Part shown: positions 1 to 64,000 of the stretch, one piece after another
Layout: the number at the start of each line of letters is the position of its first letter
Position numbering within the stretch: position 1 is the first letter of the stretch
Assembly (NCBI GenBank): GCA_964354795.1
Contig: CAYHBB010000037.1
Coordinates: forward strand, 110,197 to 174,196
Source of the DNA: an uncultured Planctomycetales bacterium
Lineage (GTDB): Bacteria > Omnitrophota > Gorgyraeia > Gygaellales > Profunditerraquicolaceae
Direction of reading: 5' to 3'
DNA length: 64,000 nucleotides
The notes under the pieces: generated by a model
The model's input: only the letters and a program-made list of their open reading frames with translations
The model's database searches: none
Told to the model about the DNA's origin: nothing
Position numbers and translations under genes: made by a program

Positions 1-800
1 AAACCGAACAATAAAGCGTTTTTAAAGCTGGACTTTCTATGCAGGTTGATCAGGAAATTTAAGGATATCAGGAACCAGGCACATACCATGATATCTACGT
101 ATGCAATATTCATCTGCTTAAAATAATTCGGGGTGACCGTCATCAGCAGCGCGGCAAAAAACGAATATTCCTGCGAAACACACATCTTACGGCTTAGCTT
201 ATATATGCTTAAAGCAGCCATTGCAAAAAAAGGCAGTTGCCCAAGATCCGCCAGGAATACGCTCTTAAAGGGAAAAATAAGCCATAGGTAGATCAGGCTA
301 CCGTTTATAGGAAAGTAAGACGGGCAGGGATTGTCACCGATGACTATCGGAACATCCAGATTTGCGGACTTAAGCCACTCAACAGCAAAGGTAAAGTGAT
401 AATTAAGACTGTCCCAGCCAAAAGGCGCATTAGCCAGGTTGATGACGATCTTGACCAAGGTAAAAGCAATCACCCCGCAGATAAAGAAAATAATGAATTT
501 ATTCTCCGAAAAACCCTTTACCGCCTGAGCAAGGTTTCCAGAGATCTGCTGAGGCCCGATGACCTTAACCCCAGGAATAAACAACAATACCAACATGGCA
601 AGCGCGTTGATCAGATATAGGTTCTCGATACGCAAAACACCAAACATCCCCAAAACCTGCTGGGTAATGACAATATATGAGAAATAAAGAAGCGCGCTGG
701 CAATTACCCTATCCCCTGCCTCAAGGTAATAAAAAAACCGGCGGGTTAGTTCATGCGCAAGCAAAATCACCGGAAAGTTTAATAAGATTAACGCGATCAT
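1..800 (-). CDS. Polytopic membrane protein, 5' part only (ATG at 800-798; runs off the window at position 1). Hydrophobic GT-C/ArnT-like glycan-locus membrane protein.
   Basis: I translated the minus strand by eye: an uninterrupted ~266-codon frame starting MIALILLNFPVILLAHELTRRFFYYLEAGD..., rich in hydrophobic segments. The ATG overlaps the TGA stop of the downstream methyltransferase gene (ATGA). The gene is absent from the supplied ORF track, probably because it is truncated by the window edge. The 74-aa ORF 396-620 (+) lies antisense inside it. Confidence 0.5.
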   Translation of the reverse strand, partial: MIALILLNFPVILLAHELTRRFFYYLEAGDRVIASALLYFSYIVITQQVLGMFGVLRIENLYLINALAMLVLLFIPGVKVIGPQQISGNLAQAVKGFSENKFIIFFICGVIAFTLVKIVINLANAPFGWDSLNYHFTFAVEWLKSANLDVPIVIGDNPCPSYFPINGSLIYLWLIFPFKSVFLADLGQLPFFAMAALSIYKLSRKMCVSQEYSFFAALLMTVTPNYFKQMNIAYVDIMVCAWFLISLNFLINLHRKSSFKNALLFG

Positions 801-1510
801 TTCTTTAGCACCGCCATGTAATGCACGCCGAATTTACGGAAAAATATCCGCTCGCAGAAATCATTTACCCTGCCAAAACTTTTAAACATAAACTTGGGGA
901 TTATGTGAGGGAAAAAAGTATAGTAATGGATTTCCACGACTTTAAACAAACCCTGGCGCAGAAGGTTTTGAGGAGAAACCCAGTTCTCTCCCCCGAATTT
1001 ATCGATCTTATTGGTAAGTGGAAAAATGTAATTAAGGAATACCCTGAACAGAAAAAAGGTGTTTAACTCATGAATGATCAACAGGCCGCCTTTTTTAAGT
1101 ATGCGATGCGCCTGAGCCAAAGCCGAGTTTAACTGCGCGTTATCTCTTAGATGATGCAGGCTGTTCACGCAATAAACGAAATCAAAACTCTCTCGCTCAA
1201 AATTAAGCGCTAAGATGTCCCCCTGCCTGATCAGCGCTAAATTACTTGAATTATGCCTTTTAGCTTCTTCGACTAATGACGCGGAATTATCTATCCCCGT
1301 CATTTCATAGCCGCATTCCGCAAAATTCCTAACATACCAGCCTGTGCCACAGCCAAGATCCATACCTTTACCTTTACCTATCCCGTATTTCTTTAACGCC
1401 GCAACAGTGAGCCTTGTTTTTTTGGCAAGCAGGAATACCCTGATATGTTCAGGAAGCTGCTCATCATAAGTGGAAGCAATAGTATCAAAATGGATATATT
1501 GATCTTGCAT
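797..1510 (-). CDS. Class I SAM-dependent methyltransferase
   Basis: Glycine-rich SAM-binding motif DLGCGTGW, acidic residue after beta-2, and the Methyltransf_11/25-like layout ...FDFVYCVNSLHHL...LKKGGLLII. Confidence 0.8.
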   Translation of the reverse strand: MQDQYIHFDTIASTYDEQLPEHIRVFLLAKKTRLTVAALKKYGIGKGKGMDLGCGTGWYVRNFAECGYEMTGIDNSASLVEEAKRHNSSNLALIRQGDILALNFERESFDFVYCVNSLHHLRDNAQLNSALAQAHRILKKGGLLIIHELNTFFLFRVFLNYIFPLTNKIDKFGGENWVSPQNLLRQGLFKVVEIHYYTFFPHIIPKFMFKSFGRVNDFCERIFFRKFGVHYMAVLKK

Positions 1511-1519
1511 ATAAGAAGC

Positions 1520-2206
1520 CTACGGCTTGCAGACAGCGATAAAGTCTAATGAATCTTCAAGGTTATCCGGCGCAATCTTAAAACTCTCTGGGCCTGCGTT
1601 AATATAAAGCTGTTTTAGTAAACCAATTTTCTTAAGCCGGTGAAAAAAATTAAGCCGCGCCGTGCGTTTAAGCCCGACAATACGCACAGAGCCGTAATAT
1701 TTCTCTAATAAATCCTTAAATTCCTGAAAAGTGTATTCCTTCACATGGAACTTATTCGCGGGAGTAGACTGGCCTGGAGAGGAATCTTTGATATTGCAGG
1801 TTGAGACTATAAATATGCCGTTAGCGGTAAGTAGGACGCGGATATTCTTCAAAAACGATTCTGTGTCAGCCAGATGCTCAATTACCTGAAAACAGCATAT
1901 CACCTCAAATTTATCTGAGATTGTATGCAAGTTCTTTACATCAAGCTGACGGTAGTTGAGATTAGCTTTAGGGTATTTTGACCGTGCGTACTGAACAACC
2001 TCAGCGCTATAATCCAAGCCGGTCACGCTCTTTGCTACGCCGGAAAGATAATGGCTGCCGTATCCGTCTCCGCTTCCAATATCAAGCACAAACTTGCCGG
2101 AACAATAATCTAAGGCGTACTGGTAGGCGCGCAAGTGCCGCGCGATCATCAGGGGGGTTTCTTTTTCTAGTAGGATTCTCTCTCCGGTATTTGAAATTTC
2201 GGTCAT
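1520..2206 (-). CDS. Class I SAM-dependent methyltransferase
   Basis: Motif I VLDIGSGDGYGSHYL, motif post-I GLDYS, and ...FEVICCFQVIEHL...LLTANGIFIVS. Confidence 0.8.
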   Translation of the reverse strand: MTEISNTGERILLEKETPLMIARHLRAYQYALDYCSGKFVLDIGSGDGYGSHYLSGVAKSVTGLDYSAEVVQYARSKYPKANLNYRQLDVKNLHTISDKFEVICCFQVIEHLADTESFLKNIRVLLTANGIFIVSTCNIKDSSPGQSTPANKFHVKEYTFQEFKDLLEKYYGSVRIVGLKRTARLNFFHRLKKIGLLKQLYINAGPESFKIAPDNLEDSLDFIAVCKP

Positions 2207-2967
2207 TTAATCTCAGTTAGCTTTACGCTATTGAGAAAACCGCCGGCGAGTATCTTGATCAAAACAGGAGTATTGTCTGAACCGTTCTTTAACAACACTA
2301 TATCGACCTTGGATTTATGGTAGGGGTTCTTATCCTTCCTGCGGATAGTCGACTTTACGATATAGATCCTATACGCCTTGCCTTTGATCAAAATGTCTTT
2401 GGGCTCTACGGTCCCCTCAAAAATATAATTCTTCTGGTTAGTGTTGACGCTAAACTCAATATTCTTGGCCTTGTCCAAATCCATCCTGCGGATATTAGCT
2501 ATCAAAGTCAGATGGTCCTGAGTATTGGGGAATATCTGGCGGCTTATGCCTGCTACGGTTATAGTGCCTTTCTCCTGATCATAGACAGCTTCCCGGTAAA
2601 GATCCTGTTTGCCGGTGACTACGATCTTTTGCTTATACTCAAGGACATTGAAATTACCCCGGTCCATGTAGGAATCAAAAATAGCGTAGGCGCTAAAGAG
2701 CTTGGAAAGATAGTCGAGATTTTTTACGGTTGCTGTCAAGTGATATACCTGCTTTCCTTTAAAATCCTCTTCCTTAGGAACGCCAATAGTCGCCTCTGCC
2801 ATGGGAACCAGGCTTAAAAGATAGGCCCTGAATTTCAGCTCTCCTGACTGCTGCAGCTGATCTTTTTCAATAAGGTTAGATATGGCGGATTTATAGTCTA
2901 GATTACGAGAGGAAACAAACCATAGAAGCAAAACAACGGCAAGTATGATAAAAAATAACTTTTTCAT
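2203..2967 (-). CDS. Hypothetical exported/membrane-anchored protein
   Basis: N-terminal signal/anchor MKKLFFIILAVVLLLWFVSS with no recognisable catalytic motif. RBS GGGTAAGGAGAAAG lies upstream of the ATG. Confidence 0.55.
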   Translation of the reverse strand: MKKLFFIILAVVLLLWFVSSRNLDYKSAISNLIEKDQLQQSGELKFRAYLLSLVPMAEATIGVPKEEDFKGKQVYHLTATVKNLDYLSKLFSAYAIFDSYMDRGNFNVLEYKQKIVVTGKQDLYREAVYDQEKGTITVAGISRQIFPNTQDHLTLIANIRRMDLDKAKNIEFSVNTNQKNYIFEGTVEPKDILIKGKAYRIYIVKSTIRRKDKNPYHKSKVDIVLLKNGSDNTPVLIKILAGGFLNSVKLTEIK

Positions 2968-2971
2968 CTTT

Positions 2972-3062
2972 CTCCTTACCCCACAGGGGTAGGCCTTACT
3001 GTCCTATAAGTAAGGGCCTTATCCAGAGGGTTAGGCCTTACTATCCTATAAAGTAAGGGCCT
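2972..3062 (-). repeat. GC-clamp hairpin repeats (TACCCC-ACA-GGGGTAGGCCTT + GGCCTTACT...AGTAAGGGCC, second hairpin duplicated). Member of a hairpin family also present at 48096-48560.
   Basis: The near-identical 45-nt sequence TTACCCCACAGGGGTAGGCCTT(A/C)CT...GGGCCTTA occurs at 2972 and ~48165, with compensatory changes in the second stem. It lies between the SxtK-like stop and the next gene start. Confidence 0.7.
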
Positions 3063-3218
3063 AGAAAAGTGTATAGATAAACGGAGCGACTGCGCTGCCC
3101 TGCGAAAGGAATATCAAAATGCCCAGCAACAGCAAAACTATGATGATCGGCGCAAGCCACCATTTCTTCCTTACCCGCAGGAACTGCCAAAATTCATTGA
3201 TAATTGAAAGCTTTCCCA
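3063..3218 (-). CDS. SxtK-like small membrane protein (51 aa), unannotated in the ORF track
   Basis: Minus-strand ORF MGKLSIINEFWQFLRVRKKWWLAPIIIVLLLLGILIFLSQGSAVAPFIYTLF*. The ATG sits immediately after the SxtJ-like stop. The EFWQFL.RKKWW...APFIYTLF pattern matches, from my recollection of the family, the tiny protein that accompanies SxtI/SxtJ-type carbamoyltransferase modules. Confidence 0.6.
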
Positions 3219-3620
3219 TTAAAATTGCCTTTCGTAATTTAAAGGATTAAAATGTGTTTTTTCTTTGGGCTTCCAGTAAGAATCTTTATCTTTCTGTAGT
3301 CCCCTATCCAGCAAATCTATTCTAAATATTTTAATACCAATACCTATCGGTGTAAAGAACAAATAAAACAAGATACATAGGATTATGCGGGTATTGATCC
3401 AGCCTAAAACAATGGCAAATTTCATCCAGATTATATACACCCATTTTAATGAGCTGGGGAGGACCAAGGAAATAAACAAGAATGCAGCGGAGATCGCAGA
3501 AACCGGCATTGGGCTATGCCTATGCTTAAAAGAAATAACCAGCGCAATGACCGCAAAAGCAGCGCTCATGGTAATCCCAAACTTCCTTAGGTTTTTTTTG
3601 CTAAAATTTAACTTTTCCAT
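3219..3620 (-). CDS. SxtJ-family small membrane protein
   Basis: 133 aa with 3-4 transmembrane segments, immediately downstream of a carbamoyltransferase. This is the typical SxtJ-like arrangement. Confidence 0.6.
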   Translation of the reverse strand: MEKLNFSKKNLRKFGITMSAAFAVIALVISFKHRHSPMPVSAISAAFLFISLVLPSSLKWVYIIWMKFAIVLGWINTRIILCILFYLFFTPIGIGIKIFRIDLLDRGLQKDKDSYWKPKEKTHFNPLNYERQF

Positions 3621-3622
3621 AT

Positions 3623-5434
3623 TTAATCCAGCTCAAATTCCTTCTGCCAGGCAGAATCTTTCTCAAGAGGCTTCTGCTCAAGTTTATCCAGCATGATACT
3701 ACCCATCACCAGATAATCCATCTCTGTACGCATAAAGCACCTGAAAGCGTCTTCAGGCGTGCAAACCAGTGGCTCTCCCCTGACATTGAATGAAGTGTTA
3801 ATGATCACCGGACAGCCGGTCAAATCAAAAAAAGCTTTGATCATATCGTAATAAAGCGGGTTGTCTTCTCGCTTGACTGTCTGAACTCGGGCAGAATAAT
3901 CCACATGCGTGACTGCCGGGATCTGGGACCTGCGGAGTTTCAGCTTATCAAATCCCGCTGCCTTATCCTCAACCCGCAGGCATTTATCTCCGCTTACAGG
4001 AGAAACCAACAACATGTAAGGGCTTTCTTCCTCCATCTCAAACCACTCAGCCACCTCTTCTCTTAATACCGTCGGAGCAAATGGCCGGAATGACTCGCGG
4101 TACTTGATCTTTAAGTTCATGCGCGACTGCATCTCGGGACTGCGCGCATCTCCGATGATACTGCGGGCTCCCAGAGCCCGCGGACCAAACTCCATCCTAC
4201 CCTGAAACCAACCGATAACATTACCTTCATCGATCAACTGAGCGGTCTTTTCGGCTATCTCGGGATAGGACATTCTCTTATAAGAAATATTTTCTTTCTT
4301 TAAGAATGCTTCAATATATTCATCGCTATAATGGGGTCCGAGTAAAGAAGCATGCTGAAAATCCTTTTTGTCATCTGCCTGGCGCTTATTCCCCAGATAT
4401 CTATACCACCCTACCAATGCCGCACCCAAAGCACCTCCCGCATCTCCGCTTGCCGGCTGGATCCAAATCTCTTTAAACGGGCCCTCGCGTAGAATCTTTC
4501 CGTTTCCTACACAGTTAAGCGCCACCCCTCCGGCAAGGCAAAGCTTGTCCTGCTTAGTGACTTCATGCACATGATGCGCCATCTTCAACATTATTTCTTC
4601 GGTGACTTTCTGGATAGAAGCAGCGATATCCATATCTTTTTGGGAGATTTTAGTTTCAGGTCTTCTGGGTGCACCACCAAACAGCCTCTCAAATCTCCAG
4701 TTGGTCATACGCATACCGTAGCAATAGCCAAAATATTTCATATTCAGCTTAAATGACCCGTCTTTTTTGAGGTCAAGCAGCTTATCTTTAATCAAATCCA
4801 CATATTTAGACTCGCCATACGGAGCCAGGCCCATTAATTTGTATTCACCGGAATTAACCTTAAATCCAGTGTAGTAGGTAAAAGCGGAATACAACAAACC
4901 CAGAGAATGTGGGAAACGCAGATCCTTCAACATCTCAATTTCATTATCTTTGCCCACGCCAAAACTTGCAGTCTCCCACTCCCCTACTCCATCCAAAGTC
5001 AAGAATGCCGCTTCCTTAAAAGGCGATGGGTAAAATGCGCTAGCCGCGTGCGACTCGTGATGCCCGGCAAAAATAATCTTACCCTTATATCCCGTTAGCT
5101 CTTCCCTGATCACATCAGGGATCCAAATCTTCTGCTTAAGCCATAAAGGCATGGCCTGAATAAATTGTCTGATTCCCGTCGGAGCATAGGTGAGAGATGT
5201 TTCAAGTATACGTTCAAACTTAATAAACGGCTTCTCGTAGAAAACAATTACATCCAAATCGCTGATCTTGATCTTACCTTCCTGCAGGCACCAATTAATA
5301 GAGTGAATTGGAAAACGGAAATCGTGCTTCTTACGGCTAAAGCGCTCTTCCTGCGCCGCGGCGACAATCCTGCCGTCCTGCACAAAGCAAGCCGCGCTAT
5401 CGTGATAAAATGCTGAAATTCCAAGAATATTCAT
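3623..5434 (-). CDS. Carbamoyltransferase (NodU/CmcH/SxtI family)
   Basis: 603 aa. N-terminus MNILGISAFYHDSAACFVQDGRIVAAAQEERFSRKKHDFRFP is diagnostic of carbamoyltransferase N-domains, and there is a YrdC/HypF-like C-terminal half. Confidence 0.85.
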   Translation of the reverse strand: MNILGISAFYHDSAACFVQDGRIVAAAQEERFSRKKHDFRFPIHSINWCLQEGKIKISDLDVIVFYEKPFIKFERILETSLTYAPTGIRQFIQAMPLWLKQKIWIPDVIREELTGYKGKIIFAGHHESHAASAFYPSPFKEAAFLTLDGVGEWETASFGVGKDNEIEMLKDLRFPHSLGLLYSAFTYYTGFKVNSGEYKLMGLAPYGESKYVDLIKDKLLDLKKDGSFKLNMKYFGYCYGMRMTNWRFERLFGGAPRRPETKISQKDMDIAASIQKVTEEIMLKMAHHVHEVTKQDKLCLAGGVALNCVGNGKILREGPFKEIWIQPASGDAGGALGAALVGWYRYLGNKRQADDKKDFQHASLLGPHYSDEYIEAFLKKENISYKRMSYPEIAEKTAQLIDEGNVIGWFQGRMEFGPRALGARSIIGDARSPEMQSRMNLKIKYRESFRPFAPTVLREEVAEWFEMEEESPYMLLVSPVSGDKCLRVEDKAAGFDKLKLRRSQIPAVTHVDYSARVQTVKREDNPLYYDMIKAFFDLTGCPVIINTSFNVRGEPLVCTPEDAFRCFMRTEMDYLVMGSIMLDKLEQKPLEKDSAWQKEFELD

Positions 5435-5436
5435 GA

Positions 5437-7224
5437 TTACTGTTCTACCTTTGACTCTTTAGGCTGGGCAATAACCTCATACACATCAATGGGTCCGGTT
5501 TCCCGCACGCACCTGATATCCGAATCAGGACAGCTCTCAACAGGAAAAGTATTTACAAATTTTAGTCCGGGATTACTATTTATCCTCGCCACTTCTTCTT
5601 TATCCTCGGTCAATTCTGTCTTTAAGTAATCACCCTTGTGCACCAATACATACTTTACCCCTAACCACTTCAACCTCGCTGCAGCACCCGGATCAGACAA
5701 CTTAGCTACTGTATGAGCAACCTTATTAGCATAGGTTCCCGGAACGGTATAGTTGATCATTTTCTTTTCATGAGTCACCTGATAAAAACGATACATCTCA
5801 TTAGGAGCATCCTGATCCAGCGGATATTCCGCTATAACTGAATCTTTAGGCTGATCTTTAAGCCAATAATACACCTGAGGCACTCTGGAAAGATCTATAA
5901 CCTTAAAAGGAGGATAATTCCAGAATTCAAAAAGCAACAGAAAGGAACAAAGTAAAACCAATCCAGCTTTAGACTTTCTGGTCTTAAAGCTATACAACAA
6001 AAACTTAAGCCCAAAACCCGCCAATACGCTCACCGCGAACATCACCACAATCCCAAACCTGCAATAAGCCCTAAAGGCCGGCAAAATCTGATGGATAAAA
6101 AACGCCGGCATATAAATCTTGATATTCCCTATCTTCCACCACGGAGGTTGTGAGAAAAACCATGCAATCAATGCTAAAAAGACAAAGTATCCGACGTAAA
6201 ACCTGTCTCCTGAATTCTCTCCTCTTTTACGCCTACGAAATGCGATGAAAGCCAGAACAAGCGGCACCCACCCCAAGTAAAGCGTATGCTCGGTAAAACT
6301 TGCTCCGTAAAGCTCCGTACCCACAAATTGCTCAGTAAACCCTCCGAACAAAGGATGCACCACCGCGGGAAGTATATAACTAAGCGGTCGAGCTGACTGG
6401 TCAAATAAATCCTCAAAAGGCCGGTTGTAAACATTAAACGCCGAAGGAGCCATGCCTTTGGAAGCCAGCATTCCTTTAGCCACGGAAATAATCTGGGGAA
6501 GCATAACCAGACAAAATATTAAAAAAGCGAATATAGCCGCTTTTATAAGCTTCTGATTTTTATTAGAAACAAGTGTTTTATTTCTTAATTCCCGTAAAAA
6601 AAAGAATAGAGAAAATAAAACCAAAACCAAACCGGCATACAGGAAATTAAACCCTATGGACATAGAGATTATGCCTAACGAGAATACTAACATACGCTTT
6701 TTTGTGACCTCCGAGGACAGAAGCGCAAAGCCGTATAATGCAAAAGGGATAACCCAGATATATGTATCTCCCAAATGCTGCCAGGTGCGCACAAACATAT
6801 AAGGACAGAATGCAAAAGCAATCCCCGAAAAAAACGCGGATATTCTGTTTTTTGAAACAAAATAAACAAAAGAATAAGCGAAAAAAGCGGCGAGAAAAAA
6901 ATTAACCAATACCTGCAAGTTATAGGTTAGTATGGGGGTAGTCAGGATCGCCAACAGGTAATTTACGCCAAGCCAGATAAAACCAATCTTCTTATAAAGC
7001 TCAACGCCAAAGGGATAAGAAATAAAATCAGTCTTTATTAAGGCAAGATGATTGACAGAGGCAAACTTATTAAACCACCCGGCCCAAGGAATCGAGAATG
7101 ACTCGTCAGAAGAGAAAAAACCGGGCACGTGATCCGTAACCTTAAAAAATAGCGGATACGTCATCGCGATTTCAAGTAAAATAAAAATAATTAAAATGTA
7201 TACAGTCTTTTTCATCCCCACCAC
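5437..7224 (-). CDS. Large polytopic membrane protein (>=10 TM + C-terminal soluble domain); putative glycan polymerase / GT-C-type transferase
   Basis: 595 aa, hydrophobic over about 400 aa. The likely start is MKKTVYIL (M4, ~7215), overlapping the upstream stop as ATGA. Confidence 0.45.
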   Translation of the reverse strand: MVGMKKTVYILIIFILLEIAMTYPLFFKVTDHVPGFFSSDESFSIPWAGWFNKFASVNHLALIKTDFISYPFGVELYKKIGFIWLGVNYLLAILTTPILTYNLQVLVNFFLAAFFAYSFVYFVSKNRISAFFSGIAFAFCPYMFVRTWQHLGDTYIWVIPFALYGFALLSSEVTKKRMLVFSLGIISMSIGFNFLYAGLVLVLFSLFFFLRELRNKTLVSNKNQKLIKAAIFAFLIFCLVMLPQIISVAKGMLASKGMAPSAFNVYNRPFEDLFDQSARPLSYILPAVVHPLFGGFTEQFVGTELYGASFTEHTLYLGWVPLVLAFIAFRRRKRGENSGDRFYVGYFVFLALIAWFFSQPPWWKIGNIKIYMPAFFIHQILPAFRAYCRFGIVVMFAVSVLAGFGLKFLLYSFKTRKSKAGLVLLCSFLLLFEFWNYPPFKVIDLSRVPQVYYWLKDQPKDSVIAEYPLDQDAPNEMYRFYQVTHEKKMINYTVPGTYANKVAHTVAKLSDPGAAARLKWLGVKYVLVHKGDYLKTELTEDKEEVARINSNPGLKFVNTFPVESCPDSDIRCVRETGPIDVYEVIAQPKESKVEQ

Positions 7225-8222
7225 GGACTCAATAACTGACTATTAATAATACAGTCCCCACATACCGGGTTTCCATTGAACACCCCTTCAAGATGCTGCT
7301 TACGGATATCCGCCAAATTCTTGCCCCGCCAAATATCCATAATCTTCTCTTTTACGGCATCCCCTAACTGGACCCTGGTCTCATAATCCTGGCAACACAA
7401 AGCTACTTTACCGTCAAAAGCAACATAAAGAGTCGACCAAAGGTTATAGCAGGGGAACTTCACCAAATGGAAATTGCGGGGAAGATTGTTACTGATATTG
7501 CTCCCCGGCCAATTGAAAATATTCATGAAAATATTCACCTTTTCAACGCTTTTTTTATACTTCTTAATAAACCTGTGCAGATCGCTTTTATTGACATCAA
7601 AATCCTTGAATCTTACCTCGATCTCCGGCTTACTGCTCTTTAATTCTTTCTTTAAAGCGATCAGAGCGTCTATATTCTTTACCACGTCCGGAAACTTATC
7701 GCTGGGTGAGGCAGACCCGGGAGTCTTATGAAGCTGGCCATACACCTCAGGAGATGCGGCATCGATACTGATATAAAGCCGGTCCAAACCCACCTTTATA
7801 AGCCCTTCGGCAATATCCCGAGTCAAAAGCGTACCATTAGTCACACAGTGGACACTTTTAATACCGCTAGCCTTGGCATAGCTGACCTTGGCAAGATAAT
7901 CCTTATCCAGAAGCGGCTCTCCGAAGCCCTGGATCAATACATTTGGAACCTTTTCTTTAGCACACTGGTCAATGACGGACTTAAACAACGCTTCTGCCAT
8001 AATACCGCGCTTTCTTTTCATGGACTCATTGGGGCAGAAAATGCAAGAAAGATTACAAAGGTTAGAATTCTCTACAATCACAAAACTGGGGCATTTTTCC
8101 AGCTGCGGTATTTTTTTGCGCACATTACTTTGGTATAAAGAGCGATATACCGGATTACCCGTTATCAAAGGTGAACCGAGTAGAAAATAGGAGAGTTTCT
8201 TTAATCTATAAAAAGAATTCAT
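7212..8222 (-). CDS. Radical SAM / SPASM-domain protein
   Basis: CNLSCIFC (CxxxCxxC) near the N-terminus and a Cys-rich C-terminus CCQDYETRV...CGDCI. Confidence 0.8.
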   Translation of the reverse strand: MNSFYRLKKLSYFLLGSPLITGNPVYRSLYQSNVRKKIPQLEKCPSFVIVENSNLCNLSCIFCPNESMKRKRGIMAEALFKSVIDQCAKEKVPNVLIQGFGEPLLDKDYLAKVSYAKASGIKSVHCVTNGTLLTRDIAEGLIKVGLDRLYISIDAASPEVYGQLHKTPGSASPSDKFPDVVKNIDALIALKKELKSSKPEIEVRFKDFDVNKSDLHRFIKKYKKSVEKVNIFMNIFNWPGSNISNNLPRNFHLVKFPCYNLWSTLYVAFDGKVALCCQDYETRVQLGDAVKEKIMDIWRGKNLADIRKQHLEGVFNGNPVCGDCIINSQLLSPWWG

Positions 8223-8933
8223 TTAAGCCTTAAGCAATTTGTGGCAGCAGATAGCGTAAAGGTCATTTCTGGCATCAATCGACTCTGCCTCCATCCTTGA
8301 GCACTCATACCAATCTCCGGCATCATCCTGTAGATAGTAAGCTTCCTCAGAAAGCGTAAGCCCGGCCTCAATACGCCTTAGCCATGCAAAATCATAAACC
8401 CGGCAATCAGGCCGGATGATCTTCGCCTTGCCAAAAGGAACGGTTATTATCACCACGCCTCCCGGCTTAGTGATCCTTCTCATCTGGGCCAGGGCCTTAC
8501 AATCGCTATCCATATCCTCATCCATCCCATACCTGCCTGATAAACCTATATGCTCCACTGTAGAAGTAGAGATCACCGCGTCAAAAGTATTATCGGCAAG
8601 GACACATTTCCTAATGTCTCCTTTAAAAAACTGAAAGTTAGGAAAACTCAACCTGTTGGTAATGGCGTACTCGCGCACATCCATACCCTGCACCTGATAT
8701 CCGAACCCGGCAAGCAACAAGGGAAAATAACTTCCAGCAGACCCGACATCCAGTATCCTCGCCGGAGGCTTGGGAAGATTCCTAACTATAAAAGGATACT
8801 CCACATACCTGTCAGTTGGCCTTAACGGCTCTTTCCCAAATTGATTGGGAAAGATCTTCTGAAAGAGCTTGATTCCCGCTAAGCTAAGTGTGCGATAAAG
8901 CTTTTCCTTAATTCTAATCTTTTCTTTTCCCAT
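8223..8933 (-). CDS. SAM-dependent methyltransferase-like protein (paralog of 10639-11304)
   Basis: ILDVGSAGSYFPLLLAGFGYQVQGMDV and ...VISTSTVEHIG...ITKPGGVVIITVPFGK, with co-linear similarity to the 10639-11304 product. Confidence 0.65.
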   Translation of the reverse strand: MGKEKIRIKEKLYRTLSLAGIKLFQKIFPNQFGKEPLRPTDRYVEYPFIVRNLPKPPARILDVGSAGSYFPLLLAGFGYQVQGMDVREYAITNRLSFPNFQFFKGDIRKCVLADNTFDAVISTSTVEHIGLSGRYGMDEDMDSDCKALAQMRRITKPGGVVIITVPFGKAKIIRPDCRVYDFAWLRRIEAGLTLSEEAYYLQDDAGDWYECSRMEAESIDARNDLYAICCHKLLKA

Positions 8934-9007
8934 ACTATTTACTGGCTATGCATAAATGGCCGCTATCATAATAAGAAATACCGATATTCTTTTATCGCAC
9001 CATATTA

Positions 9008-9835
9008 CTATATTTTTTTATATAAACTCTCTACTATAAAACAAAATCTAGACGGGCAAACTAAGTAAAATAAGGATTCAACGATGTATATTAGAATATC
9101 CAAAAAAATCTTACTTTTCTTTTTTTGAGATAAGATAGAAATTCTGCTCTCCAATTCTGAAGCAGAAGATTCTTTAGAAAAACCAAGAATTCTCTTCAAA
9201 CTATACAGAATCTTACGGAATCCTAATATTGGCCAGAGCTTTTTACCAACACATATAAACCCACGTTCCTTAAGGAATTTATCAATACTACAAAATTCCA
9301 ATTTATGAATATGGTATTGTGACAAGCGATCTTTGTAACCCCACCTCTCAAGAAAGCTAGTTATAGGCGTAGTATTTTCATAGTATAAAAAAAGATACCC
9401 ATTATTTTTTAACCCATTCGAAATCTTTTCAAATGTATTTTCGATTGAAAGCATGTGGTCCAAAGCATTTATCGAAATAATCAAATCGAAATCATCATTT
9501 TCTATTGAAAAATCTTCGAATAGGCAACTAACATAACTAACCTTTGTCGAGCGATTAAATTTACTTGCATAAGAATCATTCAACGGATCAATTGCAACCA
9601 TTTCTTTGCAATCTATAGGTAAAACTTCAAAACTAGAGATAGGGCCCGAACCAATATCTAATAATCTCATTTCCTTTGTTATATTTTTCATTAACTTGCG
9701 AAAAGGAAAGGTATTGATAAACTTCCTATAACAGCTCAAATAATAATCTGCAGTTAACCCTGTATCTAAAGTAGCAGATTTTTCAAGAATCTGAGCATTA
9801 TTCCATTTATCATTTACTTCTCTGTTTATTAACAT
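9008..9835 (-). CDS. SAM-dependent methyltransferase (AT-rich, likely acquired)
   Basis: LLDIGSGPISSF...AIDPLN...FDLIISINALDHM...LKNNGYLFLY. Local GC is clearly lower than in neighbouring genes. Confidence 0.65.
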   Translation of the reverse strand: MLINREVNDKWNNAQILEKSATLDTGLTADYYLSCYRKFINTFPFRKLMKNITKEMRLLDIGSGPISSFEVLPIDCKEMVAIDPLNDSYASKFNRSTKVSYVSCLFEDFSIENDDFDLIISINALDHMLSIENTFEKISNGLKNNGYLFLYYENTTPITSFLERWGYKDRLSQYHIHKLEFCSIDKFLKERGFICVGKKLWPILGFRKILYSLKRILGFSKESSASELESRISILSQKKKSKIFLDILIYIVESLFYLVCPSRFCFIVESLYKKI

Positions 9836-9938
9836 AACATGCTCCTTTTAAAATATAATCGATTAGGCGGTAGAAATGTAAACTGGACATTCCCTACGTG
9901 CCCTGCTATGCCATTCTAGGAGACGGATAAGAAAAAAT

Positions 9939-10637
9939 TTAAATCGTCCCATTTTTTCCTACCCGCATTATTCCCAATTTAAATAATTTTAAATTGGGAC
10001 AATTAACCGATATGCAGAAATCATCAAAAGCGCTATTGTCAGTAATATCATCAGAAACAATCAAGCCGTTTTTATTCACGTAAGTAATTACGGTGTTAAA
10101 CTCAAAAGCCATACTCTCATAACTATGATCGCTATCGTGATAAAAAATATCGATATTCTTTAATTTATCACAAAGTGCAGGAAGCTCTTTTCTTGAATCA
10201 CCCAGTGTCAATTCCCAGCGGACTTTAAGATTATCCGGCACAAGCCAGCCAGCCTGCCTGCCGCCTTTGATCTCCTGCCCTTCCTGATTAGGCAAGTCAA
10301 TAGAATACAATTTGCCTTTTTGGTTAGCCTCCAAAGCATATAGAATAAAGGCCGAAGAGAATCCGTCAGCAACTCCTGTTTCTACCACTGCCCCCGGTTT
10401 AAGCAATCTGCACAAAACATACAACGTAGGAGCGCGCAGTACCATACACATATTAAAATCAAATAGGCCTCGTTTTACCCCTGCCTTTTCGACAATCTCT
10501 TTAATAAATTCGGAATTATTTATTTCAGTATATACCTTATCAACCTCTTCTTTCTTCAGATTTAATAATTTGGCAATCCGTTGCGAATAAGATACCCTAG
10601 CATTTAAATAAGAGAATAATCTTTTTATAATCTTCAT
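9939..10637 (-). CDS. Class I SAM-dependent methyltransferase, CmcI/TylF (macrocin-O-MT) family
   Basis: VVETGVADGFSSAFILYAL and ...YSIDL...IDIFYHDSDHSYE. AT-rich. Confidence 0.7.
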   Translation of the reverse strand: MKIIKRLFSYLNARVSYSQRIAKLLNLKKEEVDKVYTEINNSEFIKEIVEKAGVKRGLFDFNMCMVLRAPTLYVLCRLLKPGAVVETGVADGFSSAFILYALEANQKGKLYSIDLPNQEGQEIKGGRQAGWLVPDNLKVRWELTLGDSRKELPALCDKLKNIDIFYHDSDHSYESMAFEFNTVITYVNKNGLIVSDDITDNSAFDDFCISVNCPNLKLFKLGIMRVGKNGTI

Positions 10638-10638
10638 T

Positions 10639-11304
10639 CTAGGTTTTCTGCAGTTTCAAAAGATGCTGCCCCATCTTGAGTTCTTTTTTCAGAATTATAT
10701 AATGGCCTCTGATCAACCTCTCAATTGTCGCATCATCATAACCCCTGAAGTCTGCGACAATATTATTTTTAAGCTCAAATTCTCTCGCCCATTCTTTTGA
10801 CGGTATAGTTAACAGCAATATTCCATGCGGTTTGGTTATCCTGTGTATTTCAGCAATAGCTTTAAGGTCTCCATCATCATGGATAGGGGCATCATATTCT
10901 CCCGTACCCACATGCTCTATAAAAGAAACAGCGATAACACAATCAAAATAATTACTCTCAAAAGGGGTATGCAGGATATCGCCTTTGTTAAATTGAGCGT
11001 TTTTGGGCAGCCTCTCAACACAAGGCGTAAAATCCAGACCAAACGTTTCATATCCGCGGTGGGCAAGCTCATGCATCAGCAGGCTGCGGGCGCAACCCGC
11101 GTCTAACACCCGGGCAGGAGGCTTGATAAGGTTACCTAAAACAAAATCCCACTCTTTACCTCTTGAATAATCAGAATAGCCTAAAGAAGGTAAAACTAAA
11201 TACGCCAGACGAGTTAAAGAAAATCTCTGCCAACCAAACTTTCCACTTTTGACATTCTTAAGGCGGCTACCGAAAAAATTCGCAATTTTATCTTTTACTT
11301 GCAT
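10639..11304 (-). CDS. SAM-dependent methyltransferase-like protein (paralog of 8223-8933)
   Basis: VLDAGCARSLLMHELAHRGYETFGLDF...VIAVSFIEHVG...ITKPHGILLLTIPSKE. Confidence 0.65.
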   Translation of the reverse strand: MQVKDKIANFFGSRLKNVKSGKFGWQRFSLTRLAYLVLPSLGYSDYSRGKEWDFVLGNLIKPPARVLDAGCARSLLMHELAHRGYETFGLDFTPCVERLPKNAQFNKGDILHTPFESNYFDCVIAVSFIEHVGTGEYDAPIHDDGDLKAIAEIHRITKPHGILLLTIPSKEWAREFELKNNIVADFRGYDDATIERLIRGHYIILKKELKMGQHLLKLQKT

Positions 11305-12098
11305 AATTTATCTCCCGTTTTTTTTCCTCTGATGATAATAAATGACCCGAAACGATTCATCAAGAATTTACTTTTATGGAGTAAAGCATGCACATATTTT
11401 AATACCGGGTGCCTCTGCGCGCCTCCGAAAGTAGTCATGGATAAATCCAACCCCTTAAAATTGCTGAAAATATCACGGATCTCTTTCTTGGAATACATCC
11501 TTGATAAAGGTGTATTATCGTACCGGCTGGTAAATTTATCCTGGCTGTAAAGCCCGAATAGCCTCTTATAGCCGTGTAACAGCCAAAGTGCATAATAGGC
11601 GTAGCCTTTATGGTAAAGCATGATCACACATTTACCGTTAGGCTTTAAAACCCGGTAAGCCTCATTAATAGCTTTTTGAGTATCAGGAGTATGATGCAAA
11701 ACTCCGAATGAATAGACAATATCAAAGGAGTTATCTTTAAAGGGAAGACGCTCAGCATCGGCATTGACCCCTTTCCCTTTAAGCTGCAGAATCTGCATCC
11801 CCTTCAGAGTAAATGCCACGTTTCTGTGTGACAGATCGAGGCTGATAATATCTGAGCCGTGCTTTGAGATATACCGGCTATCCGTACCCATACCGCAGCC
11901 TATTTCCAGGACCCGCCTTCCCTCTTTGACAAAAGAATCAATGAGCGCGGGAATATAAGAATCGTACTTATAGCGGTGAGCGTCTGTTTCAGTGTAAAAT
12001 TCTTTCTGCTCCGGAGTATATTTCTGCGCAATCAGATCTAGCCCCGGGACATTCTGCGTCCAATAATATTGTATAGTTTTCTTTAATTTTTCTGTCAT
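11295..12098 (-). CDS. Class I SAM-dependent methyltransferase
   Basis: VLEIGCGMGTDSRYI...SLDLS...FDIVYSFGVLHHTPD...LKPNGKCVIMLYH. Confidence 0.8.
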   Translation of the reverse strand: MTEKLKKTIQYYWTQNVPGLDLIAQKYTPEQKEFYTETDAHRYKYDSYIPALIDSFVKEGRRVLEIGCGMGTDSRYISKHGSDIISLDLSHRNVAFTLKGMQILQLKGKGVNADAERLPFKDNSFDIVYSFGVLHHTPDTQKAINEAYRVLKPNGKCVIMLYHKGYAYYALWLLHGYKRLFGLYSQDKFTSRYDNTPLSRMYSKKEIRDIFSNFKGLDLSMTTFGGAQRHPVLKYVHALLHKSKFLMNRFGSFIIIRGKKTGDKLCK

Positions 12099-13579
12099 CT
12101 TGCCATTTCTGATTTTCTGCTCAATTCTCTCCTGAAGTCTTTCAACACTTTAAGCGTTAGTTTATCATATACCTTTTCAATAAAAATACCCTCTAACGGG
12201 AAATAGAAAAACCTCATCTTTATTCTAAGCTGAGTCAAATGATACAGGAATAGAATAGCCATGTTCCTTAAGGATAATGTTTGGGGTTTCTGGGAATACA
12301 TACTTGCCGGAGATAAGACATAAAGTGCGCGGTTGACCTCTTTTGGAATGCGATAAAACTGCGTCTTCTGATAAGTCACGTTGCACCAATCATACGAGTT
12401 ATCGGGTAAAGAATCCTTAATACTGTTTAGAATAGGCATTTTGGGATACGGAATAAAACGAAATATCCTTGTTGAAGCCTGAGGGTAAATACCCTTGATC
12501 CAACGTACTAAATTCAATGTCTCGTAGAAATCTTCTTTTGTTTCCCCTGGCAATCCTGCCATAAAACTAAAATCACATTGGATATTTTGTTTCTTAAGCC
12601 TAATGGCCGTTTCTCTAACCTGCTCTACCTTGATACCTTTATTTAGAGTATTGAGGATGCGCTGAGACCCAGACTCTGCGCCTATGCTTACCCAAACAAG
12701 CCCGCTTTCTGTAAGCTTCTCAATAACCTCATAGTCTAATCGAGAAAAAGTATCCGCCCTACAAAAACCGGACCAGGAAAAATGGATATTCCTTTCTCTC
12801 AGCTTTGTAAAAATATTGACTAATCTATGCGCGTCCACAAAAAGATTGTCATCCCAGAAAAGAATTGATTTAAATTTGTATTTATCATAGGCTTCGCTGA
12901 TTTCAGCAATTATCTTACCCTCTGACTTATCGTGCCAGCGCCTATTATAAATCTCAGAGGCTACGCAATAAGAGCAATTAAAAGGACAACCTCTGCTGGT
13001 AAAATAACTGAATTCCTCGTTTAATAGCTTCGGATAATCTTTCTCTGCGACCGAATAATCTAATTGAGGGAATTCGTCAATATTAAAATTTGACTCTGTC
13101 CGATTTTGCCTGATTGTGCCGTTTTCCTTATATATTAGGCCTGGCACTGAATTAAGGGGCAAATAATCATCGAGCGACTTAACCAACATCAGCAAACTTT
13201 TCTCCCCTACCCCTTTTATCACAAAATCAGCAAGCTGCCTCTTTATCAAATCATCGCCCATCAGGGACGCATGCGGCCCTCCCCAGACTATGGGTAGATC
13301 AGGTTTAATCTTTCTTATGGCCTCCGCTACCGATATCGCATAACTTAAATAAGGCCCGGACATGCTGGATATGCCCACCAAATCAACATTATTTAATTCA
13401 TTTAATATTTGATCTATTGCCCCCGGTAAAGCGGTAGAGACAACCTTGCACTGAATACCCTGCTGCTTCAGATAGCTCGATAAAGCCATAGTGCCGAATG
13501 GAAGGCAGCCGGGAGAAATATTATTCCCAAGCGCAGGCGCTATGGCACCCACTAATAGGCATTTTCTAGTGTTAGACAT
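12095..13579 (-). CDS. Cobalamin(B12)-binding radical SAM protein (class B)
   Basis: N-terminal B12-binding-like Rossmann region (VDLVGISSMS...IVWGGPHAS), then RGCPFNCSYC (CxxxCxxC). 494 aa. Confidence 0.8.
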   Translation of the reverse strand: MSNTRKCLLVGAIAPALGNNISPGCLPFGTMALSSYLKQQGIQCKVVSTALPGAIDQILNELNNVDLVGISSMSGPYLSYAISVAEAIRKIKPDLPIVWGGPHASLMGDDLIKRQLADFVIKGVGEKSLLMLVKSLDDYLPLNSVPGLIYKENGTIRQNRTESNFNIDEFPQLDYSVAEKDYPKLLNEEFSYFTSRGCPFNCSYCVASEIYNRRWHDKSEGKIIAEISEAYDKYKFKSILFWDDNLFVDAHRLVNIFTKLRERNIHFSWSGFCRADTFSRLDYEVIEKLTESGLVWVSIGAESGSQRILNTLNKGIKVEQVRETAIRLKKQNIQCDFSFMAGLPGETKEDFYETLNLVRWIKGIYPQASTRIFRFIPYPKMPILNSIKDSLPDNSYDWCNVTYQKTQFYRIPKEVNRALYVLSPASMYSQKPQTLSLRNMAILFLYHLTQLRIKMRFFYFPLEGIFIEKVYDKLTLKVLKDFRRELSRKSEMAR

Positions 13580-14218
13580 TTATTTCTTGCAAGCAATAAA
13601 GATAAACTGGAACGCGAACAAATTAGGCAATATCTTGATAATAGACCCGAAACCCGTAGGTTCAATCTTTTTTATCTGATATCCGCTTGATTCAAGGAGC
13701 GCTTTTGCTGTTTTTTTAGTAAATAAACGCAGGTGGCCTTTACTCAAGCCCCCACCTTCGGCATAATTAAACTGCCCAAAAAGTAACTGCAACCTGTGCT
13801 CAATCCTTGCTATATTGGGGATAGAAACGATCAACTCGCCGTTTTCCGCTAGGTATGGCCTTAATTTATCCAAGGCAATATCCGGCCTGGCAAGATGCTC
13901 AAGCACATCAAGGCAAAGGATATAATCAAAATACCCCTGGGGAAAAGGTAACACTTCGAGCCTGTCCAGGTCTGCCTCGAATGCTTTTACGCAATGGTTC
14001 TTAGCAAGCTGGCAAGCAGCGGGGTCTTTTTCGATTCCCGAAACAGAGCAATTTTTTTTATTTAACTCACGCGCCATATGCCCCTTGGCGCAACCGACAT
14101 CCAGGACTTTTGAATCAGGCTTGATAAGCTGCAAAGCCTTATAAGTAGGACTGTGCTTCCAGGGGTTATATTCCTGCACCCCCGCTACATCCAGGTCAAA
14201 ATAAAGTTTTTCCGCCAA
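13580..14218 (-). CDS. Class I SAM-dependent methyltransferase
   Basis: VLDVGCAKGHMARELNK...GIEKD...FDYILCLDVLEHL. Confidence 0.8.
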   Translation of the reverse strand: MAEKLYFDLDVAGVQEYNPWKHSPTYKALQLIKPDSKVLDVGCAKGHMARELNKKNCSVSGIEKDPAACQLAKNHCVKAFEADLDRLEVLPFPQGYFDYILCLDVLEHLARPDIALDKLRPYLAENGELIVSIPNIARIEHRLQLLFGQFNYAEGGGLSKGHLRLFTKKTAKALLESSGYQIKKIEPTGFGSIIKILPNLFAFQFIFIACKK

Positions 14219-14219
14219 T

Positions 14220-15413
14220 TTAGCTCTCCATGCTTAAAGAAACAACTGAATCAAATATTTTCTCAGTAGTGTACTGTTTAGCAAACTCTGAAGCAGCTTG
14301 CTTGTATTTCTTTAATTTACCATCATCTTTCAAGATAGAAATGACCGCATCGCGAAGGTCATTACGGTCATATCTTATCACAAGACCCGCACCCTTCTCC
14401 TGTATTTCCCAGGCAGCCGGCATGCCATTGGTCATCACGATAGGAATGCCGCAGAAAGCATATAATTTAGGCTTGCCTGTATCGGCGTAAAGCACATTAT
14501 CTTCTTCGGAACAGGTATATGGCGCGACTCCCAAAGCGCATTTTGAGAGGATATCCAGCACCTGTGACTCATCTTTAATAAAACCGTGAAAGGTAAAATA
14601 ATCCTCCAATCCTGCCTGTTTTACCTCTGCTTTGAGATGAACCTCATAAGGGCCTGTGCCGATCACTCTCACGCGCGCCTTAGGAAACTGCTTGATGATC
14701 TCAGGCATCACCCCTATGAGGAGCTGTAACCCCTGGTTCTGAGAAAGGCTGCCGACAAAACCAATAGTATAACGCTCGATATTCTCAAGCGGGACAAATC
14801 TCTTTATACGCGCATCATAAGTCAATGGCGCTGTGAAATGCCTGTATTTATCCAAATTTACACCTGAAAAATTCTCCCTGCCCTGCGCAATACGCGGTGA
14901 GATATGCCAAGTCACATCTGCATACTTAACGCACAATTTGTCAAGAAACCTGAAAGAAGCGATTATAAGAGTAGCAAAAGACGATCTTGATGGCTTAGGA
15001 TAATAATCAATACTATAATAAATAAGCTTTTTGGTTACTCCCAGCTTCTTTAAGATCACACCTACAAATGTCGAGAAGCAGGCGACGCCTATAAAATAAT
15101 CAAATTTTTTCTGTAAACGCAGAGCAGCGTAGAATATCACCAAAAAATACATAAAGAACGATATGGCAATAAGCGGCTGCTTATACCAGGTCATCCTACC
15201 TACCTGAAAACTTGCTAAACCAAACTCCCTACACTTGCGGCCGCGCTCATACAGCGTACACCGCGAGATATTACACGAAGTATAAGCACTGGTGATGCCG
15301 ATTACTCCGAGCGTATTTACCCTATCCTTAAAATATTCCTCCAGCGTCTCTGTGCGGCTTGAGATCAACTGACCGGAAAGCAGAATATTTAAATCGGATA
15401 AAGCGCGTTTCAT
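14220..15413 (-). CDS. Glycosyltransferase family 4 (GT-B fold); start uncertain
   Basis: GT4-type C-terminal domain (...GVAPY...EEDNVLYADTGKPKLYAFCGIPIVMTNG...). The N-terminal 70 aa are atypical and Cys-rich, so the true start may be internal (MTWYKQ..., ~15194). Confidence 0.6.
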   Translation of the reverse strand: MKRALSDLNILLSGQLISSRTETLEEYFKDRVNTLGVIGITSAYTSCNISRCTLYERGRKCREFGLASFQVGRMTWYKQPLIAISFFMYFLVIFYAALRLQKKFDYFIGVACFSTFVGVILKKLGVTKKLIYYSIDYYPKPSRSSFATLIIASFRFLDKLCVKYADVTWHISPRIAQGRENFSGVNLDKYRHFTAPLTYDARIKRFVPLENIERYTIGFVGSLSQNQGLQLLIGVMPEIIKQFPKARVRVIGTGPYEVHLKAEVKQAGLEDYFTFHGFIKDESQVLDILSKCALGVAPYTCSEEDNVLYADTGKPKLYAFCGIPIVMTNGMPAAWEIQEKGAGLVIRYDRNDLRDAVISILKDDGKLKKYKQAASEFAKQYTTEKIFDSVVSLSMES

Positions 15414-15414
15414 A

Positions 15415-16377
15415 CTATCTCTTATTTACCTGCTCAGAAATCCACTCGTAAGTTTCTGCTAACCCCTCTTCAAGAGTGACCTGCGGCTCCCATTTAAGCA
15501 CCTGGCGCAATTTAGTATTATCACTATTCCTGCCGCGCACGCCTTGAGGCTTAGTCAGGTCATAACGCTTAGTGATCTTCTTTCCGGAGATCTTGGCCAC
15601 GATATCCACCAGCTCATTAATAGAAACCAGATCATCCCTGCCTAAATTAAGCGGCTCATGAAAATCCGAATGCATCAGGCGATACAAACCCTCAACGCAG
15701 TCATCGATAAAACAATACGAACGAGTCTGCAAACCGTCCCCCCACACCTCGATCTCATCCACATCCTTGGCCAGCGCCACCTTTCTGCAAATCGCTGCCG
15801 GAGACTTCTCTCTTCCTCCGTCATATGTACCAAGCGGGCCATAAATATTATGGAACCTTACAGTATATGTCTTAAGGCCGTAATCTTCCATGTAATGCCG
15901 GCAGGCGCGCTCAGTGTAAAGCTTTTCCCAGCCATAACCATCTTCAGCATCCGCCGGATAAGCATCTTCTTCTTTTAGGGCGGTAACATCGGTAGATTTC
16001 TGCTTATATCCGGGATAAACACATGCTGATGAAGTATAAAGGAATTTGTTGACTTTCTCCTGCTTCGCTGCTTCCAGCATATAAAGGCTGATCAGAGTAT
16101 TATCATAGACTATCTCAGCCTTATGCGTCTCAATAAAACCTATCCCGCCCATATTCGCGGCTAAATTATAGACCTCACTGACTCCCTTAACCGCCTTCTG
16201 GCAATTTTTCAAATACCTCAAATCAAGTAGCTTAAAATCATCAGCAGTAGTCTTTTCGTATTCCGGCTTCTTGATGTCCACACCGCGTACCCAATACCCT
16301 TTATTCTGCAGGAACTTAACCAGATGATGCCCGATAAATCCGCCTGCTCCGGTTATCAAAACTTTTGTTTTTGCCAT
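15415..16377 (-). CDS. NAD-dependent epimerase resembling GDP-mannose 3,5-epimerase (GME)
   Basis: VLITGAGGFIGHHL, YTSSACVYP, FHNIYGPLGTYDGGREKSPAAICRKV, WGDGLQTRSYCFIDDCVEG and GVRGRNSDN closely follow the plant/bacterial GME signature blocks, as judged from memory of the GME sequence. Confidence 0.6.
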   Translation of the reverse strand: MAKTKVLITGAGGFIGHHLVKFLQNKGYWVRGVDIKKPEYEKTTADDFKLLDLRYLKNCQKAVKGVSEVYNLAANMGGIGFIETHKAEIVYDNTLISLYMLEAAKQEKVNKFLYTSSACVYPGYKQKSTDVTALKEEDAYPADAEDGYGWEKLYTERACRHYMEDYGLKTYTVRFHNIYGPLGTYDGGREKSPAAICRKVALAKDVDEIEVWGDGLQTRSYCFIDDCVEGLYRLMHSDFHEPLNLGRDDLVSINELVDIVAKISGKKITKRYDLTKPQGVRGRNSDNTKLRQVLKWEPQVTLEEGLAETYEWISEQVNKR

Positions 16378-16473
16378 AATTACTCCTTCCGCAGAAAGCG
16401 GAACACCAGCCTATCCGCCCCAGAAGGGGCGTACTTGGCAATCCTTTATGCCAAGGTGCTTTAAGGCTGGGTG

Positions 16474-17799
16474 TTACAATCCTTCGCCAAGATGTTTAAT
16501 AGTAATCCCTTTAACGCTTTCCAACAATCTCCAACAATCAAGAAAAACCGTTTTTTTGCTTAGCTTCCTGAATTCTATTCTTTTAAACTCCTGCCATGGC
16601 ACAGCGATGATCGCTAAATCAGCTGCGCTTACACAATCAGTAGCATTCTTGGCGTAACGCACTGTATCTCCCAAGACGCCGCGCACATTTTCTAAAGCCT
16701 GAGGATCATAAACGCTTACCTTATAGCATTCGCTGACTAAAACCTGCGCGATACTCAATGCCTGAGAATCCTCAATAATCGGCGTATTGGGCTTATAGGA
16801 TAAACCTAAAACTGCGACTTTTATCTTATTTTTAGCGATGCGCGGTCTGCCTAAGACTTCATGCACACGCTCGACGATCCTGGTCGCCTGGTCGCGGTTG
16901 ACCTCATCCACCATTTCCGCAAGCTTGGCTTTTGTCTCAAGCCTCCTGGCGAAAGCGGCAAAAGCCACATTGTCGCGGGGAAAACACGGGCCTCCATAAC
17001 CTAATCCCGGACGGATATATTTTGCGCCAATTCGCGTATCCAGGCCAAGGGCTGCGGTGATCACATTGGCATCAGCGCCCTTCATCTTCTCGCAGATCGC
17101 GGCAATAGAATTAGCAAAGGTGATCTTTGTAGTTACATAGCAATTTAGCGATATCTTGGTGATTTCGGCGTTCAAAGGCGACATGCGGGCAAAACGGGGC
17201 TGATTATCGCAGGTCTTCTTGTAAATCTCTTCAAGCATCAATCCGTCTCTCGCGCTCATCTCGCCAATCAAAAGAAAATCCGGATTAAGAAAATCATGGA
17301 TCACGCTTCCTAAAGCGATAAACTCCGGATTGTAGACCACCCCGAAATCCTTGCCACAGGCTTTGCCGGAAGCCTTCTCCAAAATAAATTTAGCTACAGT
17401 CTCCACTGTCCCAGGCATGACCGTAGAAGTCACTACAACCAAGTGATACCCTTTTTTATTTTTTAAAGCCTCACCTATTTTATGTAAAGATTTCTCGAGA
17501 TAATCATTGGAGAAACTTCCATCAGCTAGACTGGGTGTGGCTACCACGATAAAAGTAATATCGCTATTCCTGATCGCCTCGTTATAATCCACGGTGGCAA
17601 ACAGATTCTTACGCACCACTTTAAGCAAGTCGCTCAAACCTGTCTCATCTATTGGAGATATACCTTTATTTATCTTATTTACTTTTTCGATATCCACATC
17701 CACACCAATTACTCTGTAGCCTTTTGAGGCAAAACACGCTGCCGTACATAAACCTAGCTTACCTAAACCTATGACTGAAAGTGAGTTGATTTCTTTCAT
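16474..17799 (-). CDS. Nucleotide-sugar dehydrogenase (UDP-glucose/GDP-mannose dehydrogenase family)
   Basis: N-terminal NAD fold IGLGKLGLCTAACFASKGYRVIGVD, central GGPCFPRD-like catalytic Cys region, and C-terminal UDP-binding domain. 441 aa. Confidence 0.8.
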   Translation of the reverse strand: MKEINSLSVIGLGKLGLCTAACFASKGYRVIGVDVDIEKVNKINKGISPIDETGLSDLLKVVRKNLFATVDYNEAIRNSDITFIVVATPSLADGSFSNDYLEKSLHKIGEALKNKKGYHLVVVTSTVMPGTVETVAKFILEKASGKACGKDFGVVYNPEFIALGSVIHDFLNPDFLLIGEMSARDGLMLEEIYKKTCDNQPRFARMSPLNAEITKISLNCYVTTKITFANSIAAICEKMKGADANVITAALGLDTRIGAKYIRPGLGYGGPCFPRDNVAFAAFARRLETKAKLAEMVDEVNRDQATRIVERVHEVLGRPRIAKNKIKVAVLGLSYKPNTPIIEDSQALSIAQVLVSECYKVSVYDPQALENVRGVLGDTVRYAKNATDCVSAADLAIIAVPWQEFKRIEFRKLSKKTVFLDCWRLLESVKGITIKHLGEGL

Positions 17800-17812
17800 C
17801 CGAAAAACCCCC

Positions 17813-19207
17813 TTATCTTCGCCACTTTTTTGGTAACATCCAATCCGGGAAGAATACCTTTATGAATCTCACTGCAGCCCAGAGCCATCTTCCCGTAAAA
17901 ATAAAGTTCATTATAATTCTTGGCCTGAAATAAAACCTTTTAATTGCAAACTTACGCATATCATCTAGTTCCTGCGTTGTCATGCCCTCTGGCGCATACA
18001 AGACGCGATCCGTGCCTAATTGCGTAAAATCAAAATCTTTAGGAAATTCACCCTTTGCCAAAAGTTCATCGACAATCGGAGACCCCGGCAAAGGTATAAA
18101 CGGAGTAAAAGACGCTCCCCAGAGATGCTTGGTCCTTACCGCCCAATCGATGGTCTGAAACATCTCATCCCTTGTTTCTCCGGGATAGCCTAAAATGAAG
18201 TTGCCATCCGGCCTGAAGCCATATTTATTCAATAACGCTAACCCGCAAGTCAGCTCTTCCTGTGAAAGCTGCTTATCCATAAGCTCGCGCACCCGGGGTA
18301 CCGCGCTTTCTATTCCTACAGCAAAGAACTTTCCGAACCCGGCCTTCTTCATCAAGCCGAGCATCTCCTTATCCATTGTATTAAGCCTGATCCCCCGCGC
18401 GGCCTCAAATTTAAAACGCGCTTTCTTCTCTATCATAAATCGGCAGAAGTCTTTTACATACCCTATATTTATCGGGAAACCTTCGTCCCCAAGGTGAAAC
18501 CTCTCTATACCGTATTCTTTGTTTAAGAAAGATATCTCCTGCCAGACGTCTTCGATCTTCCTGTGCCTAAGTTTCCTGCCAAGCTTCACGCAGAATTTAC
18601 AGCCAAAAGGGCATCCCCTGCTTGCATAAATAGCTGTAGCTTTATCTCCGATTACCGCACACTTAAAATATTTTCTCGGGTCGATCAGGTCCCAGGCAGG
18701 AAAACCGAAATCCTCAAGATCCTTGTGCTCCACGATTTCATTACACCTGACAATCCCATCTTCCCTCCAGATTAACCCAGGCACAGCGCTGATCTTGATC
18801 TGGCCTTTCAACGCCTTATCAAACTGTTCTAAAGGAATTTCTGCTTCTCCCCGGAAAGCAAAATCCGCATCGTGTAAATATTGCAGCGTATGCTCCGGGA
18901 CAGCGGTGGGATGCGGCCCTCCTACGATAGTGATAATTTTCGGGTTATTTCTTTTTACGCGCTCCAGGATATCAAAGGTATTCAATAAAGCAGAAGAGAA
19001 TACCGTAATGCCTACAATATCCGGGCCTGTCCGGCTTACATGATCGACCACGTCTTGAACGCTCCAGCCGTTTATGATACTGTCCTGGATATCCACGGCA
19101 TGCCCGAGCTTACGCAAAACGGTAGCTACATACCCCAACCCTATAGGAGGATGCCCCTGCAGATAATTCATCCCCGCCTTAGGGGGCGCGATAAGAGTAA
19201 TCTTCAT
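17813..19207 (-). CDS. Cobalamin(B12)-binding radical SAM protein (class B)
   Basis: B12-binding-like N-domain (PDIVGITVFSS...IVGGPHPT) followed by SRGCPFGCKFC. 464 aa. Confidence 0.8.
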   Translation of the reverse strand: MKITLIAPPKAGMNYLQGHPPIGLGYVATVLRKLGHAVDIQDSIINGWSVQDVVDHVSRTGPDIVGITVFSSALLNTFDILERVKRNNPKIITIVGGPHPTAVPEHTLQYLHDADFAFRGEAEIPLEQFDKALKGQIKISAVPGLIWREDGIVRCNEIVEHKDLEDFGFPAWDLIDPRKYFKCAVIGDKATAIYASRGCPFGCKFCVKLGRKLRHRKIEDVWQEISFLNKEYGIERFHLGDEGFPINIGYVKDFCRFMIEKKARFKFEAARGIRLNTMDKEMLGLMKKAGFGKFFAVGIESAVPRVRELMDKQLSQEELTCGLALLNKYGFRPDGNFILGYPGETRDEMFQTIDWAVRTKHLWGASFTPFIPLPGSPIVDELLAKGEFPKDFDFTQLGTDRVLYAPEGMTTQELDDMRKFAIKRFYFRPRIIMNFIFTGRWLWAAVRFIKVFFPDWMLPKKWRR

Positions 19208-19218
19208 ATTTAAATATT

Positions 19219-20244
19219 TTAGCTCTTCAGCTTGTATAACCTTGATTCAAACCCCGGGACCCCGATCTTCTTAAACACATAAATTTTACCTATTTCTTTT
19301 GCCATTTTCTTTAGAAGCAGCCTATCTGTAATAACTTTACCTCTGTTTATTCTTTTGTGCTCATTCCAGGTATCCTTAAAGTTATTTATATTCCAAATAT
19401 AGGCCTTAAAGTAAGCATCTTTAACTATTTTATATTGTCCGGAGAAAATAAGCGCCATTAGCTCTAGGCAACTCAATAAAATATATTGCGGCAGAATATA
19501 AGTAAGTGTGGATAAAGAATAATTCTTGAGTATTGAGCGGATAAGATTGCGCTCGCCAAGCTCTCTTTTCCAAACGTTTGTCTTATATTGCTTTTGTTTT
19601 TCAATATCTCCGCATGCGGAATCATGCAGAAACCTGGCGGATCCGACAGGGACTATCTTGTATCCCTGCAACCAAACCCTCCAGCACAAATCCCGGTCCT
19701 CGCCATAAAGAAACAGTTTTGGGTCAAACCCGCTTATCTTGTCAAACACTATCCTGCGGATAAAGATCGCGGCGTCCGGATAAAATATCGGATGCCCAGG
19801 CCTGGAATACCCGCAAGGATATCCAAACCTGTCTACAGAAATCCCTATGCTTTCACCGATCCGGTTCTTCCCGTCATAAGTAAAAACATCGCAGGCGCAA
19901 ACCGCGACCCTTTTGTCTGACTGCGCAGCCTTTACCAGCTCCGTCAGTATATTTTTTTCTACAATCGTATCATTATTAAGAAAGAACAGATATTCGCCCT
20001 GCGCAACTTCAGCCCCGCGATTACTAGCCACTGCCAAGCCAAGGTTTACTTTTAGTTCCAGAACCTTTATTTTAGGGTAATTCTTACGGATGAGCTCAAC
20101 GCTATCATCAGAAGAACCATTATCCACAAAGATCAGTTCAAAATCCGAATAATCGACTTTCTCAAGCGAATCAAAACAGTTTTTTAAATACTTCCTACCG
20201 TTATAATTGACAATGATAACGCTGACTAATCCGGGCTTCATCAT
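19219..20244 (-). CDS. Glycosyltransferase family 2
   Basis: [17 protein letters not shown]...[14 protein letters not shown]...FFLNNDT (GT-A DXD region). Confidence 0.85.
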
Positions 20245-20795
20245 AACTGCTTCACGATCCTTGCAGGCACTCCGGCAACCATCACATTAGACGGCACATC
20301 CTTAGTCACTACGCTATTTGCTGCAATAATCACATTATCGCCGATTGTGACCGGGCCCAAGACACAACTACCCGCCCCCATAAACACCCAATTACCTATG
20401 GAGATCCTGTCTTTACTATCCCAGCCCGGCGGCTCAACCCCTAAAGCGCCAACCGGCTTCTTCCCTCCCACAGTGCAATTCTGGGCAATGGTAAAATTCT
20501 TTCCGATGGTTGCACCCCCAATAACGACACCAAATGGATGCGGCATGTACAGTCCCGGCCCGATCTGAACCCCATAATAGCGCAGCACCGAAGTGCCGAA
20601 AATCATCTCTTCCAAGCGCAGTATCAGTATTTCCAGAATACCCAGATGATGCCGGGCAAGCCAGGCACGGATGCGGTAACTAAAAACAAACTGCACTCCC
20701 GGAAATACTATTGGTGCGATAAACTTAAGCAATAAATTCTTCGACAGCTTATTGCACTCAAAATAACGGTTCAGGTCCTGAGAATAGTTGCTCAT
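20241..20795 (-). CDS. Hexapeptide-repeat (LbH) O-acetyltransferase, serine-acetyltransferase-like
   Basis: Left-handed beta-helix repeats [34 protein letters not shown]...[13 protein letters not shown]. Confidence 0.75.
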
Positions 20796-20798
20796 AGA

Positions 20799-21815
20799 TT
20801 ATGCCCCCGCTTTTTGCCTAAAAAGATGCTCCACTAAAACCTTTCTCCCCTCGGGCAAAGCAAAAGTCCAATATAAATACGTCCAAGTCTGCAGAAAACA
20901 CATCAGCGGATGATACAGCCAGTAAATATCGCGATCTCGGATCATCAGATACAAAGAGTGCAAAATGGAAAACACCGGCACCAGACTGTAAATCACCCAA
21001 AAAAACATTTTAAGGCGGAAATGCCCGTAATAAAACCAGTCAATCCTGCGCTCGCATCGAGTCTTAAGAAATATCTGGGTGTAGTTCCTTTTCCATTTTG
21101 AAACCCAGTGCCTGACAGAATTGACCGTATGATGGTAAATATTCAGGTTGAAAGAATAAGCAACCTTATCCGCGCCCTTTTCAACCATATACTGGAATAG
21201 CTCATTATCTCCGGTGTATCCCTCTTTCAGATACAAATCGCGCACGCATTTAAGCCTATAGACTAATCCGTTCGCTCCCCAGCATAGCGGACGATTAGGG
21301 TCAACTTGAAAAAGTTTGAATTCTATTCCGGAGGATATTTCTTTATTGGCGTGCTTCAAATAATATTGGAGATTACGGTTCAGGAACTGCGCCAAAGGCT
21401 CACTCTGGATCAACTCATAATAACGCATGGTCTTCGGATCGTCTTTGGAAGCGATCATTTTCCCCCAAACGCAGGATAAATCCGGATATTTCTGAAATAA
21501 AACACTGACTTTCTTTAACCAGTCATTACCTACCAAACCGTTATCCGCGGCAAAGACTACAAATAAATCTCCGGAAGCTTTGCTTGCGGCAAGTTGAGTG
21601 CCGTATTCGCCAAGTTTAAGTTTATTTTCAAAGATCAAATCTGTATACTTCCTGGCTATCGCTAATGTTTCATCAGTTGAACCGGCATCAGCGATGATTA
21701 TCTCAATGAGTTCCCTGGGATAATCCTGATTTACGATAGACGCAAGACAGCGCTGAAGATACTTTGCGGAATTAAGCGTGGGGATTGATATAGTAAACTT
21801 TAAATATTCTCCCAT
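20799..21815 (-). CDS. Glycosyltransferase family 2 with C-terminal membrane segment
   Basis: FTISIPTLNSAKYLQRCLASIVNQDYP...IIIADAGSTDET...VVFAADNG. Confidence 0.8.
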   Translation of the reverse strand: MGEYLKFTISIPTLNSAKYLQRCLASIVNQDYPRELIEIIIADAGSTDETLAIARKYTDLIFENKLKLGEYGTQLAASKASGDLFVVFAADNGLVGNDWLKKVSVLFQKYPDLSCVWGKMIASKDDPKTMRYYELIQSEPLAQFLNRNLQYYLKHANKEISSGIEFKLFQVDPNRPLCWGANGLVYRLKCVRDLYLKEGYTGDNELFQYMVEKGADKVAYSFNLNIYHHTVNSVRHWVSKWKRNYTQIFLKTRCERRIDWFYYGHFRLKMFFWVIYSLVPVFSILHSLYLMIRDRDIYWLYHPLMCFLQTWTYLYWTFALPEGRKVLVEHLFRQKAGA

Positions 21816-21817
21816 CG

Positions 21818-22552
21818 CTATAGCATGCTCATGCCGCCATCAATAGAAATGGTCTGGCCGCTGATGTAATCCGAGGCATTTGACGCCAGAAACAGGATCA
21901 GCTTTGCCACTTCTTCCGGCGAACCCAATCGTTTCAAAGGAACAGCTTCAATAAGTCTAGCTAAACGCTCTTCAGGGATTTTTTTCACCATGTCGGTGTT
22001 GATGAGGCTGGGAGCGATAGCATTCACGTTGATATTATCTTTGCCGTAAATTCTTGCTAAAGATTTGGTCATGGCGATGACCCCCGCCTTTGCCACGGCA
22101 TAATGCGGAGCGGCGGAAGAGCCGATCTTGCCTGACAAAGACGAAACATTAATGATCTTTCCATGCCCTTGCTTCTTAAAATAAGGCATCACTCTTTGGG
22201 CTAAGAAAAAACCTCCTTTTAAATCCAAACTCATCACTTCATCAAAATGGCTCTCCTCGATCTCCTCAAAATCAACGCATTCGAAAGTCCCGGCATTGTT
22301 TACCAAAATATCTATCTTTGTAAATTTATCAAAAGCTTCTTTTACCAGCTTCTTAATATCTTCTTTCAAACGCAGATCAGCCTTAACTACCAAAACCTGC
22401 TTATTTTTAGCAAGATCATTAAGCAATTTAACATTCTGATGCGCGCTCAGGACCAGGTTCGCGCCTTCTTTTAAGAATAATTCGGCAGTAGCTTTTCCGA
22501 TTCCCCTACTTGCTCCGGTGATGATCGCGGTCTTGCCCTCAAGGATACCCAT
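21818..22552 (-). CDS. Short-chain dehydrogenase/reductase (FabG-like)
   Basis: TGASRGIGKA cofactor motif and YxxxK catalytic motif (YAVAKAG). 244 aa. Confidence 0.85.
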   Translation of the reverse strand: MGILEGKTAIITGASRGIGKATAELFLKEGANLVLSAHQNVKLLNDLAKNKQVLVVKADLRLKEDIKKLVKEAFDKFTKIDILVNNAGTFECVDFEEIEESHFDEVMSLDLKGGFFLAQRVMPYFKKQGHGKIINVSSLSGKIGSSAAPHYAVAKAGVIAMTKSLARIYGKDNINVNAIAPSLINTDMVKKIPEERLARLIEAVPLKRLGSPEEVAKLILFLASNASDYISGQTISIDGGMSML

Positions 22553-23634
22553 TATTTGATTCTCCTCAATCGCTCTTTAAGCTGCGTCTCAAAAGATTGT
22601 ATTTTTTTGTAAGGTATCAATACCGGCTCCACATCCATTCCCCGCACCCAAGCTAAGCCATTAGGCAAGGGATTGATCTTTCTCTTGATCGCCGGCAGTT
22701 TCTCGCCAAACGCCGCCTTGATGTAGATATACGGCATATTCAATCCCGCTTCGGTGAAAAATTGATGGGTGGTGAAGAACCTTCCGATATTTATCTCTGT
22801 AGGATTAGCCACACCGTTTCTATCATAAGTGAGATCTACGCCATAGATCCCATGCGGGCAGTCATCAATAGCCTGGATGGCTTTTATCGCCAGCTTATCC
22901 AACTTTTTGTCGCTTACCGTAACACCCGTCCCGGTTATACCGGTGACTCCGGATACACTGCGATTGCCAAATTCCCAGTACAGCCGTTTCCTGCCCTGCG
23001 CTACCACCAGCTCACCATTCTTCCAGATAGATAGCCAGGTAATACTATCCGGGCTTAAATATTCAGCCACGCTGAAATTCCCCCATCCCTTGTAATAATT
23101 TATCCAGTTCCGGGCAAAATTAAAGCTATCAGTAGGCAAAGACCATTTGCCGAATGCTCCTGAGATAGCGCGCACCCAGACTTTGCCTTTAATCTTGCGG
23201 AAAGCCCCCTTCAAGTCCTTCTCACTATTAATGAGATAAGTCTTAGGCACCTTCATCCCGGAGTCCTTCCAGGCCTCGGCAGACTTAAACTTATCCTGGC
23301 AGATCTCGATCACTTCATGGCGGGGCAAAAAAGTATTAACTCCCCATTCATCGCGATACTTAGAAACTACAAACACCTCTTCGTCATTCTGGGCATGGAA
23401 GAAATCCGGCTTGGTTTCCTTAATGATCTGCTTGATCACCGGGACATAATCCTGCTCGTCTTTTGCCGGAGGCACCAGGAAATATTTATCCACCATGCCG
23501 ATAGACTTGCACAGATCATACTTATTGCAAGTCACACCTATTAGATAAAACTTCTCTTTTGATTTTCGAAGCGAGCGGATAAAATTAAGGCTGGGAGCGC
23601 CACCCGCACCGCCTACAAGTATGCATTTAATCAT
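22552..23634 (-). CDS. ATP-grasp domain protein (carboxylate-amine ligase-like)
   Basis: ATP-grasp-like architecture (...KVPKTYLINSEKDL...KGKVWVRAISGAFGKW...). The start was moved to MIKCILVGGAGG (M22), because the ORF-track start would overlap the upstream gene by 70 nt. Confidence 0.55.
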   Translation of the reverse strand: MIKCILVGGAGGAPSLNFIRSLRKSKEKFYLIGVTCNKYDLCKSIGMVDKYFLVPPAKDEQDYVPVIKQIIKETKPDFFHAQNDEEVFVVSKYRDEWGVNTFLPRHEVIEICQDKFKSAEAWKDSGMKVPKTYLINSEKDLKGAFRKIKGKVWVRAISGAFGKWSLPTDSFNFARNWINYYKGWGNFSVAEYLSPDSITWLSIWKNGELVVAQGRKRLYWEFGNRSVSGVTGITGTGVTVSDKKLDKLAIKAIQAIDDCPHGIYGVDLTYDRNGVANPTEINIGRFFTTHQFFTEAGLNMPYIYIKAAFGEKLPAIKRKINPLPNGLAWVRGMDVEPVLIPYKKIQSFETQLKERLRRIK

Positions 23635-24616
23635 TTTTCCAGTAGTGCTTTTTGTTTTCCCGATAAAATTTGACTGTTTCCTTAATGCCACTATCAAGGC
23701 TTACCTTAGGCTTCCAACCCACGACCCTCTTGATCTTGGTAATATCCGCGTAATAATCTCCCGGCTCAAGGGCCTTGCGCTCATTTGTAAACTTAGTGAA
23801 CCTGATACTGCCGCTATGGGCGATCTTTACGATTTTCTTAGCCAGATCAATAAAGTTCACCGGCTCACCTGTGCCTACATTAAAGACCTGGCCATAAGCC
23901 TTTGGCGTAAGTCCGCATTTAAGCAGACAATCCACTAAGTCGTCAATATAAAGAAAATCACGCAGGATCCTTCCGTCACCGAAAATATCAATCGGTTCAC
24001 CGTCAATAGCCTTACGGATAAACCAGTTAAACACCCCGTATTCATCATGCTGCATCTGATGCCGCGGCCCATAAGTATTAGTAATACGCAAAGCAATCGT
24101 ATTAAGCTTATGCACCTGATTATAAACCGTCACCAGATTCTCCGCGCATAGATTAGTGATTGCGTAAACCCCCTTAGGATGCATTGGGTGTTCTTCGTCA
24201 ACCGGAAGCCTCACGCTTGAGCCATACTGCCCGCGGGTGCCGGAAAAAATCACCTTTGCCTGAGGATTAAACTTCCTACAGGCTTCCAATACCACTAACG
24301 TTCCTTCGGCATTAATGCTTAAATCCTGCAAAGGATTCTTAATGCTATCCACGTGGCTGACCTGGCCGGCAAGATGGAAAATATAATCCTTATCTTTGAC
24401 CAGTTCATTCATCGCGTCGGGATCGCGGATATCCGCGTAATCCACCACCACCTTGCGCTCCACCGGTTTAATATTAAAAACATTCCCGCCCTGCCGGGGA
24501 AGCAAGCAATCAACGATAGTGACCACCGCGCCTTTTTTCACTAAAGCGATAACCAGATTGCTGCCCACAAATCCTAACCCACCGGTAATCAAAACTTTCT
24601 TAAATTTATAGCTCAT
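23627..24616 (-). CDS. NAD-dependent sugar epimerase/dehydratase (UDP-hexose 4-epimerase-like SDR)
   Basis: VLITGGLGFVGSNL; catalytic YxxxK (YAITNLCAE..). Confidence 0.75.
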   Translation of the reverse strand: MSYKFKKVLITGGLGFVGSNLVIALVKKGAVVTIVDCLLPRQGGNVFNIKPVERKVVVDYADIRDPDAMNELVKDKDYIFHLAGQVSHVDSIKNPLQDLSINAEGTLVVLEACRKFNPQAKVIFSGTRGQYGSSVRLPVDEEHPMHPKGVYAITNLCAENLVTVYNQVHKLNTIALRITNTYGPRHQMQHDEYGVFNWFIRKAIDGEPIDIFGDGRILRDFLYIDDLVDCLLKCGLTPKAYGQVFNVGTGEPVNFIDLAKKIVKIAHSGSIRFTKFTNERKALEPGDYYADITKIKRVVGWKPKVSLDSGIKETVKFYRENKKHYWKND

Positions 24617-25686
24617 AAATTAAGCGACTGCTTGACCTGTTTTTCATTCTTACGGACCCAAGCATAGATATCGCCCATGATCTCGGGAGCTGATTTCTTA
24701 GGTGACCAGCCAAGCTCCTGAGTGGCCTTGCGGTTATCCGTCAGATAGATCGCGATATCTCCCGGACGGTTCTTTGTGTCTTTGCCGACTTTAATCCGGT
24801 TTCCGCAGATCTCCCGACACAGCTGAGTAGTCTCCAGAAGCGATAGGCTCACCTCTCTGCCGCCTCCCACATTGTAAATCCGTCCGTTAATCTTCGCCAA
24901 CTGTGAAGCTTCCAGATCAATAAGCGCGAAAAGGTCGCGTATGTGCAACAGGTCGCGCACCTGCTTGCCCTTGGCGCCAAAACCGATATAGTTCAACTCT
25001 TTCTTAAAATAATGGCTCAACATCCAGAAAGTAAAAACTCCCTGATCCACCTTTCCAAATTGCCAAGGACCTGCAATCACCCCGCAGCGATTGACCACTC
25101 CCTTTATGCCGTAATTAACGATGTACTCCTCAAGTAATAACTCAGAGGCTAGTTTTGTCGCGCCGTAAAATGTCTTTGCGCCTTCGGTGGTAAAGCCCAC
25201 ATCAACGCCTTTCTTTGACCAGCCATGGATATGCTGTCCATCCTGCCAATCCAGCCGGGTCTCCAACTCTTTGGTCTTGATCTTATTGAGCGGCCCATAA
25301 GGATAAACCCGGCTGGTAGAAAGAAATATAACATCCGCCTTATGCTTACGCGCCAACTCCAGGCAATTCACTGTCCCCATAAGGTTTGTATGGATAATAT
25401 AGCCCGGATTATCCTTTAAACCTGATAAAACACTTGGCTCGGCAGAGCACTCGATCAAAAGATCGATCCTTTCCTCCAGAACCAAATCCTCAGGGCAACG
25501 GATATCCGCGTGCATAAATTCTACATCGTTGGCTTTCAGACGGCTTAAATTCAGTTCACTTCCCCTGCGTTTTAAGTTATCTAAAGCAATTAAACGCGCC
25601 TTAGGATATTTTCTTTTAAAAGAAATAGCCAGATTACTGCCTATAAATCCCGCACCACCGGTTACAAGTATGGTTTTATATTTCAT
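24613..25686 (-). CDS. NAD-dependent epimerase, CDP-paratose 2-epimerase-like
   Basis: [22 protein letters not shown], and [17 protein letters not shown] (compare the GNGKQVRD block of RfbE). Confidence 0.7.
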
Positions 25687-26750
25687 GCCTTCACCTGCTC
25701 CTTCTGCACCGCGTAGATCTCTTTTAAGGTATCCTCGATATTATATTTATAATCCCAGCCCGGATAATGCGCTTTAAACTTTGAGACATCGCTGATCCAC
25801 CAGATATGGTCGCCGGTCCTATTCTGATCCACATATTCGTATTCCAGGCGCAGGCCGCCGCTGATCTTAACGCATAGGTCAATAGTTTCAAGTATAGAAA
25901 TATTAGCGAACCTACTTCCGCCCATATTGTATACTTCGCCGCAGCGGGGATTCTTATAAAAGTGATTGAATGCCTCCACCAGGTCATGGGAATGGATATT
26001 GTCGCGCACCTGCTTACCTTTGTAGCCGAAAATCTTGTATTTTTTTCCTGTCACTAGGCACTTGACCAGATACGACAGAAAACCGTGCAGCTGCGCACCT
26101 GAATGCATCGGTCCGGTAAGGCATCCGCCGCGAAATACGCCTGACTTCAACCCAAAATACCTTCCATACTCCTGCACTAGGACATCAGCCGCTACTTTTG
26201 ACGCCCCAAAAAGGCTGTGCAGGCAACTATCAATGCTCATGGATTCATCGATGCCCTTATAGTATTGATGCTCCTTGGGCAGCTCAAATCGCTTTTCCAG
26301 CTCCACTAGCGGCAGGGAATTCGGACGGTCTCCGTATACTTTGTTAGTAGAAGTAAAAATAAACACCGCATCCGGTGCAAACTTCCTGGTTGCCTCCAGC
26401 ATTACCAGCGTGCCGTTAGCATTGACCGTAAAATCTATTTTTGGATCCCGAGCTGCCCAGTCATGAGATGGTTGTGCCGCGGCATGCACGATGAGCGAGA
26501 TATTTTTGCCGTATTTCTTAAAAAGACTAGCCACCTTCTTTTCATCGCGGATATCTATAGAATAATGCTTATAGTTTTTGTGTTTCTTCTCTAAGCGCGC
26601 CTTATTCCAGACAATACTTCCGTCTTGCCCAAAAAAGAACTTACGCATATTGTTATCTATGCCAACGACGTCAAATCCCTTTTCGCAGAAATAACTGACT
26701 GTCTCAGAACCAATCAGACCGCATGAGCCAGTGACTAAAACAATCGCCAT
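25683..26750 (-). CDS. NAD-dependent epimerase, CDP-paratose 2-epimerase-like (paralog of the preceding gene)
   Basis: [37 protein letters not shown]. Confidence 0.7.
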
Positions 26751-26772
26751 ATTAAATCCCTCTTCCAGATAA

Positions 26773-27021
26773 TTACTTGTATTGATAAAACAAAAATACC
26801 AGAATCACAACGCTTAATAGAGAAACCGAATTAGCCGCAATAATGATCGGATCTTTCAAATGAACGCCGTAGGCAAGCCACAAAGATACGCCCACGCCAA
26901 ACTGCAAAATAGTAGTCAGGCTAACATCCCTTACAGACTTAGTCTTAAATATCTTAATGATCTGCGGAACAAAAGCAAATGTCGTCAAAGCCGCAGCTAA
27001 GCCGCCTATGATATACCACAT
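26773..27021 (-). CDS. SemiSWEET / PQ-loop sugar transporter (82 aa, 3 TM)
   Basis: Three transmembrane helices with the PQ motif ([13 protein letters not shown]). Its stop overlaps the rmlB start. Confidence 0.65.
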
Positions 27022-28010
27022 TATTTATATAATGGCGCGATACTTTCCCATTTGGAAAACAGCCATCCCCGGTTAACCTTTGCCCAAGAAACAGTTTTCT
27101 TTAAACCTTCTTCTAAATTCACTTTCGGCCTCCAGCCGGTCTCTCTTACCGTCTTAGAGCAATTAAGCCTATAGCGGATATCATGGCCGAGCCTGTCTTT
27201 TACAAATTCTATCCTGTCCAACGAAACCCCGAGCACATTCAAAAGCAACCTTATGGTATCCAGATTCTGACGCTCTTCATTGCTGCCAATATTATAGACC
27301 TCACCGATTTTTCCTTTTAGCAATATTGACAAAATTCCACGTGCGCAGTCATCCACATAAAGCCACTCCCGCACATTCCTACCAGTACCGTAAACCGGTA
27401 TATCCTCTCCCCGGAAGATCTTTAATATTGAAAGCGGGATCAGCTTTTCCGGGTATTGCCAAACTCCGTAATTATTGCAGGGCCGTACAATCACAGCAGG
27501 AAATTCATAGGTCCTGATATAAGAATTAATCAAGAGATCCGCGGCTGCTTTTGAAGCAGCATAAGGACTATTGGGTTTTATGGGGGAAGATTCGGTAAAT
27601 TCACCGCTTGCAATCTCTCCGTACACCTCATCTGTCGAGACATGGACAAATCTTTCAACGCCATACTTACGCGAAGCATCCAATAAAATCTGGGTCCCAA
27701 TGACATTGGTCTTAAGAAAAACTTCCGCATCGCGAATACTTCTATCCACATGGGTTTCCGCGGCAAAGTTTACGATCACCCTGGGCTTGTGCTTCTTAAA
27801 GATCTTCTCCACCTCAGCCTTGTCCACGATATCAGCTTTATAAAATCTACATTCATCCAAGACGCCTTTTAACCTTTTTAGATCTCCGGCATAGGTAAGT
27901 TTATCCATAATAATCACCCGGAATCCAAATTTTACCGCAAGTCGCACAAAAGCGCTGCCGATAAACCCTGCACCGCCGGTAACTAATATTGGGTGTATTT
28001 TTCTACGCAT
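27021..28010 (-). CDS. rfbB: dTDP-glucose 4,6-dehydratase
   Basis: [15 protein letters not shown]; ...FVHVSTDEVYGE...YAASKAAADLL. 329 aa. Confidence 0.85.
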   Translation of the reverse strand: MRRKIHPILVTGGAGFIGSAFVRLAVKFGFRVIIMDKLTYAGDLKRLKGVLDECRFYKADIVDKAEVEKIFKKHKPRVIVNFAAETHVDRSIRDAEVFLKTNVIGTQILLDASRKYGVERFVHVSTDEVYGEIASGEFTESSPIKPNSPYAASKAAADLLINSYIRTYEFPAVIVRPCNNYGVWQYPEKLIPLSILKIFRGEDIPVYGTGRNVREWLYVDDCARGILSILLKGKIGEVYNIGSNEERQNLDTIRLLLNVLGVSLDRIEFVKDRLGHDIRYRLNCSKTVRETGWRPKVNLEEGLKKTVSWAKVNRGWLFSKWESIAPLYK

Positions 28011-28801
28011 TCTTCAAGCACCTCATGGATGTCGCGGACTTTAAAACCGCTTTTTCTTAATTTACGCGTTGAGAGGATCAAATTGGTCCTTACCAGATTC
28101 AGGGCCTTAAAGCTAACTAACTTATATTTAAAATCAGGATTAAATTTCTGGTAAATATCCAGCAGCTCGGGATACCTTAAGGCTCCGGCATTCACCGTAT
28201 TATAAATCCCTGTCGCCTTGATCTTGATCAGATGCTTCAGGGCTTTTATAAAATCCGGCAGGTAAGTAATAGAATTGGCCACATCAATGGCTTTCCCGTA
28301 TTTGATCAGCTTGGTAAGTATGTTCTTGGGATGCGGACGGTCATCCAAAGGAATACGCGGCCGCATGATCAATACTGGATATTTTTTAGCTAACGGCAAG
28401 AGCGCCTGCTCAGCATAGATCTTACTGCGGCTATAAAAAAGATCAAAAAAATCCGGAGTGCGCTCTTCAGTTATCGGTACAGCCCGCTTATAATCAAAAT
28501 TATAAATGCAACCGCTGCTTAAATGCACAAACCGGATTTTAGTACGCACCGCCGCTTCAGCAAGGACAAGCGGAACAAAAGTGTTAGCGCTTAATGTCAG
28601 GTCCTTTGCTTTTTCGCAGTCATCTACATTGCCACCGGTATATCCGATACAATTGATGATCACCGCAGGCCGATGAATCCTTACCTCATCCAGAACGTCA
28701 TTTAAACATTTGATCTTTCTTTCACTGACAGCGCAACCCAGCTTTTCCTGAATCCGGGAACCGATAAAGCCTTTTCCGAAAATGAGAATCTTGTTATTCA
28801 T
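27983..28801 (-). CDS. rfbD: dTDP-4-dehydrorhamnose reductase-like (RmlD family 4-ketoreductase)
   Basis: [13 protein letters not shown], 272 aa, RmlD-like SDR layout, sits between rmlB and rmlA. Confidence 0.7.
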
Positions 28802-29661
28802 TTCTTGACCAAGCCCCTCAGGTACTCCCCATACTCAGTAGGAATATTCTTAGCTAAGATCAAGAGTTCCTTTGCGCTGATATAGCCTCTAGCATAGGCC
28901 ACCTCTTCGATGCACCCGATCTTCAAACCCTGCCGCTCTTCAATAGTCTTTATAAACGTCGAGGCGTTCACCAAAGAATCATATGTCCCGGTATCCAGCC
29001 AGGCAAAGCCACGGCCCAAAGTAACAACATTAAGTTTCTTTTTCTTTAAGTATTCCCGGTTTACATCAGTGATCTCAAGCTCGCCCCTTGCGGAAGGCGA
29101 GATATTTCTTGCGATATCCACTACGCCGTTGTCATAAAAATATAACCCGGTGACCACCCAATTTGACGCAGGCTTCTTAGGCTTCTCAATTATTGAGCTG
29201 ACTTTTCCCTTCTGGTCAAATCCGATTACCCCGTATCTTTGCGGACTAGTTACATAATAGCCGAAAATCGTGGCCCCTGACTTATGCCCGGAAGCTTTTT
29301 TCAGTATGCTGACCAGATCGCTTCCGTAATAAATGTTATCCCCCAGGATCAACGCGACACTGTCTTGGCCAATAAACTGCTCGCCGATAATAAAGCTCTC
29401 CGCGATCCCCCGCGGCGCGCTTTGCGACGCATAAGTTATGCGTATGCCTAAGGAAGAACCGTCTCCCAGCAACGCCTCGAATTGCGGCAGGGCATGGGGC
29501 GTGGAAATGATCAGGATATCTTTGATGCCGGCAAGCATCAAAGTAGAAAGCGGATAATAAATCATCGGCTTGTCGTATACCGGCAGAAGCTGCTTGCAGA
29601 CGCTTCTTGTGATCGGATAAAGCCGTGTTCCGTTTCCTCCCGCTAAGATTATACCTTTCAT
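28798..29661 (-). CDS. rfbA: Glucose-1-phosphate thymidylyltransferase
   Basis: [46 protein letters not shown] matches the RmlA N-terminus almost residue-for-residue. Confidence 0.9.
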
Positions 29662-29670
29662 AAGTTTCTC

Positions 29671-31155
29671 CTAGTTAACTTTAGAATAATCTTTTTTGAA
29701 ATCCACAATATGGCCGATGACTTTCTGGGCTGCGCGCAGAGAATACTTAAGGTCATCCGCATCGCGCATGGAGAATATTTTCCTGAGCATAAACTCAGGG
29801 GTAAATGAGACCTTATACATCTGCCGGGCAAAACCCATGATCTCCTCGTCAGGAATCGGACTGCTCATCACCGGGCGCTTCATATCAAAATCATCCCAGT
29901 CAGTAGTCTTGAGCCACCCGTTATTCTTAGCCTCCTCAAACAGCGGACTTCCCGGATAAGGAATGACCACAGTCGCCTGCATGGTATAAGCATAGCCTTT
30001 TTTAAGCAGCCAGCGGCCGAGGTTTAAGGTGTTCATAGCCTGCTCATAGCTCTCCCAGGGGTAGCCAAACATCATGGTGATATGAGGAAAAAGCCCGGCT
30101 TTTGTCGCGGCAATGCAATCCGCGATGATCCTTTCCACTTTCAAATTCTTATTTATACGGTCAAGCGTCTCCTGATTAGCCGATTCCAAACCAAATAACA
30201 ATAAACGAAAGTTCGCCTTCTTCATCAGCTTAAAATCTTCCCCAGAAAGCGCGCCAAAACGCATATTACAGTCAAAATATATCTTTTTATTATATCCGCG
30301 CTCGACCATGCCCCGACAGAAATCTTTAAGCCATCCGCCGGCTGAAAAACATCCGGCGTCATCCATGACCTCCCGCACGCCATAATTCTCGATCAACCCG
30401 CCGATCTCATCCAAAACATTCTCTACGCTACGGGTGCGATATTGAGGATAAAGCGTCGGCCATGAGCAAAATGTGCACTTGCCCCACCAGCAGTCGCGTC
30501 CGCTCATGATATAAGCTCCGGGAGTACGCTTATAATTACCGTTTTTATAAGCGTAATCTTCCCAGCGGGTCAGTTCGCGCTCAATTGGCGGCAGAGAATT
30601 CAGATCGTGGTTAAGCTGAAACTGACCGGTGTTCTTGACCGAATCGCCATCGCGATAGTAGATACCCGGTTCCAATTGGGGTGAGTTGCGGGTTGTGGGT
30701 TGTGTGGATAAATGATTACATAAATTTAGCAGAAGGAAATCATAATCTCCACCGGTAAGCACAAAATCCACGCCACATTCTTTAAACGACTCTTCTGCCA
30801 GCGCCGTAACATGATCACCGAAAAGCACAACCTTTGGAAACCCGCGCAGCGCCCCCTTGATCTCATCAATGATCTCCCAGTGCTGCTTTACCGCAGGGGT
30901 CTTAGTTTCTATGGCGATCACATCCGGCCGCTCGGCCTTCAGAGTCTTAAGAAATTGTTCAAGACTGATCTCTGCGGCAATACAATCAAGCCATATCACC
31001 TGATGACCGGCCTGCTTAAGCATAGTTGCGGCCTGCGCCGGAACAACCGGATAAATATAGGTCGGCTCCTTAAAATACTGGAACTGCCGGTTTTGTCCCA
31101 AAGTGGGACAACCCTTAAACCTGTTTAAAGGCGGATATGCAATAATTATCTTCAA
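29671..31155 (-). CDS. Cobalamin(B12)-binding radical SAM protein with apparent variant Cys motif
   Basis: B12-binding-like N-domain (PDVIAIETKTP...). The Cys cluster reads GRDCWWGKCTFC, i.e. Cx4Cx2C by eye rather than CxxxCxxC. 494 aa. Confidence 0.7.
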   Translation of the reverse strand: MKIIIAYPPLNRFKGCPTLGQNRQFQYFKEPTYIYPVVPAQAATMLKQAGHQVIWLDCIAAEISLEQFLKTLKAERPDVIAIETKTPAVKQHWEIIDEIKGALRGFPKVVLFGDHVTALAEESFKECGVDFVLTGGDYDFLLLNLCNHLSTQPTTRNSPQLEPGIYYRDGDSVKNTGQFQLNHDLNSLPPIERELTRWEDYAYKNGNYKRTPGAYIMSGRDCWWGKCTFCSWPTLYPQYRTRSVENVLDEIGGLIENYGVREVMDDAGCFSAGGWLKDFCRGMVERGYNKKIYFDCNMRFGALSGEDFKLMKKANFRLLLFGLESANQETLDRINKNLKVERIIADCIAATKAGLFPHITMMFGYPWESYEQAMNTLNLGRWLLKKGYAYTMQATVVIPYPGSPLFEEAKNNGWLKTTDWDDFDMKRPVMSSPIPDEEIMGFARQMYKVSFTPEFMLRKIFSMRDADDLKYSLRAAQKVIGHIVDFKKDYSKVN

Positions 31156-31165
31156 GTTTTAGTTT

Positions 31166-32170
31166 CTATTTTTCCTCAGAAAGCCTTGCGGAAAGCAGGC
31201 CCTTAAGGAAAAAGATCCCGTATGCAATATGACTAAATATTATAGCAAAGAATACGGGAAATATCAACTGTAACTCTTTGGAAAGGCTCGAGATAAAGGC
31301 GAGCAAGAGATACAGTCCAAGGCAGGTAAAATAGGCTACTTTTATCCAAGGGCTAAGCATAGACAACACACCGCCTGAAACCAGCCCAAGCACAAAAACC
31401 GTAGGCAGAAAATAGGATAATCTTAGAGATGTCTCCGGGTACTTTTTCACAAAATAACCCCGGTGCAGGCCATAGCTTGAGATCTGCTTTAAATGCGGGA
31501 GATATATCTTTCGGCGGTGATGGTAAACCAAAACTGCAGGGTCATAAACGATTCTTTTCTTTAATTTATGGGTGATATCCAGGCAAAGCTTGGTATCCTC
31601 TCCCGGCCAGAACTTAGTATCAAAACCACCCAGCTCATCCATCACTGACTTACGCACCAGCAGATTACAGCTGGGATAATCATCCACGTCCCTCTTCTTC
31701 CCTGCTATATATCTGTAGCGGTACTGACCGCTTATCAACCATGATTCATATACTATCCCGCTGACTTTCTGACGCCATGAATCATCAAGAGGTGTAACCG
31801 CCGGCCCTCCCACTGCCGCGACCTCAGGATCGCTGAAATTAGCCAGTGCGGCTTTAAGCCAGCCCTTTACCGGATAGGCGTCATCGTCGAGAAATGCCAA
31901 GATCTGCCCCTTGGCGTGCTTTAAAGCGATATCCCGTTTGTCTGAAGGTTTAAGGGGGCCGGTGGGAATAATCTGAACAGAAGGGGACACTCTTGGTATA
32001 GCATCTTTTGCGCTTCCAAGGGTGTCCCCTTCTGTTGTAAGAGTCCCTATTTCAGCGTCTGGAAGTATGATTATCTCAAAATCCGGATAATCAAGCTCTA
32101 GACACCTAGCGACGCATTCTTCTAAATTCTTTTGCCAGGTTTTTACGGCGATGATAATCGATACGGTCAT
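31166..32170 (-). CDS. Glycosyltransferase family 2 with C-terminal multi-TM domain
   Basis: VSIIIAVKTW...FEIIILPD...ILAFLDDDAYP (GT-A), then hydrophobic helices. A 47-nt perfect hairpin (31983-32029) lies inside the coding sequence. Confidence 0.75.
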   Translation of the reverse strand: MTVSIIIAVKTWQKNLEECVARCLELDYPDFEIIILPDAEIGTLTTEGDTLGSAKDAIPRVSPSVQIIPTGPLKPSDKRDIALKHAKGQILAFLDDDAYPVKGWLKAALANFSDPEVAAVGGPAVTPLDDSWRQKVSGIVYESWLISGQYRYRYIAGKKRDVDDYPSCNLLVRKSVMDELGGFDTKFWPGEDTKLCLDITHKLKKRIVYDPAVLVYHHRRKIYLPHLKQISSYGLHRGYFVKKYPETSLRLSYFLPTVFVLGLVSGGVLSMLSPWIKVAYFTCLGLYLLLAFISSLSKELQLIFPVFFAIIFSHIAYGIFFLKGLLSARLSEEK

Positions 32171-32900
32171 AGTATTTTAAGATGTACATCCTGTACCAGA
32201 CTGCCAAAGTATCCCAGAAAGTAGTGAAAACTGCTGGGGGCTTAATAAATCCAAATCTACTTGCTGGAAGATATTCTATAGGGGCATCAGTAATTTTATA
32301 TCCAAGGCGATACGCATTAGCAAGTAACTCAATATCAAATGCAAATTTCTTAACGAGCAATCGCGGAAAGACATCGCGCAATACATTTGCTTTAAATAGC
32401 TTTAAGCCTGTCTGAGTGTCTCTGCAAGGCAAGCCAAAAAGCATTTTCACAATAGCATAATAAACTAAGCTTACTATCCTACGATGCCAAGGATAAATGA
32501 CTACGGAATTAGGATGCATTTTTGAGCCAATAACTACATCCGCCCTATCCAGGCGCATGATATCAAAAAGGGTCTGTATTTGCAAAGGATGCAGATCCAT
32601 ATCCGCATCCAGAAACACCACATATTCTCCGGTCACAAAATGCAGCGCCCTTTTTATTGCCCGGCCCTTGCCCATGTTGTAAGAATTCTTCTTAACTATT
32701 ATATGGGCAGCGTGCCTGGACGCGGCATTAAGAGCTACTTCAAAAGTATCATCAGTAGAGCCATCATCAAGCACGATAAGCTCCAACTCGCATCCGAAAT
32801 CAGTAAAAGCTTTTGTGGTTTCTTCTATACTGTGAGCAATCCGATTTGCCTCATTATATGCAGGCATCACTACCGATATTTTTTCTTTTATGTCTTTCAT
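32106..32900 (-). CDS. Glycosyltransferase family 2 (Dpm1/polyprenyl-phosphate sugar synthase-like)
   Basis: ISVVMPAYNEANRI...LELIVLDDGSTDDT...VVFLDADMD. Overlaps the next GT2 gene by 65 nt. Confidence 0.85.
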   Translation of the reverse strand: MKDIKEKISVVMPAYNEANRIAHSIEETTKAFTDFGCELELIVLDDGSTDDTFEVALNAASRHAAHIIVKKNSYNMGKGRAIKRALHFVTGEYVVFLDADMDLHPLQIQTLFDIMRLDRADVVIGSKMHPNSVVIYPWHRRIVSLVYYAIVKMLFGLPCRDTQTGLKLFKANVLRDVFPRLLVKKFAFDIELLANAYRLGYKITDAPIEYLPASRFGFIKPPAVFTTFWDTLAVWYRMYILKYYDRIDYHRRKNLAKEFRRMRR

Positions 32901-34135
32901 TTTCTATAAATCAGCCTTAGATGAACAAAGAAAAGCAAGATCGAACTAAAACACATGATCACCTGTACTACTAGCAACGACGGATGAAATAACATTATCC
33001 CGATCACCTGCGCAAGGCTGACCGGAACCAAAAATTTAATAAATCGCAGGTCCCTTACAGACAGAAAATAAGTCACCAGGATAAACAACAGCGTATAAAA
33101 AGTCATGGATACGCTAAACAGCCTGCCTAAAATTATCGATTCCGGATAAGCCTTCCCCGTAAGCACGGTCAAGACAAATCCAGGAAAGACATTATAGAAG
33201 ATAGCGGCAATTATCGCCAAAATAAAAACATAAAACAAGGATTTCTTAAGCGTGGAGTGAGTATCCTGATTCTTCGCATGCAGCCCGGAAGTACGTGGAA
33301 ACATCACCACACTTATTGCTCCGGGAAGGAAAAGAAATATCTTTCCGATCATCTGCGCCAAAGCGTACGCTCCTGAATCTTGCTGGCTGAAATAATATCG
33401 CACCAGGACCATATCAAAAGAAGTTATCGCAGTAAAACAAAAAAACGCGATAGCTACGGGAAATAGATAAGTGAATATTTCTTTAAAATTTATCTCCTGC
33501 CTACCTATCTTACCGATCAAATACTTCTTTAAAGGCACATAGGCAAATCCGATAGCAGCCAATGCCGATATCAGAAGCGCTGCCATTGCTCCGGCAATGT
33601 TGTAACTAAGGATAATAAATACAAAGGCCAGGCCTAACTTTAAAGCCCCGGAAATAACTGTAGCAGCGGATAGCCACCAAAACAATTCCAGCCCCTGCAG
33701 AGCTCCTAAAAATACCGGAGAAAGCCACGCCGAAGCGATGAGTGCCGCAAAAATATACCCTAACGCCACAGATTCGATCTTGAGCAGGCTCATTAAGTAC
33801 GCCGAGCCAAGGCAAAATATCGCAAGCGTCACAACAGCGCAAATAAATGCGGCCTTAAAAAAACTTGAGAATAAATAACTTATTTTTGCTTCTTCGCCGC
33901 GGGCATTAAAAGCCGAGATGTATTTGGCTAAAGCCAACTGCAGAGTCCCCAGCGGCACCGAGAAAAGCATAAATACGGAAAGCAGCGAATTAAATCCGGC
34001 GAATTCTATCGAGGTGAGCTTATGAGCGATGAGCAGCTGAAAAAGCAGGTTCAGGAAATTAAGGAGTGAAGCTGAGGCAAAAACAACGATGATGTTGCGG
34101 GTGAAGGCATCGATCTTCTTAAGCTTTGCGAGCAT
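32897..34135 (-). CDS. Oligosaccharide flippase (Wzx/PST family)
   Basis: 412 aa, about 12 transmembrane segments, N-terminal pattern typical of polysaccharide-biosynthesis (PST) exporters. Confidence 0.7.
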   Translation of the reverse strand: MLAKLKKIDAFTRNIIVVFASASLLNFLNLLFQLLIAHKLTSIEFAGFNSLLSVFMLFSVPLGTLQLALAKYISAFNARGEEAKISYLFSSFFKAAFICAVVTLAIFCLGSAYLMSLLKIESVALGYIFAALIASAWLSPVFLGALQGLELFWWLSAATVISGALKLGLAFVFIILSYNIAGAMAALLISALAAIGFAYVPLKKYLIGKIGRQEINFKEIFTYLFPVAIAFFCFTAITSFDMVLVRYYFSQQDSGAYALAQMIGKIFLFLPGAISVVMFPRTSGLHAKNQDTHSTLKKSLFYVFILAIIAAIFYNVFPGFVLTVLTGKAYPESIILGRLFSVSMTFYTLLFILVTYFLSVRDLRFIKFLVPVSLAQVIGIMLFHPSLLVVQVIMCFSSILLFFVHLRLIYRK

Positions 34136-34144
34136 TTAGGAGGT

Positions 34145-35311
34145 TTAGATGATGACTTTAAGGAATCTGCGGCTTCCAACCTTAAGAACACCTGCTTTAT
34201 CCAAAACAAAACTATCTTTATCAATTTTTTCGTCGTTAAAAATGACCGCGCCCTGTTTCAGGAGCCTGCGCGCCTCATTCCCGCTTTGCACCAGGCCGCT
34301 TTCCTGAAGGATGACTAAAACCGTCTTTTTTCCGTCGGTCTTAAATTCAGGCATATCCTGAGGCAGTTCTTTCTTGGAAAAAACGCGCTCGAATTCTCCT
34401 TGAGCTTTCTCGACATCAACCTTAGAATGGTATTGCCGGATGATCTCTGCGGCAAGCTTGACTTTAGCCTCTTTAGGATGCATAGCTCTTACATCATTTA
34501 AGTCACAATCCGTAAGAAGCTCATAATATTTGAGCATCAATTCATCGGAAATAGACATGATCTTGCCGAACATCTCACCGGCTGATTCATTGATGCCGAT
34601 ATAATTGCCGTAAGACTTGCTCATCTTCTGCACGCCGTCAGTGCCTTCCAGTAAAGGCATGGTCAACACCACCTGCTGAGGCTGGCTAAAGTCTTTCTGC
34701 AACTGGCGGCCGAACAATAAATTAAATACCTGGTCAGTACCACCAAGCTCCACATCCGCCTCAAGCACCACCGAGTCATATCCTTGCATTAAAGGATACA
34801 AAAACTCTAAAATGGAAATATTCTCTCCCTTTGTATAGCGCTTTTTAAAATCATCGCGGGCGAGCATCTGAGAAACCGAGGCATGAGTGGTAAGGCGCAG
34901 CATCTCGACTATCGGCATATGCTCAAACCACTTGCTGTTAAAGACGATCTTTAGCTTATCTACATCGAGAATCTTGGAAACCTGCTTCTTATAGGTAACG
35001 GCGTTCTTAGCCACTTCCTCTTTAGTCAGCTGCTTACGGGTTTCCGAGCGTCCGGAAGGATCCCCGATCTGACCGGTAAAATCACCGATAAGAAAATACA
35101 CCTCATGCCCCAGATCCTGAAACTGGCGCAGTTTCCTTAAAAGCACGGTGTGGCCCAAATGCAGATCAGGAGCAGTAGGGTCAAAACCCGCCTTGATCTT
35201 AAGGGGTTTCTTAAACTTGATAGACTGCTCAAGCTTCTTCTTAAGCTCTTCCTCAGAGATTATCTCAACCGCTCCGCGCTTGATGATCTCTAGTTGTTTG
35301 TGAATATCCAT
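34145..35311 (-). CDS. tyrS: Tyrosine--tRNA ligase
   Basis: HLGH (DLHLGHTV) and KMSKS motifs, and a C-terminal S4-like domain. The start was moved to MDIHKQ (RBS AAGGA upstream); the ORF-track N-terminal extension runs through an intergenic hairpin repeat. Confidence 0.9.
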
Positions 35312-35328
35312 AGATATCCTTAAAATCA

Positions 35329-35417
35329 GGGACAGTCCCCTTAGGTTAGGGGACACTCTTGGGATAGCATCATTTGCGCTTCCAAGGGTGTCCCCTATTA
35401 GGACGGGGGACAGTCCC
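35329..35417 (-). repeat. 47-nt perfect hairpin (GGGGACAC-TCTTGG...CCAAG-GGTGTCCCC) flanked by 11-12-bp palindromic direct repeats GGGACAGTCCC(C). Second copy at 31983-32029 inside a GT2 coding sequence.
   Basis: The two copies differ at 2 of 47 positions. The flanking GGGACAGTCCC repeats are at 35329-35340 and 35407-35417. Confidence 0.75.
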
Positions 35418-35425
35418 TTTATTTT

Positions 35426-36973
35426 TTATATATGCGTCCTCGCGGAAAGGCCGATCTTGGCCTGCTCCACGTCGACTTTGATCACTTTTACTTTAAGCTT
35501 ATCTCCCGGCTTAAGCCCTGCCACCATCTCCCGGTCGATCTCGCTTGAATACACCAGCCCCTCCACTTCATCGTCAAGCTTCACAAAAACTCCGAAGTCA
35601 GTAAGGCTGACCACTTCCGCATCCAGAATAGTATCCATCGGATACTTCTGGGCTATCTCGGCCCATGGATTTGGCTGCAGCTGCTTTAGCCCAAGCGATA
35701 TGCGGCGGTTTGAGCTATCCACGGAAACGATCACCACATCCACTTTCTGCCCCTTCTTCAAAACATCCTGCGGATGCGCGACTCTCTTGGTCCAGGACAT
35801 ATCAGATACGTGGATCATTCCTTCCAAGTTGCTGTCCAGCTCGACAAACGCGCCGTAATCAGTGAACCCTCTCACCTTTCCGGAGACCTGAGAGCCGACA
35901 GGGAACTTTCCGTCTGCCTCAAGCCAGGGATTAGACTCCAGCTGCTTTAAGCTTAAAGAGATCCTACGGGAATCCTTGTCCACATTCAGGACCTGGGCTT
36001 CCAAGGTATCTCCGATAGCGAACATTTCGCTTGGGTTATTCACTCTCTTAGTCCAGGAGATCTCGGAAACATGGATCAGGCCTTCGATGCCCTTATCCAG
36101 CTCGACAAATACTCCGTAAGGAAGAATGTTCACTACCTTACCTTTTAACTTTTGCCCCGCGGAAAACTTTTCCTCGATCTGCGACCACGGATCAGGCATG
36201 CGCTGCTTCAGGCCTAAAGAAACCTTGCCTGATTCACGGTCCATATTCAACACCATCACTTCAATCTTATCACTGATAGCCACTGCCTCAGAAGGATGTG
36301 ATATCTTTGACCAAGACATATCCGTGATATGCAAAAGCCCGTCCACGCCGCCCAGGTCCACAAACGCGCCGAAATCGGTGATGGCTTTTACGATCCCCGG
36401 GTAGATGTTGCCGATCTTGAGCTCACCCCAGATCTTTTCCTTAGCCTCTTCTTTTTCCTTTTGCATTGCCTCGCGGCGGCTGACGATTACGCTGCGACGC
36501 AAGTTGTTGACCTTGACGATCTTGAACTTGTAGGCCTTAAACATGATATCTTTTTCCTGCACGCCCTTAAACGCCGACAATGACAGCGGCAAGAACCCTT
36601 CGATACCCTGGCAGTCCACCAGATACCCGCCCTTGACCTTCTTGACCGGCCTTCCGTCGATAAGCCCACCGTCGGTAGACAACTTTACCACCTTGTCCCA
36701 ACCCTGCATGCGCATGGCTTTTTCACGCGATAGCGTAATATTACCCGCCTCATCCTCGACAGAATCGACATAAAACTCAAGCTCCTTGCCGACTTCCAGA
36801 TCTCCTTGAGAAAACTCAATTATCGGCACCAGGCCCTCGGACTTAAATCCGACATCCACCAACACATCCTTCTGGCGGATGGAAATGACCTTTCCGGTGA
36901 CCACTTCGCCGTCGTGTATTATTTTTATGCTTTGATTGTATAATTGTTCTAATTCAGCTCTCGAATCCGTCAT
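35426..36973 (-). CDS. rpsA: 30S ribosomal protein S1
   Basis: 515 aa with multiple tandem S1 domains (GxV...G.V..I....AFV...G..GL.H.S). RBS AGGAGAGG upstream. Confidence 0.9.
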   Translation of the reverse strand: MTDSRAELEQLYNQSIKIIHDGEVVTGKVISIRQKDVLVDVGFKSEGLVPIIEFSQGDLEVGKELEFYVDSVEDEAGNITLSREKAMRMQGWDKVVKLSTDGGLIDGRPVKKVKGGYLVDCQGIEGFLPLSLSAFKGVQEKDIMFKAYKFKIVKVNNLRRSVIVSRREAMQKEKEEAKEKIWGELKIGNIYPGIVKAITDFGAFVDLGGVDGLLHITDMSWSKISHPSEAVAISDKIEVMVLNMDRESGKVSLGLKQRMPDPWSQIEEKFSAGQKLKGKVVNILPYGVFVELDKGIEGLIHVSEISWTKRVNNPSEMFAIGDTLEAQVLNVDKDSRRISLSLKQLESNPWLEADGKFPVGSQVSGKVRGFTDYGAFVELDSNLEGMIHVSDMSWTKRVAHPQDVLKKGQKVDVVIVSVDSSNRRISLGLKQLQPNPWAEIAQKYPMDTILDAEVVSLTDFGVFVKLDDEVEGLVYSSEIDREMVAGLKPGDKLKVKVIKVDVEQAKIGLSARTHI

Positions 36974-37065
36974 TTTACTACCTCTCCTTTACAGTTATTT
37001 AATTTTTAGTTTAGATTTTGTGCTACAACACCTCCTTCACAGAGAAATTTTTACTATTGTGTTAC

Positions 37066-38448
37066 TTAAAGCTGCCTGGATATTGCTTTACCTACCTCCA
37101 GGATTTTCTTGGCAAGACTAAGATTCTTCGCCTCAGCGTATACGCGCATCAACGGCTCGGTCCCTGAGCCGCGCAGCATCAACCAGCTTCCGTCAGATAA
37201 TATCAGTTTTATGCCGTCGTAATCCTTGACCTCTGCCACAATCTTACCCAGGATCTCCTTCGGCATCAAATCCTTTTTTAACTCCACCTGCTTTTCCAGA
37301 TGCTGGTCAGCGCGCACATAATAATACCTGCCGAACTGCTTTTCCGTCTCGTTAAGGATCTTGAGGATGTTCTTATTGCGATAAACCATCATCTCAATAA
37401 GCAGAAGCCCTGCCACCGATCCGTCACGCTCCGGGATATAACCTTTGACCCCCATGCCGCCGGCCTCTTCCCCTCCGGCAACGATATCCTGCGTCTCCAT
37501 GAGGTTGGAGATATATTTAAAGCCCACGGGAGTTTCATAAAGCTTGATACCGAGATATTTGGCGATATTATCCATCATCGTGCTTCCGCAAATGGTCTTC
37601 ACTAACCCGCCCGACCAGTGCCTATCCTGATTTAAATGCAGTGCCAGAAGGCCAAGTATTTTCTGAGGATGGATGAACACTCCGCCCGGAGCAACCGCGG
37701 CGATCCTGTCCGCATCTCCGTCTAAGGCAATACCTAAATCGAATTTTTCCTTTTTAACCCGCTCCTTAAGCTCCTTAAGATTATCTTCCACCGGCTCAGG
37801 CCTACCGCCTCCGAAAGAAGGATTGATGTCATTACGCATAAACACGACCTTGATCTTTGAGCCTTTGAGGATCTGCGCTATAAAACTATCTCCCGAGCCG
37901 TACATAGAATCGACTAACACTTTAAATTTTTTATTCTTTATTTTCTTAAAATCAATGTAGGAGCGGATAAAAGAAACGTAATCCTTGGTCATGTCCACTT
38001 CCTCGATCTTTGCCGAAGTGGAGTTCACTTCTTTTACAGGATTTAACCCGAAAAGCTCTTCTACCGCAGCAGTCACTTCCGAACCGGCAGCACCTCCCGA
38101 AGACATCTTGATCTTAAAACCGTTATATTCCGCCGGGTTGTGAGAAGCGGTGATCATCACACCGAGGTCAAGCTTGCGGGTCTTCACCGCAAAACTCAAT
38201 GTCGGCGTAGGCACGGGCCTGTCCGCTAGCACCACGTCGATTCCGTTATTACACAATACTTCCGCCACTAATTTGGCGAATCGGCCGGACATAAAACGAG
38301 TATCAAACCCGACAGCGGCCTTTTTCCCTGAACCTAAGTAATCCGCCACTGCCTGGGAAACGATCTTTAAATTCTTAAAAGTATAATTGTCCGCGATGAC
38401 CCCTCTCCAGCCGTCCGTACCGAATTTTATTTCCCCGTTACCGTACAT
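37066..38448 (-). CDS. Phosphoglucomutase/phosphomannomutase family protein
   Basis: FGTDGWRG at the N-terminus, active-site TASHNPAEYNGFK, and sugar-binding GEEAGG. 460 aa. Confidence 0.85.
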   Translation of the reverse strand: MYGNGEIKFGTDGWRGVIADNYTFKNLKIVSQAVADYLGSGKKAAVGFDTRFMSGRFAKLVAEVLCNNGIDVVLADRPVPTPTLSFAVKTRKLDLGVMITASHNPAEYNGFKIKMSSGGAAGSEVTAAVEELFGLNPVKEVNSTSAKIEEVDMTKDYVSFIRSYIDFKKIKNKKFKVLVDSMYGSGDSFIAQILKGSKIKVVFMRNDINPSFGGGRPEPVEDNLKELKERVKKEKFDLGIALDGDADRIAAVAPGGVFIHPQKILGLLALHLNQDRHWSGGLVKTICGSTMMDNIAKYLGIKLYETPVGFKYISNLMETQDIVAGGEEAGGMGVKGYIPERDGSVAGLLLIEMMVYRNKNILKILNETEKQFGRYYYVRADQHLEKQVELKKDLMPKEILGKIVAEVKDYDGIKLILSDGSWLMLRGSGTEPLMRVYAEAKNLSLAKKILEVGKAISRQL

Positions 38449-39085
38449 TTCTGATCCTTTCTATGGCTGTTTTATAATTTTGTGAACCGAAGATGTATGA
38501 ACCTGCGGCTAGGACATTTGCCCCGGCCCTGACTGCCTTAAGCGCGGTATCCTCATTTATCCCGCCGTCAACCGCGATATCCCCTTCAAATATTTCCCGA
38601 AGCTTTTTTATCTTGCCCAGTGCCGCAGGGATAAAAGCCTGTCCGCCGAAACCGGGATTGACCGACATCACCAAAACAAAATCTACCAACGGCAGAACTT
38701 TCTTTATCTTGGCCAAAGATGTAGCAGGATTTAAGGATATCCCTACTTTTATACCTTTTTTCTTTAGGCTCATTGCCTGCTTTTTGAATCCGATAAAACC
38801 AATAGTCTCAATATGCATAGTGATCATATCGCTCCCAGCAGAAACGAAACTATCCACATATTTACCGGGGTTCTCGATCATCAAATGCACATCCAGAGGA
38901 AGCTTAGTGACCTTGCGGATATATTTGACTACCACCGGTCCAATAGTGATATTAGGCACAAAGTGCCCGTCCATCACATCGATATGCAGCAGGTCAGCAC
39001 CCGCAGCCTCGACTTTACGTATCTCTTGACCTAAGCAGCTGAAATCCGCGGATAATAACGACGGGGCAACTAAGATTTTACGCAT
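38438..39085 (-). CDS. rpe: Ribulose-phosphate 3-epimerase
   Basis: APSLLSADFSCLGQEIRKVEAAGADLLHIDVMDGHFVPNITIGP. Confidence 0.9.
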   Translation of the reverse strand: MRKILVAPSLLSADFSCLGQEIRKVEAAGADLLHIDVMDGHFVPNITIGPVVVKYIRKVTKLPLDVHLMIENPGKYVDSFVSAGSDMITMHIETIGFIGFKKQAMSLKKKGIKVGISLNPATSLAKIKKVLPLVDFVLVMSVNPGFGGQAFIPAALGKIKKLREIFEGDIAVDGGINEDTALKAVRAGANVLAAGSYIFGSQNYKTAIERIRNVR

Positions 39086-39644
39086 AAAGCCTCTTTTTCA
39101 AAATGTATTTGTACACACTATCTGCCACTAAATACCGAAAAGACTTCTTTTCTTTTACGCACTGCCGGATCTCAAACCCCGAGATATCTACTGCCCTGAT
39201 AGGCAAGGTCGTTAGATACGACGGCAAATTCTGAAGCGGGTACCCCGGCCGGGTCGCGGCGATAAATTTTACCATCTTGATTATCTCGTTCAGGTCCTTC
39301 CACGCATCCAGATAAGTTAAAAGGTCTGAGCCGATGATAAAATAAAGCTCATCATTGGGGTAAACCTTCTTAAACTCGCGCACCGTGTCTATTGTGTAAG
39401 AGCGGCCGTCCCTCTTGATCTCCATGTCCGAGACGCTAAAGAGTTTGTTTCCCTTGATCGCCAGCCTTGCCATATTCAGCCGGTGCGCCGCGGGAGCAAT
39501 ATCGGAATTATCCTTATGCGGAGGCAGATACGCCGGAACAAAAATGATCCTGTCCAGCCCAAGCTTCTCCCTTACCTCTTCAGCAAGGATCAAGTGCCCG
39601 ATATGGATAGGATTAAATGTCCCACCCAATAAGCCGATCTTCAT
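39078..39644 (-). CDS. nadD: Nicotinate-nucleotide adenylyltransferase
   Basis: GLLGGTFNPIHIGHL (HxGH nucleotidyltransferase motif). 188 aa. Confidence 0.9.
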   Translation of the reverse strand: MKIGLLGGTFNPIHIGHLILAEEVREKLGLDRIIFVPAYLPPHKDNSDIAPAAHRLNMARLAIKGNKLFSVSDMEIKRDGRSYTIDTVREFKKVYPNDELYFIIGSDLLTYLDAWKDLNEIIKMVKFIAATRPGYPLQNLPSYLTTLPIRAVDISGFEIRQCVKEKKSFRYLVADSVYKYILKKRLYA

Positions 39645-40897
39645 GATCTTACCTGTCCGTTACCAAACACCATGTACTTATACGTGGTCAGCTCCGCAAG
39701 CGCCATTGGGCCGCGGGCATGTAATTTATCTGTTGAGATCCCGATCTCCGCCCCCATGCCAAATTGATTACCATCAGTAAAACGGGTCGAGGCATTCACA
39801 TAAACGCAGGCAGAATCTACCTGCCGCAAGAACTTCAGCGCAACCTTATAATTTTCCGTAACGATGGTGTCAGAGTGATGCGAACCGTAATGATTCACGT
39901 GTTGAATTGCCTCATCAATATCCTTTACCACCTTGACCGAAAGAATCAAGTCTAGATATTCGGTATGATAATCCTTTTCCGTGGCTAACCTTACGTCTTT
40001 AACGATCCTGCGGGTCATTGCGCAGCCGCGGATCTGGACGCCGGCCTCCTTAAGCTGCTTGATCATCCCAGGCAAGAATCTGGCTGCCACATCTTTATGC
40101 ACCAGCATACACTCCATGGCATTGCACACGCCCGGCCGCTGCACCTTGGCATTGAAACATATCTTCTGAGCCATAAACAGATCCGCCCGCTCATCCACAT
40201 AAACATGGCATATTCCTTTGTAATGCTTGATCACCGGAATCCGTGAAAGTCTGACCACCTTGCGGATCAGGCCCTCGCCGCCCCGGGGCATCACCAGGTC
40301 GATATACTCATCCAGCTTAAGCAGCACATCCACTGCCCGACGATCTTTAGTAGTGACCATATTTATCAAGCCTGCGGGAAGATGATGCTTATGGGCAACT
40401 TTGTTAAGTAACTCATAAATAGCTATATTGGAATGCAGGGCTTCGCTTCCGCCGCGCAGGATCACGCTATTGCCTGATTTCATACACAACCCGATGCAAT
40501 CTGAAGTGACATTGGGCCTGGCCTCATAAATAATAGCTATCACTCCGATGGGAACGCGCACTTTATGGATCCATAATCCACTGGGGACCCTCCAGGCCTG
40601 AATATCCTCTCCCACGAAATCCTTAAGCTTAGCGATCTCAAGCAAAGACGCAGCCATCCCGGCGATGCGTAATTCATTCAAAGTCAACCTGTCGATCATC
40701 GCCAAGTTAAGCCCGGCGGCCTTAGCTGCCAAAACATCTAATTTATTCGCCTTTAGAATAAGCGCTTTTTTGCTTAAAAGAGCTTTGGCCATACCCTTGA
40801 GAGCTTTATTTTTTACCTCGCTAGAGACATTCAGCATCATGCGGCTTGCCTGCTGCGCTGCCTTGGCGGTATTGATCAGTTCAATTTTAAGGTCCAT
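39641..40897 (-). CDS. proA: Gamma-glutamyl phosphate reductase (glutamate-5-semialdehyde dehydrogenase)
   Basis: 418 aa aldehyde-dehydrogenase-family protein in the conserved obg-proB-proA-nadD gene order. Confidence 0.85.
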   Translation of the reverse strand: MDLKIELINTAKAAQQASRMMLNVSSEVKNKALKGMAKALLSKKALILKANKLDVLAAKAAGLNLAMIDRLTLNELRIAGMAASLLEIAKLKDFVGEDIQAWRVPSGLWIHKVRVPIGVIAIIYEARPNVTSDCIGLCMKSGNSVILRGGSEALHSNIAIYELLNKVAHKHHLPAGLINMVTTKDRRAVDVLLKLDEYIDLVMPRGGEGLIRKVVRLSRIPVIKHYKGICHVYVDERADLFMAQKICFNAKVQRPGVCNAMECMLVHKDVAARFLPGMIKQLKEAGVQIRGCAMTRRIVKDVRLATEKDYHTEYLDLILSVKVVKDIDEAIQHVNHYGSHHSDTIVTENYKVALKFLRQVDSACVYVNASTRFTDGNQFGMGAEIGISTDKLHARGPMALAELTTYKYMVFGNGQVRS

Positions 40898-40899
40898 AT

Positions 40900-41964
40900 T
40901 TATAAAATTACGATATTGTCCCGGTGAATGATCTCTTTATCAAAACGCGTACCCTTGACTTTTTCTAAAACCTTTGCGCTAACGTTCACCTTGCCGCGGG
41001 CAAACTCTACATTAGCCCTATCGCGTATGCTCACCACGTCTGCGTCAACAAAGCTACCCTCAAGGTCAGTTACACCCACGCACAAAAGGCTCTTCTTATT
41101 CAATAACGCTGCCTTTGCTCCATCATCTACAAAGATTCTTCCCTTAGTCTTGGTGCCAAAAGCGATCCAGCGCTCCTTGGCGGTCAGGCCTTCCTTGGAA
41201 ACAAAAAGCGTCCCTGTCGGCTGATCATCATTGACCACGGAGAGAATGACTCCGTCAGTCCTGCCGTTTGCGATCACGCAGGATATCCCGGAGTCTACCG
41301 CGATTTTGGCTGCCTCGATTTTAGTGATCATCCCTCCCACAGAAGTCTTCCTCTTAGTAGAACAGGCCAAAGATTTTATTTCCGCAGTGATAGCGTCCAC
41401 TACCCGTATTAAACTCTTATCTCTATCCAGCAACCCATCTACATCTGAAAGCATGATCAAAAGATCGGCGTTGACCAAAGTAGCTACCAAAGCGCTGAGC
41501 CGGTCGTTATCACCAAATCTTATCTCATCCGTTGAAACGGTGTCGTTTTCATTGATCACCGGAATGCAGTTTAACTGCAAAAGTTTAAGCAAAGTGTTTT
41601 TAGCGTTAAGATAACGGCTGCGGCTTGAGAAGTCTTCCCAGGTCAAAAGCACCTGCCCGCAATTTAACTGCCTGCCTTTAAAGAACCTGCGGTAAATATC
41701 CATCAGCTCATGCTGGCCGATAGCCGCGGCAGCCTGCAAAGTAGCGAGTTCCTTCGGCCGCTCTCCAAGCTTCAGAATCGACATCCCCAAGGCAATGGCG
41801 CCTGACGTGACCAGGATCACTTCCTTTTTCTCTCTGACCAGCTGGGAGATCTGGCCGGTGATCTCATTGACCAGATCAGCGTCCAGCTCATTCTTTGAGG
41901 AATAAAACAGGCTTGAGCCGATCTTAATGACTATGCGTTTATAATTTTTTGCTGAGTGCCTCAA
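40900..41964 (-). CDS. proB: Glutamate 5-kinase (with PUA domain)
   Basis: Amino-acid kinase N-domain (IVIKIGSS...VTSGAIALG) and C-terminal PUA. Confidence 0.85.
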   Translation of the reverse strand: MRHSAKNYKRIVIKIGSSLFYSSKNELDADLVNEITGQISQLVREKKEVILVTSGAIALGMSILKLGERPKELATLQAAAAIGQHELMDIYRRFFKGRQLNCGQVLLTWEDFSSRSRYLNAKNTLLKLLQLNCIPVINENDTVSTDEIRFGDNDRLSALVATLVNADLLIMLSDVDGLLDRDKSLIRVVDAITAEIKSLACSTKRKTSVGGMITKIEAAKIAVDSGISCVIANGRTDGVILSVVNDDQPTGTLFVSKEGLTAKERWIAFGTKTKGRIFVDDGAKAALLNKKSLLCVGVTDLEGSFVDADVVSIRDRANVEFARGKVNVSAKVLEKVKGTRFDKEIIHRDNIVIL

Positions 41965-42898
41965 TCAGATCCTCCAGACCTTCTCTCTTAAGCGCTGAGA
42001 TAGGATAAATCTTCTTCTTCACTACTTTCTTAAAACGCTCCAAGTTATCCCAGGCGCCGTCGAGATCCATCTTGTTTGCCGCGATCACCTGAAGTTTCTT
42101 AGCTACCGCAGCGCTGTATTTCTTCAGCTCCGCGTTTATGGTCTTATAATCATCCAGCGGGTTTCTACCTTCAAAACCCGCCATATCTACAATATGCACT
42201 AAGATCTTGGTGCGCTCCACATGCCTTAAGAACTTATCTCCTAGCCCCTTGCCATCCGCAGAGCCCTCGATCAAACCGGGGATATCCGCGATAGTAAAAA
42301 TCTGCTTATGAGCCTTGACCACCCCTAAAACCGGAGCCTTGGTGGTAAATGGATACGCCGCCACCTGAGGATGGGCATTGGAAATCCCGGATATAAGCGT
42401 AGACTTTCCCGCATTGGGAAACCCCACTACGCCCACATCCGCAATCACCTTTAAATCGAGCAGTAATTCTTTTTCTTCGCCCAGTTCTCCGGGCTTGCCT
42501 TCTTTTAAGTGGCGGTGTCCGTTGCCTAGCCCGCCTTTACCGCCGTGGACGATGGTCACTTCCTCGCCGTCTTCCTTCATATCGCGAAGGATAGAGTCGC
42601 TACGGGTATCCTTGATCACCGTGCCCGCAGGTACACGGATAACGATGTTTTCGGCATCCCGGCCTTTTTTGTTATTACCGGAGCCGTGCGCCCCGTGCTT
42701 ACCGTAGAAATGCTGGTTATAGCGGTAATCCAAAAGGGTATAAAGATTGCGGTCAACGCGAACTATAATATCCGCGCCCCTGCCTCCGTCTCCACCGTCG
42801 GGGACGCCGTGGCGGGTGTACTTATCGCGGTAAAAACTGCTGCATCCTCTTCCGCCGTCACCGGCCTTCACATAGATTTTTGCGCTGTCAATGAACAC
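41939..42898 (-). CDS. obg: GTPase Obg
   Basis: Glycine-rich Obg fold (GGDGGRGADII..., HGAHGSGNNKKG) followed by a G domain (GFPNAGKST). 319 aa, no C-terminal TGS extension. Confidence 0.9.
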   Translation of the reverse strand: MFIDSAKIYVKAGDGGRGCSSFYRDKYTRHGVPDGGDGGRGADIIVRVDRNLYTLLDYRYNQHFYGKHGAHGSGNNKKGRDAENIVIRVPAGTVIKDTRSDSILRDMKEDGEEVTIVHGGKGGLGNGHRHLKEGKPGELGEEKELLLDLKVIADVGVVGFPNAGKSTLISGISNAHPQVAAYPFTTKAPVLGVVKAHKQIFTIADIPGLIEGSADGKGLGDKFLRHVERTKILVHIVDMAGFEGRNPLDDYKTINAELKKYSAAVAKKLQVIAANKMDLDGAWDNLERFKKVVKKKIYPISALKREGLEDLIEALSKKL

Positions 42899-42901
42899 GC
42901 T

Positions 42902-43219
42902 TTACAGGCTGATTTCTTTTACCTGGAGCCGGGTCAATTTTTGACGATGACCTTTTTCCCAGTGAGAAGACTTACGGCGGCGGTATTTGTAGGAAATAAG
43001 CTTTTTGGCCTTGATCTCTCCAAGCACCAAAACGCTCACCTTTGCGCCCTTGACATAGGGAGTCCCCACCTCAAGCTGCTTGTCTTTTGAAACCAAGAGC
43101 ACCTTATCAATGGCGATCTCTTTACCAGCCGGAGTAGCCTCCCTTTCCACCTCAATAATATCGTCCTTTTTTACATTGTACTGTTTTGCTCCAACTTCAA
43201 TCACGGCATACATTTTCAT
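42902..43219 (-). CDS. rplU: 50S ribosomal protein L21
   Basis: MYAVIEVGAKQYNV...; 105 aa. Confidence 0.9.
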   Translation of the reverse strand: MKMYAVIEVGAKQYNVKKDDIIEVEREATPAGKEIAIDKVLLVSKDKQLEVGTPYVKGAKVSVLVLGEIKAKKLISYKYRRRKSSHWEKGHRQKLTRLQVKEISL

Positions 43220-43285
43220 CGCTCCTTTTTATTAAATACTGGCTAGACAATAGAAGAAATATTATATACGATTAGGACAGCAGGG

Positions 43286-43864
43286 TCAAGGGGAAATATG
43301 GGCCTTAGCCAGCACATCAAACTCGATATTTACCGGGTCAGATGGCCCTTTAAAGCTTAAAGTGGTGTGTTTGAGGGTGTGCGGGATGATATAAACGCTA
43401 AACATATTGGATTTCTTGCTTACCAAGGTCAAGCTTATCCCGTCTACGGCAATAGACCCCTTGACCAGGCAGAATTTCAAGAATTGCGCGGGGATAGCTA
43501 CTTCAAAACTTAGGTTTCCCGCTACAAGACGTTTGCTACGGATAACTCCCGGGCAATCCACGTGTCCGGTGACAAAGTGGCCGGAAATCCTATCTCCCAC
43601 TTTAAGACTACGTTCTAAATTTACCTTATCCGCCGCCTTTGCCGAGCCCAGATCAGTGGTTTTTAAAGTCTGAGGCATAGCTTCAAAAAAAAGCGAATCT
43701 ACGCCAACCTTGACTACAGTAAGGCAAGTTCCGTTTACCGCGATGCTATCCCCTATCTTGGTGCCTTCCAAAACCTTTTCCGCCGTGATTTCAATAAGGG
43801 TGATATTTCCTCGGCGGGAAAAAGACCTGACCTGGCCCAACTCCTCAATTATTCCACTAAACAT
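43286..43864 (-). CDS. ribE: Riboflavin synthase (alpha subunit)
   Basis: MFSGIIEELGQV...GDSIAVNGTCLTVV and the internal repeat ...GDRISGHFVTGHVD. The start is ambiguous: GTG at 43876 or ATG at 43864, with no clear SD. Confidence 0.85.
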   Translation of the reverse strand: MFSGIIEELGQVRSFSRRGNITLIEITAEKVLEGTKIGDSIAVNGTCLTVVKVGVDSLFFEAMPQTLKTTDLGSAKAADKVNLERSLKVGDRISGHFVTGHVDCPGVIRSKRLVAGNLSFEVAIPAQFLKFCLVKGSIAVDGISLTLVSKKSNMFSVYIIPHTLKHTTLSFKGPSDPVNIEFDVLAKAHISP

Positions 43865-43876
43865 AAGTGAGCGCAC

Positions 43877-44023
43877 ATTTTACGGAACAAAGTGACGTAA
43901 AATGTATGCGCGAACTTATTCCTGCAGCAACAAGTAAATTTATTGAGCGAAGCGAAAGAAATTTACGAAGTGCTTTGCTGCAGGAATTAACTCCTAAATA
44001 CATTTTACTGACATTATTACTTA
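43877..44023 (-). promoter_or_regulatory. Structured 147-nt ribD-ribE spacer. It has a long nested hairpin (TTCCTGCAGCAA...TTGCTGCAGGAA, 12-bp outer stem, 8-bp inner stem GTAAATTT/AAATTTAC) plus a second hairpin abutting the ribE start.
   Basis: Perfect inverted repeats are visible in the sequence. The second hairpin (GCGCACATTTTACG...CGTAAAATGT-GCGC) overlaps the candidate ribE start codons. Confidence 0.5.
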
Positions 44024-45112
44024 TCATATATAAGCATCAACCAGCATATCTTCGCCGAAACGACGCAGTTTTATCTTTTTAAGCTTTACAGCCTTATCCA
44101 TGCGCTCAATACCTCTGCCCATCACCGAGCTGATAGCCTCTTTTCCGCCCACGATCTTGGGGCTGACAAAAAATAATACTCTATCCACCAGCCCATCATC
44201 AAATAATGACCCCACCAGCGTACCTCCGCCTTCTACCAGAATACTGGTAATATCCATGCGCGCCAACTTCTTCATCATGTCATTAAGATTGATCTGGCCG
44301 TCTTTTTCTTTCACTTCCAAAATCTTTGCCTTAGCAGACAAAAGCTTCCTGTTTTCCGTTTCCTGCCCGGGGCGCACATTAAGCGTCACTATTATTACCT
44401 GAGATTTCCCGGAAAAAAGATTCGCATCCTGTGAAATGCTCAGCTGGCTGTCCACAATGATCTTGACAGGATGCTTCTTGGAAAACCAGGAATCCAAACG
44501 CGGATCGTCCTTTCTTACCGTGTTCACCCCCACCATAATAGCGTCAAACTGCGAGCGGATGCGGTGGGCATACCCGCGCGATTCATCAGAGGTGATCCAC
44601 TTAGAATCTCCGGAGCGGGTAGCGATCTTTCCGTCGAGAGACTGCGCCACCTTGACCGTGACAAAAGGTATGTGCTTGGTGATATGTTTAATAAAAGATT
44701 CATTTATCTGACGCAGCTCGTCCTCACAAAAACCCACCTGCACCTTAATACGATTCTGGCGTAGAATTTCAATACCCTTGCCGTTATTAAGCGGATTAGG
44801 GTCCTGCATCCCGATGATGACTTCCTTTATCCCGCTTCTTAAGATCATATCCGTGCAGGGAGGCGTACGGCCATAGTGGGCACATGGCTCTAATGTCACA
44901 TAAAGCGTTCCACCCTTTGCCTTTGCTCCCGCCTTACCCAAAACCACCACCTCGGCATGAGCCAGGCCTGCCTGCTCATGAAAACCCTCGGCAATGATCC
45001 TGCCGTTTTTTACCACTACGGCACCAACCATGGGATTAGGCGAAGTCTTTCCTTTAGCCTTGACAGCCAATTCGATTGCCCGACGCATAAAATATTCGTG
45101 GTTTTTTTTCAT
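44024..45112 (-). CDS. ribD: Bifunctional diaminohydroxyphosphoribosylaminopyrimidine deaminase / 5-amino-6-(5-phosphoribosylamino)uracil reductase
   Basis: CMP/dCMP-deaminase zinc motifs HAEVVVL...PCAHYGRTPPC and a C-terminal RibD reductase domain. 362 aa. Confidence 0.9.
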   Translation of the reverse strand: MKKNHEYFMRRAIELAVKAKGKTSPNPMVGAVVVKNGRIIAEGFHEQAGLAHAEVVVLGKAGAKAKGGTLYVTLEPCAHYGRTPPCTDMILRSGIKEVIIGMQDPNPLNNGKGIEILRQNRIKVQVGFCEDELRQINESFIKHITKHIPFVTVKVAQSLDGKIATRSGDSKWITSDESRGYAHRIRSQFDAIMVGVNTVRKDDPRLDSWFSKKHPVKIIVDSQLSISQDANLFSGKSQVIIVTLNVRPGQETENRKLLSAKAKILEVKEKDGQINLNDMMKKLARMDITSILVEGGGTLVGSLFDDGLVDRVLFFVSPKIVGGKEAISSVMGRGIERMDKAVKLKKIKLRRFGEDMLVDAYI

Positions 45113-45934
45113 CTAAATTTTCTCTTTCGCCTCTTTTAGTTTCTCAACCAACTCGTAAGGAATCCTGACGCAACCGATCTTGACATCCGGTTTAGCGCTA
45201 CCGTGACAATCCGAACCTCCGGTAGCCAAAAGATTATATTTCTTAGCCAGCCCCAGATAGAAATTTACCAGGGACTGCGAATGCTCCGGATAGAATATCT
45301 CAAGCCCCATTATCCCGTATTCCACAAACTGCGGGATAAGATCGTCGTTATTCAAAACATAAGGATGGGCCAATACCGGCACTCCCCCTAAGTCGCGGAT
45401 AAACTTCACCGCGTCTTTTGGGGTAAACCTGAAACCGCAGACATAAGCCGGGCCCTTGTCTCCGATATATTTTTTAAACGCCTCGTAAATATTACCCACT
45501 GCCCCGGACTCAACCATTGCCCGGGCGATATGGAGCCTGCCCACCGTACCTTCCTGGGCAAGCTCAAAGACTATTTCCGGATCAAGGCGGACGCCAAGCT
45601 TGTCCAGTTTCTCCACGATCTTATGCACCCGGTCAACCCGGATATTTTTCAGATGCTCAAGCTTTTCCCTAAGCGACTTGCTCTTATAGTCAATAAGATA
45701 TCCGAGAATATGCACCTCAGAGCCGTCATTCTCGGCAGTCAGCTCTATGCCGGGTAAGACCTCGATCCCCTCTTGTTCAGCAATAGCTAAAATAGGATCC
45801 AGGCCCTCGACAGTATCATGATCGACTACCGAGACACAATCTAGCCCCGCTGACTTAGCTTCCTCTATAAGCTGGGCGGGAGTAAATGTCCCGTCGGAAT
45901 ATAGGGTATGGACATGCAGGTCAGCGGATTTCAT
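45113..45934 (-). CDS. PHP-domain phosphoesterase (TrpH/YciV-like)
   Basis: DLHVHTLYSDG...VVDHDT... metal-binding PHP motifs. 273 aa. Confidence 0.8.
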   Translation of the reverse strand: MKSADLHVHTLYSDGTFTPAQLIEEAKSAGLDCVSVVDHDTVEGLDPILAIAEQEGIEVLPGIELTAENDGSEVHILGYLIDYKSKSLREKLEHLKNIRVDRVHKIVEKLDKLGVRLDPEIVFELAQEGTVGRLHIARAMVESGAVGNIYEAFKKYIGDKGPAYVCGFRFTPKDAVKFIRDLGGVPVLAHPYVLNNDDLIPQFVEYGIMGLEIFYPEHSQSLVNFYLGLAKKYNLLATGGSDCHGSAKPDVKIGCVRIPYELVEKLKEAKEKI

Positions 45935-46347
45935 TTTTCCAATTCTATCTTTATCTTATCCAGTATGGCGTTGACGAACTTGCCAGCTTCGACTCCGGAG
46001 AATTTCTTAGCCAGGTCCACCGCCTCATTGATGGCTACCTTGGGCGGAATGCCTGATGAATACTCTAGCTCAAAGCCGCCCATGCGCAGGATATTACGGT
46101 CCACCACTGCCATACGCTCCAGCTCCCAGTTTGTGGCGTACTGAGCGATCTTGCGGTCGATCTCAACCAAATTCTGCACAACACCCTTGACGATTTCGGC
46201 GGCAAAATCCTTCATCTCCTCATCAATTCCCTCTTCAAGATGCGCCTGCCAAAAATCATTTATAGCGCTAAGCGGCTCTTCGTGGGTGATATCGATCTGA
46301 TAAAGAACTTGAAGAGCATACTCTCTACTTCTTGTACGTTTACGCAT
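45931..46347 (-). CDS. nusB: Transcription antitermination factor NusB
   Basis: RSREYALQVLYQID...; 138 aa, downstream of ribH as in many bacteria. Confidence 0.85.
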   Translation of the reverse strand: MRKRTRSREYALQVLYQIDITHEEPLSAINDFWQAHLEEGIDEEMKDFAAEIVKGVVQNLVEIDRKIAQYATNWELERMAVVDRNILRMGGFELEYSSGIPPKVAINEAVDLAKKFSGVEAGKFVNAILDKIKIELEK

Positions 46348-46379
46348 AGTCGTTGTGATCGTTTGGTTCGTTAGTTTCG

Positions 46380-46847
46380 TTATTTAATTTGACCCAACAA
46401 ATTCGCCATCTCAATAGCAGTAGCTGCCGCATCTCTTCCTTTGTTTCCATCCTTAGTGCCTGCGCGCTCAACCGCCTGCTCAATGGTATCCGCGGTGATC
46501 ACGCCGAAGATGACCGGAACGCCGGTATCAAGAGAAACCTTGGAAATTCCCTTAGCCACTTCCGCGGCGATATAATCAAAATGCGGAGTGGCACCCCTGA
46601 TTATAGTACCTAAACAAATGACCGCGTCAAAATCTTTTGCCTTGGCCAGTTTCTGAGCCACTAGCGGAATCTCAAACGCTCCCGGGACCCAGGTGGTCGT
46701 TACATCTTTTTCTTCCGCTCCGTGCCTGACCAGAGTATCTGTGCAGCCAGCAATAAGCTCCTTAGTCATGAACTCATTGAAACGCGAAGCAACTATCGCA
46801 AACTTCTTTCCCTTCGCTATCATGCCTCCCTCAATCACTTTACCCAT
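46380..46847 (-). CDS. ribH: 6,7-dimethyl-8-ribityllumazine synthase
   Basis: [20 protein letters not shown]...[11 protein letters not shown]...; 155 aa. Confidence 0.9.
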
Positions 46848-46874
46848 CTTTCGACCTCCTTAATTTGCCTGCTT

Positions 46875-48089
46875 CTACTCAATATTCAAATCGTGTCCGA
46901 GTTTCTCTTTCTTCGCCTTTAAATACTTATAATTCAGCGGATTAGGCTCTACTTCAAGCCCGACGCGCTCCACTACCCGCAAACCATACCCCTCTAAACC
47001 GACGATCTTTCTGGGATTATTAGTTAATAATCGGATATATTTTATTCCTAGATCCACCAGTATCTGCGCGCCAATTCCGTAATCACGCAAATCCGCGGCG
47101 TGTCCCAGGGCAACATTCGCCTCAACTGTATCCATACCCTTATCCTGCAAGCCGTAAGCCTTGATCTTTTCTACCAGCCCGATTCCCCGGCCTTCCTGGC
47201 TCATATAAAGGACAACTCCTTTTTTCTCTTTATGAATCGCCTGCATAGCCAAATCTAACTGCCGGCCGCAGTCGCAACGCAAAGACCCGAAAACATCTCC
47301 GGTAAGACACTCTGAATGCACGCGCACTGTCACTGGCTCACTTGCCGCAAACTCTCCCATCACCAAAGCGGAATGCACTTTATTGTTGGTCAGATCCTTA
47401 TACAAGATCAAATTATACGTGCCGAATTCCGTGGGCAACACTGTCTGAGCAACTCTTTCGATCAGTTTCTCCGAGCCCCGGCGGTATTCAATAAGGTTAG
47501 CGATAGAGCAGATCTTTAAATTATGCTGTTTGGCAAAATCCAGAAGCTCGGGCAGACGGCTCATTGTCCCGTCATCATTCATGATCTCACAGATCACCCC
47601 TGCCGGAAACATTGCGCCAAGCTTCATCAGGTCAACCGAAGCTTCGGTGTGACCTGCCCTGACCAGCACCCCGCCGGCCCTGGCACGTAAGGGAAAAATA
47701 TGCCCGGGTCGGATCAGGTCTTCGGGCTTGCTTTGAGGATTGATCAAAACTTCAATAGTGCGGCTTCGGTCAGGAGCGGAAATCCCTGTAGTTACGCCTC
47801 TAGCCGCATCCACGGAAATCACCCAGGCAGTCTTAAGGGGGTCTTCCTTCTTGGAATGAGTCCGGTCTTTAAGCATGGGCTCAAGGTCCAGCTGCTGCAA
47901 CCTTGACTCTTCCATGGGCACACAGATAAGCCCGCGGCCGTACTTGGCCATGAAGTTGATGTGTTCAGGCCTGGCAGCGGAAGCAGCCATGACCAGGTCG
48001 CCCTCGTTTTCGCGGTCCTCATCATCGACGATGATCACCATGCGGCCTTTTTTTAGATCTTCTAAGATTTCTGGGATAGAGTTAAACAT
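46875..48089 (-). CDS. ribBA: Bifunctional 3,4-dihydroxy-2-butanone-4-phosphate synthase / GTP cyclohydrolase II
   Basis: DDEDRENEGDLVMAA... (DHBP synthase) and a C-terminal GTP cyclohydrolase II domain (CDCGRQLD zinc site). The start was moved to MFNSIPEIL (RBS AGGAAA); the ORF-track extension spans a leader hairpin. Confidence 0.9.
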   Translation of the reverse strand: MFNSIPEILEDLKKGRMVIIVDDEDRENEGDLVMAASAARPEHINFMAKYGRGLICVPMEESRLQQLDLEPMLKDRTHSKKEDPLKTAWVISVDAARGVTTGISAPDRSRTIEVLINPQSKPEDLIRPGHIFPLRARAGGVLVRAGHTEASVDLMKLGAMFPAGVICEIMNDDGTMSRLPELLDFAKQHNLKICSIANLIEYRRGSEKLIERVAQTVLPTEFGTYNLILYKDLTNNKVHSALVMGEFAASEPVTVRVHSECLTGDVFGSLRCDCGRQLDLAMQAIHKEKKGVVLYMSQEGRGIGLVEKIKAYGLQDKGMDTVEANVALGHAADLRDYGIGAQILVDLGIKYIRLLTNNPRKIVGLEGYGLRVVERVGLEVEPNPLNYKYLKAKKEKLGHDLNIE

Positions 48090-48095
48090 ATTAGT

Positions 48096-48215
48096 TTTCC
48101 TAACGGTACCCCCGTTGTTTCGCTTCGCGAAACAATTCACGGGGGTTATTTCAGCCATACACTTTACCCCACAGGGGTAGGCCTTCCTATCCGATTAAGG
48201 AAGGGCCTTATGTCG
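48096..48215 (-). repeat. Two GC-clamp hairpin modules (family TACCCC-stem-loop-GGGG + short palindromic hairpin) in the ribBA leader, between the riboswitch terminator and the start codon
   Basis: TACCCCCGTTGTTTCGC...GCGAAACAATTCACGGGGG and TTACCCCACAGGGGTAGGCCTTCCT...AGGAAGGGCC. The latter is nearly identical to the element at 2972. Confidence 0.65.
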
Positions 48216-48244
48216 CCCAGTGAGGGCTTCCATAAAGTGTGGCT

Positions 48245-48276
48245 TCAATAAAAAGCCCGAAGATGATCTCCGGGCA
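48245..48276 (-). terminator. Intrinsic terminator of the FMN riboswitch expression platform (GCCCGGAGAUCAUCUUCGGGC + UUUUUAUU)
   Basis: GC-rich 7-bp stem, 7-nt loop, and a U-tract on the minus strand. The stem contains AUCUUC, identical to the 5' strand of aptamer helix P1, which could compete for the P1 3' strand GAAGAU. Confidence 0.7.
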
Positions 48277-48285
48277 TGGGTGGAA

Positions 48286-48592
48286 TGAATAATCTTCTCT
48301 CATCTAGACTTTGCCGAGAAACGGCACCCCAATCTATCCTTTAAGATTGGGGGTACCCACTTCTGCGCTACCCCCAGCTTTATAGGTACAGCTGGGGTAT
48401 GCTTTCGGCATTACTATCGGCTCTGGCTTTACCAGATCTGCTCCAGCTATTGCTGAAGCTCGCGGGCTTTACCCCCAGCTTTATTGGAAAAACTGGGGTG
48501 CAGTCTGCATTACCCCCGGCGTTATTGGAAACGCCGGGGTAGGCTTTCTGCCTTACCGCCGGTCGGGAATCTCACCCTGCCCTGAAGATTAC
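48286..48592 (-). promoter_or_regulatory. FMN riboswitch (RFN element), unusually long (~300 nt) with about four inserted double-hairpin modules
   Basis: The minus strand reads AAUCUUCAGGGCAGGGUGAGAUUCCCGACCGGCGGUA... at the 5' end and ...GGCAAAGUCUAGAUGAGAGAAGAUU at the 3' end. These match the highly conserved 5' and 3' halves of the RFN consensus, and P1 is AAUCUUC/GAAGAUU. The element lies upstream of ribBA-ribH. Confidence 0.8.
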
Positions 48593-48603
48593 ATCAGAAT
48601 GTA

Positions 48604-48631
48604 AGTATAGCAGAAAATCTTAGCTTGTCAA
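48604..48631 (-). promoter_or_regulatory. Sigma70-type promoter for the riboswitch/rib operon (-35 TTGACA, 16-nt spacer, -10 TATACT)
   Basis: Minus strand reads TTGACAAGCTAAGATTTTCTGCTATACT, placed about 10 nt upstream of the aptamer 5' end. Confidence 0.55.
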
Positions 48632-48653
48632 TGCTTTTGGAAGGCACTATAAT
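48625..48653 (+). promoter_or_regulatory. Sigma70-type promoter for cinA/pncC (-35 TTGTCA, 17-nt spacer, -10 TATAAT). Its -35 overlaps the -35 of the divergent rib promoter, and the predicted TSS is at the ATG (leaderless).
   Basis: CTTGTCAATGCTTTTGGAAGGCACTATAATATAGCTATG. The ATG lies 6 nt after the -10 and there is no SD. Confidence 0.55.
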
Positions 48654-48659
48654 ATAGCT

Positions 48660-49142
48660 ATGCTGCAACATATTATAAATCAAGTACATAAATCCCTAAT
48701 AAAATCCTCCAAAACTATCGCAGTAGCAGAATCTTGCACCGGAGGACTCCTCTCTGCCATGCTTACCGAGCTTTCCGGAAGCTCAAAATACTTTACCTTA
48801 GGCGTAGTCACCTACAGCAATAAAGCCAAAGAGAAAATCCTGGGTATCCCCTCATCAGTTCTCGCCAATAAAGGAGCGGTGTCAGAAGATGTCGCTAAAT
48901 TAATGGCACAAAAAGTGCGTAGGCTAGCCAAAACTGACTTTGGCATAGGTATCACCGGCATCGCCGGGCCAAGCGGCGGGACAACCCGAAAGCCGATCGG
49001 AACTGTCTTCATCGCTATCGCAACTAAAAATAAGACAATCTGCAAGAAATTCAGCTTTAAGGGCAATCGCAGCAACATTAGAAATCAATCCGCCTTTGAA
49101 ACTCTGAAGTTATTGGAAATTTTACTAAAACCTAAAGGGTGA
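48660..49142 (+). CDS. CinA C-terminal domain protein / nicotinamide-nucleotide amidohydrolase PncC-like
   Basis: TIAVAESCTGGLLSAMLTELSGSSKYFTLGVVTYSNKAKEKILGI...GIGITGIAGPSGG is a typical CinA_C sequence. 160 aa. Confidence 0.85.
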   Translation: MLQHIINQVHKSLIKSSKTIAVAESCTGGLLSAMLTELSGSSKYFTLGVVTYSNKAKEKILGIPSSVLANKGAVSEDVAKLMAQKVRRLAKTDFGIGITGIAGPSGGTTRKPIGTVFIAIATKNKTICKKFSFKGNRSNIRNQSAFETLKLLEILLKPKG

Positions 49143-49160
49143 TTTGGTATAGTTTCAAGT

Positions 49161-49202
49161 CTTGCTTACGAAGTTTGGCTTCCTAACCTTCTGTGATAGA
49201 AT
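49161..49202 (+). promoter_or_regulatory. Promoter with extended -10 (TGATAGAAT) upstream of the AT-rich hypothetical gene. Strong SD GGAGG before the ATG.
   Basis: CTTGCTTACGAAGTTTGGCTTCCTAACCTTCTGTGATAGAAT ... AAATGGAGGTTAAAAATG. Confidence 0.45.
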
Positions 49203-49275
49203 ATATTACAGAGAGTTTTGAAATATAGTGCTTTTGAAATAGAAGTATATAGCTGAGTGTAAATGGAGGTTAAAA

Positions 49276-49629
49276 ATGCACAGGTTTACAAAAGATTTAA
49301 ATTTATCTCATTTAATAGGCGGAGAGCTTACTTCGGTTTCCATAGACCAAAACAATCTTTACTTTGCTTTTGACCCAGATAACCACATAAGCATTTCTGG
49401 AGAATGGAAAGTGATAGATGATAAGAATATTTTGGTTGACGGTGGTATTTTAGGAGAAGACAAAGACGCATATAAAGTCCATAAACTTTTAGGCAAAAAA
49501 ATAAAAGATTATAAAATAAATTCCCCTAAATCACTCTCCATTATCTTTAATAATAATTGGACATTGGAAATAATAGATAACTCTGACCACTACGAGAGTT
49601 GCTCTATATCTCCAAATATATACATTTAG
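49276..49629 (+). CDS. Hypothetical protein (117 aa), AT-rich, no recognisable domain
   Basis: Clean ORF with a strong RBS and its own promoter. Codon usage is markedly more AT-rich than the neighbours. Confidence 0.5.
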   Translation: MHRFTKDLNLSHLIGGELTSVSIDQNNLYFAFDPDNHISISGEWKVIDDKNILVDGGILGEDKDAYKVHKLLGKKIKDYKINSPKSLSIIFNNNWTLEIIDNSDHYESCSISPNIYI

Positions 49630-49698
49630 GGGACCGCAAACTTCTTTTAGCGGCTGGCTTGGCTTAATTCTGAATAGGCTAATAGTAGGTTTAGTGGG

Positions 49699-49776
49699 TG
49701 ACTTGGCTTGATCCGAGCACGGCCATAAGCCGCGCGCAGGACAAGCCAAGGCAGGACCCACTAAACAATAACATAA
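49699..49776 (+). repeat. Long imperfect hairpin (11-bp outer stem GTTTAGTGGGT/ACCCACTAAAC, 9-bp inner stem CTTGGCTTG/CAAGCCAAG, 31-nt apical region)
   Basis: Perfect inverted repeats read directly from the sequence, with no downstream T-tract. It sits between the hypothetical gene and thpR. Confidence 0.55.
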
Positions 49777-49825
49777 GTAGTTCTTTAGGAAGAAGCAAGA
49801 CAAGACAGACGCTAAACAAATAAAC

Positions 49826-50398
49826 ATGCGCACATTCATCGCCATTGAACTACCCGAACCCATTAAGAATTCCCTCGCCAGACTGATTGATAAGCTTAAA
49901 GAAACCAGCGCAGATGTCAAATGGGTTCAACCGCAAAATATCCACCTTACCCTCAAATTCCTGGGCGAACGCGACGACAAAAAAGTAGACCGCATAACAG
50001 AAATCCTCGATGAAGTCGCCAAGAATCACAAGGCCTTTCCGATTCGCATCAACGCCTTAGGCGCTTTTCCGAATATGAGTTCACCGAGAGTCATCTGGGT
50101 AGGGATCGATCAGGGAGATATCGAAACTAAAAGTATCTTTAAGGATTTGGAAGATTCGATATGCAAGGTAGGCATCCCCAAAGAAGACCGCGCCTTCTCC
50201 TCTCACATCACAATAGGCAGGACCAGGTCAGCGAAAGGAATAACAGAACTTTCTCAGGCTATTGCTTCTTTGAATGATTCAATCGGCAAGGATAAACTTG
50301 AATTTACGGCAGGCTCAATCACCCTCTTCAAAAGCACTCTCACCCCAAAAGGGCCCATCTACGAAGCTCTGAAAGTCGTAAACCTTACCACCACCTGA
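49826..50398 (+). CDS. thpR: RNA 2',3'-cyclic phosphodiesterase (2H phosphoesterase, LigT/ThpR)
   Basis: Two HxT/S motifs (HLTLKF and HITIGR). 190 aa. Confidence 0.85.
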   Translation: MRTFIAIELPEPIKNSLARLIDKLKETSADVKWVQPQNIHLTLKFLGERDDKKVDRITEILDEVAKNHKAFPIRINALGAFPNMSSPRVIWVGIDQGDIETKSIFKDLEDSICKVGIPKEDRAFSSHITIGRTRSAKGITELSQAIASLNDSIGKDKLEFTAGSITLFKSTLTPKGPIYEALKVVNLTTT

Positions 50399-50829
50399 AG
50401 CGTAATATTGGTATAGATCCCGGCCACAATATCATCGCTCATCACTCCAAGGCCGCCTTTTAGCTTCTGCAGCCCATTAGCAGGATAAGGCTTTAAGGTA
50501 TCCAGCGCCCTGAAGATAAAAAACGCGAAAAATATAATTGCCGGATCCGGCGGCAGGAATAGTAAGCTGATAAGCATTCCGCTTACCTCATCAATGACAA
50601 TCCTGCGGTCATCTTTCTTATTAAAGACCTTCTCCGCTTCCTGACTTGCCAAAAACCCCAGCACCATCACTATAAAAGTGACAAAAACCAGGTCAAAAGT
50701 ACTTCCCTTAACAAAAAAGAATATCGCAAGTCCCGCGAAGCTGCCAAATGTCCCGGGAACAAGCGGTAAATATCCCACAAAAAAGAAACTGGAGATCAGT
50801 TTAACGATAAAGCGATGGTAGGAGCTCAT
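50359..50829 (-). CDS. pgpA: Phosphatidylglycerophosphatase A
   Basis: 156-aa membrane protein (...GYLPLVPGTFGSFAGL...DEVSGM...). PgpA family. Its 3' end overlaps thpR convergently by 40 nt. Confidence 0.8.
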   Translation of the reverse strand: MSSYHRFIVKLISSFFFVGYLPLVPGTFGSFAGLAIFFFVKGSTFDLVFVTFIVMVLGFLASQEAEKVFNKKDDRRIVIDEVSGMLISLLFLPPDPAIIFFAFFIFRALDTLKPYPANGLQKLKGGLGVMSDDIVAGIYTNITLQVVVRFTTFRAS

Positions 50830-50840
50830 GTGATGAGGGA

Positions 50841-51419
50841 TTATAACCGCGTGATGATCTTACGGTTCTCCCAGAGATAGGATACGCCGGAGTAAAGCGT
50901 AAAACCTACGGTGACCAGCATCAGCGAATAGATGACCGTGCGGAACATCTTTTCCCATTCCGGATTCCAGATGAAGTAAGTCAACATCGTCTCTTTGGCC
51001 ACAATAAAAAGCAAAATGACAAAGATAACCGACATCTGGGAGACGGTCTTGTGTTTACCGGCGCGCGCCGCAGACAGAACTTTGCCCTTATTCAAAGCGA
51101 ATAATCTTAAGGACGTGATCAGGAGCTCGCGCGAGATTATGATCACAAACATCCAGGCTTCGATCAGCTGCAGCTGCACAAAAGTAGCAAAAGCCGCCAA
51201 AACCAAGATCTTATCCGCAATAGGATCCATCAATCTGCCGAAATCGGTGATCATGTTCTTTTTCTTAGCGATCATCCCGTCCAGATAATCGGATATCGCC
51301 GCAATGATAAAAACCACCAGCGCGAAAACCTTGGCCCAGAACCCGTGGACAAACAAAAAGAACATAAAAACAAAAGTCAGAACGATCCTTAACATGGTCA
51401 ACCTGTTTGCGATATTCAT
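50841..51419 (-). CDS. pgsA: CDP-diacylglycerol--glycerol-3-phosphate 3-phosphatidyltransferase
   Basis: CDP-alcohol phosphatidyltransferase motif DYLDGMIAKKKNMITDFGRLMDPIADK. 192 aa. Confidence 0.85.
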   Translation of the reverse strand: MNIANRLTMLRIVLTFVFMFFLFVHGFWAKVFALVVFIIAAISDYLDGMIAKKKNMITDFGRLMDPIADKILVLAAFATFVQLQLIEAWMFVIIISRELLITSLRLFALNKGKVLSAARAGKHKTVSQMSVIFVILLFIVAKETMLTYFIWNPEWEKMFRTVIYSLMLVTVGFTLYSGVSYLWENRKIITRL

Positions 51420-52660
51420 ACAGCTTCTCCTACAAGGTCGTATTCAAGAGTATCGGTGATATTTACTTTGACAAAATCACCCGGTTTAAGTGGCTTCTTG
51501 CTATCTACATAGACCATACCGTCCACTTCCGGCGCATCGTACTGGCTGCGGCCTATGTATTGATGGTTCTCTGATCCATCTATCAAAACTTCCAGCGTCT
51601 TTCCTAAAAAATTCTGGTTCACCTCTTGCGAGATCTTCTGTTGACAGGACATGACCTGATTAAAACGATCAAGTTTAACGCCCTTAGGAATCTGACCCTT
51701 AAACGAATAAGCCGGTGTCCCCTCTTCGCGCGAGTAAATAAAAGCCCCTAGGCGCTCAAACTTTACATCTTTGATAAACTTAAGCAGTCCCTTGAATTCC
51801 TTATCCGTTTCAGAAGGCATTCCCACTATCACCGAGGTGCGTAGCGCCACCTGTGGGATCATCCTACGGGCCTTCTCTATCAGCTTTATTATATCAGCTT
51901 TTGCGGTTTTTCGGTTCATTAATTTCAAAATACGGCTTGAGATATGTTGAACCGGAAGATCGACATATTTACAGATCTTGGGGTCGCTAGCGATGAGCTT
52001 CAAAAGCTCATCGGTCACGCGCTCAGGATTAAGATATAATAACCTGATCCAGGCGATATTCCCGGAATTTCTGGAGATCTTTCTTACTATATCGGCAAGC
52101 TCAAATCTATCGTGTAAATCTATACCGTAGCCGGTGATGTCCTGGCCGATGATATTTAATTCCGAGATCTTTTCTTTATTAAAAAGCTTAACTTTATTCA
52201 GGATCACACGCTCGTCAAGACTGGTAAATTTTCCCTTGATAACCGGGATCACGCAATAGCTGCAGTTATTGACGCAGCCCTCGCAGATCTTTAAATAGGC
52301 GTAATGCCCCGGCGTGATAGGAAATCTCTTAGTCTCCTGGTCAAGAGACACCTTGCCGATAAAAGCATCCACCTCGGGTAATTCTTTGCGTAGCTCGTCC
52401 TTGTATCTCTGGGCAAGGCAGCCGTAGACAATGATTCTTTTAAGCTTGCCCTCTTTCTTAAGCGCCACTAAATCGAGGATCGCCTCAATGGACTCCTGCT
52501 TCGCTTCCTCGATAAAAGCACAGGTATTGATGATCGCCACCTGCGCCTTATCCATATCCACTACCCGGTGGCCCTTGAGGCTTAAAGCCCCGACGATACT
52601 TTCCGAGTCTACCAGATTGCGCGGGCAGCCGAGACTTAGTATGCCGACCCTTTGCCTCAT
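51416..52660 (-). CDS. rimO: Ribosomal protein S12 methylthiotransferase RimO (radical SAM MTTase)
   Basis: MTTase N-domain RVGILSLGCPRNLVDSE, radical SAM CEGCVNNCSYC, and C-terminal TRAM. The start was moved to M51 of the ORF-track product (ATGA overlap with the upstream gene). Confidence 0.85.
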   Translation of the reverse strand: MRQRVGILSLGCPRNLVDSESIVGALSLKGHRVVDMDKAQVAIINTCAFIEEAKQESIEAILDLVALKKEGKLKRIIVYGCLAQRYKDELRKELPEVDAFIGKVSLDQETKRFPITPGHYAYLKICEGCVNNCSYCVIPVIKGKFTSLDERVILNKVKLFNKEKISELNIIGQDITGYGIDLHDRFELADIVRKISRNSGNIAWIRLLYLNPERVTDELLKLIASDPKICKYVDLPVQHISSRILKLMNRKTAKADIIKLIEKARRMIPQVALRTSVIVGMPSETDKEFKGLLKFIKDVKFERLGAFIYSREEGTPAYSFKGQIPKGVKLDRFNQVMSCQQKISQEVNQNFLGKTLEVLIDGSENHQYIGRSQYDAPEVDGMVYVDSKKPLKPGDFVKVNITDTLEYDLVGEAV

Positions 52661-53505
52661 CTGGGGATGGTCAAACCTTCGCGGGTGATCAGAATACCTT
52701 TGATCGATTCTCCCCTGCGCCCGAGTTTTGAAAAGATCTGGCCGTTTACTTCCAGCTCCACAGCTCCGGCATTTCCGATAGAAAGCTCCATCTTGTTTTT
52801 CCCGGTCCAAATCTCAGGACGGCCCTTGGCAAGCTCCTGATGAAAGACAACTTTTCCGTCGATTTTTAAATGCACAAAACAATTCTCGCGGGTGCGGATC
52901 ACCAGGCGGATCTCGGAAAGCAGGTCTTTTCTCGGCTTCAGGGAGATCTCTAAAGGCTTGACGACTGCAGGCTGGACCTTAACCGGCTGTTGCGGCGATA
53001 CAGATTTCTTAGCTTCTTTCTTAACTTGCGAAATCCTTGCCACGGATTTTTGGGATTTTAATGCCGGAGCGGATCTATGGGAAGCGATCAGTTTGCCTAA
53101 AGAAAATAGCACCAACGAAATGACGGCAAAAGCGATAAACAGGATCACCGCCATCTTGACTTTATTGCCGGGATTAAACCCTCCCATTTGAATAGGCTTG
53201 GCGTTAAGAATGGAATTATTCTTAGCCGGATCAGACCCTGACAACGTCCCCCTTACCTTGGCTACCTGGGGCGCAGGCACAGGCTCAGGCAAGTCATGGC
53301 TGACATAATCCTTATAATCGACTCCGAGATACGCGCAGTATATCTTAATAAAGCTTTTTAAGTATATCGGGCTTAAATTAGAGATACTGTCGCCCTCAAC
53401 AGCCTTAAGGATATTAAGGTTGATCCTGGTCTTTTTCTGGACCTCTTCCAGGCTTAAACCTCTTTCAAGGCGTAACTGCTTGAGTCTTGCTCCGTGTGAA
53501 TCCAT
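52657..53505 (-). CDS. RodZ-like cytoskeleton protein (HTH-XRE + TM + C-terminal DUF4115-like domain)
   Basis: N-terminal HTH LKQLRLERGLSLEEVQKKTRINLNILKAVE, a single transmembrane segment VKMAVILFIAFAVISLVLF, and a beta-rich C-terminus. Confidence 0.7.
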   Translation of the reverse strand: MDSHGARLKQLRLERGLSLEEVQKKTRINLNILKAVEGDSISNLSPIYLKSFIKIYCAYLGVDYKDYVSHDLPEPVPAPQVAKVRGTLSGSDPAKNNSILNAKPIQMGGFNPGNKVKMAVILFIAFAVISLVLFSLGKLIASHRSAPALKSQKSVARISQVKKEAKKSVSPQQPVKVQPAVVKPLEISLKPRKDLLSEIRLVIRTRENCFVHLKIDGKVVFHQELAKGRPEIWTGKNKMELSIGNAGAVELEVNGQIFSKLGRRGESIKGILITREGLTIPR

Positions 53506-53609
53506 AATTATTAGTGGAGCTCCCCGGACTAAAGTCCGAGGCTCCCTCCTGAACAGAAATCAATCTACATTCATCCCTCGGGTTAAAACCCGGGGATTTC
53601 TGTGAAGGA

Positions 53610-55799
53610 TTACTGTGTTTCGCTGACAGCTTTACGCTCGGCAGTGTTGCGCGCGAGCCAGTCTTCTCTATTGACGAGGATCTTGCGGGGCTTGCTTCCT
53701 TCGAAGGGGCCGACAAGGCCCTCCTGCTCCATGTTATCTATGATGCGGGCCGCGCGGGTGTATCCGAGGCGCATGCGCCGCTGTAAAATCGATACTGACG
53801 CCTGGTTGCTTTCCATGATGATGCGGGCTGCCTCATCATAAAGCTCATCTTTTTCTCCGGTGTTAAACTGCGACTTCTGCTGCTCTTTCAGGATCTCCTC
53901 ATCGTAAACCGGCTCTCCTTGAGAACGGATAAACTCTACCACCCGCTCGATCTCGGCATCTTTAAGGAATGTGCCCTGAATACGGATAAGCTCCTCCTTG
54001 CCCGGCTCCTGAAAAAGCATATCACCTTTACCAAGAAGAGCCTCAGCCCCGTTTTTGTCCAGCACGGTGCGCGAATCCACCTTGGAAGCCACTTTAAATG
54101 AAATGCGCGCGGGAAGATTAGCCTTTAATACTCCGGTGACTACATTTACCGACGGGCGCTGTGTGGCAAGAACAAGATGGATTCCTACAGCTCGGGAAAG
54201 CTGGGCCAAACGGGTGACCGCGTTTTCAATTTCTACGCGGGCAATACTCATCAGATCAGCAAATTCATCGATGACCACTATGATATAAGGAAGTTTCTCC
54301 CTCTTTTCATTATAAGCCTCGATATTACGCGCCCCGGCCCCCTGCAGCAGATCATAACGCTTACTCATCTCACTCACTGTCCAGTTAAGAGCAGCGGAGA
54401 CCTTCTTGTGGTCAGTGACCACAGGACATAATAAATGCGGCAGGCCGTTATAAGGCATAAGCTCCACGCGCTTGGGGTCCACCATGATGAACTTGACTTC
54501 ATTAGGACTAGCCTTATACAAAAGAGAGAGAATCAGCGAGTTCACGCAAACCGTTTTCCCTGAGCCTGTCGTGCCGGCGATCAACAAATGCGGCATCTCA
54601 TCAAGGTCAGTGACTATGGAGTGGCCGGTAATATCTTTGCCCAAGGCAAGGGTGAGTTTGGACTTTGCCTCCTGAAACACCTTGGAAGCGATGACGTCTT
54701 TTAAGAATACAAAGCTTCCCTTAGTATTGGGGATCTCTACACCTACGCGAGCCTTGCCGGGAATGGGTGCGATGATCCTTACTGACTGGGCCTTCATGGC
54801 CAAAGCTATATCGTCGCTTAAATTCTCGATACTGTTTACTTTTACTCCCGGCGCCGGCTCAAGCTCAAAGCGGGTGATGATCGGGCCGCGCACGATATCC
54901 GTGACTTTTGCCGAGATCCCGAAATCGGAAAGTGTTTCTTCCAGGACCCGGGCGGTATTCTCCATGTCCTCTCCGGGATCAAAAGTATCTCTTGTAGGAG
55001 GAGAATCCAAAAGCTCTATTGACGGAAGATGATAATCGCCGATTTTAACTTCCTGCTGTTTGACTTTAGGTTCCTCTACCGGCAAACGGGTCTTGATCTT
55101 AGACTTAAGCGTAGCTAAAGAAGGAAATGATGAAAACATGGGCTCTTTAGCCCCTTCTTTTTCTTTAGGCTTAAATAAAGACTTCTCTGCAAGCGCAGAT
55201 TTTACTCTAAGCGCTCTCTCCTTCCCCTTTTTAAAGAAAGCGAACATCCCGCCAAGGACGGCGAAAACATCTTTGGTCAATTTGTAGCTCTTTAAAAATA
55301 TGGAAGAAATCAGGGTCTCAGTGACCAAAGCCAGTGATAGTATGCCAAAGGTAATAAAGATGATGAACCCGCCGAGGCGGCTGAAATACGCGGTGATGAA
55401 ATTTGAAAGATTAAACCCGGCGAAACCCGCGAGATAAAAACGCACGTTCTGGGTTCCGTATCCAAACATTCCAATAAGCGAACACATGGATAATAACAGA
55501 ATGATCATCCCCAGGATGCGCGGAATGCTTAAATACGGGGACTCCTGGCGGAAATACTTGACACCCAGGAGTAAAATCAAAATCGGCAGGACGAGACTTG
55601 TCGGCCTGCCGAATAAAAATACAATTGCCTCGCTTAAATACGCTCCGAATATTCCTAAGAGATTCCTGGAGGGGTAATACGGATGGGAGGTGTAAAGAGA
55701 CAGGTCCAGGCGTTCGAATCTGATCAGGCTAACCAAAACCATCAGCCCTATCGCCAAGAGGATTACGCCTTTTAATTCATTTATTCGCTTTTCTCTCAC
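53610..55799 (-). CDS. ftsK: DNA translocase FtsK
   Basis: N-terminal transmembrane segments, motor domain with Walker A (GTTGSGKT), and a C-terminal gamma winged-helix domain. 729 aa. Confidence 0.9.
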   Translation of the reverse strand: MREKRINELKGVILLAIGLMVLVSLIRFERLDLSLYTSHPYYPSRNLLGIFGAYLSEAIVFLFGRPTSLVLPILILLLGVKYFRQESPYLSIPRILGMIILLLSMCSLIGMFGYGTQNVRFYLAGFAGFNLSNFITAYFSRLGGFIIFITFGILSLALVTETLISSIFLKSYKLTKDVFAVLGGMFAFFKKGKERALRVKSALAEKSLFKPKEKEGAKEPMFSSFPSLATLKSKIKTRLPVEEPKVKQQEVKIGDYHLPSIELLDSPPTRDTFDPGEDMENTARVLEETLSDFGISAKVTDIVRGPIITRFELEPAPGVKVNSIENLSDDIALAMKAQSVRIIAPIPGKARVGVEIPNTKGSFVFLKDVIASKVFQEAKSKLTLALGKDITGHSIVTDLDEMPHLLIAGTTGSGKTVCVNSLILSLLYKASPNEVKFIMVDPKRVELMPYNGLPHLLCPVVTDHKKVSAALNWTVSEMSKRYDLLQGAGARNIEAYNEKREKLPYIIVVIDEFADLMSIARVEIENAVTRLAQLSRAVGIHLVLATQRPSVNVVTGVLKANLPARISFKVASKVDSRTVLDKNGAEALLGKGDMLFQEPGKEELIRIQGTFLKDAEIERVVEFIRSQGEPVYDEEILKEQQKSQFNTGEKDELYDEAARIIMESNQASVSILQRRMRLGYTRAARIIDNMEQEGLVGPFEGSKPRKILVNREDWLARNTAERKAVSETQ

Positions 55800-55807
55800 G
55801 GCAACCG

Positions 55808-57892
55808 CTAAGAGCTGGCCTGCTCAGCCTGCTTCTTACTGAGCTTTATCCTGCCAAGCTCGTCAATCCCGATGACCTTGACCCTGATCTCATCGCCGAT
55901 CTTCACCACTTCCTCGACAGTCTTAACGAACTTATCGGAAAGCTCTGAAACATGCACCAGGCCTTCTTTGCGGGGTGCCAGTTCAATGAACGCCCCAAAT
56001 GGCATGATGCGCTTGACTTTACCTATATATATGCGGCCGATCTCTACGTCGTCAGTAATAGCCCTGATCATTTTTATAGCGGCATCGGATTTATCGGGCT
56101 GATCGGAACCGACCAGAACAGTACCGTCATCTTTGATGTCAATACTGGCTCCGGTAGCCGCGATTATCGCTTTAATATTCTTACCCCCTGGACCGATGAG
56201 CTCTCCTATCTTCTCGGTATTGATCTTAAGCACCTCGATACGCGGGGCATAGCTGGATAATTCCGCCCGCGGAGCGGTCAAGGCCTCGCTCATCTTGCCC
56301 AATATAAACATCCTGCCTTCTTTTGACTGGGCAAGGCTGCGCTTCAACAAGTCCACTGAAACACCATCTATCTTAAGGTCAAGCTGCACCGCGGTCATCC
56401 CGTTCTTAGTGCCGGCGACTTTAAAATCCATATCTCCAAAATGGTCCTCGACCCCCGCGATGTCGGTAAGGATTACCTCCTTATCGCCTTCCTTGATCAG
56501 ACCTAAGGCAATTCCGCTGACCGCTTCCTTGATAGGAACTCCGGCATCCATCAAGGACAAAGCAGCCGCGCAAACTGTGGCCATGCTTGATGAACCGTTG
56601 GATTCCAGGATCTCGGAAACCACACGAATAGTATAAGGAAATTTCTCTTTGGAAGGAATGACCGCAAGAAGCGATTTCTCGGCTAAAGCTCCATGGCCGA
56701 TCTCGCGCCTACCGGGACCGCGCACAGGGCCGGTCTCGCCCACGCTAAACGGCGGGAAAGTGTAGTGAAGCATAAAAGTCTTATACCTCTCACCCTCCAG
56801 CGCCTCGAACTTCTGCTCATCGTCTCCGGTACCAAGCGTAGTCACTGCCAGGCTCTGGGTCTGTCCGCGGGTGAATAAAGCCGAACCGTGGGTGCGGGGC
56901 AAAAGCGGGACTTGGCAGGTAATAGAACGGATCTCCTTGAGAGAACGGCCGTCAACGCGCACGCCGTCTTCAATGATCTTCATACGCACCAGCCCCTCTT
57001 CAACCTCCACCAGGGCGTCTTTCACCTGTTGGGCAGCGCAGGCGTCAGTTACCAGGGTAGTTTCAAGCTCCTTAGCCAAAAGATCCACCTGGTCCTCACG
57101 CGCTTCCTTACTTGCCAATTTATATATCTCTTTTAATCTATTAGCCGCCAGATCCTCAATACGCTTTTTAAGCTCGGGGTCCACGATCTTAAATTCAACG
57201 CTGGATTTGGGCTTGCCATACTGCTTGGCAAATTCATCCTGCGCATGCAACAACGGCTTCAAACTCTCATAACCGAAAGCGAGCGCCTCCGCGTAAACTT
57301 CTTCAGAGACCTCGTTACAGCGGGACTCAAGCATCATCACGCCTTTATGATTGCCGGCCACCACGACGTCCAGCTCAGCAGCCTCTATCTCCTTATATGT
57401 AGGATTCAGTATAAGTTCATTATTCACCCGCGCCACGCGGCAGCAGGCCAGCGGGCCGTTAAAAGGAATATCAGAAATGGATAATGCAACAGAAGCACCT
57501 GTGACCGCTAAGATATCCGGGTCATTCTCCCCGTCACTGGAAAGGACAATTGCCATGACCTGGACCTCGTTAAGCATTCCCTTAGGGAATAACGGACGGG
57601 TCGGGCGGTCGATAAGGCGGGCGGTCAGGATCTCGCTTTCCGAAGGCCTACCCTCGCGCTTAAAGAATCCTCCGGGGATCCTTCCTGCGGCGTAAGTCTT
57701 TTCCTGATACTCGACGGTCAAAGGGAAAAAACCCTGGCCTTCCCTGATCTTGGTGGACATACAGGCAGTGACCAAAACAACGGTGCCGCCATAGGTGATA
57801 GTGATAGACCCGTTTGCCTGCTTGGCAATGCTGCCGGTCTCCAAAATCAAATCGGCCCTGCCAAATTTAATTCTTTGAGCATTCTTCTGCAT
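55808..57892 (-). CDS. pnp: Polyribonucleotide nucleotidyltransferase (PNPase)
   Basis: Two RNase PH domains plus KH and S1 domains (...IGPGGKNIKAI..., C-terminal S1 GKVKRIMPFGAFIEL). 694 aa. Confidence 0.9.
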   Translation of the reverse strand: MQKNAQRIKFGRADLILETGSIAKQANGSITITYGGTVVLVTACMSTKIREGQGFFPLTVEYQEKTYAAGRIPGGFFKREGRPSESEILTARLIDRPTRPLFPKGMLNEVQVMAIVLSSDGENDPDILAVTGASVALSISDIPFNGPLACCRVARVNNELILNPTYKEIEAAELDVVVAGNHKGVMMLESRCNEVSEEVYAEALAFGYESLKPLLHAQDEFAKQYGKPKSSVEFKIVDPELKKRIEDLAANRLKEIYKLASKEAREDQVDLLAKELETTLVTDACAAQQVKDALVEVEEGLVRMKIIEDGVRVDGRSLKEIRSITCQVPLLPRTHGSALFTRGQTQSLAVTTLGTGDDEQKFEALEGERYKTFMLHYTFPPFSVGETGPVRGPGRREIGHGALAEKSLLAVIPSKEKFPYTIRVVSEILESNGSSSMATVCAAALSLMDAGVPIKEAVSGIALGLIKEGDKEVILTDIAGVEDHFGDMDFKVAGTKNGMTAVQLDLKIDGVSVDLLKRSLAQSKEGRMFILGKMSEALTAPRAELSSYAPRIEVLKINTEKIGELIGPGGKNIKAIIAATGASIDIKDDGTVLVGSDQPDKSDAAIKMIRAITDDVEIGRIYIGKVKRIMPFGAFIELAPRKEGLVHVSELSDKFVKTVEEVVKIGDEIRVKVIGIDELGRIKLSKKQAEQASS

Positions 57893-57930
57893 GATGATTT
57901 AACTTTCTTTTTTTCGGGGTTAAGGAAGTT

Positions 57931-58200
57931 TTACTTCCTCAGGTTAAGCTTCGTCAATACCTCTTCGTACTTCTTGGTGTCTTTTATCTTGAGATATTCG
58001 AGAAGCCTGCGGCGCCTGCCGACTAACAAAAGCAAGCCACGGCGAGAATGGAAATCATTCTTATGCTGCTTAAAATGCTCTCCTAAGAGCTTGATCCTCT
58101 CGGTAAGGATAGCAATCTGCACTTCTGAGGAACCGGTGTCCCTAGCGTGGACCTTAAATTCATCGATGATCTTTATTTTCTTTTCTTTTATTAAAATCAA
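57931..58200 (-). CDS. rpsO: 30S ribosomal protein S15 (TTG start)
   Basis: 89 aa. ...[19 protein letters not shown]...[15 protein letters not shown]. The SD AAGGAGGUG lies 8 nt upstream of a TTG start. Confidence 0.85.
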
Positions 58201-58232
58201 AACAATTCACCTCCTTAAAATATTCGTAAAAC

Positions 58233-58261
58233 ATTATACTGTTAAATTCGCTATTAGTCAA
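58233..58261 (-). promoter_or_regulatory. Consensus sigma70 promoter for rpsO (-35 TTGACT, 17-nt spacer, -10 TATAAT)
   Basis: Minus strand reads TTGACTAATAGCGAATTTAACAGTATAAT, about 30 nt upstream of the SD. Confidence 0.6.
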
Positions 58262-58305
58262 CTAATTCTGTGATATTATTTTCTTTTTAAATATTACTGG
58301 TTGGA

Positions 58306-58674
58306 TTATAGGCAGGCCTGGATAGAACGCAGGGCTATCGGCACCGGTTTAAGCGCGCAATCTTTTAAACGTATCCCAATCATATAATGGTCGTCATTGG
58401 CTTTACGGGACCACACCACCTCTCCACGCACATTGATTTGCTCCCCGTTATCCGCCATGTGCAGGCACATATTCAGGATAGTCGATGGTTTTATGGACTC
58501 GGTAAGGATAAGCCGTATTCCGTGGGTGCTTAAATCGTAAGTCTTAGCCAGATAGACTCTGCTATTGGCAGGATTGACGCATAACGCCGCGACCCTGGCT
58601 TGGAATCTGGAGCTCGATCTACGTTCCGTGAAATCGGTTTCCTGCATCGGCTCACCACCTCTTTTCGAGAACAT
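58306..58674 (-). CDS. PilZ-domain protein (putative c-di-GMP receptor)
   Basis: RRSSSRF (RxxxR) and DLSTHGIRL (D/NxSxxG) motifs. 122 aa. Confidence 0.75.
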   Translation of the reverse strand: MFSKRGGEPMQETDFTERRSSSRFQARVAALCVNPANSRVYLAKTYDLSTHGIRLILTESIKPSTILNMCLHMADNGEQINVRGEVVWSRKANDDHYMIGIRLKDCALKPVPIALRSIQACL

Positions 58675-58890
58675 CAGCCTAAGCGAACAGAAACTTTCTA
58701 ATTAACTATGCCTGATGCACAGACGAATTCAAGCCTATTCTAACCTAAAAAGAAAGCGCTTTCAAAGACCGGTGGAGCCCCTAGAATTAATGGTCGAGGC
58801 TCCCCCCTGAAGCACACCTTGCCTTAAAGGATAGGCAAGTGTGTTGCTTTCTGCAACAAACCACATTCCGCAAAGAACATAGCAGGGGAA

Positions 58891-59625
58891 TTAATACTTA
58901 TAATAATTCGCCGGAATTGTCTGTGCGATGTAGCGCACTGCCTCGATAATACAGATGCGAATAGCCTTTTCCATAGGCGTATTGGCATAGCCGCCCAATC
59001 CCACGCCTAATCCCCAGCTGCCGAAAAATCCCATACCGATACCACCTGCGATATCTCTGGCTTCTCCCTGCACACGGGTGGCCGCTATAACTTCGGAAGT
59101 AGAGGTGTCGATTATGCGCAGGTCCAGCGCCATGTGCGATTTGTTCATCGCGCCACCTATGATCCCGCCCAATATTCCGCTGCCCACGCTTCCGCCGCCG
59201 CCGATACCGCCTCCCATACCTGAAGCATTGGGCTCAAACTCGGTAACTGCCGCGCTCACCAGAATATCCGCGGTCTTGATCTGGCCTCTCTGGGCCCCGC
59301 TACCGGGCTGGGCGGCACCCGATGCCGCCAACTCTTGCTCCTGCATCACAGCCTTTAACACCTGACGCTCAAGCACGGAAAATCTGCCGCTATTCATCAG
59401 CGCGGTGACCAACATCTCACGCAGGCCTGTCCCGATCTCTCCTCCTGCCTTGGCAGCCTTGACATCAAAATCCGCGACCGCGATACGCGCCTTTGGCCCT
59501 GAATACGGGGGTAAAGGCTGCGCGCCGGCATTATTATCCACCTGCGCGGTGGGCTGCATTCCCGCAAAACATAAAGTTGCCGTAAAGACAAACATCAAAA
59601 CGCTAAGAAACAAAATCTTTTTCAT
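58891..59625 (-). CDS. CsgG-family (curli-secretion-channel-like) lipoprotein
   Basis: Signal plus Cys (LCFAG), and blocks ARIAVADFDV...LREMLVTALMNSGRFSVLERQVL...ADILVSAAVTEFE...ALDLRIIDTSTSEVIAATRV that parallel E. coli CsgG. The start was moved to MKKILF (SD GGAGG). Confidence 0.65.
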   Translation of the reverse strand: MKKILFLSVLMFVFTATLCFAGMQPTAQVDNNAGAQPLPPYSGPKARIAVADFDVKAAKAGGEIGTGLREMLVTALMNSGRFSVLERQVLKAVMQEQELAASGAAQPGSGAQRGQIKTADILVSAAVTEFEPNASGMGGGIGGGGSVGSGILGGIIGGAMNKSHMALDLRIIDTSTSEVIAATRVQGEARDIAGGIGMGFFGSWGLGVGLGGYANTPMEKAIRICIIEAVRYIAQTIPANYYKY

Positions 59626-59701
59626 CCATACCTCCACTATTTAGTAAACTCTTCTTCCTTCACAGCAAGTGAACACCGGCCTCACCTATAAGGCCGGGTG
59701 T

Positions 59702-60184
59702 TCAATATACTCTTCTTCCTTCAACCTTCTCCCAATCATTCAAAAGCTTCATACACTCGGCTCTGTCAAAGTGAGCGAATATTTTAACACTGCTTTTGCC
59801 TTTTGTCTTCAAATTTTTAGCTGAAATACTTAGCTCGCAAAATCCCAGCTTCTTGACGTCGGCGATGTTCGTCCCGTAGATCACCGCATCCAGTCGCGCC
59901 CAGTGAATAGCGCTGAAGCACATCGGACACGGCTCGGTAGTGGAATATATGACGCATCCTGAAAGGTCAAAATGCCTCACTTTTCTCGAGGCAATACGGA
60001 TGGCGTTTACTTCCGCATGGCAGGTGGCGTCTTCTTCCAGCACCGTATTATGCGCTACTGCCAGGACTAAATTATTCCTGACAATGCAGGCGCCGAACGG
60101 GCCGCCATTAAGGGTTCTTAAGTTTTTGCGCGCCTCCTTTATAGCCAGGCGCATATAATTTAGCTGCGGCCTCATCCGGATCAC
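59702..60184 (-). CDS. Nucleoside/tRNA-specific deaminase (CDA fold)
   Basis: Zinc motifs CHAEVNAI ... PCPMC. 160 aa. Confidence 0.75.
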   Translation of the reverse strand: MIRMRPQLNYMRLAIKEARKNLRTLNGGPFGACIVRNNLVLAVAHNTVLEEDATCHAEVNAIRIASRKVRHFDLSGCVIYSTTEPCPMCFSAIHWARLDAVIYGTNIADVKKLGFCELSISAKNLKTKGKSSVKIFAHFDRAECMKLLNDWEKVEGRRVY

Positions 60185-61524
60185 TTATTCAGGACTTCGA
60201 TAGTCTCAGTTGCAGTGCCTATGTTACCTTTGTCATCCTGCACAGTGAGCGTAACGGTAAACTGCTTGGGCTCAAATGAACCGCTGTAAAAAGTGTTTAT
60301 CGGGTCCGGCTTCTTGGCCTTGTCCCCATCGCTAAAATCCCATTCGTAGGAGACTATTTTTCCTTTTATAGCGTGCGATTTTCCGGCGGAAAAGCGCACC
60401 TTAAGCGGAGAATAACCCTTCATCGGCTTGGCCGTGATTATGGCTACCGGAGGCTCGCCGGGAATGCGCTCGGTGAGCTTTACGGTCTTTTCTTTGGGTT
60501 TAAACATCTTCTTCCAGAAACTTTCTTTAGGCGGCTTTTCTTCTTGGGTCTGAACTTCTTGCACCTCTTCCTGCGGCTTAGCAGGCTTAGGCTTACGCTT
60601 AAAGAAATTCTTGGTCTTCTGCCAGAGACCGGTTTTCTTGGGCTTAACTTCTTGTTTAGCCAGCTCCTCGTCCATCTTTTCTTCTATCGCCGGAGCCCCT
60701 ACAACAGGCGCTTCTGTTTTTGCAACTTCCACTACAGGTACTGACTCAGATTTTTCAGCAGGCGCCTGCGCCGCTTCTTCTATTTGTGTAGCTTCAACGG
60801 GCGGGGTTACTTCTGTCGGCTGAGCAGTTTCAACAGGCTTTTCTTCGATTACCGCCTCTGCCGGCTTCTCTTCCACCACAGCTTCGGCAGGCTTCTCTTC
60901 CACCGCAACTTCCGCGGGTTTTTCTTCAACCGCTGTTTGGGCAGGCTTTACTTCTGTAGCCGCTTCCATAGGCAACTCTTCCTGCTTAGACGGCTTCTGC
61001 GCCAATTCACGGGCCTCTGTTTTTCCCTTGACCGCCAACAACTCCCGCTCAAAAGCCAGATCGTCCTGAATATACTTGCTCAAATAATCCCTGACGATCT
61101 TCACCCGTTCTCTTTGCTTCTGGTCAGCCTGATCGTCGATCTTATCCATCTTCTCTTTATAGGCGGGATTATGCTCGTATTTATAATCCTGATACGCCGC
61201 CATGGGAAGCCTTACGGGGCTGGCTACTAGCCCCCCGGCAGTGCTCAAGGGCTTTAGAAAATAAGATTTAAAATTGCTGTCGATATCCCCGAGCTTCTCG
61301 TAATAATACTCGACCGATTTTTTCCTGCGGCTGAAACGCTCCTGCGCCAGTTCCAGGTCCGCAGGTACAGTACTATTTTCACCGATGGTATATTCCGCGA
61401 TGACAAATCCGCGGCGGGAAACCACGTAACCTTTATCATAAGGCTTAAGGCCTTTTTGGAATTTATAGGTCGTACACCCTGATAAAGTGATAACTGCTAA
61501 TAATAAAACTAAACTCTTTCTCAT
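60181..61524 (-). CDS. Lipoprotein with acidic EEKPAE tandem repeats and a C-terminal PKD domain
   Basis: Lipobox LSGC after a signal peptide, (EEKPAEAVV)x4-5 repeats, and a C-terminal PKD-like block WDFSDGD...FTVTLTVQDDKGN. The start was moved to MRKSLV (SD AGGAG). Confidence 0.7.
   Translation of the reverse strand: MRKSLVLLLAVITLSGCTTYKFQKGLKPYDKGYVVSRRGFVIAEYTIGENSTVPADLELAQERFSRRKKSVEYYYEKLGDIDSNFKSYFLKPLSTAGGLVASPVRLPMAAYQDYKYEHNPAYKEKMDKIDDQADQKQRERVKIVRDYLSKYIQDDLAFERELLAVKGKTEARELAQKPSKQEELPMEAATEVKPAQTAVEEKPAEVAVEEKPAEAVVEEKPAEAVIEEKPVETAQPTEVTPPVEATQIEEAAQAPAEKSESVPVVEVAKTEAPVVGAPAIEEKMDEELAKQEVKPKKTGLWQKTKNFFKRKPKPAKPQEEVQEVQTQEEKPPKESFWKKMFKPKEKTVKLTERIPGEPPVAIITAKPMKGYSPLKVRFSAGKSHAIKGKIVSYEWDFSDGDKAKKPDPINTFYSGSFEPKQFTVTLTVQDDKGNIGTATETIEVLNK
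60850..60965 (-). repeat. 4-5 imperfect 27-nt tandem repeats encoding EEKPAE(A/V)(V/A)(V/I)
   Basis: Direct repeats are visible both in the nucleotide sequence and in the translated protein. Confidence 0.7.
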
Positions 61525-61584
61525 AGAAAGCTCCTTGCGCGGAAAGCGCAACACCAACCTTTCCTATTAGGTTGGGTGTATCTC

Positions 61585-62658
61585 CTATTGTAATTTTATA
61601 AGTTCGTAATCTAAGTTCCCCAGGCCGATGGCGGCGGCGTATTCCAGCTGCTTTGAGCCGTCACGCCGGGGATGGGACTCCTTAAAAATATCTTTTTTGC
61701 TTTCTGCGATCACCGTATCCAACGCCGCCTTATCGCAGCTTACCGCGTCGCGCGAGACGAATATCCCCGCATCAGGGGTTATGCGCGGATCATCCTTGGC
61801 CAGGCAGTCGCACTCTTTAGTGATCTTTACGGCAAAATTTATGAAGACGGACTTCTGTAATTTATCAATTAAAACCGCTTTAGCGTATTCGATCATTTTC
61901 TCCTGTATTGTCGAACCACCCGGTTCCCAATCCACGTCAATAGCGTGAAATTTACAGGCGGCAATGCAGCTGGCGCAGCCGATGCAAAGCTTTGCCTCAA
62001 TTCGGGATAATTTGTCCTTTAAAGTAACGGCATTGACCGGGCACACCTTGACGCATGCCCCGCAGCCGGTGCAATTCTCAATATGCACCATAGGCGAAAC
62101 ATCCGAATGCTGGGCGAGTTTTCCCTCGCGGGTCGCGCAACCCATTCCGATATTCTTTAAGACCCCGCCGAAACCGGTCATCATATGCCCCTTAAAATGC
62201 GCGATATCCACGATCGCGTCGGCATCCCGAAAAAGCTTGACTATCTTTGCGGTCTTGATGAACTTGCCGTTAAGAGCGACTCTAGCCACATTTCCCGGCT
62301 CTCTCTCGTCAGGGATAACCACCTCACCCAAGGTAGACTCTTTTGTAAATCCGTGCTCCTTGGCCAGCGCCAGATGGTCTTTGGAATTCATCCTCCTGCC
62401 GCAATAAAGGGTATTGGTGTCAGAGAGGACCGGCCGGCCGCCGCTTTTCAAAACCGCCTCACAAGCGACCCGCACATACTCAGGCCTAACGTACCCCTTA
62501 TTACCACCTTCTCCAAAATGCAGCTTTACCACCGCCAGGTCATCCTTGCGGATAAAATCCAGGCAGCCGCTTTCCTTTAGAAGCCGGGAGAATTTTTCTA
62601 TAATGATCTTTGGGGTGTCGGAATTGCCGACTTTGGTAAAATAAACTTTACTTTTCAT
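61585..62658 (-). CDS. DUF362-domain protein with two 4Fe-4S ferredoxin motifs
   Basis: CTGCGACVKVCP and CIGCASCIAACK. 357 aa. Confidence 0.7.
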   Translation of the reverse strand: MKSKVYFTKVGNSDTPKIIIEKFSRLLKESGCLDFIRKDDLAVVKLHFGEGGNKGYVRPEYVRVACEAVLKSGGRPVLSDTNTLYCGRRMNSKDHLALAKEHGFTKESTLGEVVIPDEREPGNVARVALNGKFIKTAKIVKLFRDADAIVDIAHFKGHMMTGFGGVLKNIGMGCATREGKLAQHSDVSPMVHIENCTGCGACVKVCPVNAVTLKDKLSRIEAKLCIGCASCIAACKFHAIDVDWEPGGSTIQEKMIEYAKAVLIDKLQKSVFINFAVKITKECDCLAKDDPRITPDAGIFVSRDAVSCDKAALDTVIAESKKDIFKESHPRRDGSKQLEYAAAIGLGNLDYELIKLQ

Positions 62659-62662
62659 AAGA

Positions 62663-63364
62663 CTAATCTCTGAACTGTGATTTTTCTACCTGAATTCTTA
62701 CTGCTTTTAAGCAAAAGCCCCAGCAAAATACCATAAGCATCAATAAAAAAAAGGCTCCTGCCGAGGTCCTGGAGAAAACAAAGAAATCGTATAACCCGTG
62801 CGCCAGTATCGCCAGGCCCAGCCCCATATAAATATTCGCTTGTTCGAGCTTACGGTCAGCGCAAAACTTAGCCAGCCCCAGATAATACCCCATGATCACA
62901 GCGAAAAAAGCATGCGCGGGGACCGCAAACACTGCCCGGGGTATGCCGCACATCAGGCTCCCAAAAATACCCAGCTTAAAATGCGAAATAGCCACATACA
63001 TGATATTCTCTAAGGTGGCAAACCCCAGGGATATCATAACCGCGTACATGATCCCGTCATAGGGCTCATCGAATTCCTTATTATCGTATATCAGGCGCTT
63101 AAATACAAGAAATTTAAAACCTTCCTCCACTATCCCGGCGACCAGAAAACTCTTTAGCAATATATTAAGAAAGAAATCGCTGACCTGCTGGACAAAGCCC
63201 CACATAAGGACAGTTTCTACGATCATCGCCAGAAAAGTCACCCCGGCGCCCGCGAAAAAAGCCCTGGCTAAAAGCCCCAGCGGCTCCGGCTCATACTTAT
63301 CCTTATGGTAAAAGTAAATGATCAGGGCTATGGCCGGAGATATGGCAACTATCAAAACAAACAT
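62663..63364 (-). CDS. PrsW-family intramembrane metalloprotease
   Basis: Multi-TM protein with the VEEGFKFL motif characteristic of PrsW/CPBP-type proteases. 233 aa. Confidence 0.7.
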   Translation of the reverse strand: MFVLIVAISPAIALIIYFYHKDKYEPEPLGLLARAFFAGAGVTFLAMIVETVLMWGFVQQVSDFFLNILLKSFLVAGIVEEGFKFLVFKRLIYDNKEFDEPYDGIMYAVMISLGFATLENIMYVAISHFKLGIFGSLMCGIPRAVFAVPAHAFFAVIMGYYLGLAKFCADRKLEQANIYMGLGLAILAHGLYDFFVFSRTSAGAFFLLMLMVFCWGFCLKAVRIQVEKSQFRD

Positions 63365-63402
63365 TTACGCTCCTCTAAAAGGGTAAATTTGGCTTATTTT
63401 AC

Positions 63403-63431
63403 CTTGACAATGGCACAATTTCAAGTATACT
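63403..63431 (+). promoter_or_regulatory. Sigma70-type promoter for rpmB (-35 TTGACA, 16-17-nt spacer, -10 TATACT)
   Basis: CCTTGACAATGGCACAATTTCAAGTATACTC, about 30 nt upstream of the SD AGGAGTGA. Confidence 0.55.
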
Positions 63432-63463
63432 CTTTTAACTATACAATATAGGAGTGATTAGCT

Positions 63464-63691
63464 ATGCTTAAAAAATGTGAAATCTGCAAAAAAGGCGCTC
63501 TTACCGGAAAAACTATCGCGCGTAAAGGCCAATATAAGGCTAAGGGCGGTACCGGCTCAAAAATTGCCCGCTGGACCATGCGCAAATTCTTTCCCAACCT
63601 ACAGAAGATGCGCATCCTCGTCAACGACCACCCCAAAAGAGTATACCTTTGCGCAAAGTGCATCAAAAGAGGCAACTTCAAAAAAGCCTAG
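63464..63691 (+). CDS. rpmB: 50S ribosomal protein L28
   Basis: CEICKKG...RKFFPNLQKMRILVNDHPKRVYLCAKCIKRG is the L28 signature. 75 aa. Confidence 0.85.
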   Translation: MLKKCEICKKGALTGKTIARKGQYKAKGGTGSKIARWTMRKFFPNLQKMRILVNDHPKRVYLCAKCIKRGNFKKA

Positions 63692-63705
63692 GGCCCTCGC
63701 CCTCT

Positions 63706-63972
63706 TTATTTGGGCTTTGAAACAGTATACTTAGTGTAAATAAAAGATACCCCCAGAAATAAAACTCCCAGAATAATAAAGCTGATTATTTTATAAATCA
63801 CGGGAAGTTGCGCCATATCCGCATATACCACCCTGGCTATGGTGACCCCGAAAAGAGCAAATCCACCCCACCGAAAGACCTTATCCTTCATAATGAATCC
63901 GGCGCCAAACAGTATCACTCCCTCCAGGCCCAAAGCGACCGAAATCCATGAAGGAGAGACATACCTGAACAT
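63706..63972 (-). CDS. Hypothetical small membrane protein (2-3 TM)
   Basis: Hydrophobic 88-aa ORF convergent with rpmB. No recognisable motif. Confidence 0.35.
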   Translation of the reverse strand: MFRYVSPSWISVALGLEGVILFGAGFIMKDKVFRWGGFALFGVTIARVVYADMAQLPVIYKIISFIILGVLFLGVSFIYTKYTVSKPK

Positions 63973-64000
63973 CGACCAGGTAAACAGAAACGTAGATACG

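Follow-up and report, generated by a model that had tools for sequence, protein, structure and literature searches.

What does a close-packed row of genes, adjoining tyrS and rich in glycosyltransferases, methyltransferases and radical SAM enzymes, make, and do its members form one pathway? The window analysed here is a stretch of 64,000 nucleotides. The reading that we favour, and hold to be fairly probable, is that it carries the larger part of a mosaic surface-glycan locus of more than 42 kb, Wzx-dependent and of the LPS O-antigen type, whose product is probably the outer part of lipopolysaccharide. The relatives of its tyrS are in Omnitrophota MAGs, and on sequence grounds the host is an uncultured Candidatus Omnitrophota bacterium.

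ORF calling puts 36 ORFs back to back on the minus strand of positions 1-34135 (Table 1), a tally that takes in a 52-aa ORF at 3061-3219 and a 5'-truncated ORF at 3-800; about 37 tightly spaced genes had been proposed. The spacing is indeed tight: 30 of the 35 junctions are of 15 nt or less, 16 of the 35 are overlaps, the widest intergenic gap is 103 nt and, as stated in the first-pass annotation, the cluster abuts tyrS, with 9 nt between it and the Wzx gene. This spacing, together with a lack of enrichment of terminator-like sites, suggests co-transcription. The one-strand orientation, which had been singled out as a "unidirectional supercluster", is not distinctive, the window being almost wholly co-directional: the minus strand carries all genes of 1 to 48.2 kb and 50.4 to 64 kb, and the only three plus-strand ORFs lie at 48.66-50.40 kb. 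The left boundary of the cluster is the edge of the window and not the end of the locus.

Table 1. Features of the cluster and its tyrS boundary, all on the minus strand
Position	Feature	Match or other basis
3..800	Polytopic membrane protein, N-terminal 266 aa, cut by window edge	~7 hydrophobic segments
797..1510	SAM methyltransferase MT1	Methyltransf_11 82 bits
1520..2206	SAM methyltransferase MT2	Methyltransf_11/31, 65-67 bits
2203..2967	DUF3108-type exported beta-barrel-like protein, N-terminal anchor helix	PF11306 via P0248
3061..3219	DUF5989 single-pass membrane protein, 52 aa, SxtK-sized partner	PF19451 E=5.6e-27, 94 bits
3219..3620	SxtJ-family small membrane protein	PF19588 35 bits, cut-off 24
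3623..5434	NodU/CmcH/SxtI-type O-carbamoyltransferase	Carbam_trans_N 341 bits, Carbam_trans_C 250 bits
5437..7215	GT-C-fold membrane glycosyltransferase (predicted), YfhO/DUF6311-like, about 592 aa	AF2 + Foldseek
7212..8222	Radical SAM/SPASM enzyme	Radical_SAM 70 bits, SPASM 47 bits
8223..8933	SAM methyltransferase MT3	Methyltransf_11 47 bits
9008..9835	SAM methyltransferase MT4	Methyltransf_23/11 35 bits
9939..10637	Methyltransf_24-type methyltransferase MT5	PF13578 70 bits
10639..11304	SAM methyltransferase MT6	Methyltransf_11 48 bits
11295..12098	SAM methyltransferase MT7	Methyltransf_11 89 bits
12095..13579	B12-binding radical SAM enzyme a	B12-binding 53 bits, Radical_SAM 80 bits
13580..14218	SAM methyltransferase MT8	Methyltransf_23 78 bits
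14220..15413	GT4 glycosyltransferase	Glycos_transf_1 / Glyco_trans_1_4, 63-66 bits
15415..16377	Epi1, extended-SDR sugar epimerase/reductase, GDP-fucose-synthase-like	Epimerase 157 bits
16474..17799	Nucleotide-sugar 6-dehydrogenase	TIGR03026 362 bits, cut-off 190
17813..19207	B12-binding radical SAM enzyme b	B12-binding 78 bits, Radical_SAM 67 bits
19219..20244	GT2 glycosyltransferase a	Glycos_transf_2 106 bits
20241..20795	Hexapeptide-repeat O-acyltransferase	Hexapep; EpsC/CysE-like 109 bits, below cut-off
20799..21815	GT2 glycosyltransferase b	Glycos_transf_2 65 bits
21818..22552	Classical SDR oxidoreductase	adh_short_C2 217 bits
22552..23634	ATP-grasp-like ligase, 360 aa	NCBIfam PRK12767-type 62 bits, below cut-off
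23627..24616	Epi2, extended-SDR epimerase/dehydratase	Epimerase 170 bits
24613..25686	Epi3, extended-SDR epimerase/dehydratase, lineage-conserved core	Epimerase 110 bits
25683..26750	Epi4, extended-SDR epimerase/dehydratase, lineage-conserved core	Epimerase 119 bits
26773..27021	SemiSWEET, 82 aa, PQ-loop	PQ-loop 46 bits, MtN3_slv 41 bits
27021..28010	RmlB, dTDP-glucose 4,6-dehydratase	TIGR01181 416 bits, cut-off 365
27983..28801	RmlD-like short SDR reductase, not canonical RmlD	TIGR01214 55 bits, cut-off 224
28798..29661	RmlA, glucose-1-phosphate thymidylyltransferase	TIGR01207 452 bits, cut-off 361
29671..31155	B12-binding radical SAM enzyme c, HpnJ-like	B12-binding 41 bits, Radical_SAM 55 bits
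31166..32170	GT2 glycosyltransferase c	Glycos_transf_2 59 bits
32106..32900	GT2 glycosyltransferase d, resembles polyprenyl-phosphate sugar synthases	Glycos_transf_2 98 bits
32897..34135	Wzx-type (MOP family) flippase, polytopic	Polysacc_synt 39 bits, cut-off 28
34145..35356	tyrS, upstream housekeeping boundary	tRNA-synt_1b 277 bits

Pfam and NCBIfam searches reproduce nearly the whole inventory of the first-pass annotation: the Wzx flippase, four GT2 and one GT4 enzymes, nucleotide-sugar dehydrogenase, hexapeptide acyltransferase, SDR and SemiSWEET, the eight methyltransferases (all class I), the three B12-binding radical SAM enzymes (B12-rSAM) and the SPASM protein, and the carbamoyltransferase with its SxtJ- and SxtK-like partners. 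They support the description of a locus for glycan assembly and tailoring, in which methyltransferases and radical SAM enzymes are unusually dense and carbamoylation genes form a cassette. Several assignments need amending. RmlA and RmlB each exceed the NCBIfam equivalog cut-offs; the RmlD call falls far short of its own. The further epimerases number four, not five; one resembles GDP-L-fucose synthase (NCBIfam, 139 bits, below cut-off) and none is shown to be GME. The ATP-grasp ligase has sub-threshold matches only (Pfam ATP-grasp_3, E=0.009, besides that in Table 1) and no match in a PDB sequence search; its start is set at the ATG used by relatives (360-aa calls, L081/L082), the mechanical ORF reaching 23697.

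The genes next to tyrS form a core that the lineage conserves. The S1-tyrS synteny of Omnitrophota relatives extends, at 54-78% identity, through S1-tyrS-SemiSWEET-rmlA-rmlD'-rmlB-Epi4-(Epi3). SemiSWEET immediately follows tyrS in seven relatives (L002-L008), the RmlD-like gene keeps its place between rmlA and rmlB, Epi4 is 70-76% identical to its L002-L005 counterparts and Epi3 follows it in L002 (63% identity). More distant relatives retain only tyrS-SemiSWEET-rmlA-rmlD'-rmlB and two epimerases, and in L002 and L005 unrelated genes come after the rml/SemiSWEET core. Profile searches of the cluster (Pfam, NCBIfam) found no RmlC. Genes outside the core are accessory and of lower GC (cluster 43.4%, the swapped cassette described below 40.6%, housekeeping remainder 47.8%).

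A synteny search, the check that had been proposed, finds the arrangement again in three other assemblies (80-100% protein identity) and its sub-modules in dozens of metagenome contigs (40-75% identity); by this recurrence it is more than chance. The whole gene set stays together in four assemblies of the lineage. Compared with contig Ga0373628_0000970, window positions 1-2967 show 98% nucleotide identity and 3062-5449 show 87%; across 5450-15420 identity drops to ~68% or the match is lost, and it is again 98% over 15420-16379 and 92% over 16474-29212. Strains share flanks and exchange a central cassette of ~10 kb with GT-C, methyltransferase and radical SAM genes, a pattern to be expected if phages drive antigenic variation, and phage contigs bear homologues of a sub-module comprising B12-rSAM b, GT2 and hexapeptide genes. 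The locus is thus a hot spot for recombination, and a patchwork describes it better than a single designed pathway would: the conserved rml/SemiSWEET core, accessory glycosyltransferase and tailoring blocks, the exchanged cassette and the carbamoyltransferase/GT-C module described below. The MT4 gene (30% GC, gaps of 74 and 103 nt on its two sides, no counterpart detected in L167 or L171) is likely a recent insertion.

A classical Wzy had been reported missing; it appears to be so because the window's edge cuts the cluster. The continuation is inferred from the contigs of two relatives, L167 and L171, which match positions 1-2967 at 83% and 98% nucleotide identity and go on to encode a membrane protein (676 and 684 aa, respectively), two GT2s, a Wzy_C protein (406 aa) and a GT9, with ManC also in L171. 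The truncated protein at the edge is 81% and 99.6% identical to the start of these membrane proteins. The Wzy_C protein belongs to PF04932, a family that spans WaaL ligases, some Wzy polymerases and PglL/PilO O-oligosaccharyltransferases (O-OTases). The L167 protein has weak NCBIfam matches (IctB, 71 bits; putative exosortase-linked O-glycosylation ligase, 65 bits) and is a candidate ligase, polymerase or protein O-oligosaccharyltransferase, not assignable to one of these. The top match of the GT9 is LPS heptosyltransferase II, and its gene adjoins or lies near that for Wzy_C in both relatives. As had been noted, neither the cluster nor the 8 kb beyond it in a relative contains an initiating phosphoglycosyltransferase or Wzz, and no ABC exporter occurs in the cluster or in what is known of its continuation.

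The carbamoyltransferase has 60-87% identical counterparts in 80 metagenome contigs, with an SxtJ-family gene in 62 of these loci and an adjoining DUF5989 gene in 56. The neighbouring 592-aa protein is modelled with a GT-C fold (AF2 pLDDT 84, pTM 0.86), with Foldseek probability 1.0 to STT3, AftD, DPY19, AglB, PglB and AftA at TM about 0.5; D37-E38, close to the N-terminus, is invariant, and homologues have PF19830/PF09586 matches or the source name "YfhO family". The protein at the edge, with a weak PMT_2 match (E=0.024), is a candidate second GT-C; hhalign of this second large membrane protein against the YfhO-like profile gives a probability of 10%. In relatives two short GT2s always follow it, their best matches being ArnC, AglJ, PpgS and dolichyl-P-hexose transferases, all below cut-off. 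The DUF3108 assignment comes from a 100% identical protein with a precomputed PF11306 match, which our own Pfam scan did not list; the AF2 model (pLDDT 91) has DUF1849 as its top Foldseek match (TM 0.53), YmcC/LolA-like matches being weaker. This module, from the YfhO-like gene to the GT2, is widely distributed, recurring in more than 10 metagenome contigs, and in L169 it includes a GT2-GtrA fusion. No GtrA-type flippase was found within the window. Among the window's own GT2s, c has TM-like hydrophobic segments near its C-terminus (residues 251-302) and d best matches AglJ, GpgS, ArnC and PpgS (NCBIfam, 58-70 bits, every one below cut-off).

None of the cluster's radical SAM enzymes reaches a curated NCBIfam family cut-off. 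The SPASM enzyme has CxxxCxxC at residues 56-63, and its closest solved structure is BtrN (E=4e-14). B12-rSAM a has the same motif at residue 198 and is closest to QCMT (9CCB, E=2.5e-17); in b, C199/C203/C206 is invariant across 28 homologues; c has the variant C222-x4-C227-x2-C230 and, as its top NCBIfam match, HpnJ (142 bits, cut-off 578). Orthologues of b (~50% identity) lie in similar glycosyltransferase, methyltransferase and carbamoyltransferase contexts, and also on phage contigs. One homologue of b stands isolated among housekeeping genes. C-methylation by the B12-binding enzymes is a prediction.

We infer substrates, radical SAM chemistry, order of steps and attachment to LPS as follows. 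The tyrS-adjacent core (SemiSWEET, RmlA, RmlD-like reductase, RmlB and two extended-SDR enzymes) would supply dTDP-4-keto-6-deoxyglucose and the 6-deoxyhexoses derived from it, with no canonical RmlC involved. Cytoplasmic accessory enzymes (the four GT2s, GT4, nucleotide-sugar 6-dehydrogenase, further SDRs, O-acyltransferase and ATP-grasp ligase, the last plausibly amidating a uronic acid) would assemble a repeat unit on polyprenol and modify it, and Wzx would flip it. The eight methyltransferases would serve O-/N-methylation, and the three B12-rSAM enzymes and the BtrN-like SPASM enzyme would C-methylate, oxidise or rearrange sugars by radical chemistry. At the membrane, the GT-C, carbamoyltransferase, SxtJ, DUF5989, periplasmic DUF3108 barrel, second large membrane protein and two short GT2s may combine O-carbamoylation with "three-component" periplasmic glycosylation from polyprenyl-phosphate sugars. 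Past the window's edge would lie the Wzy_C-family ligase/polymerase, GT9 heptosyltransferase and ManC. A C-/O-methylated, carbamoylated, amidated, 6-deoxyhexose-rich glycan is a reasonable expectation for the product.

Whether a single heavily decorated glycan over-integrates these parts is a fair question, and it is possible, if doubtful, that an island prone to recombination brings together several independent envelope-glycan systems. These would be an rml/SemiSWEET operon of housekeeping type, a repeat-unit pathway that depends on Wzx, and one or two three-component systems that modify side chains autonomously and have a carbamoylation cassette of their own. The rml core does occur without the remaining genes in L002-L008, the carbamoyltransferase/GT-C module is found in many contigs among otherwise different neighbours, a sub-module travels on phage contigs and the central cassette is swapped independently of its flanks. 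Yet the suggested co-transcription and the retention of the complete set in four assemblies speak for joint use, and a common acceptor is compatible with modular origin.

That the glycan serves general protein O-glycosylation (of pilin, S-layer or other envelope proteins) instead of LPS is unlikely. Wzx would flip it and the Wzy_C-family protein transfer it as a PglL/PilO-type enzyme, and proteins could also receive sugars straight from the GT-C enzymes. The breadth of PF04932 and the "O-glycosylation ligase" match allow this, the top fold matches of the 592-aa protein include the protein-glycosylating STT3, DPY19, PglB and Pmt4, and a short non-polymerised glycan fits a gene set that has neither Wzz nor a recognisable polymerase. 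However, the polysaccharide GT-Cs AftD and AftA score similarly, the WWDYG motif of STT3/PglB is not established (residues 357-360, which form an invariant PPWW, lie between predicted membrane helices and not in a C-terminal periplasmic domain), the neighbouring GT9 is LPS heptosyltransferase II-like, and Omnitrophota cassettes of similar type are described as O-antigen/capsule loci. Very improbable is a non-glycan product of the central cassette (5.4-15.4 kb), such as a proteusin-like C-methylated RiPP or a methylated lipid. Sub-threshold NCBIfam matches of the B12-rSAM enzymes do include RiPP maturases (ApyD, 134-138 bits), PhpK, HpnJ/HpnR and lipid B12-rSAM; the SPASM protein weakly matches peptide maturases, and QCMT, whose solved structure is the closest to both a and b, C-methylates glutamine in a protein. 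But the gaps, none above 103 nt, hold no plausible ORF and leave no room for a precursor-peptide gene; the cassette has no peptidase, RiPP recognition element, ABC exporter or lipid-synthesis gene; it includes GT4 and GT-C; BtrN oxidises an aminocyclitol; and b orthologues in unrelated contigs are flanked by nucleotide-sugar dehydrogenase, SDR epimerases and glycosyltransferases.

The combination had not been recognised as that of a described pathway, and our literature search found no surface-glycan pathway using B12-radical SAM enzymes, nor one with a carbamoylation cassette of this kind; what is unexplored in the locus is its presumed radical SAM chemistry on a surface glycan. Hypervariable O-antigen/capsule cassettes with O-antigen ligase and heptosyltransferase II have already been reported in Omnitrophota. 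Three-component systems of GT2, flippase and GT-C are a well-established scheme (PMC11127046, PMC8035078), and the carbamoylation cassette, with its carbamoyltransferase, SxtJ-like and SxtK-like (DUF5989) partners, is of the sxtIJK type. The type of locus is ordinary; its B12-radical SAM enzymes and carbamoylation cassette set it apart from the surface-glycan pathways found described in our search.

On the evidence of its genes and of the contigs related to it, this Omnitrophota locus is best read as a Wzx-dependent glycan locus of the O-antigen-like type that is both mosaic and hypervariable. Its tailoring complement is unusually rich, and a module combining a GT-C protein with carbamoylation genes is embedded in it. 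The kind of system is already known; what is unexplored is the predicted B12-radical SAM and SPASM enzymology on envelope sugars, and further interest attaches to the counterparts of saxitoxin sxtIJK in a glycan context, to a recurrent uncharacterised module and to phage-borne relatives.

The cluster comprises 36 successive minus-strand ORFs in window 1-34135, including the 52-aa ORF of DUF5989 and one ORF cut by the window edge (see the table). Thirty of its 35 junctions are no longer than 15 nt, 16 junctions are overlaps, and the four gaps that exceed 70 nt measure 74-103 nt. The unidirectionality that the first-pass annotation took as a trait of the cluster belongs to the window as a whole, which is co-directional save for three plus-strand ORFs at 48.66-50.40 kb, its sole plus-strand island. 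Rfam and tRNA scans of the window yielded no RNA genes; promoter- and terminator-like sites were not above shuffled controls, and the intergenic gaps of the cluster contain none of the minus-strand sites listed.

Coordinates of features in the window (nt positions; strand and basis where given)
Feature	Position	Strand	Basis
Edge-cut ORF, second large membrane protein	3-800	-	
DUF3108 protein	2203-2967	-	
Hairpin-rich insert	2968-3060		
DUF5989 protein	3061-3219	-	
SxtJ-family protein	3219-3620	-	
Carbamoyltransferase	3623-5434	-	
GT-C protein	5437-7215	-	
Radical SAM/SPASM enzyme	7212-8222	-	
Methyltransferase MT4	9008-9835	-	
B12-radical SAM enzyme a	12095-13579	-	
Hairpin-rich insert	16378-16473		
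B12-radical SAM enzyme b	17813-19207	-	
SemiSWEET	26773-27021	-	
B12-radical SAM enzyme c	29671-31155	-	
tyrS	34145-35356	-	
Plus-strand island, three ORFs	48660-50398	+	
CinA-like protein	48660-49142	+	by eye on sequence
Unknown, 117 aa	49276-49629	+	by eye on sequence
LigT/2H-phosphoesterase-like protein	49826-50398	+	by eye on sequence

HMM annotation of the cluster genes with Pfam and NCBIfam bore out almost the entire inventory claimed at first pass. The earlier observation is confirmed; the interpretation placed on it is partly supported. The eight SAM methyltransferases are all class I; three B12-radical SAM proteins (N-terminal B12-binding domain followed by a radical SAM core) and one radical SAM/SPASM protein were recovered, as were four GT2 and one GT4 glycosyltransferases, a nucleotide-sugar 6-dehydrogenase, a hexapeptide acyltransferase, a classical SDR, an 82-aa SemiSWEET and a Polysacc_synt (Wzx) flippase (412 aa, polytopic; PF01943, 39 bits against a cut-off of 28.2). 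The carbamoyltransferase is a two-domain enzyme of the NodU/CmcH type, followed by an SxtJ-family protein and then DUF5989. Sugar-nucleotide and glycosyltransferase genes lie in one block (RmlA, RmlB, the dehydrogenase, four further extended-SDR enzymes, the GT2s and the GT4). The extended-SDR enzymes additional to RmlB and the RmlD-like reductase thus number four, and not the five epimerases that had been claimed, and the matches of the proposed ATP-grasp ligase are all sub-threshold (a PDB sequence search with it gave no match). Of the rmlA/B/D set, RmlA (TIGR01207, 452 bits against 361) and RmlB (TIGR01181, 416 bits against 365) exceed their NCBIfam equivalog cut-offs; the RmlD assignment of a 272-aa SDR is weak (TIGR01214, 55 bits against 224). 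A canonical L-rhamnose (RmlABCD) pathway was rejected on account of that weak RmlD and of the missing RmlC, for which no dTDP-sugar isomerase or cupin match was found among the cluster genes.

The matches of the tyrS product are Candidatus Omnitrophota MAGs, at 94% identity for one contig (L001) and at 66-78% for L002-L009. In Omnitrophota relatives the gene order PGM-S1-tyrS-SemiSWEET-rmlA-rmlD'-rmlB-Epi4(-Epi3) is kept (rmlD' being the RmlD-like reductase, Epi3 and Epi4 extended-SDR enzymes), and in two of them (L002 and L005) the genes downstream of it are unrelated ones, for AAA/DUF4143 proteins, a peptidase and products without assignment. Because the order is kept and the genes beyond it are unrelated, the SemiSWEET/rml/epimerase block by tyrS is a lineage-level core. 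The rest of the 34 kb is accessory: all that lies downstream of Epi3, together with an insertion of Wzx-GT2-GT2-B12-radical SAM c between tyrS and rmlA. This accessory portion is confined to a species-level group consisting of the window, L001 and the sister contigs L081/L167 and L082/L171. In seven Omnitrophota relatives (L002-L008) tyrS is directly followed by the SemiSWEET gene and this by rmlA, irrespective of what comes next, a stable SemiSWEET/dTDP-sugar linkage. In the related MAG contig L002 (9617-10303) an IS200-like (Y1_Tnp) transposase separates tyrS from the SemiSWEET gene, and the junction downstream of tyrS may be a recurrent insertion point.

Within the species-level group the locus is a patchwork. 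Against L082 and L171, window 1-2967 is 98% identical in nucleotide sequence and 3062-5449 is 87% identical; from 5450 to 15420 identity drops to about 68% or there is no match at all; it returns to 98% over 15420-16379 and stands at 92% over 16474-29212. The diverged ~10 kb carries the GT-C protein, the SPASM enzyme, five or six methyltransferases, B12-radical SAM enzyme a and the GT4; its counterpart in the sister strain has two other B12-radical SAM enzymes, four methyltransferases, and a GT4 and a GT-C protein that are 42% and 55% identical to those of the window. GC content is 43.4% in the cluster, 47.8% in the housekeeping remainder and 40.6% over 5.4-15.4 kb. Conserved flanks around a swapped centre are the signature of antigenically variable surface-glycan loci. 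On a smaller scale, MT4, one of the methyltransferase genes, has a GC content of 30%, against about 41-46% in its neighbours, and is bracketed by long gaps (8934-9007 and 9836-9938); no counterpart was detected in L167 and L171, and the gene was probably inserted recently and on its own. Also peculiar to this strain are two hairpin-rich inserts between genes, the equivalent junctions of the sister contigs measuring 9-28 nt. In the one at 2968-3060 the sequence CCTTACT-N8/9-AGTAAGG occurs twice (chance expectation 0), and the other has a folding energy of -44.9 kcal/mol (z = -4.5); REP/MITE-like elements are one possibility for the two inserts, transcript-processing/stabilising structures another.

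The left end of the cluster is cut by the window edge, and its continuation was read from L167 and L171, both of which cover that end. L171 (JGI Ga0373628_0000970) is the contig with 98% identity over window 1-2967; the edge-cut ORF is there a 684-aa membrane protein. After it come two short GT2s of 232 and 225 aa, then a Wzy_C (PF04932) protein of 406 aa, an unknown of 387 aa, a GT9 heptosyltransferase whose best match is LPS heptosyltransferase II, and ManC. L167 (83% identical) has the same gene order as far as GT9. The first-pass statement that there is no classical Wzy is therefore an effect of the window edge: no Wzy or WaaL is found in the window itself, and both sister contigs continue with the PF04932 gene. 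The neighbourhood ties the locus to LPS, to go by its predicted products, PF04932 by itself being common to ligases, polymerases and protein O-oligosaccharyltransferases and not separating them. The absence of an initiating phosphoglycosyltransferase and of Wzz stood: no PF00953 or PF02397 match occurs among the 36 cluster genes, 23 further window genes and the gene tables of the L171/L167 continuation, and no PF02706 match in cluster or continuation. In known systems the initiating phosphoglycosyltransferase is commonly encoded outside the cluster.

The carbamoyltransferase (Carbam_trans N domain 341 bits, C domain 250 bits), SxtJ (PF19588, 35 bits) and DUF5989 (PF19451, 94 bits) form a putative O-carbamoylation cassette of the sxtIJK type. 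Eighty metagenome contigs carry a carbamoyltransferase 60-87% identical to that of the window; it is followed by SxtJ in 62 of the 80 and by DUF5989 in 56. More than 10 of the longer contigs show a YfhO-like GT-C protein, the carbamoyltransferase, SxtJ, DUF5989, DUF3108, an optional methyltransferase, a large membrane protein and two GT2s in succession; two more distant contigs (L165 and L169) have an extra DUF2079 membrane protein, and L169 alone has a GT2-GtrA fusion.

The ORF previously given as 595 aa has a true product of 592 aa, to which the database record P0121 is 100% identical. Its family is abundant in Omnitrophota, with homologues occasionally labelled DUF6311/YfhO, and its residues D37-E38 near the N-terminus are invariant. 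An AlphaFold2 model built with 45 homologues (pLDDT 84, pTM 0.86) matches the GT-C enzymes STT3, AftD, DPY19, AglB, PglB and AftA in Foldseek (probability 1.0, TM about 0.5); a PDB profile search with the alignment of the protein found nothing, so that the GT-C match comes from the fold search only. On this modelled structure the protein is taken to be a GT-C-fold transferase. The edge-cut protein is also polytopic and was considered for the same assignment, which was not adopted because hhalign against the YfhO-like profile gave a probability of 10% and the full-length relatives have no Pfam or NCBIfam match. The 254-aa DUF3108 protein owes its name to a precomputed PF11306 match, our own Pfam scan of the window protein having returned none; its model (pLDDT 91) is anchored and beta-barrel-like, with DUF1849 as the closest structure (TM 0.53) and weaker similarity to YmcC/LolA-like proteins. 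The best matches of GT2d in the window, and of the pair of short GT2s in L167, are AglJ, ArnC, PpgS and a dolichyl-P-hexose transferase, at 58-125 bits, far below cut-offs. By analogy, the GT-C fold and the GT2s resembling polyprenyl-phosphate synthases would fit three-component periplasmic glycan modification.

All three B12-radical SAM enzymes carry PF02310 and PF04055 above cut-offs. The CxxxCxxC motif is canonical in enzyme a (C198) and in enzyme b (C199, invariant in 28 homologues); residues 222-230 of enzyme c read C222-WWGK-C227-TF-C230, that is C-x4-C-x2-C. No curated NCBIfam family cut-off is reached, PhpK, ApyD, HpnJ, HpnR, BchE, QCMT-type and others scoring 3-5 fold below; the best family match of enzyme c is the hopanoid ring-contraction enzyme HpnJ, far below cut-off. 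The nearest solved structures for enzymes a and b are QCMT (9CCB, a class B C-methyltransferase; best PDB E-value 2.5e-17), AprD4, TokK and OxsB, and for the SPASM enzyme BtrN. Orthologues of enzyme b (~50% identity) lie in unrelated contigs among nucleotide-sugar dehydrogenase, SDR epimerase, glycosyltransferase and methyltransferase genes and the carbamoylation module. Since these orthologues, and the viral copies described below, sit among sugar and glycosyltransferase genes, a sugar is the best-supported candidate substrate, with C-methylation or other radical chemistry as its putative fate. That the radical SAM cassette serves a RiPP pathway was rejected as unlikely because no intergenic gap could hold a precursor ORF. 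In one Omnitrophota contig (L168) an enzyme-b homologue stands alone directly after cinA, in a pgpA-pgsA-rimO-rodZ-ftsK neighbourhood shared with the plus-strand island of the window. Another contig (L163; GCA_041643025.1, JBGGHK010000003.1, 1-21395) has a large cluster with three B12-radical SAM genes, a GT-C_AftD-type protein, unknowns of 811-924 aa, GT2 and GT4 genes, a nucleotide-sugar dehydrogenase and a homologue of the ATP-grasp protein (54% identity); loci of this sort are therefore not limited to the lineage of the window.

An alignment query also retrieved IMG/VR viral contigs, for which single-protein scans had found nothing. Cassettes related to window 17813-21815 lie at about 600-9400 of one (L170, the same as L175; Ga0392393_0000237 / IMGVR_UViG_3300037408_000289) and at 670-9700 of a second (L174; IMGVR_UViG_3300031227_004064). 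Both encode a B12-radical SAM enzyme with 46-49% identity to enzyme b, alongside a GT2a-like glycosyltransferase (38-40% identity), another GT2, a hexapeptide acyltransferase and an SDR epimerase. The first contig adds genes for a DegT aminotransferase and a radical SAM/SPASM protein, and terminase, portal and capsid genes lie 2-8 kb downstream of its radical SAM gene. The viral cassette looks like a phage-borne seroconversion-type module.

A bolder proposal, possible and on the doubtful side of even, is that the three B12-radical SAM enzymes and the BtrN-like SPASM enzyme act directly on envelope-polysaccharide sugars by radical chemistry (C-methylation, oxidation or rearrangement), and that together with the methyltransferases and the GT-C protein they constitute an exchangeable 'serotype cassette' swapped by strains and even phages. 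To our knowledge such chemistry has been documented so far only in antibiotic and cofactor pathways. If the proposal is true, the tyrS-linked SemiSWEET and the SxtJ/DUF5989 pair would be membrane components of glycan assembly that had so far gone unrecognised, such as a transporter of sugar or polyprenyl-phosphate-sugar and a membrane dock for carbamoylating lipid-linked intermediates. Recognition by phages and predators is determined mainly by surface polysaccharide loci, and the Omnitrophota are abundant, ultra-small, uncultured bacteria whose envelope chemistry is uncharted. Their hypervariable glycan cassettes can carry radical SAM genes; a literature search brought up no relevant paper on B12-radical SAM enzymes in O-antigen, capsule or glycan pathways, an absence within the searched literature and not proof. 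Related tailoring sub-modules are carried by phages, and the saxitoxin sxtI-J-K trio has widespread, highly conserved counterparts within glycan loci, a concrete context for the roles of SxtJ and SxtK. The enzymes are small enough for expression, so sugar C-methylation or other radical tailoring can be tested without culturing the host.

Like the Wzx/Wzy O-antigen (rfb-type) and capsule clusters of Gram-negative bacteria, the locus gathers rmlA/B, dehydrogenase, SDR, GT2/GT4, Wzx and acyltransferase genes in one co-directional block, with GC below that of its flanks and a middle that is swapped between conserved flanks. Unlike them, it is without phosphoglycosyltransferase, Wzz, identifiable Wzy polymerase and RmlC, and it adds eight methyltransferases, three B12-radical SAM enzymes, a SPASM enzyme, an sxtIJK-like carbamoylation cassette, two large membrane proteins that were candidates for the GT-C type, and a SemiSWEET. 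Two recent preprints (bioRxiv 10.64898/2026.05.20.726742 and 10.64898/2026.06.07.730766) describe Omnitrophota O-antigen/capsule cassettes, about 25 kb long and hypervariable, with O-antigen ligase and heptosyltransferase II. The sister-contig continuation resembles these in its Wzy_C protein and heptosyltransferase II; a term search of both preprints gave no carbamoyl groups and no radical SAM in polysaccharide cassettes.

Another parallel is the established three-component scheme of periplasmic glycosylation (GtrA/B/C, ArnC/ArnEF/ArnT, CsbB/GtcA/YfhO; PMC11127046, PMC8035078, PMC7389260). The window shares with it a YfhO/DUF6311-like membrane enzyme of GT-C fold and short GT2s whose best, sub-threshold matches are polyprenyl-phosphate sugar synthases; in the relatives two such GT2s invariably come after the second large membrane protein, and the GT2-GtrA fusion of L169 is a further likeness. 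It differs in having no gene for a GtrA/ArnEF-type flippase (no PF04138 match in the window) and in that its module is coupled with carbamoyltransferase, SxtJ, DUF5989 and DUF3108-barrel genes, none of which belongs to known three-component systems.

In antibiotic pathways, GenK and GenD1 are cobalamin-dependent radical SAM enzymes with carbohydrate substrates; the class B family also includes non-methylating members, among them BchE and the ring-contracting OxsB. Gentamicin methylation and the OxsB ring contraction exemplify class B chemistry in antibiotic pathways (PMC12931638). The enzymes of the window have the same N-terminal B12-binding domain and radical SAM core with a cysteine triad, and the same genomic association with sugar-nucleotide enzymes and glycosyltransferases; the likeness of the SPASM enzyme is to the SPASM/twitch dehydrogenase BtrN, its nearest solved relative. 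In contrast to characterised class B members, their similarity is remote (PDB E-values about 1e-17 at best, NCBIfam scores far below cut-off), the motif of enzyme c departs from the canonical one, and the context is a cell-envelope polysaccharide locus and not a secondary-metabolite cluster.

The closest parallel to the carbamoylation cassette is saxitoxin SxtI-SxtJ-SxtK: three genes in the same I-J-K order, of 603, 133 and 52 aa here and 612, 134 and 54 aa there (the latter calculated from the gene lengths in PMC2679770), sharing the Pfam families Carbam_trans_N/C, SxtJ and DUF5989. Whereas the cyanobacterial clusters serve alkaloid biosynthesis, the cassette here stands in a context of glycan assembly. 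Unlike SxtIJK and the O-carbamoyltransferases NodU, NolO, CmcH and TobZ it is linked also to DUF3108 and GT-C proteins and, unlike SxtIJK, it is 60-87% conserved across many uncultured bacteria. The recurrent module as a whole (GT-C, carbamoyltransferase, SxtJ, DUF5989, DUF3108, large membrane protein and GT2s) is outside every described system.

Follow-up and report, generated by a model that had tools for sequence, protein, structure and literature searches.

Dispersed small hairpin repeats in a probable Omnitrophota lineage, with units in the loops of the ribBA FMN riboswitch

REP, BIME and REPIN elements of Proteobacteria are GC-rich, imperfect bulged palindromes of about 35-45 nt, which lie outside genes, often within operons, occur singly or in clusters and in both orientations, and vary between strains; the REPs also act secondarily as mRNA stabilisers. 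MIRUs are situated in the intercistronic spacers of operons and touch the stop and start signals of their neighbours. The small dispersed repeats (SDR) of Nostoc are hairpin-forming repeats of less than 50 nt that show nesting, and their mobility was inferred from orthologous loci. Rickettsia palindromic elements (RPE), with a length of 100-150 nt and best known for in-frame insertion into proteins, invade functional sequences at structurally tolerant positions. REPINs have been described as RAYT-dependent miniature mobile DNA in PMC3116915, which also cites the Nostoc SDR. PMC3184786 describes MIRUs as 40-100-bp repeats, often in tandem, and MITEs with TA duplication (Correia, RUP) as non-autonomous, insertion-polymorphic elements with a short AT duplication, which give stable RNA stem-loops and often lie beside gene starts.

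The hairpin units analysed here, in a 64,000-nt stretch of DNA (the window) and in related loci compared with it (labelled L0xx), resemble REP elements, MITEs, MIRUs and the Nostoc SDR in the features listed above, and RPE in their structurally tolerant positions; a stabilising effect on mRNA, known for REP elements, is only a possibility for the units. They differ from REP and REPIN elements by a mini plus main double hairpin, a conserved loop with covarying stems, TA(A) on both sides and systematic nesting in loops, with no inverted doublets and no RAYT gene found in 240 kb. Compared with MITEs, they are three to ten times smaller, lack terminal inverted repeats matching an IS, and no parent IS was found. 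Their hosts, unlike those of RPE, are hairpin loops, a riboswitch and stop/ribosome-binding-site junctions, while MIRUs lack both the double hairpin and a conserved loop or bulge and are not reported in the loops of RNA structures. The Nostoc SDR differ from the units in sequence, phylum and unit structure. Integron attC sites resemble them only in the way they work, by a folded hairpin with extrahelical bases rather than by stem sequence; the units have no R/L boxes, cassette ORFs or integrase, and their loop is conserved whereas attC loops are not. Our literature searches on small repeats in Omnitrophota found nothing relevant, and the units extend small palindromic repeats to an uncultured, phylum-level lineage from which the searchable literature describes none. 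We read them, with a probability of about 0.7, as lineage-specific, non-coding, REP/MITE-like hairpin repeats that are insertion-polymorphic and depend on a trans-acting mobiliser, the units in the riboswitch being passengers and Candidatus Omnitrophota being the probable source lineage.

The X unit and the wider hairpin family

Two near-identical 48-nt double hairpins, named X, are located in the window (A1 and B in Table 1). A covariance model of X (R1), trained on 28 copies, recovers both with E values of about 1e-19. The second stem differs by a compensatory change, TTACT/AGTAA in A1 and TTCCT/AGGAA in B, as a reading of the sequence alone had already pointed out. In the alignment of the 28 copies 96% of the cells are paired, and compensatory changes occur at three pairs, with a covariation score reached by no shuffle. 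The pattern ACCCC-N3-30-GGGGT has seven matches in the window against 0.84 expected, a number that no shuffle reached, and all seven fall inside the two intergenic regions named in that earlier reading. The hairpins lie where it had placed them, and its dispersed family is real within the window: the two X copies, a decayed third and four related hairpin units of the ribBA leader greatly exceed what chance would give. The decayed third is a tandem copy of X (3030-3065, 32 bits; A2 in Table 1). On the mRNA (minus) strand, A2 begins at the TAG stop codon of a DUF5989 gene, and A1 ends directly at the ribosome-binding site (GGGG-TAAGGAG-N4-ATG).

The ends of X are distinctive. GTAG at the hairpin foot is invariant across X copies and absent from the CACC-type and CCCC-type subfamilies; TTAC precedes nearly all copies, and the right end is TTAC or TTAT. 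The two ends (CCCCACAGG... and ...GGAAGGGCC) are not mutual inverted repeats. X is arranged singly or in direct tandem (three units in L031, two each in the window and L015), and no inverted pair was seen among the X copies compared.

The general unit of the family has about 42-48 nt and consists of a GC-rich mini hairpin followed by TA and a main hairpin; within it, X (CCCC-ACA-GGGG / GGCC-TTCCT) forms a subfamily that is young and very uniform. The main hairpin consists of a 4-bp GC-rich base, one bulged G, a variable stem of 4-6 bp and the loop wTCCnATwA. At least 12 units of this wider family are present in the window, and they nest in each other's loops and within a larger composite repeat, E. 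A structural descriptor search identified 14 hairpins in the window, compared with 1 to 6 matches on shuffled sequence; nine of the 14 show the loop motif, and these nine all lie between genes. The motif is also present in 53 of 73 matches in 236 kb of related DNA. Furthermore, compensatory changes separate orthologous or paralogous copies of non-X units. The same architecture, with loop motif, bulged G and covarying stems, recurs at many unrelated loci. No Rfam 15 family was assigned to the hairpin units at gathering thresholds in the window and 15 related loci, and a scan of 47950-48750 at E<=10 gave the FMN match and otherwise weak, chance-level matches only. A copy of the 16383-16475 element with 90% identity is found in the L21 5' UTR of L082, where the orthologous window site has none, and the outer stem of this element shows a compensatory change. 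The unit at 61534-61581 adjoins a ribosome-binding site on the mRNA strand.

Table 1 Hairpin units, composite repeats and riboswitch parts in the window.
Feature	Coordinates	Strand	Layout	Basis or remark
X unit A1	2975..3022	+	TTA, mini hairpin CCCC-ACA-GGGG (2979-2989), TA, main hairpin GGCC-TTACT-loop GTCCTATA-AGTAA-G-GGCC (2992-3018), TTA	R1 74.5 bits; orthologous site empty in L086, L089
X unit A2, older tandem copy	3023..3063	+	mini hairpin decayed (CCAGAGGG); main hairpin intact (3034-3061)	R1 32.3 bits; also in L087, L088
Two-unit nested element	16383..16475	+	outer unit CCGC-AGAAA-GCGG plus ACACCAGCC...GGCTGGGTGT; inner unit in outer loop	R1 19.7 bits; adjoins next gene's ribosome-binding site
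E without X	43866..44020	-		between ribD and ribE; element absent in L083, L084
Composite repeat E	48104..48248	+	long GC-clamped hairpin P0 (48107-48148), linker TTATTTCA, outer stem (about 48153-48163 with 48232-48242), nested X, small hairpin Y (48214-48229)	larger repeat carrying nested X; RNAfold
X unit B	48163..48211	+		R1 76.5 bits; nested in inner stem of E
FMN riboswitch of ribBA	48250..48592	-		RF00050; minimum-energy fold; location; inserts carried by P2 to P6
Riboswitch P1	48590-48584 with 48297-48291		AATCTTC pairs with GAAGATT	
Intrinsic terminator	48275-48250		hairpin with U-tract after P1	
Promoter-like pair	48631-48604		TTGACA / TATACT	
Unit C2, loop L6	48313..48353	+	mini hairpin GCCG-AGAAA-CGGC (48313-48325), main hairpin CCCC-AATCT-ATCCTTTA-AGATT-G-GGGG (48327-48353)	R1 20.9 bits
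Unit C3, loop L6	48370..48413	-	main hairpin 48370-48398, minus-strand loop GTACCTATAA; mini hairpin 48400-48410	
Unit C4, loop L3	48471..48510	-	main hairpin 48471-48499; mini hairpin 48500-48508	
Unit C5, loop L3	48512..48555	-	main hairpin 48512-48540, loop TTCCAATA, minus-strand bulged G; mini hairpin GGC-AGAAA-GCC (48542-48552); TAA flank	
Wider-family unit	58811..58860	-	GCAGAAAGC plus ACAC-TTGCC-TATCCTTTAA-GGCAA-G-GTGT	
Wider-family unit	59657..59704	+	TCAC-AGCAA-GTGA plus CACC-GGCCT-CACCTATA-AGGCC-G-GGTG	R1 17.8 bits; structural descriptor search
Wider-family unit	61534..61581	+	GCGC-GGAAA-GCGC plus CACC-AACCT-TTCCTATT-AGGTT-G-GGTG	

Dispersal, presence or absence, and junctions

Outside the window, X was detected at more than 30 further loci, which belong to a Candidatus Omnitrophota MAG, a second MAG and many metagenome contigs. 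The exact X 21-mer has five matches on four contigs of the former MAG and one in the second, none of these contigs being that of the window, and about 25 more distinct copies are carried by metagenome contigs. R1 detected copies without the exact pattern, six at 25 to 60 bits on related loci, and one further X copy on L084 (77.3 bits). Copies with more than 90% identity are found in unrelated contexts across several genomes, and the copy number of X per genome looks modest, with five exact matches in the one MAG scanned. Many other 21-mer matches, in Actinomycetota and other contigs, were rejected as unrelated sequences that merely share the pattern.

At the site 2972-3062, no unit is present in L086 and L089, one in L087 and L088, and two in the window; the single unit is the same decayed A2-type copy. 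The empty site in L086 and L089 reads TTT-TAA-GGAG, with no footprint. The DUF5989 protein encoded upstream is 100% identical in all loci compared. Precisely here, the identity of the window to L086 changes abruptly, from 98% to 90%.

A relative with 97-99% identity differs from the window in four further intergenic elements, and nesting, tandem growth, inversion and the decay of old copies were observed for the units as well. Some of the presence/absence differences could reflect allelic recombination between strains and not transposition.

TA or TAA stands on both sides of the inserted unit and once in the empty site at seven of eight resolved junctions; the exception is the inner unit of the 16383-type element, without TA duplication. 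The landing sites are the TAA of stop-codon/ribosome-binding-site junctions (TAAGGAG), the TAA of apical loops in other hairpins, some of which are units themselves, and the inner loop of composite repeat E. Where X is nested inside the loop of another X, its flanks are TAA and not TTAC, by which we rejected, as a strict rule, flanks fixed by subfamily (TTA for X, TAA for the others) under guide-directed targeting. A rolling-circle process could account for the tandem arrays if a Rep-type nick fell in the conserved loop; it was rejected for nested copies because the inserted block holds an intact hairpin and not loop-to-loop segments.

The paired TA(A), single in empty sites, together with insertion polymorphism and nesting, would also be expected of classical MITEs moved by a DDE transposase of the IS630/Tc1 or IS5/PIF type, with duplication of TA or TWA. 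We regard this origin as very improbable, since units of 27-48 nt lie far below the known size of MITEs, X and the 145-nt E have no terminal inverted repeats (the units carry none beyond their own hairpin arms), and neither a transposase nor a matching IS was found in the related DNA examined.

The TTAC at the ends of X would fit another source, namely IS200/IS605-RAYT elements (REP or PATE-like), in which a Y1 HUH transposase would move single-stranded DNA by recognising a bulged hairpin and a target like TTAC. GTAG at the foot of an imperfect bulged palindrome recalls classical REPs, insertion into hairpin loops fits a single-stranded target, and the footprint-free site of L086 and L089 is consistent with precise excision, though equally with a site never occupied. 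Even so, such a derivation appears unlikely. A regular-expression search for a HUH...Y ORF, a crude test, found no Y1/RAYT-like ORF in 240 kb of related DNA; arrays as in L031 are direct tandems and not inverted doublets; GTAG is missing from the other subfamilies; TA(A) on both sides looks like a duplication and not a one-sided target; and the X copy inside another X has TAA flanks instead of TTAC. With regard to PATEs, the mini and main hairpins of X are unlike each other, and the right end repeats TTA(C/T).

The term REP/MITE-like mobile family, which the sequence-only reading had put forward, is supported in its general sense by the dispersal and the presence/absence pattern. Membership of REP/RAYT or MITE proper is not supported: no Y1 or RAYT gene was seen in the 240 kb of related DNA, and the units show no inverted doublets and no terminal inverted repeats beyond the hairpin arms.

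Composite repeat E and the FMN riboswitch of ribBA

In the ribBA leader, unit B is embedded in composite repeat E, an insertion that separates the terminator of the riboswitch from the ribosome-binding site of ribBA and is flanked by TAA at 48101-48103 and 48249-48251. The hairpin at 48107-48148, formerly taken for a copy of the same unit as X, turned out to be the first arm of E. E with its nested X is missing in six orthologous ribBA leaders (L082, L083, L084, L090, L091, L092), and the same composite E is found at many other loci. Its ends (CGGTACCCCC... and ...GTGGCTTCAA) are not mutual inverted repeats. Copies without X lie at 43866-44020 of the window and in the ribBA-ribH spacer of L082. 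The E element between ribD and ribE contains X in L051 and no X in the window or L082; its empty site is CATTT-TA-CGTC.

Upstream of E in the transcript, the FMN riboswitch of ribBA contains four units in its GG-TAA-AG loops L3 and L6. The identity of the host gene is confirmed by Pfam as ribBA. An exact search with the RibBA of the window gave no match, and RibH matched only a 3.3-kb contig that ends within ribBA. In the window, RF00050 scores 53 bits with a misaligned 3' part, below the gathering score of 66.2 because of the inserts, while the orthologous riboswitches score 78-116 bits. When the 316-nt aptamer of the window is folded at minimum energy, P1 to P6 are retained and the inserts form hairpins of their own. 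A genuine FMN riboswitch that falls below the gathering score when it holds four units implies that homology-based RNA annotation misses such loci in repeat-rich genomes.

The four riboswitch hairpins had been proposed as family members, and they are indeed related units, although the proposed register was misaligned with respect to the loop motif and the position of the bulge. C3, C4 and C5 (48370-48411, 48471-48510 and 48512-48553 in this comparison) are homologous to X on the opposite strand, and only C2 is oriented alike. Each unit has its own distribution among the relatives. C2 has the opposite orientation to the unit that L083, L084 and L090 carry in L6, and its stem shows a compensatory change; C3 has no counterpart in L082, L083, L084 or L090; C4 is represented in L082 by a mini-hairpin remnant only and by nothing in L084, L090, L091 and L092; C5 is present in L082 and L083 and absent in L084, L090, L091 and L092. 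Across seven orthologues, with the window last, the numbers of units in L3/L6 are 0/0, 0/0, 0/1, 0/1, 2/1, 1/0 and 2/2, and the corresponding Rfam scores are 116, 106, 92, 78, 80, 97 and 53 bits. This series shows a riboswitch progressively colonised by repeats at two specific loops.

Could the hairpins instead be integral, lineage-specific expansions of the FMN aptamer, with the likeness to 2972 no more than a generic GC clamp? They do sit in loops where helices can extend outwards, and in the Rfam model L3 is known to be variable. This explanation is nevertheless scarcely credible given 0 to 4 units across seven orthologues with none in the two most distant, the inversion of one window unit, and the same architecture and loop motif at many unrelated loci. 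Co-option into the riboswitch, as suggested earlier, finds no support in the same counts. Because of them, the units are best read, from sequence comparison, as tolerated passengers in the peripheral loops L3 and L6 and not as functional parts of the aptamer. At these exact positions in L3 and L6 the FMN aptamer accommodates 40 to 100 additional nucleotides, and the series provides a natural insertion-tolerance map. Literature searches on riboswitches invaded by REP or MITE elements gave no relevant result and no description of such a series; its nearest precedent is a Rickettsia palindromic element in a tmRNA gene.

Mobilisation and possible roles in the transcript

For the family as mobile, non-coding repeats, we propose that an enzyme encoded elsewhere moves the units at the DNA level and probably recognises the folded hairpin, by its bulge plus loop. 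New copies are found at TA(A) positions where additional structure can be accommodated. Each inserted unit would fold by itself in the transcript, leaving the RNA structures and translation signals of the host intact, and intercistronic units may secondarily stabilise mRNA, like REP elements. The genes adjoining the elements are housekeeping genes. Pfam assigned only housekeeping enzymes and no mobiliser to the ten ORFs flanking X in the Omnitrophota MAG, and the Pfam annotation of L082-L087 contains no transposase.

No established mechanism of mobilisation accounts for units that combine a conserved loop and bulge with covarying stems, TA(A) flanks and the targeting of loops. A more speculative form of the proposal, which we judge rather doubtful, is that the units are ultra-small mobile elements defined by structure: an enzyme would read the folded hairpin (GC base, bulged G, loop) and insert it into TA(A) of single-stranded loops, and the loop might at the same time serve to bind a protein in the transcript. 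Preferential insertion into loop TA(A) would explain both the self-nesting and the colonised L3 and L6. If this were true, a protein-binding loop beside ribosome-binding sites would bring the genes concerned under common post-transcriptional control.

The units may be more than inert passengers: loop and bulge are conserved, the stems covary, and at a flank identity of about 86% the main hairpin survives where the mini hairpin decays. This pattern points to the hairpin itself being under selection. It is compatible with a tentative alternative, also raised in the sequence-only reading and possible but not favoured, in which the units are primarily functional RNA modules, either protein-binding (a CsrA-type candidate) or mRNA-stabilising or processing hairpins, whose spread rewires downstream cistrons, mobility being the means of delivery. 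A CsrA-type site is proposed because of the mRNA-sense loop UAUAGGAN together with a second GGA in the adjacent ribosome-binding site. Besides the conservation of loop and bulge with stems covarying across subfamilies, X is antisense to the flanking genes at 21 loci, sense at six and mixed at seven, and the antisense placement puts a GGA-type loop into the mRNA. At many unrelated genes a unit also stands directly 5' of AAGGAG, and, as a very weak indication, X(+) stems contain four A.C against two G.T mismatches, with one mRNA-sense G.U in L088. The insertion of units into the TAA of TAAGGAG in a compact genome, however, would also be expected to place them beside ribosome-binding sites; both orientations occur in transcripts, with three of the four riboswitch units and 58811-58860 inverted; and the closest relatives manage without units at the same genes. 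Candidate CsrA-type mRNA-sense loops are UAUAGGAC, UAAUCGGAU, UAAAGGAU and UAUAGGUG, and many units abut AAGGAG, but the orientation is reversed in four of the roughly 12 units of the window. A gene-specific leader RNA was rejected as an explanation of the arrays, since the genes that follow them are unrelated and encode an epimerase, L21, an omega-like protein and a 105-aa protein.

Dispersal and structure of the hairpin units

Two sites of the window, surrounded by minus-strand genes only, carry the hairpin elements, whose positions in the sequence-only reading proved accurate. The 2972-3062 element takes up the entire spacer that separates the TAG stop of the gene for a 52-aa DUF5989 protein from the following gene's ribosome-binding site, and the 567-nt ribBA leader houses a second cluster. 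Seven matches to the pattern ACCCC-N3-30-GGGGT occur in the window, against 0.84 expected, all confined to this spacer and leader. An ungapped 32-nt alignment of the two full copies of the double-hairpin repeat X (2975-3022 and 48163-48211) shows 91% identity, and the compensatory stem change claimed for them is present (TTACT/AGTAA vs TTCCT/AGGAA).

The units are dispersed across unrelated loci and across genomes. When one genome of each species was scanned with a 21-mer of X (TACCCCNNNGGGGTAGGCCTT), a Candidatus Omnitrophota MAG showed five copies, spread over four contigs, and a MAG labelled Planctomycetales one true copy; these contigs are distinct from the window and resemble it only in the element. 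About 25 further distinct true copies came from a metagenome scan, and together the MAG and metagenome copies bear out the earlier proposal of a dispersed hairpin family. The remaining 21-mer matches of the genome scan are unrelated conserved sequences that share the 21-mer by chance. A conserved ~150-nt stretch, GGTTCGAATCGCTATCGCGTGATCGACCTTGGGAGGGGCAAAACGCCC...TACCCCATGGGGGTAGGCCTTCCTACAGCC, includes it by coincidence and is common to L005, L007, L010, L011, L013, L014, L018, L022, L028, L038, L049, L058, L065, L072 and L077 (fetched loci carry L-numbers); the genome scan contributed six of these contigs, whose labels are Actinomycetota, Ilumatobacteraceae or Acidimicrobium, those from metagenomes have no organism label, and Rfam gave no match to the stretch (L011 scanned). 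Numerous contigs of a single metagenome (Ga0307513 contigs L024, L026, L032, L033, L045, L064 and L071) share a different repeat without kinship to X, TACCCCGGCGGGGTAGGCCTTGGGTAC...CATACCCCATCCCTACAC.

The structure of the unit is conserved, with covariation. The consensus of 28 aligned copies, in the plus-strand sense of the window, is TTA, CCCC-ACA-GGGG, TA, GGCC-TTCCT - loop aTCCgATtA - AGGAA-G-GGCC, TTA(C/T), and its structure is paired in 96% of cells. The main hairpin has compensatory changes at three distal pairs (TTCCT, TTACT, TTATC, TTCTC), and the covariation score was not equalled by any shuffle, the basal parts having been fixed by the search pattern. Units are predicted to fold independently. 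Against the covariance model of X (R1), both full copies of the window score 74-76 bits and the decayed tandem one 32 bits; the model also picks up seven copies overlooked by the exact pattern, six on fetched loci and one on L084. Relative to flanking genes, X is antisense at 21 loci, sense at six and mixed at seven, a bias confounded with GC skew.

X is one subfamily within a wider hairpin family. Weak R1 matches that have very different stems but keep its layout and loop lie at 16414, 59657, 61534 and 58811 and in the riboswitch hairpins. A descriptor search ignoring sequence (4 bp, 4-6 bp, a single bulged G in the 3' arm, loop of 7-12 nt) found 14 distinct hairpins in the window, compared with 1 to 6 raw matches in shuffles; the nine that have the loop wTCCnATwA are without exception intergenic. 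The motif recurs in 53 of 73 matches in 236 kb of related DNA, nearly all preceded by a mini hairpin (N3-4-AGAAA-N3-4; in X, CCCC-ACA-GGGG) and TA. The unit had to be redefined as mini hairpin, TA and main hairpin with the wTCCnATwA loop. By layout, loop and bulge, riboswitch units 48370-48413, 48471-48510 and 48512-48555 are homologues of X on the opposite strand. Their earlier plus-strand alignment had matched the mini hairpin of X to their main hairpin, a likeness that arises because the unit is quasi-symmetric (TWA-hairpin-TA-hairpin-TWA).

Units in the FMN riboswitch of ribBA

At the gathering threshold Rfam annotates no family anywhere in the window; with relaxed settings the FMN family appears, below its cut-off of 66.2 bits, in an alignment with an 81-nt insert in loop L3 and an incorrect 3' part. 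The true P1 helix pairs AATCTTC (48590-48584) with GAAGATT (48297-48291), and a terminator comes after it. When the 316-nt window aptamer is folded to minimum energy, P1 to P6 all form and the inserts stand apart as self-contained hairpins. Six orthologous leaders, obtained via RibBA homologues, were compared with the window. Empty loops read GG-TAA-AG or GGTTAAAG, and filled ones GG-TAA-[unit]-TAA-[unit]-TAA-AG. The second L6 unit of the window is the reverse complement of the L083/L084/L090 unit, plus a compensatory change. Unit counts in L3 and L6 vary from 0/0 to 2/2 among orthologues; the units are thus recent and variable passengers, lodged at two loop positions that tolerate them, and not aptamer parts, so the suggested co-option into the riboswitch is not upheld.

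Location and state of hairpin elements in the window and at orthologous loci
Site	Sequence	RibBA identity	Element or state	Rfam FMN (bits)
ribBA leader, L3/L6	L092	80%	0/0 units	116
ribBA leader, L3/L6	L091	80%	0/0 units	106
ribBA leader, L3/L6	L090	84%	0/1 units	92
ribBA leader, L3/L6	L084	86%	0/1 units	78
ribBA leader, L3/L6	L083	92%	2/1 units	80
ribBA leader, L3/L6	L082	99%	L3, 1 + mini-hairpin remnant; L6, 0	97
ribBA leader, L3/L6	window		2/2 units	53
2972-3062 spacer	L086, L089		empty: TTT-TAA-GGAG-CTGAA-ATG	
2972-3062 spacer	L087, L088		one unit, mini hairpin decayed as in window A2 (older tandem X unit, 3023-3063)	
2972-3062 spacer	window		decayed-type unit + second, intact unit	
53514-53608	window, not L082		96-nt element, two hairpins	
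L21 leader	L082, not window		88-nt nested two-unit element	
ribBA-ribH spacer	L082, not window		E-like element	
48104-48248	window		composite repeat E: long hairpin, linker TTAATTCG, outer stem, small hairpin Y, tail CTCAYT	

Gain and loss at orthologous sites

Orthologous loci with and without units indicate that the mobile-repeat interpretation was right in substance: units have been gained, lost, multiplied in tandem, inverted and nested. Four other contigs (L086-L089) encode the DUF5989 protein beside 2972-3062 with 100% identity and differ in the spacer. Downstream of the element (window 1-2967) the window and L086 share 98.3% identity, against 90-92% upstream (3065-5449), so that a recombination breakpoint coincides with the repeat site (2968-3064).

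The window and L082 are 97-99% identical in nucleotides, and their collinearity is broken by intergenic hairpin elements, including the ribBA leader itself, save for one gene-content difference. This sole difference in ~19 kb of otherwise collinear sequence (window 49134-49684, L082 8781-9234) is a 117-aa ORF in the window and a different, barstar-family gene in L082. The 53514-53608 element, whose orthologous sites are empty in L082 and L084, represents another insertion-polymorphic family; it separates the ftsK stop codon from the gene that follows and has TAA flanks, and a related copy is near 58772-58811. Window 16383-16475 holds a copy of the L21-leader element at 90% identity, with a compensatory change in the outer stem. 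The ribBA-ribH spacer of L084 (11213-11345) and L090 (2713-2845) holds a ~100-nt inverted repeat with GT-rich and AC-rich arms, absent from the window, L083, L091 and L092, which is a further kind of intergenic insertion in the lineage.

The stretch 48107-48148, formerly taken for an X-type copy, is instead the first arm of the 145-nt repeat E, which is present at many other loci and often holds a nested X in its inner stem. In the ribD-ribE spacer, E lacks X in the window (43866-44020) and L082, and the orthologous E of L051 has it: the X-free site reads CATTT-TA-CGTC and the filled one CATTT-TA-[CCCC...GGGCCT]-TA-CGTC. L083 and L084 have no E there. Among the ribBA leaders compared, only the window carries an E+X composite between riboswitch terminator and ribosome-binding site. 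X is also nested in X (L040, L055), and an X variant in CACC-type hairpins (L003, L004, L006, L019). Seven of eight resolved junctions have TA or TAA on both sides, present once in the empty site, as a possible duplication, and one nested junction has no such repeat. Targets include the TAA of TAAGGAG, a TAA in another unit's loop and GG-TAA-AG.

Possible mobilisation and related systems

We infer that the units are mobilised as DNA by an enzyme encoded elsewhere that reads the folded hairpin and would prefer TA(A) at exposed or loop positions. They may persist only where added structure is harmless, namely stop/ribosome-binding-site junctions in tightly packed operons, hairpin loops and the outer loops of riboswitches. 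A search of 240 kb of related DNA turned up no HUH...Y ORF, and the genes neighbouring the elements are housekeeping genes. The conserved loop and bulge may act in mobilisation or at the RNA level. The units may have a REP-like secondary function in mRNA stability. A putative CsrA-like binding role is also possible, suggested because mRNA-sense loops such as UAUAGGAN adjoin AAGGAG.

The family works like REP/REPIN (PMC3116915) and small MITEs (PMC3184786); it departs from the tested features of both in having no inverted doublets, no terminal inverted repeats and, in the related DNA examined, no associated transposase. A precedent for palindromic repeats invading structured RNA is the Rickettsia RPE in the tmRNA gene (PMC1458961). 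The literature searched, of incomplete coverage, yielded no report of repeat units within riboswitch aptamers or of such repeats in Omnitrophota. The interest lies mainly in the clean riboswitch-colonisation series and the unexplained, structure-defined mobilisation.

Two long hairpins in intergenic spacers (31976-32036 and 35347-35397; AGGGGACACTCTTGG...CCAAGGGTGTCCCCT), 96% identical, belong to a repeat family other than that of X; the ~90-nt stretches around them have RNA minimum free energies of -44 and -35 kcal/mol. The internal repeats of 261-nt period at 35570-36381, in a 515-aa gene, are the ordinary S1 domains of ribosomal protein S1.

Follow-up and report, generated by a model that had tools for sequence, protein, structure and literature searches.

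The window, by which we mean the entire 64,000-nucleotide stretch of DNA that was analysed, is part of an Omnitrophota chromosome in which a glycan locus (approximately 797-34135, minus strand) adjoins housekeeping genes, the latter found past tyrS. This ~33-kb surface-sugar cluster holds three B12-type radical SAM enzymes, designated here A, B, and C, and a further radical SAM protein. The four corresponding ORFs, which had been pointed out in an earlier note on this DNA, are all present on the minus strand and are embedded, as that note described, among nucleotide-sugar genes as well as glycosyltransferase genes. The genes of the glycan locus, annotated throughout with Pfam and NCBIfam, lie on this single strand and are tightly packed or overlapping. 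Immediately downstream of tyrS, the first of them encodes a Wzx-type polysaccharide flippase (32897-34135; 412 aa, ~11 hydrophobic segments in a hydropathy scan, Pfam Polysacc_synt). It is followed by genes for two family 2 glycosyltransferases, GT2_d (32106-32900; 264 aa, Pfam Glycos_transf_2), a soluble protein without a transmembrane segment that resembles polyprenyl-phosphate hexose synthases (AglJ, ArnC, PpgS, and a dolichyl-phosphate hexose transferase in NCBIfam, all below the cut-off), and GT2_c (31166-32170; 334 aa, Pfam and NCBIfam), which has three C-terminal hydrophobic segments and is nearest to MftF and to AglG, a glucosyl-dolichyl phosphate glucuronosyltransferase. Enzyme C (29671-31155; 494 aa, TTG start) comes next, and after it RmlA (28798-29661; 451.6 bits versus a cut-off of 360.65), a weak RmlD-like reductase (27983-28801; just 54.8 bits versus 224), and RmlB (27021-28010; 416.2 bits versus a cut-off of 365.1). 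This block (27021-29661) is predicted to supply dTDP-6-deoxyhexose, and no RmlC was found beside it.

Further into the locus, three extended-SDR nucleotide-sugar epimerase/dehydratase paralogs (23627-26750; Pfam and NCBIfam) precede a block (19219-23697) encoding an ATP-grasp-like protein (22552-23697), an SDR (21818-22552), the glycosyltransferase GT2_b (20799-21815), a hexapeptide O-acetyltransferase (20241-20795), and GT2_a (19219-20244). Enzyme B (17813-19207; 464 aa) is separated from enzyme A (12095-13579; 494 aa) by genes for a nucleotide-sugar dehydrogenase (16474-17799), an SDR epimerase/reductase (15415-16377), a GT1 (14220-15413), and a class I methyltransferase (13580-14218). Beyond A are five class I SAM-dependent methyltransferases in a row (8223-12098), the radical SAM/SPASM protein (7212-8222; 336 aa, canonical CNLSCIFC), a polytopic membrane protein (5437-7224), a carbamoyltransferase (3623-5434), an SxtJ-like membrane protein (3219-3620), a secreted protein to which no function was assigned (2203-2967), and a pair of class I methyltransferases (797-2206). 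The locus yielded no recognisable priming phosphoglycosyltransferase, Wzy polymerase, or ligase, and the lipid carrier and final acceptor are therefore assumptions.

Each of A, B, and C combines an N-terminal Rossmann-type B12-binding domain with a three-cysteine radical SAM core, as is characteristic of class B radical SAM enzymes. The B12-binding-like segment that the earlier note had read ahead of the radical SAM region is borne out by scores above the Pfam cut-offs for B12-binding (PF02310, 32.1 bits) and Radical_SAM (PF04055, 29.5 bits) in all three proteins (53 and 80 bits, respectively, for A, 78 and 67 for B, and 40.7 and 55 for C). The ORF at 7212-8222, proposed in the same note to be a radical SAM/SPASM enzyme, has the radical SAM core (PF04055, 69.7 bits) and the C-terminal cysteine-rich SPASM domain (PF13186, 46.9 bits) of such maturases. 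With E-values of 1e-10 to 1e-22 across the four ORFs, these matches are not due to chance. A Pfam B12-binding match is no proof of cobalamin use, which is predicted for A, B, and C. Pairwise identity among the three is only 23-26%, and none reaches the cut-off of any NCBIfam family, so no function can be transferred by homology; the same holds for the cut-offs with ORF 7212-8222, whose top score is 110.6 bits versus 380. Membership was rejected for HpnJ (TIGR03471; C 142.3, A 128.5, and B 101 bits versus a curated cut-off of 577.6), BchE (TIGR02026; B 140.1, C 105.3, and A 103.8 bits versus 481.35), the PhpK-family P-methyltransferases (TIGR04479; A 137.2 bits versus 600), and the AprD4 family of diol dehydratases (NF033070; A 50.6, B 55.1, and C 27.7 bits versus 500). 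We regard A, B, and C as three independent lineages of radical SAM enzymes with class B architecture and as candidate tailors of glycan sugars.

The canonical CxxxCxxC motifs noted previously in A and B are exact (CPFNCSYC at 12965-12988 and CPFGCKFC at 18590-18613), and homologs of both enzymes have canonical Cx3Cx2C spacing. In C, the motif is CWWGKCTFC (C222-W-W-G-K-C227-T-F-C230, codons at 30466-30492), which is predicted to bind the [4Fe-4S] cluster, and the Cx4Cx2C spacing that had been read by eye is genuine. The protein has cysteines at positions 16, 58, 127, 146, 222, 227, 230, 269, 280, 296, and 347 and contains no alternative CxxxCxxC triad, and its TTG start is backed by homologs that begin MKIIISYPP. 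Cx4Cx2C occurs in 113 of the 120 nearest homologs and Cx7Cx2C in the other 7, with Cx3Cx2C in none, and an alignment of 38 sequences shows no change at C222, C227, or C230. These three are the best-conserved cysteines of the protein, a point that the earlier note had marked for checking. Inteins in relatives of C are inserted exactly before the first or the third cysteine of the motif, which marks those residues as essential. In BLASTP alignments of C with B and with HpnJ, the three cysteines match the canonical triads with a one-residue gap, while CDYSRCTFC of OxsB aligns gap-free, column for column, with the CW[WY]GKCTFC of the C family. The spacing therefore stands, but not its novelty as a variant, as Cx4Cx2C is already documented for OxsB, in a solved structure (PMC9204698), and for GenD1 (PMC4340712).

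By sequence comparison, C belongs to a family that is very large, highly conserved, and uncharacterised, with thousands of homologs that are 62-72% identical across the phylum. Of 58 related loci, 50 have a GT2_c gene immediately upstream of the C homolog, 42 have both GT2 genes (GT2_c and GT2_d) there, and 47 have a Wzx homolog within 5 kb. In other phyla, the GT2_c gene directly upstream is fused to a UDP-glucose dehydrogenase gene in a Nealsonbacteria locus (L054) and to a second GT2 and TPR repeats in a Syntrophaceae locus (L055), and a pair of the extended-SDR paralogs (24613-26750 in the window) is kept beside C in many loci at 60-75% identity. Homologs in Kiritimatiellia and in one Spirochaetota locus (55-57% identity) are without the adjacent GT2 pair. 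The C family is at home in the glycan loci of Omnitrophota and the candidate phyla radiation.

Homologs of A and B occupy comparable loci, where they are interspersed among genes for class I methyltransferases and glycosyltransferases. The A family is small (~25 relatives above 40% identity), and an exact copy of A is present on a 188-kb NCBI contig (P0121). B homologs occur in glycan loci beside UDP-glucose dehydrogenase, methyltransferase, GT2, and GT1 genes. The gene order B, dehydrogenase, epimerase, (GT2), GT1, methyltransferase, A is preserved in L079, where the methyltransferase and A are directly adjacent; this pairing is also kept in L080, with further genes between. A carbamoyltransferase-SxtJ block like that of the window lies near B homologs in L083, genes similar to the radical SAM/SPASM ORF are present in L081, and radical SAM and methyltransferase genes are likewise interleaved on a Lawsonia plasmid. 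The suggestion that a locus with three such enzymes is a rarity does not stand up in these lineages: three B12-type radical SAM genes lie within 9-13 kb in each of L080, L081, and L055, and L066 has four matches.

Taken as a whole, these data make it reasonably probable that the window carries an Omnitrophota surface-glycan locus composed of a conserved module and a variable part, with A, B, and C acting as sugar tailors and C as a methylase. The locus would start with the conserved module Wzx, GT2_d, GT2_c, and enzyme C, placed at pgm-rpsA-tyrS, a site that is itself conserved on the chromosome, and would continue into a strain-variable part comprising dTDP- and UDP-sugar genes, additional glycosyltransferases, nine class I methyltransferases, one acetyltransferase, a carbamoyltransferase, enzymes A and B, and the radical SAM/SPASM enzyme. 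In the proposed pathway, GT2_d would place a hexose onto polyprenyl phosphate, the membrane-anchored GT2_c would attach another sugar, perhaps a uronic acid, C would modify the lipid-linked sugar on the cytoplasmic side of the membrane, and Wzx would flip the product. The most likely role of C is radical tailoring of a polyprenyl-phosphate-linked sugar, with C-methylation favoured and an HpnJ/OxsB-like rearrangement as the main rival. The [4Fe-4S] cluster would be held by C222, C227, and C230 in an OxsB-type loop that carries one inserted residue compared with the canonical motif, and reductive cleavage of SAM would yield a 5'-deoxyadenosyl radical that abstracts hydrogen from an unactivated sugar carbon, which would then most probably receive a methyl group from methylcobalamin to give a C-methylated (branched or chain-extended) sugar. 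Both aspects have precedents, as HpnJ is a class B enzyme acting on a lipid-linked sugar (PMC9204698), and MoeK5, GenK, and GenD1 methylate unactivated carbons in the pathways to moenomycin and gentamicin (PMC9204698, PMC4340712). An observation that runs against methylation is that neither HpnJ nor BchE, the named families scoring highest for C and B, respectively, is a methylase.

It is possible, if rather unlikely, that C, and perhaps B, belongs instead to the class B enzymes that do not methylate and would rearrange a lipid-linked sugar. The reaction might contract the ring or form a carbocycle, as has been proposed for HpnJ, contract the ring as OxsB has been shown to do, or be an epimerisation or oxidation by a radical route. 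HpnJ is the top NCBIfam match of C, nearly end to end and with 27% identity (E = 1e-30) and a common CTFCxWP signature, but the 142 bits fall far short of the family cut-off. It is also encoded after a GT2 gene (hpnI-hpnJ-hpnK), but GT2_c is no HpnI ortholog (E = 0.003), and the window has neither an HpnK-like deacetylase nor hopanoid genes. Cx4Cx2C is common to C and the ring-contracting OxsB (PMC9204698), whereas HpnJ itself is canonical Cx3Cx2C. The top match of B is BchE; however, the majority of characterised class B enzymes are methylases. Furthermore, HpnJ groups with the methylases Fom3 and MoeK5 in published similarity networks (PMC9204698), and similarity to HpnJ consequently does not separate methylation from rearrangement.

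We consider it improbable that at least one of A, B, and C is cobalamin-free like AprD4, catalysing radical dehydration or deoxygenation together with a partner SDR reductase to produce a deoxy sugar. An AlphaFold2 model of C (pLDDT 80, pTM 0.84) has a Rossmann-like beta-alpha N-terminal domain, and its top matches among solved structures are AprD4, MgmA, TsrM, OxsB, and CysS. The best of these is AprD4 (E = 4e-18, TM-score 0.69-0.74), which a review counts as unrelated to the B12-dependent enzymes, and cobalamin binding by C is for this reason only predicted; the cobalamin-dependent MgmA, TsrM, OxsB (E = 4e-15), and CysS nonetheless match almost equally well. AprD4 also turns up in sequence searches with A, B, and C, but with low NCBIfam scores (28-55 bits versus 500), and all three enzymes pass the Pfam B12-binding cut-off. 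SDR genes are plentiful beside B and C, and no cobalamin riboswitch or cobalamin-related gene was found within the window, both consistent with cobalamin-free chemistry. It is very improbable that the radical SAM genes have nothing to do with the glycan and encode RiPP or lipid maturases that are only located here. Although the RiPP enzyme ApyD and lipid-modifying families are among the weak NCBIfam matches of A and B, no genes for a precursor peptide or for RiPP partners could be recognised, the genes are closely packed on one strand, and across phyla they stay syntenic with those for glycosyltransferases, Wzx, and sugar nucleotides.

C, with its genuine Cx4Cx2C motif and its place behind two glycosyltransferase genes, is the most interesting of these enzymes and a good lead for enzymology, yet no new kind of system. 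AprD4 (PDB 6FD2), a radical SAM 1,2-diol dehydratase acting on the aminoglycoside sugar substrate paromamine, has a similar N-terminal Rossmann-like domain but is not known to use cobalamin; it is only ~15% identical to C and is remote by NCBIfam score (27.7 bits versus a cut-off of 500). The class B carbon methyltransferases GenD1, GenK, and MoeK5, likened to A, B, and C by description only, belong to actinomycete antibiotic pathways, in contrast to the cell-envelope glycan locus here. The substrate of MoeK5 is a lipid-linked uronic acid. MoeK5 also clusters with HpnJ in similarity networks (PMC9204698). OxsB (PDB 5UL2-5UL4), a radical SAM enzyme that depends on cobalamin and contracts a ring on the way to oxetanocin, resembles C in its Rossmann and radical SAM architecture, its Cx4Cx2C motif, and, as predicted for C, a sugar (nucleoside) substrate. 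It shares only ~16% identity, is larger (744 aa) because of additional domains at both termini, and acts on a 2'-deoxyadenosine phosphate together with OxsA. HpnJ, the hopanoid-associated B12-type radical SAM enzyme for which glucosamine ring contraction of bacteriohopanetetrol glucosamine has been proposed, is like C in being encoded directly after a GT2 gene (HpnI), and it acts on a lipid-linked sugar (PMC9204698). It differs in its canonical CRSRCTFC and its hopanoid context, whereas C has Cx4Cx2C and is found in glycan loci.

The four radical SAM open reading frames called in the earlier note are all present exactly where it placed them: enzymes A (12095-13579), B (17813-19207), and C (29671-31155), all on the minus strand, and a fourth gene at 7212-8222. 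In A, B, and C, a B12-binding domain (PF02310) is followed by a radical SAM domain (PF04055), all above the curated Pfam cut-offs, and Pfam likewise assigns Radical_SAM and SPASM to the 7212-8222 product, as had been proposed; the motifs quoted for the three enzymes, CPFNCSYC (A), CPFGCKFC (B), and CWWGKCTFC (C), are exact. Pairwise identity among the three is only 23-26%, which excludes recent duplication as their origin, and by sequence comparison they are three old lineages. None reaches a family cut-off in NCBIfam, where the best scores are to PhpK, ApyD, and HpnJ for A (about 130-137 bits), to BchE for B (140 bits), and to HpnJ for C (142 bits versus a cut-off of 577.6). Exact-sequence look-up found no identical record for C and an identical copy of A on an NCBI contig of 188 kb; a gene from a Lac Pavin metagenome-assembled genome (locus L001) matches C at 94% identity, and the genomes nearest to the window are Omnitrophota. 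No description of the three families was found in the searchable library to which the literature search was limited. A, B, and C are new, uncharacterized members whose architecture, motif variant, and sugar context all have precedents.

Minus-strand genes run nearly uninterrupted from 797 to 48158, and Pfam and NCBIfam annotation identifies 797-34135 as a glycan locus, within which A, B, and C lie among sugar-nucleotide and glycosyltransferase genes, in keeping with the nucleotide-sugar setting described from the sequence. The locus begins with the flippase gene wzx (32897-34135), two family 2 glycosyltransferase genes, GT2_d (32106-32900) and GT2_c (31166-32170), and then C. As called, the two GT2 frames (31166-32900) overlap by 65 nt (32106-32170), and the true start of GT2_c may be further downstream. 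RmlA, RmlB, and a weak RmlD-like gene follow (27021-29661), the first two above equivalog cut-offs and the third at 54.8 bits versus 224; with no RmlC in the glycan locus, this gene set suggests a dTDP-6-deoxy-D-hexose rather than L-rhamnose. Beyond these are three extended SDRs, an ATP-grasp protein, and a further SDR; a GT2, an O-acetyltransferase, another GT2, and B; a nucleotide-sugar dehydrogenase, an SDR, a GT1, a methyltransferase, and A; five methyltransferases, the radical SAM/SPASM gene, and a polytopic membrane protein; and finally a carbamoyltransferase with SxtJ, an unknown protein, and two methyltransferases. The product of 22552-23697 (381 aa) has no Pfam match and weak NCBIfam matches to ATP-grasp/carbamoyl-phosphate-synthase-like proteins, and is conserved at 55-94% identity in the three related loci examined (L001, L022, L065); it may decorate a uronic acid with an amino acid or amide. 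Class I SAM methyltransferases number nine in this one locus, five of them consecutive (797-2206, 8223-12098, 13580-14218), implying very heavy methylation of the glycan; methyltransferase genes also alternate with radical SAM genes in locus L081 and on a Lawsonia intracellularis plasmid (L086). The carbamoyltransferase and SxtJ-like pair (3219-5434), probably a glycan O-carbamoylation module, recurs near B homologs, with DUF5989 following it there (L083). Past tyrS (34145-35356) lie housekeeping genes, including rpsA, phosphoglucomutase, rpe, nadD, proAB, obg, riboflavin genes, pgsA, ftsK, and pnp. A promoter and terminator scan of 26500-35600 gave counts no higher than shuffled sequence.

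The Cx4Cx2C spacing of C, previously read by eye, is genuine, and five lines of evidence agree on this point. No CxxxCxxC occurs anywhere along the protein, and the conservation check that the earlier note had called for shows C222, C227, and C230 (codons 30466-30492) to be invariant in a 38-sequence alignment, which together rule out a different cysteine triad that would restore canonical spacing. Among the 120 nearest database homologs, Cx4Cx2C is found in 113, mostly as CWWGKC[TS]FC, and Cx7Cx2C (CWHRENGGCTFC) in the other seven, with canonical Cx3Cx2C in none. Pairwise alignments of C with B and with bona fide HpnJ match the triads with a one-residue gap relative to the canonical motif, and the C-family profile aligns without gaps to CDYSRCTFC of OxsB. 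Inteins usually home to indispensable active-site residues, and several relatives of C carry them (Intein_splicing plus LAGLIDADG) directly before Cys1 or Cys3, so that a cluster ligand is also the intein +1 nucleophile. The intein-bearing homologs P0361, P0363, P0364, P0371, and P0372 are 665-972 aa long, mostly with a LAGLIDADG homing endonuclease. Within the close clade of C, the Cys1-Cys2 spacer is 3, 4, 7, or 9-12 residues among representatives clustered at 50% identity, and relatives at ~30% identity have the canonical motif (e.g., CPYRCTFC). The odd spacings among A and B homologs are an artifact of an upstream cysteine, with the canonical motif embedded (e.g., CSSRGCPFECTFC). Cx4Cx2C is already known and is not a new motif: it is present in solved structures of OxsB (PMC9204698), is reported for GenD1 (PMC4340712), and is the motif of one cluster listed by RadicalSAM.org (PMC9477430), while CxWGKCxFC is common to C and queuine lyase (6p78). 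Five full-length C paralogs at 33-50% identity (P0367, P0373, P0376, P0383, P0397) have lost all three cluster cysteines (e.g., RDSDWGQSSLGS); the two that were scanned, P0373 and P0376, retain B12-binding and Radical_SAM scores, and these paralogs are possibly pseudo-enzymes without catalytic activity. Beyond the triad, invariance across the family extends to C296 and C347, and at least 90% of sequences keep C146 and C280; the four could form an auxiliary metal site.

The C family, with 5,959 matches among 8,000 candidates scored and 435 representatives at 50% identity (E < 1e-30), is very large. Its conservation is unusual: Omnitrophota members share 62-72% identity with C, and those of Nealsonbacteria, Moranbacteria, Syntrophaceae, Kiritimatiellia, and Spirochaetota 52-59%. 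Across the 58 related loci having enough upstream sequence, a GT2_c homolog is directly upstream of the C homolog on the same strand in 50, both GT2 genes accompany it in 42, Wzx is within 5 kb in 47, and tyrS is retained in 19; the genes downstream of C differ between loci. In Syntrophaceae (L055), both GT2s and TPR repeats are joined in one protein, and one Nealsonbacterium has a fusion of GT2_c to UDP-glucose dehydrogenase. GT2_d, a protein lacking transmembrane segments, is similar to polyprenyl-phosphate hexose synthases (AglJ, ArnC, PpgS); GT2_c shows similarity to MftF and AglG and ends in three hydrophobic segments. The parsimonious reading of this module is that C would modify a conserved glycan at its first lipid-linked mono- or disaccharide, ahead of flipping. 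On balance, we favor a picture in which the glycan is tailored by A, B, and C as class B radical SAM enzymes and C acts on a polyprenyl-phosphate-linked sugar; SAM would be cleaved at a cluster coordinated by C222, C227, and C230, and C-methylation via methylcobalamin would be the likeliest outcome.

The strongest rival, which we consider unlikely, is a rearrangement of the HpnJ or OxsB type instead of methylation; the best family matches point to it, and the motif of C is common to OxsB. C-methylation is favored because methylation of carbon is what most characterized class B enzymes perform, among them GenK, GenD1, and MoeK5, which act in sugar-antibiotic pathways (PMC9204698, PMC4340712). 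The AlphaFold2 model of C (pLDDT 80, pTM 0.84) confirms, at the level of predicted structure, a Rossmann plus partial-barrel class B architecture, and its best matches among solved structures are AprD4, MgmA (9ccb), TsrM, OxsB, and CysS. AprD4 reportedly works without cobalamin. Since a review places AprD4 as unrelated to B12-dependent enzymes, a B12-binding-domain match is no proof of cobalamin use, and an Rfam scan of the whole window gave no match and thus no cobalamin riboswitch. AprD4-like chemistry without cobalamin is improbable, and methylation via methylcobalamin is retained as the preferred reading.

The A family is small, with about 25 relatives above 40% identity, and the B family is mid-sized, with paralogs often on one contig. 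The order B-like/dehydrogenase/epimerase/GT2/GT1/methyltransferase/A-like is retained in L079; L080 and L081 each pack three B12-type radical SAM genes into 9-13 kb, with class I methyltransferases interleaved and, in L081, two radical SAM/SPASM genes as well; L083 repeats a methyltransferase/membrane protein/radical SAM/carbamoyltransferase-SxtJ block; and on the Lawsonia plasmid the interleaved radical SAM and methyltransferase genes are flanked by GT2 genes. Two to four B12-type radical SAM genes lie within 8 kb on either side of C homologs in 5 of 39 long loci. The suggestion that three in one locus is rare does not hold in these lineages, where it is a recurring design. One B-like gene of another genome (L084) directly follows cinA, among the housekeeping genes pgpA, pgsA, miaB-like, rodZ, ftsK, and pnp, a neighborhood present in the window at 48660-57892 with the B-like gene absent, and some B-family members may therefore have non-glycan roles. 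For the window's own radical SAM genes, a role unrelated to the glycan is barely credible.

Class B radical SAM enzymes perform difficult reactions at unactivated carbons, and to our knowledge, few have been linked to cell-envelope glycans. Knowledge of the superfamily is unchanged by these results, as motif variant and architecture both have precedents. The conserved Wzx/GT2/GT2/C module offers enzymology a good lead that can be put to the test. Family C is unusually favorable for study: it has thousands of members, the 62-72% identity noted across an uncultured phylum, and a fixed chromosomal place, and its minimal conserved partners, two GT2 glycosyltransferases and a flippase, make reconstitution tractable. 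Solving C would reveal a conserved, probably unusual envelope sugar of Omnitrophota and candidate-phyla-radiation bacteria and provide a data point on the tolerance of Cys1-Cys2 spacing (3, 4, 7, or more residues in one clade). A bolder proposal, also considered unlikely, is that family C is a phylum-wide, essential-like Omnitrophota enzyme, also found in the candidate phyla radiation and some Deltaproteobacteria, that rearranges a polyprenyl-phosphate-linked sugar by radical chemistry with no methylation, for instance by contracting the ring to give a cyclitol or carbasugar, as proposed for HpnJ; if true, the envelope of these ultra-small uncultured bacteria would contain a previously unknown conserved core sugar. 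C is not itself an HpnJ ortholog, which is excluded by score (142 bits versus 577.6), motif, and context: GT2_c is not an HpnI ortholog, and the motif of HpnJ is canonical, whereas that of C is Cx4Cx2C. The two systems do show a parallel in gene order, hpnI(GT2)-hpnJ-hpnK against GT2-C.
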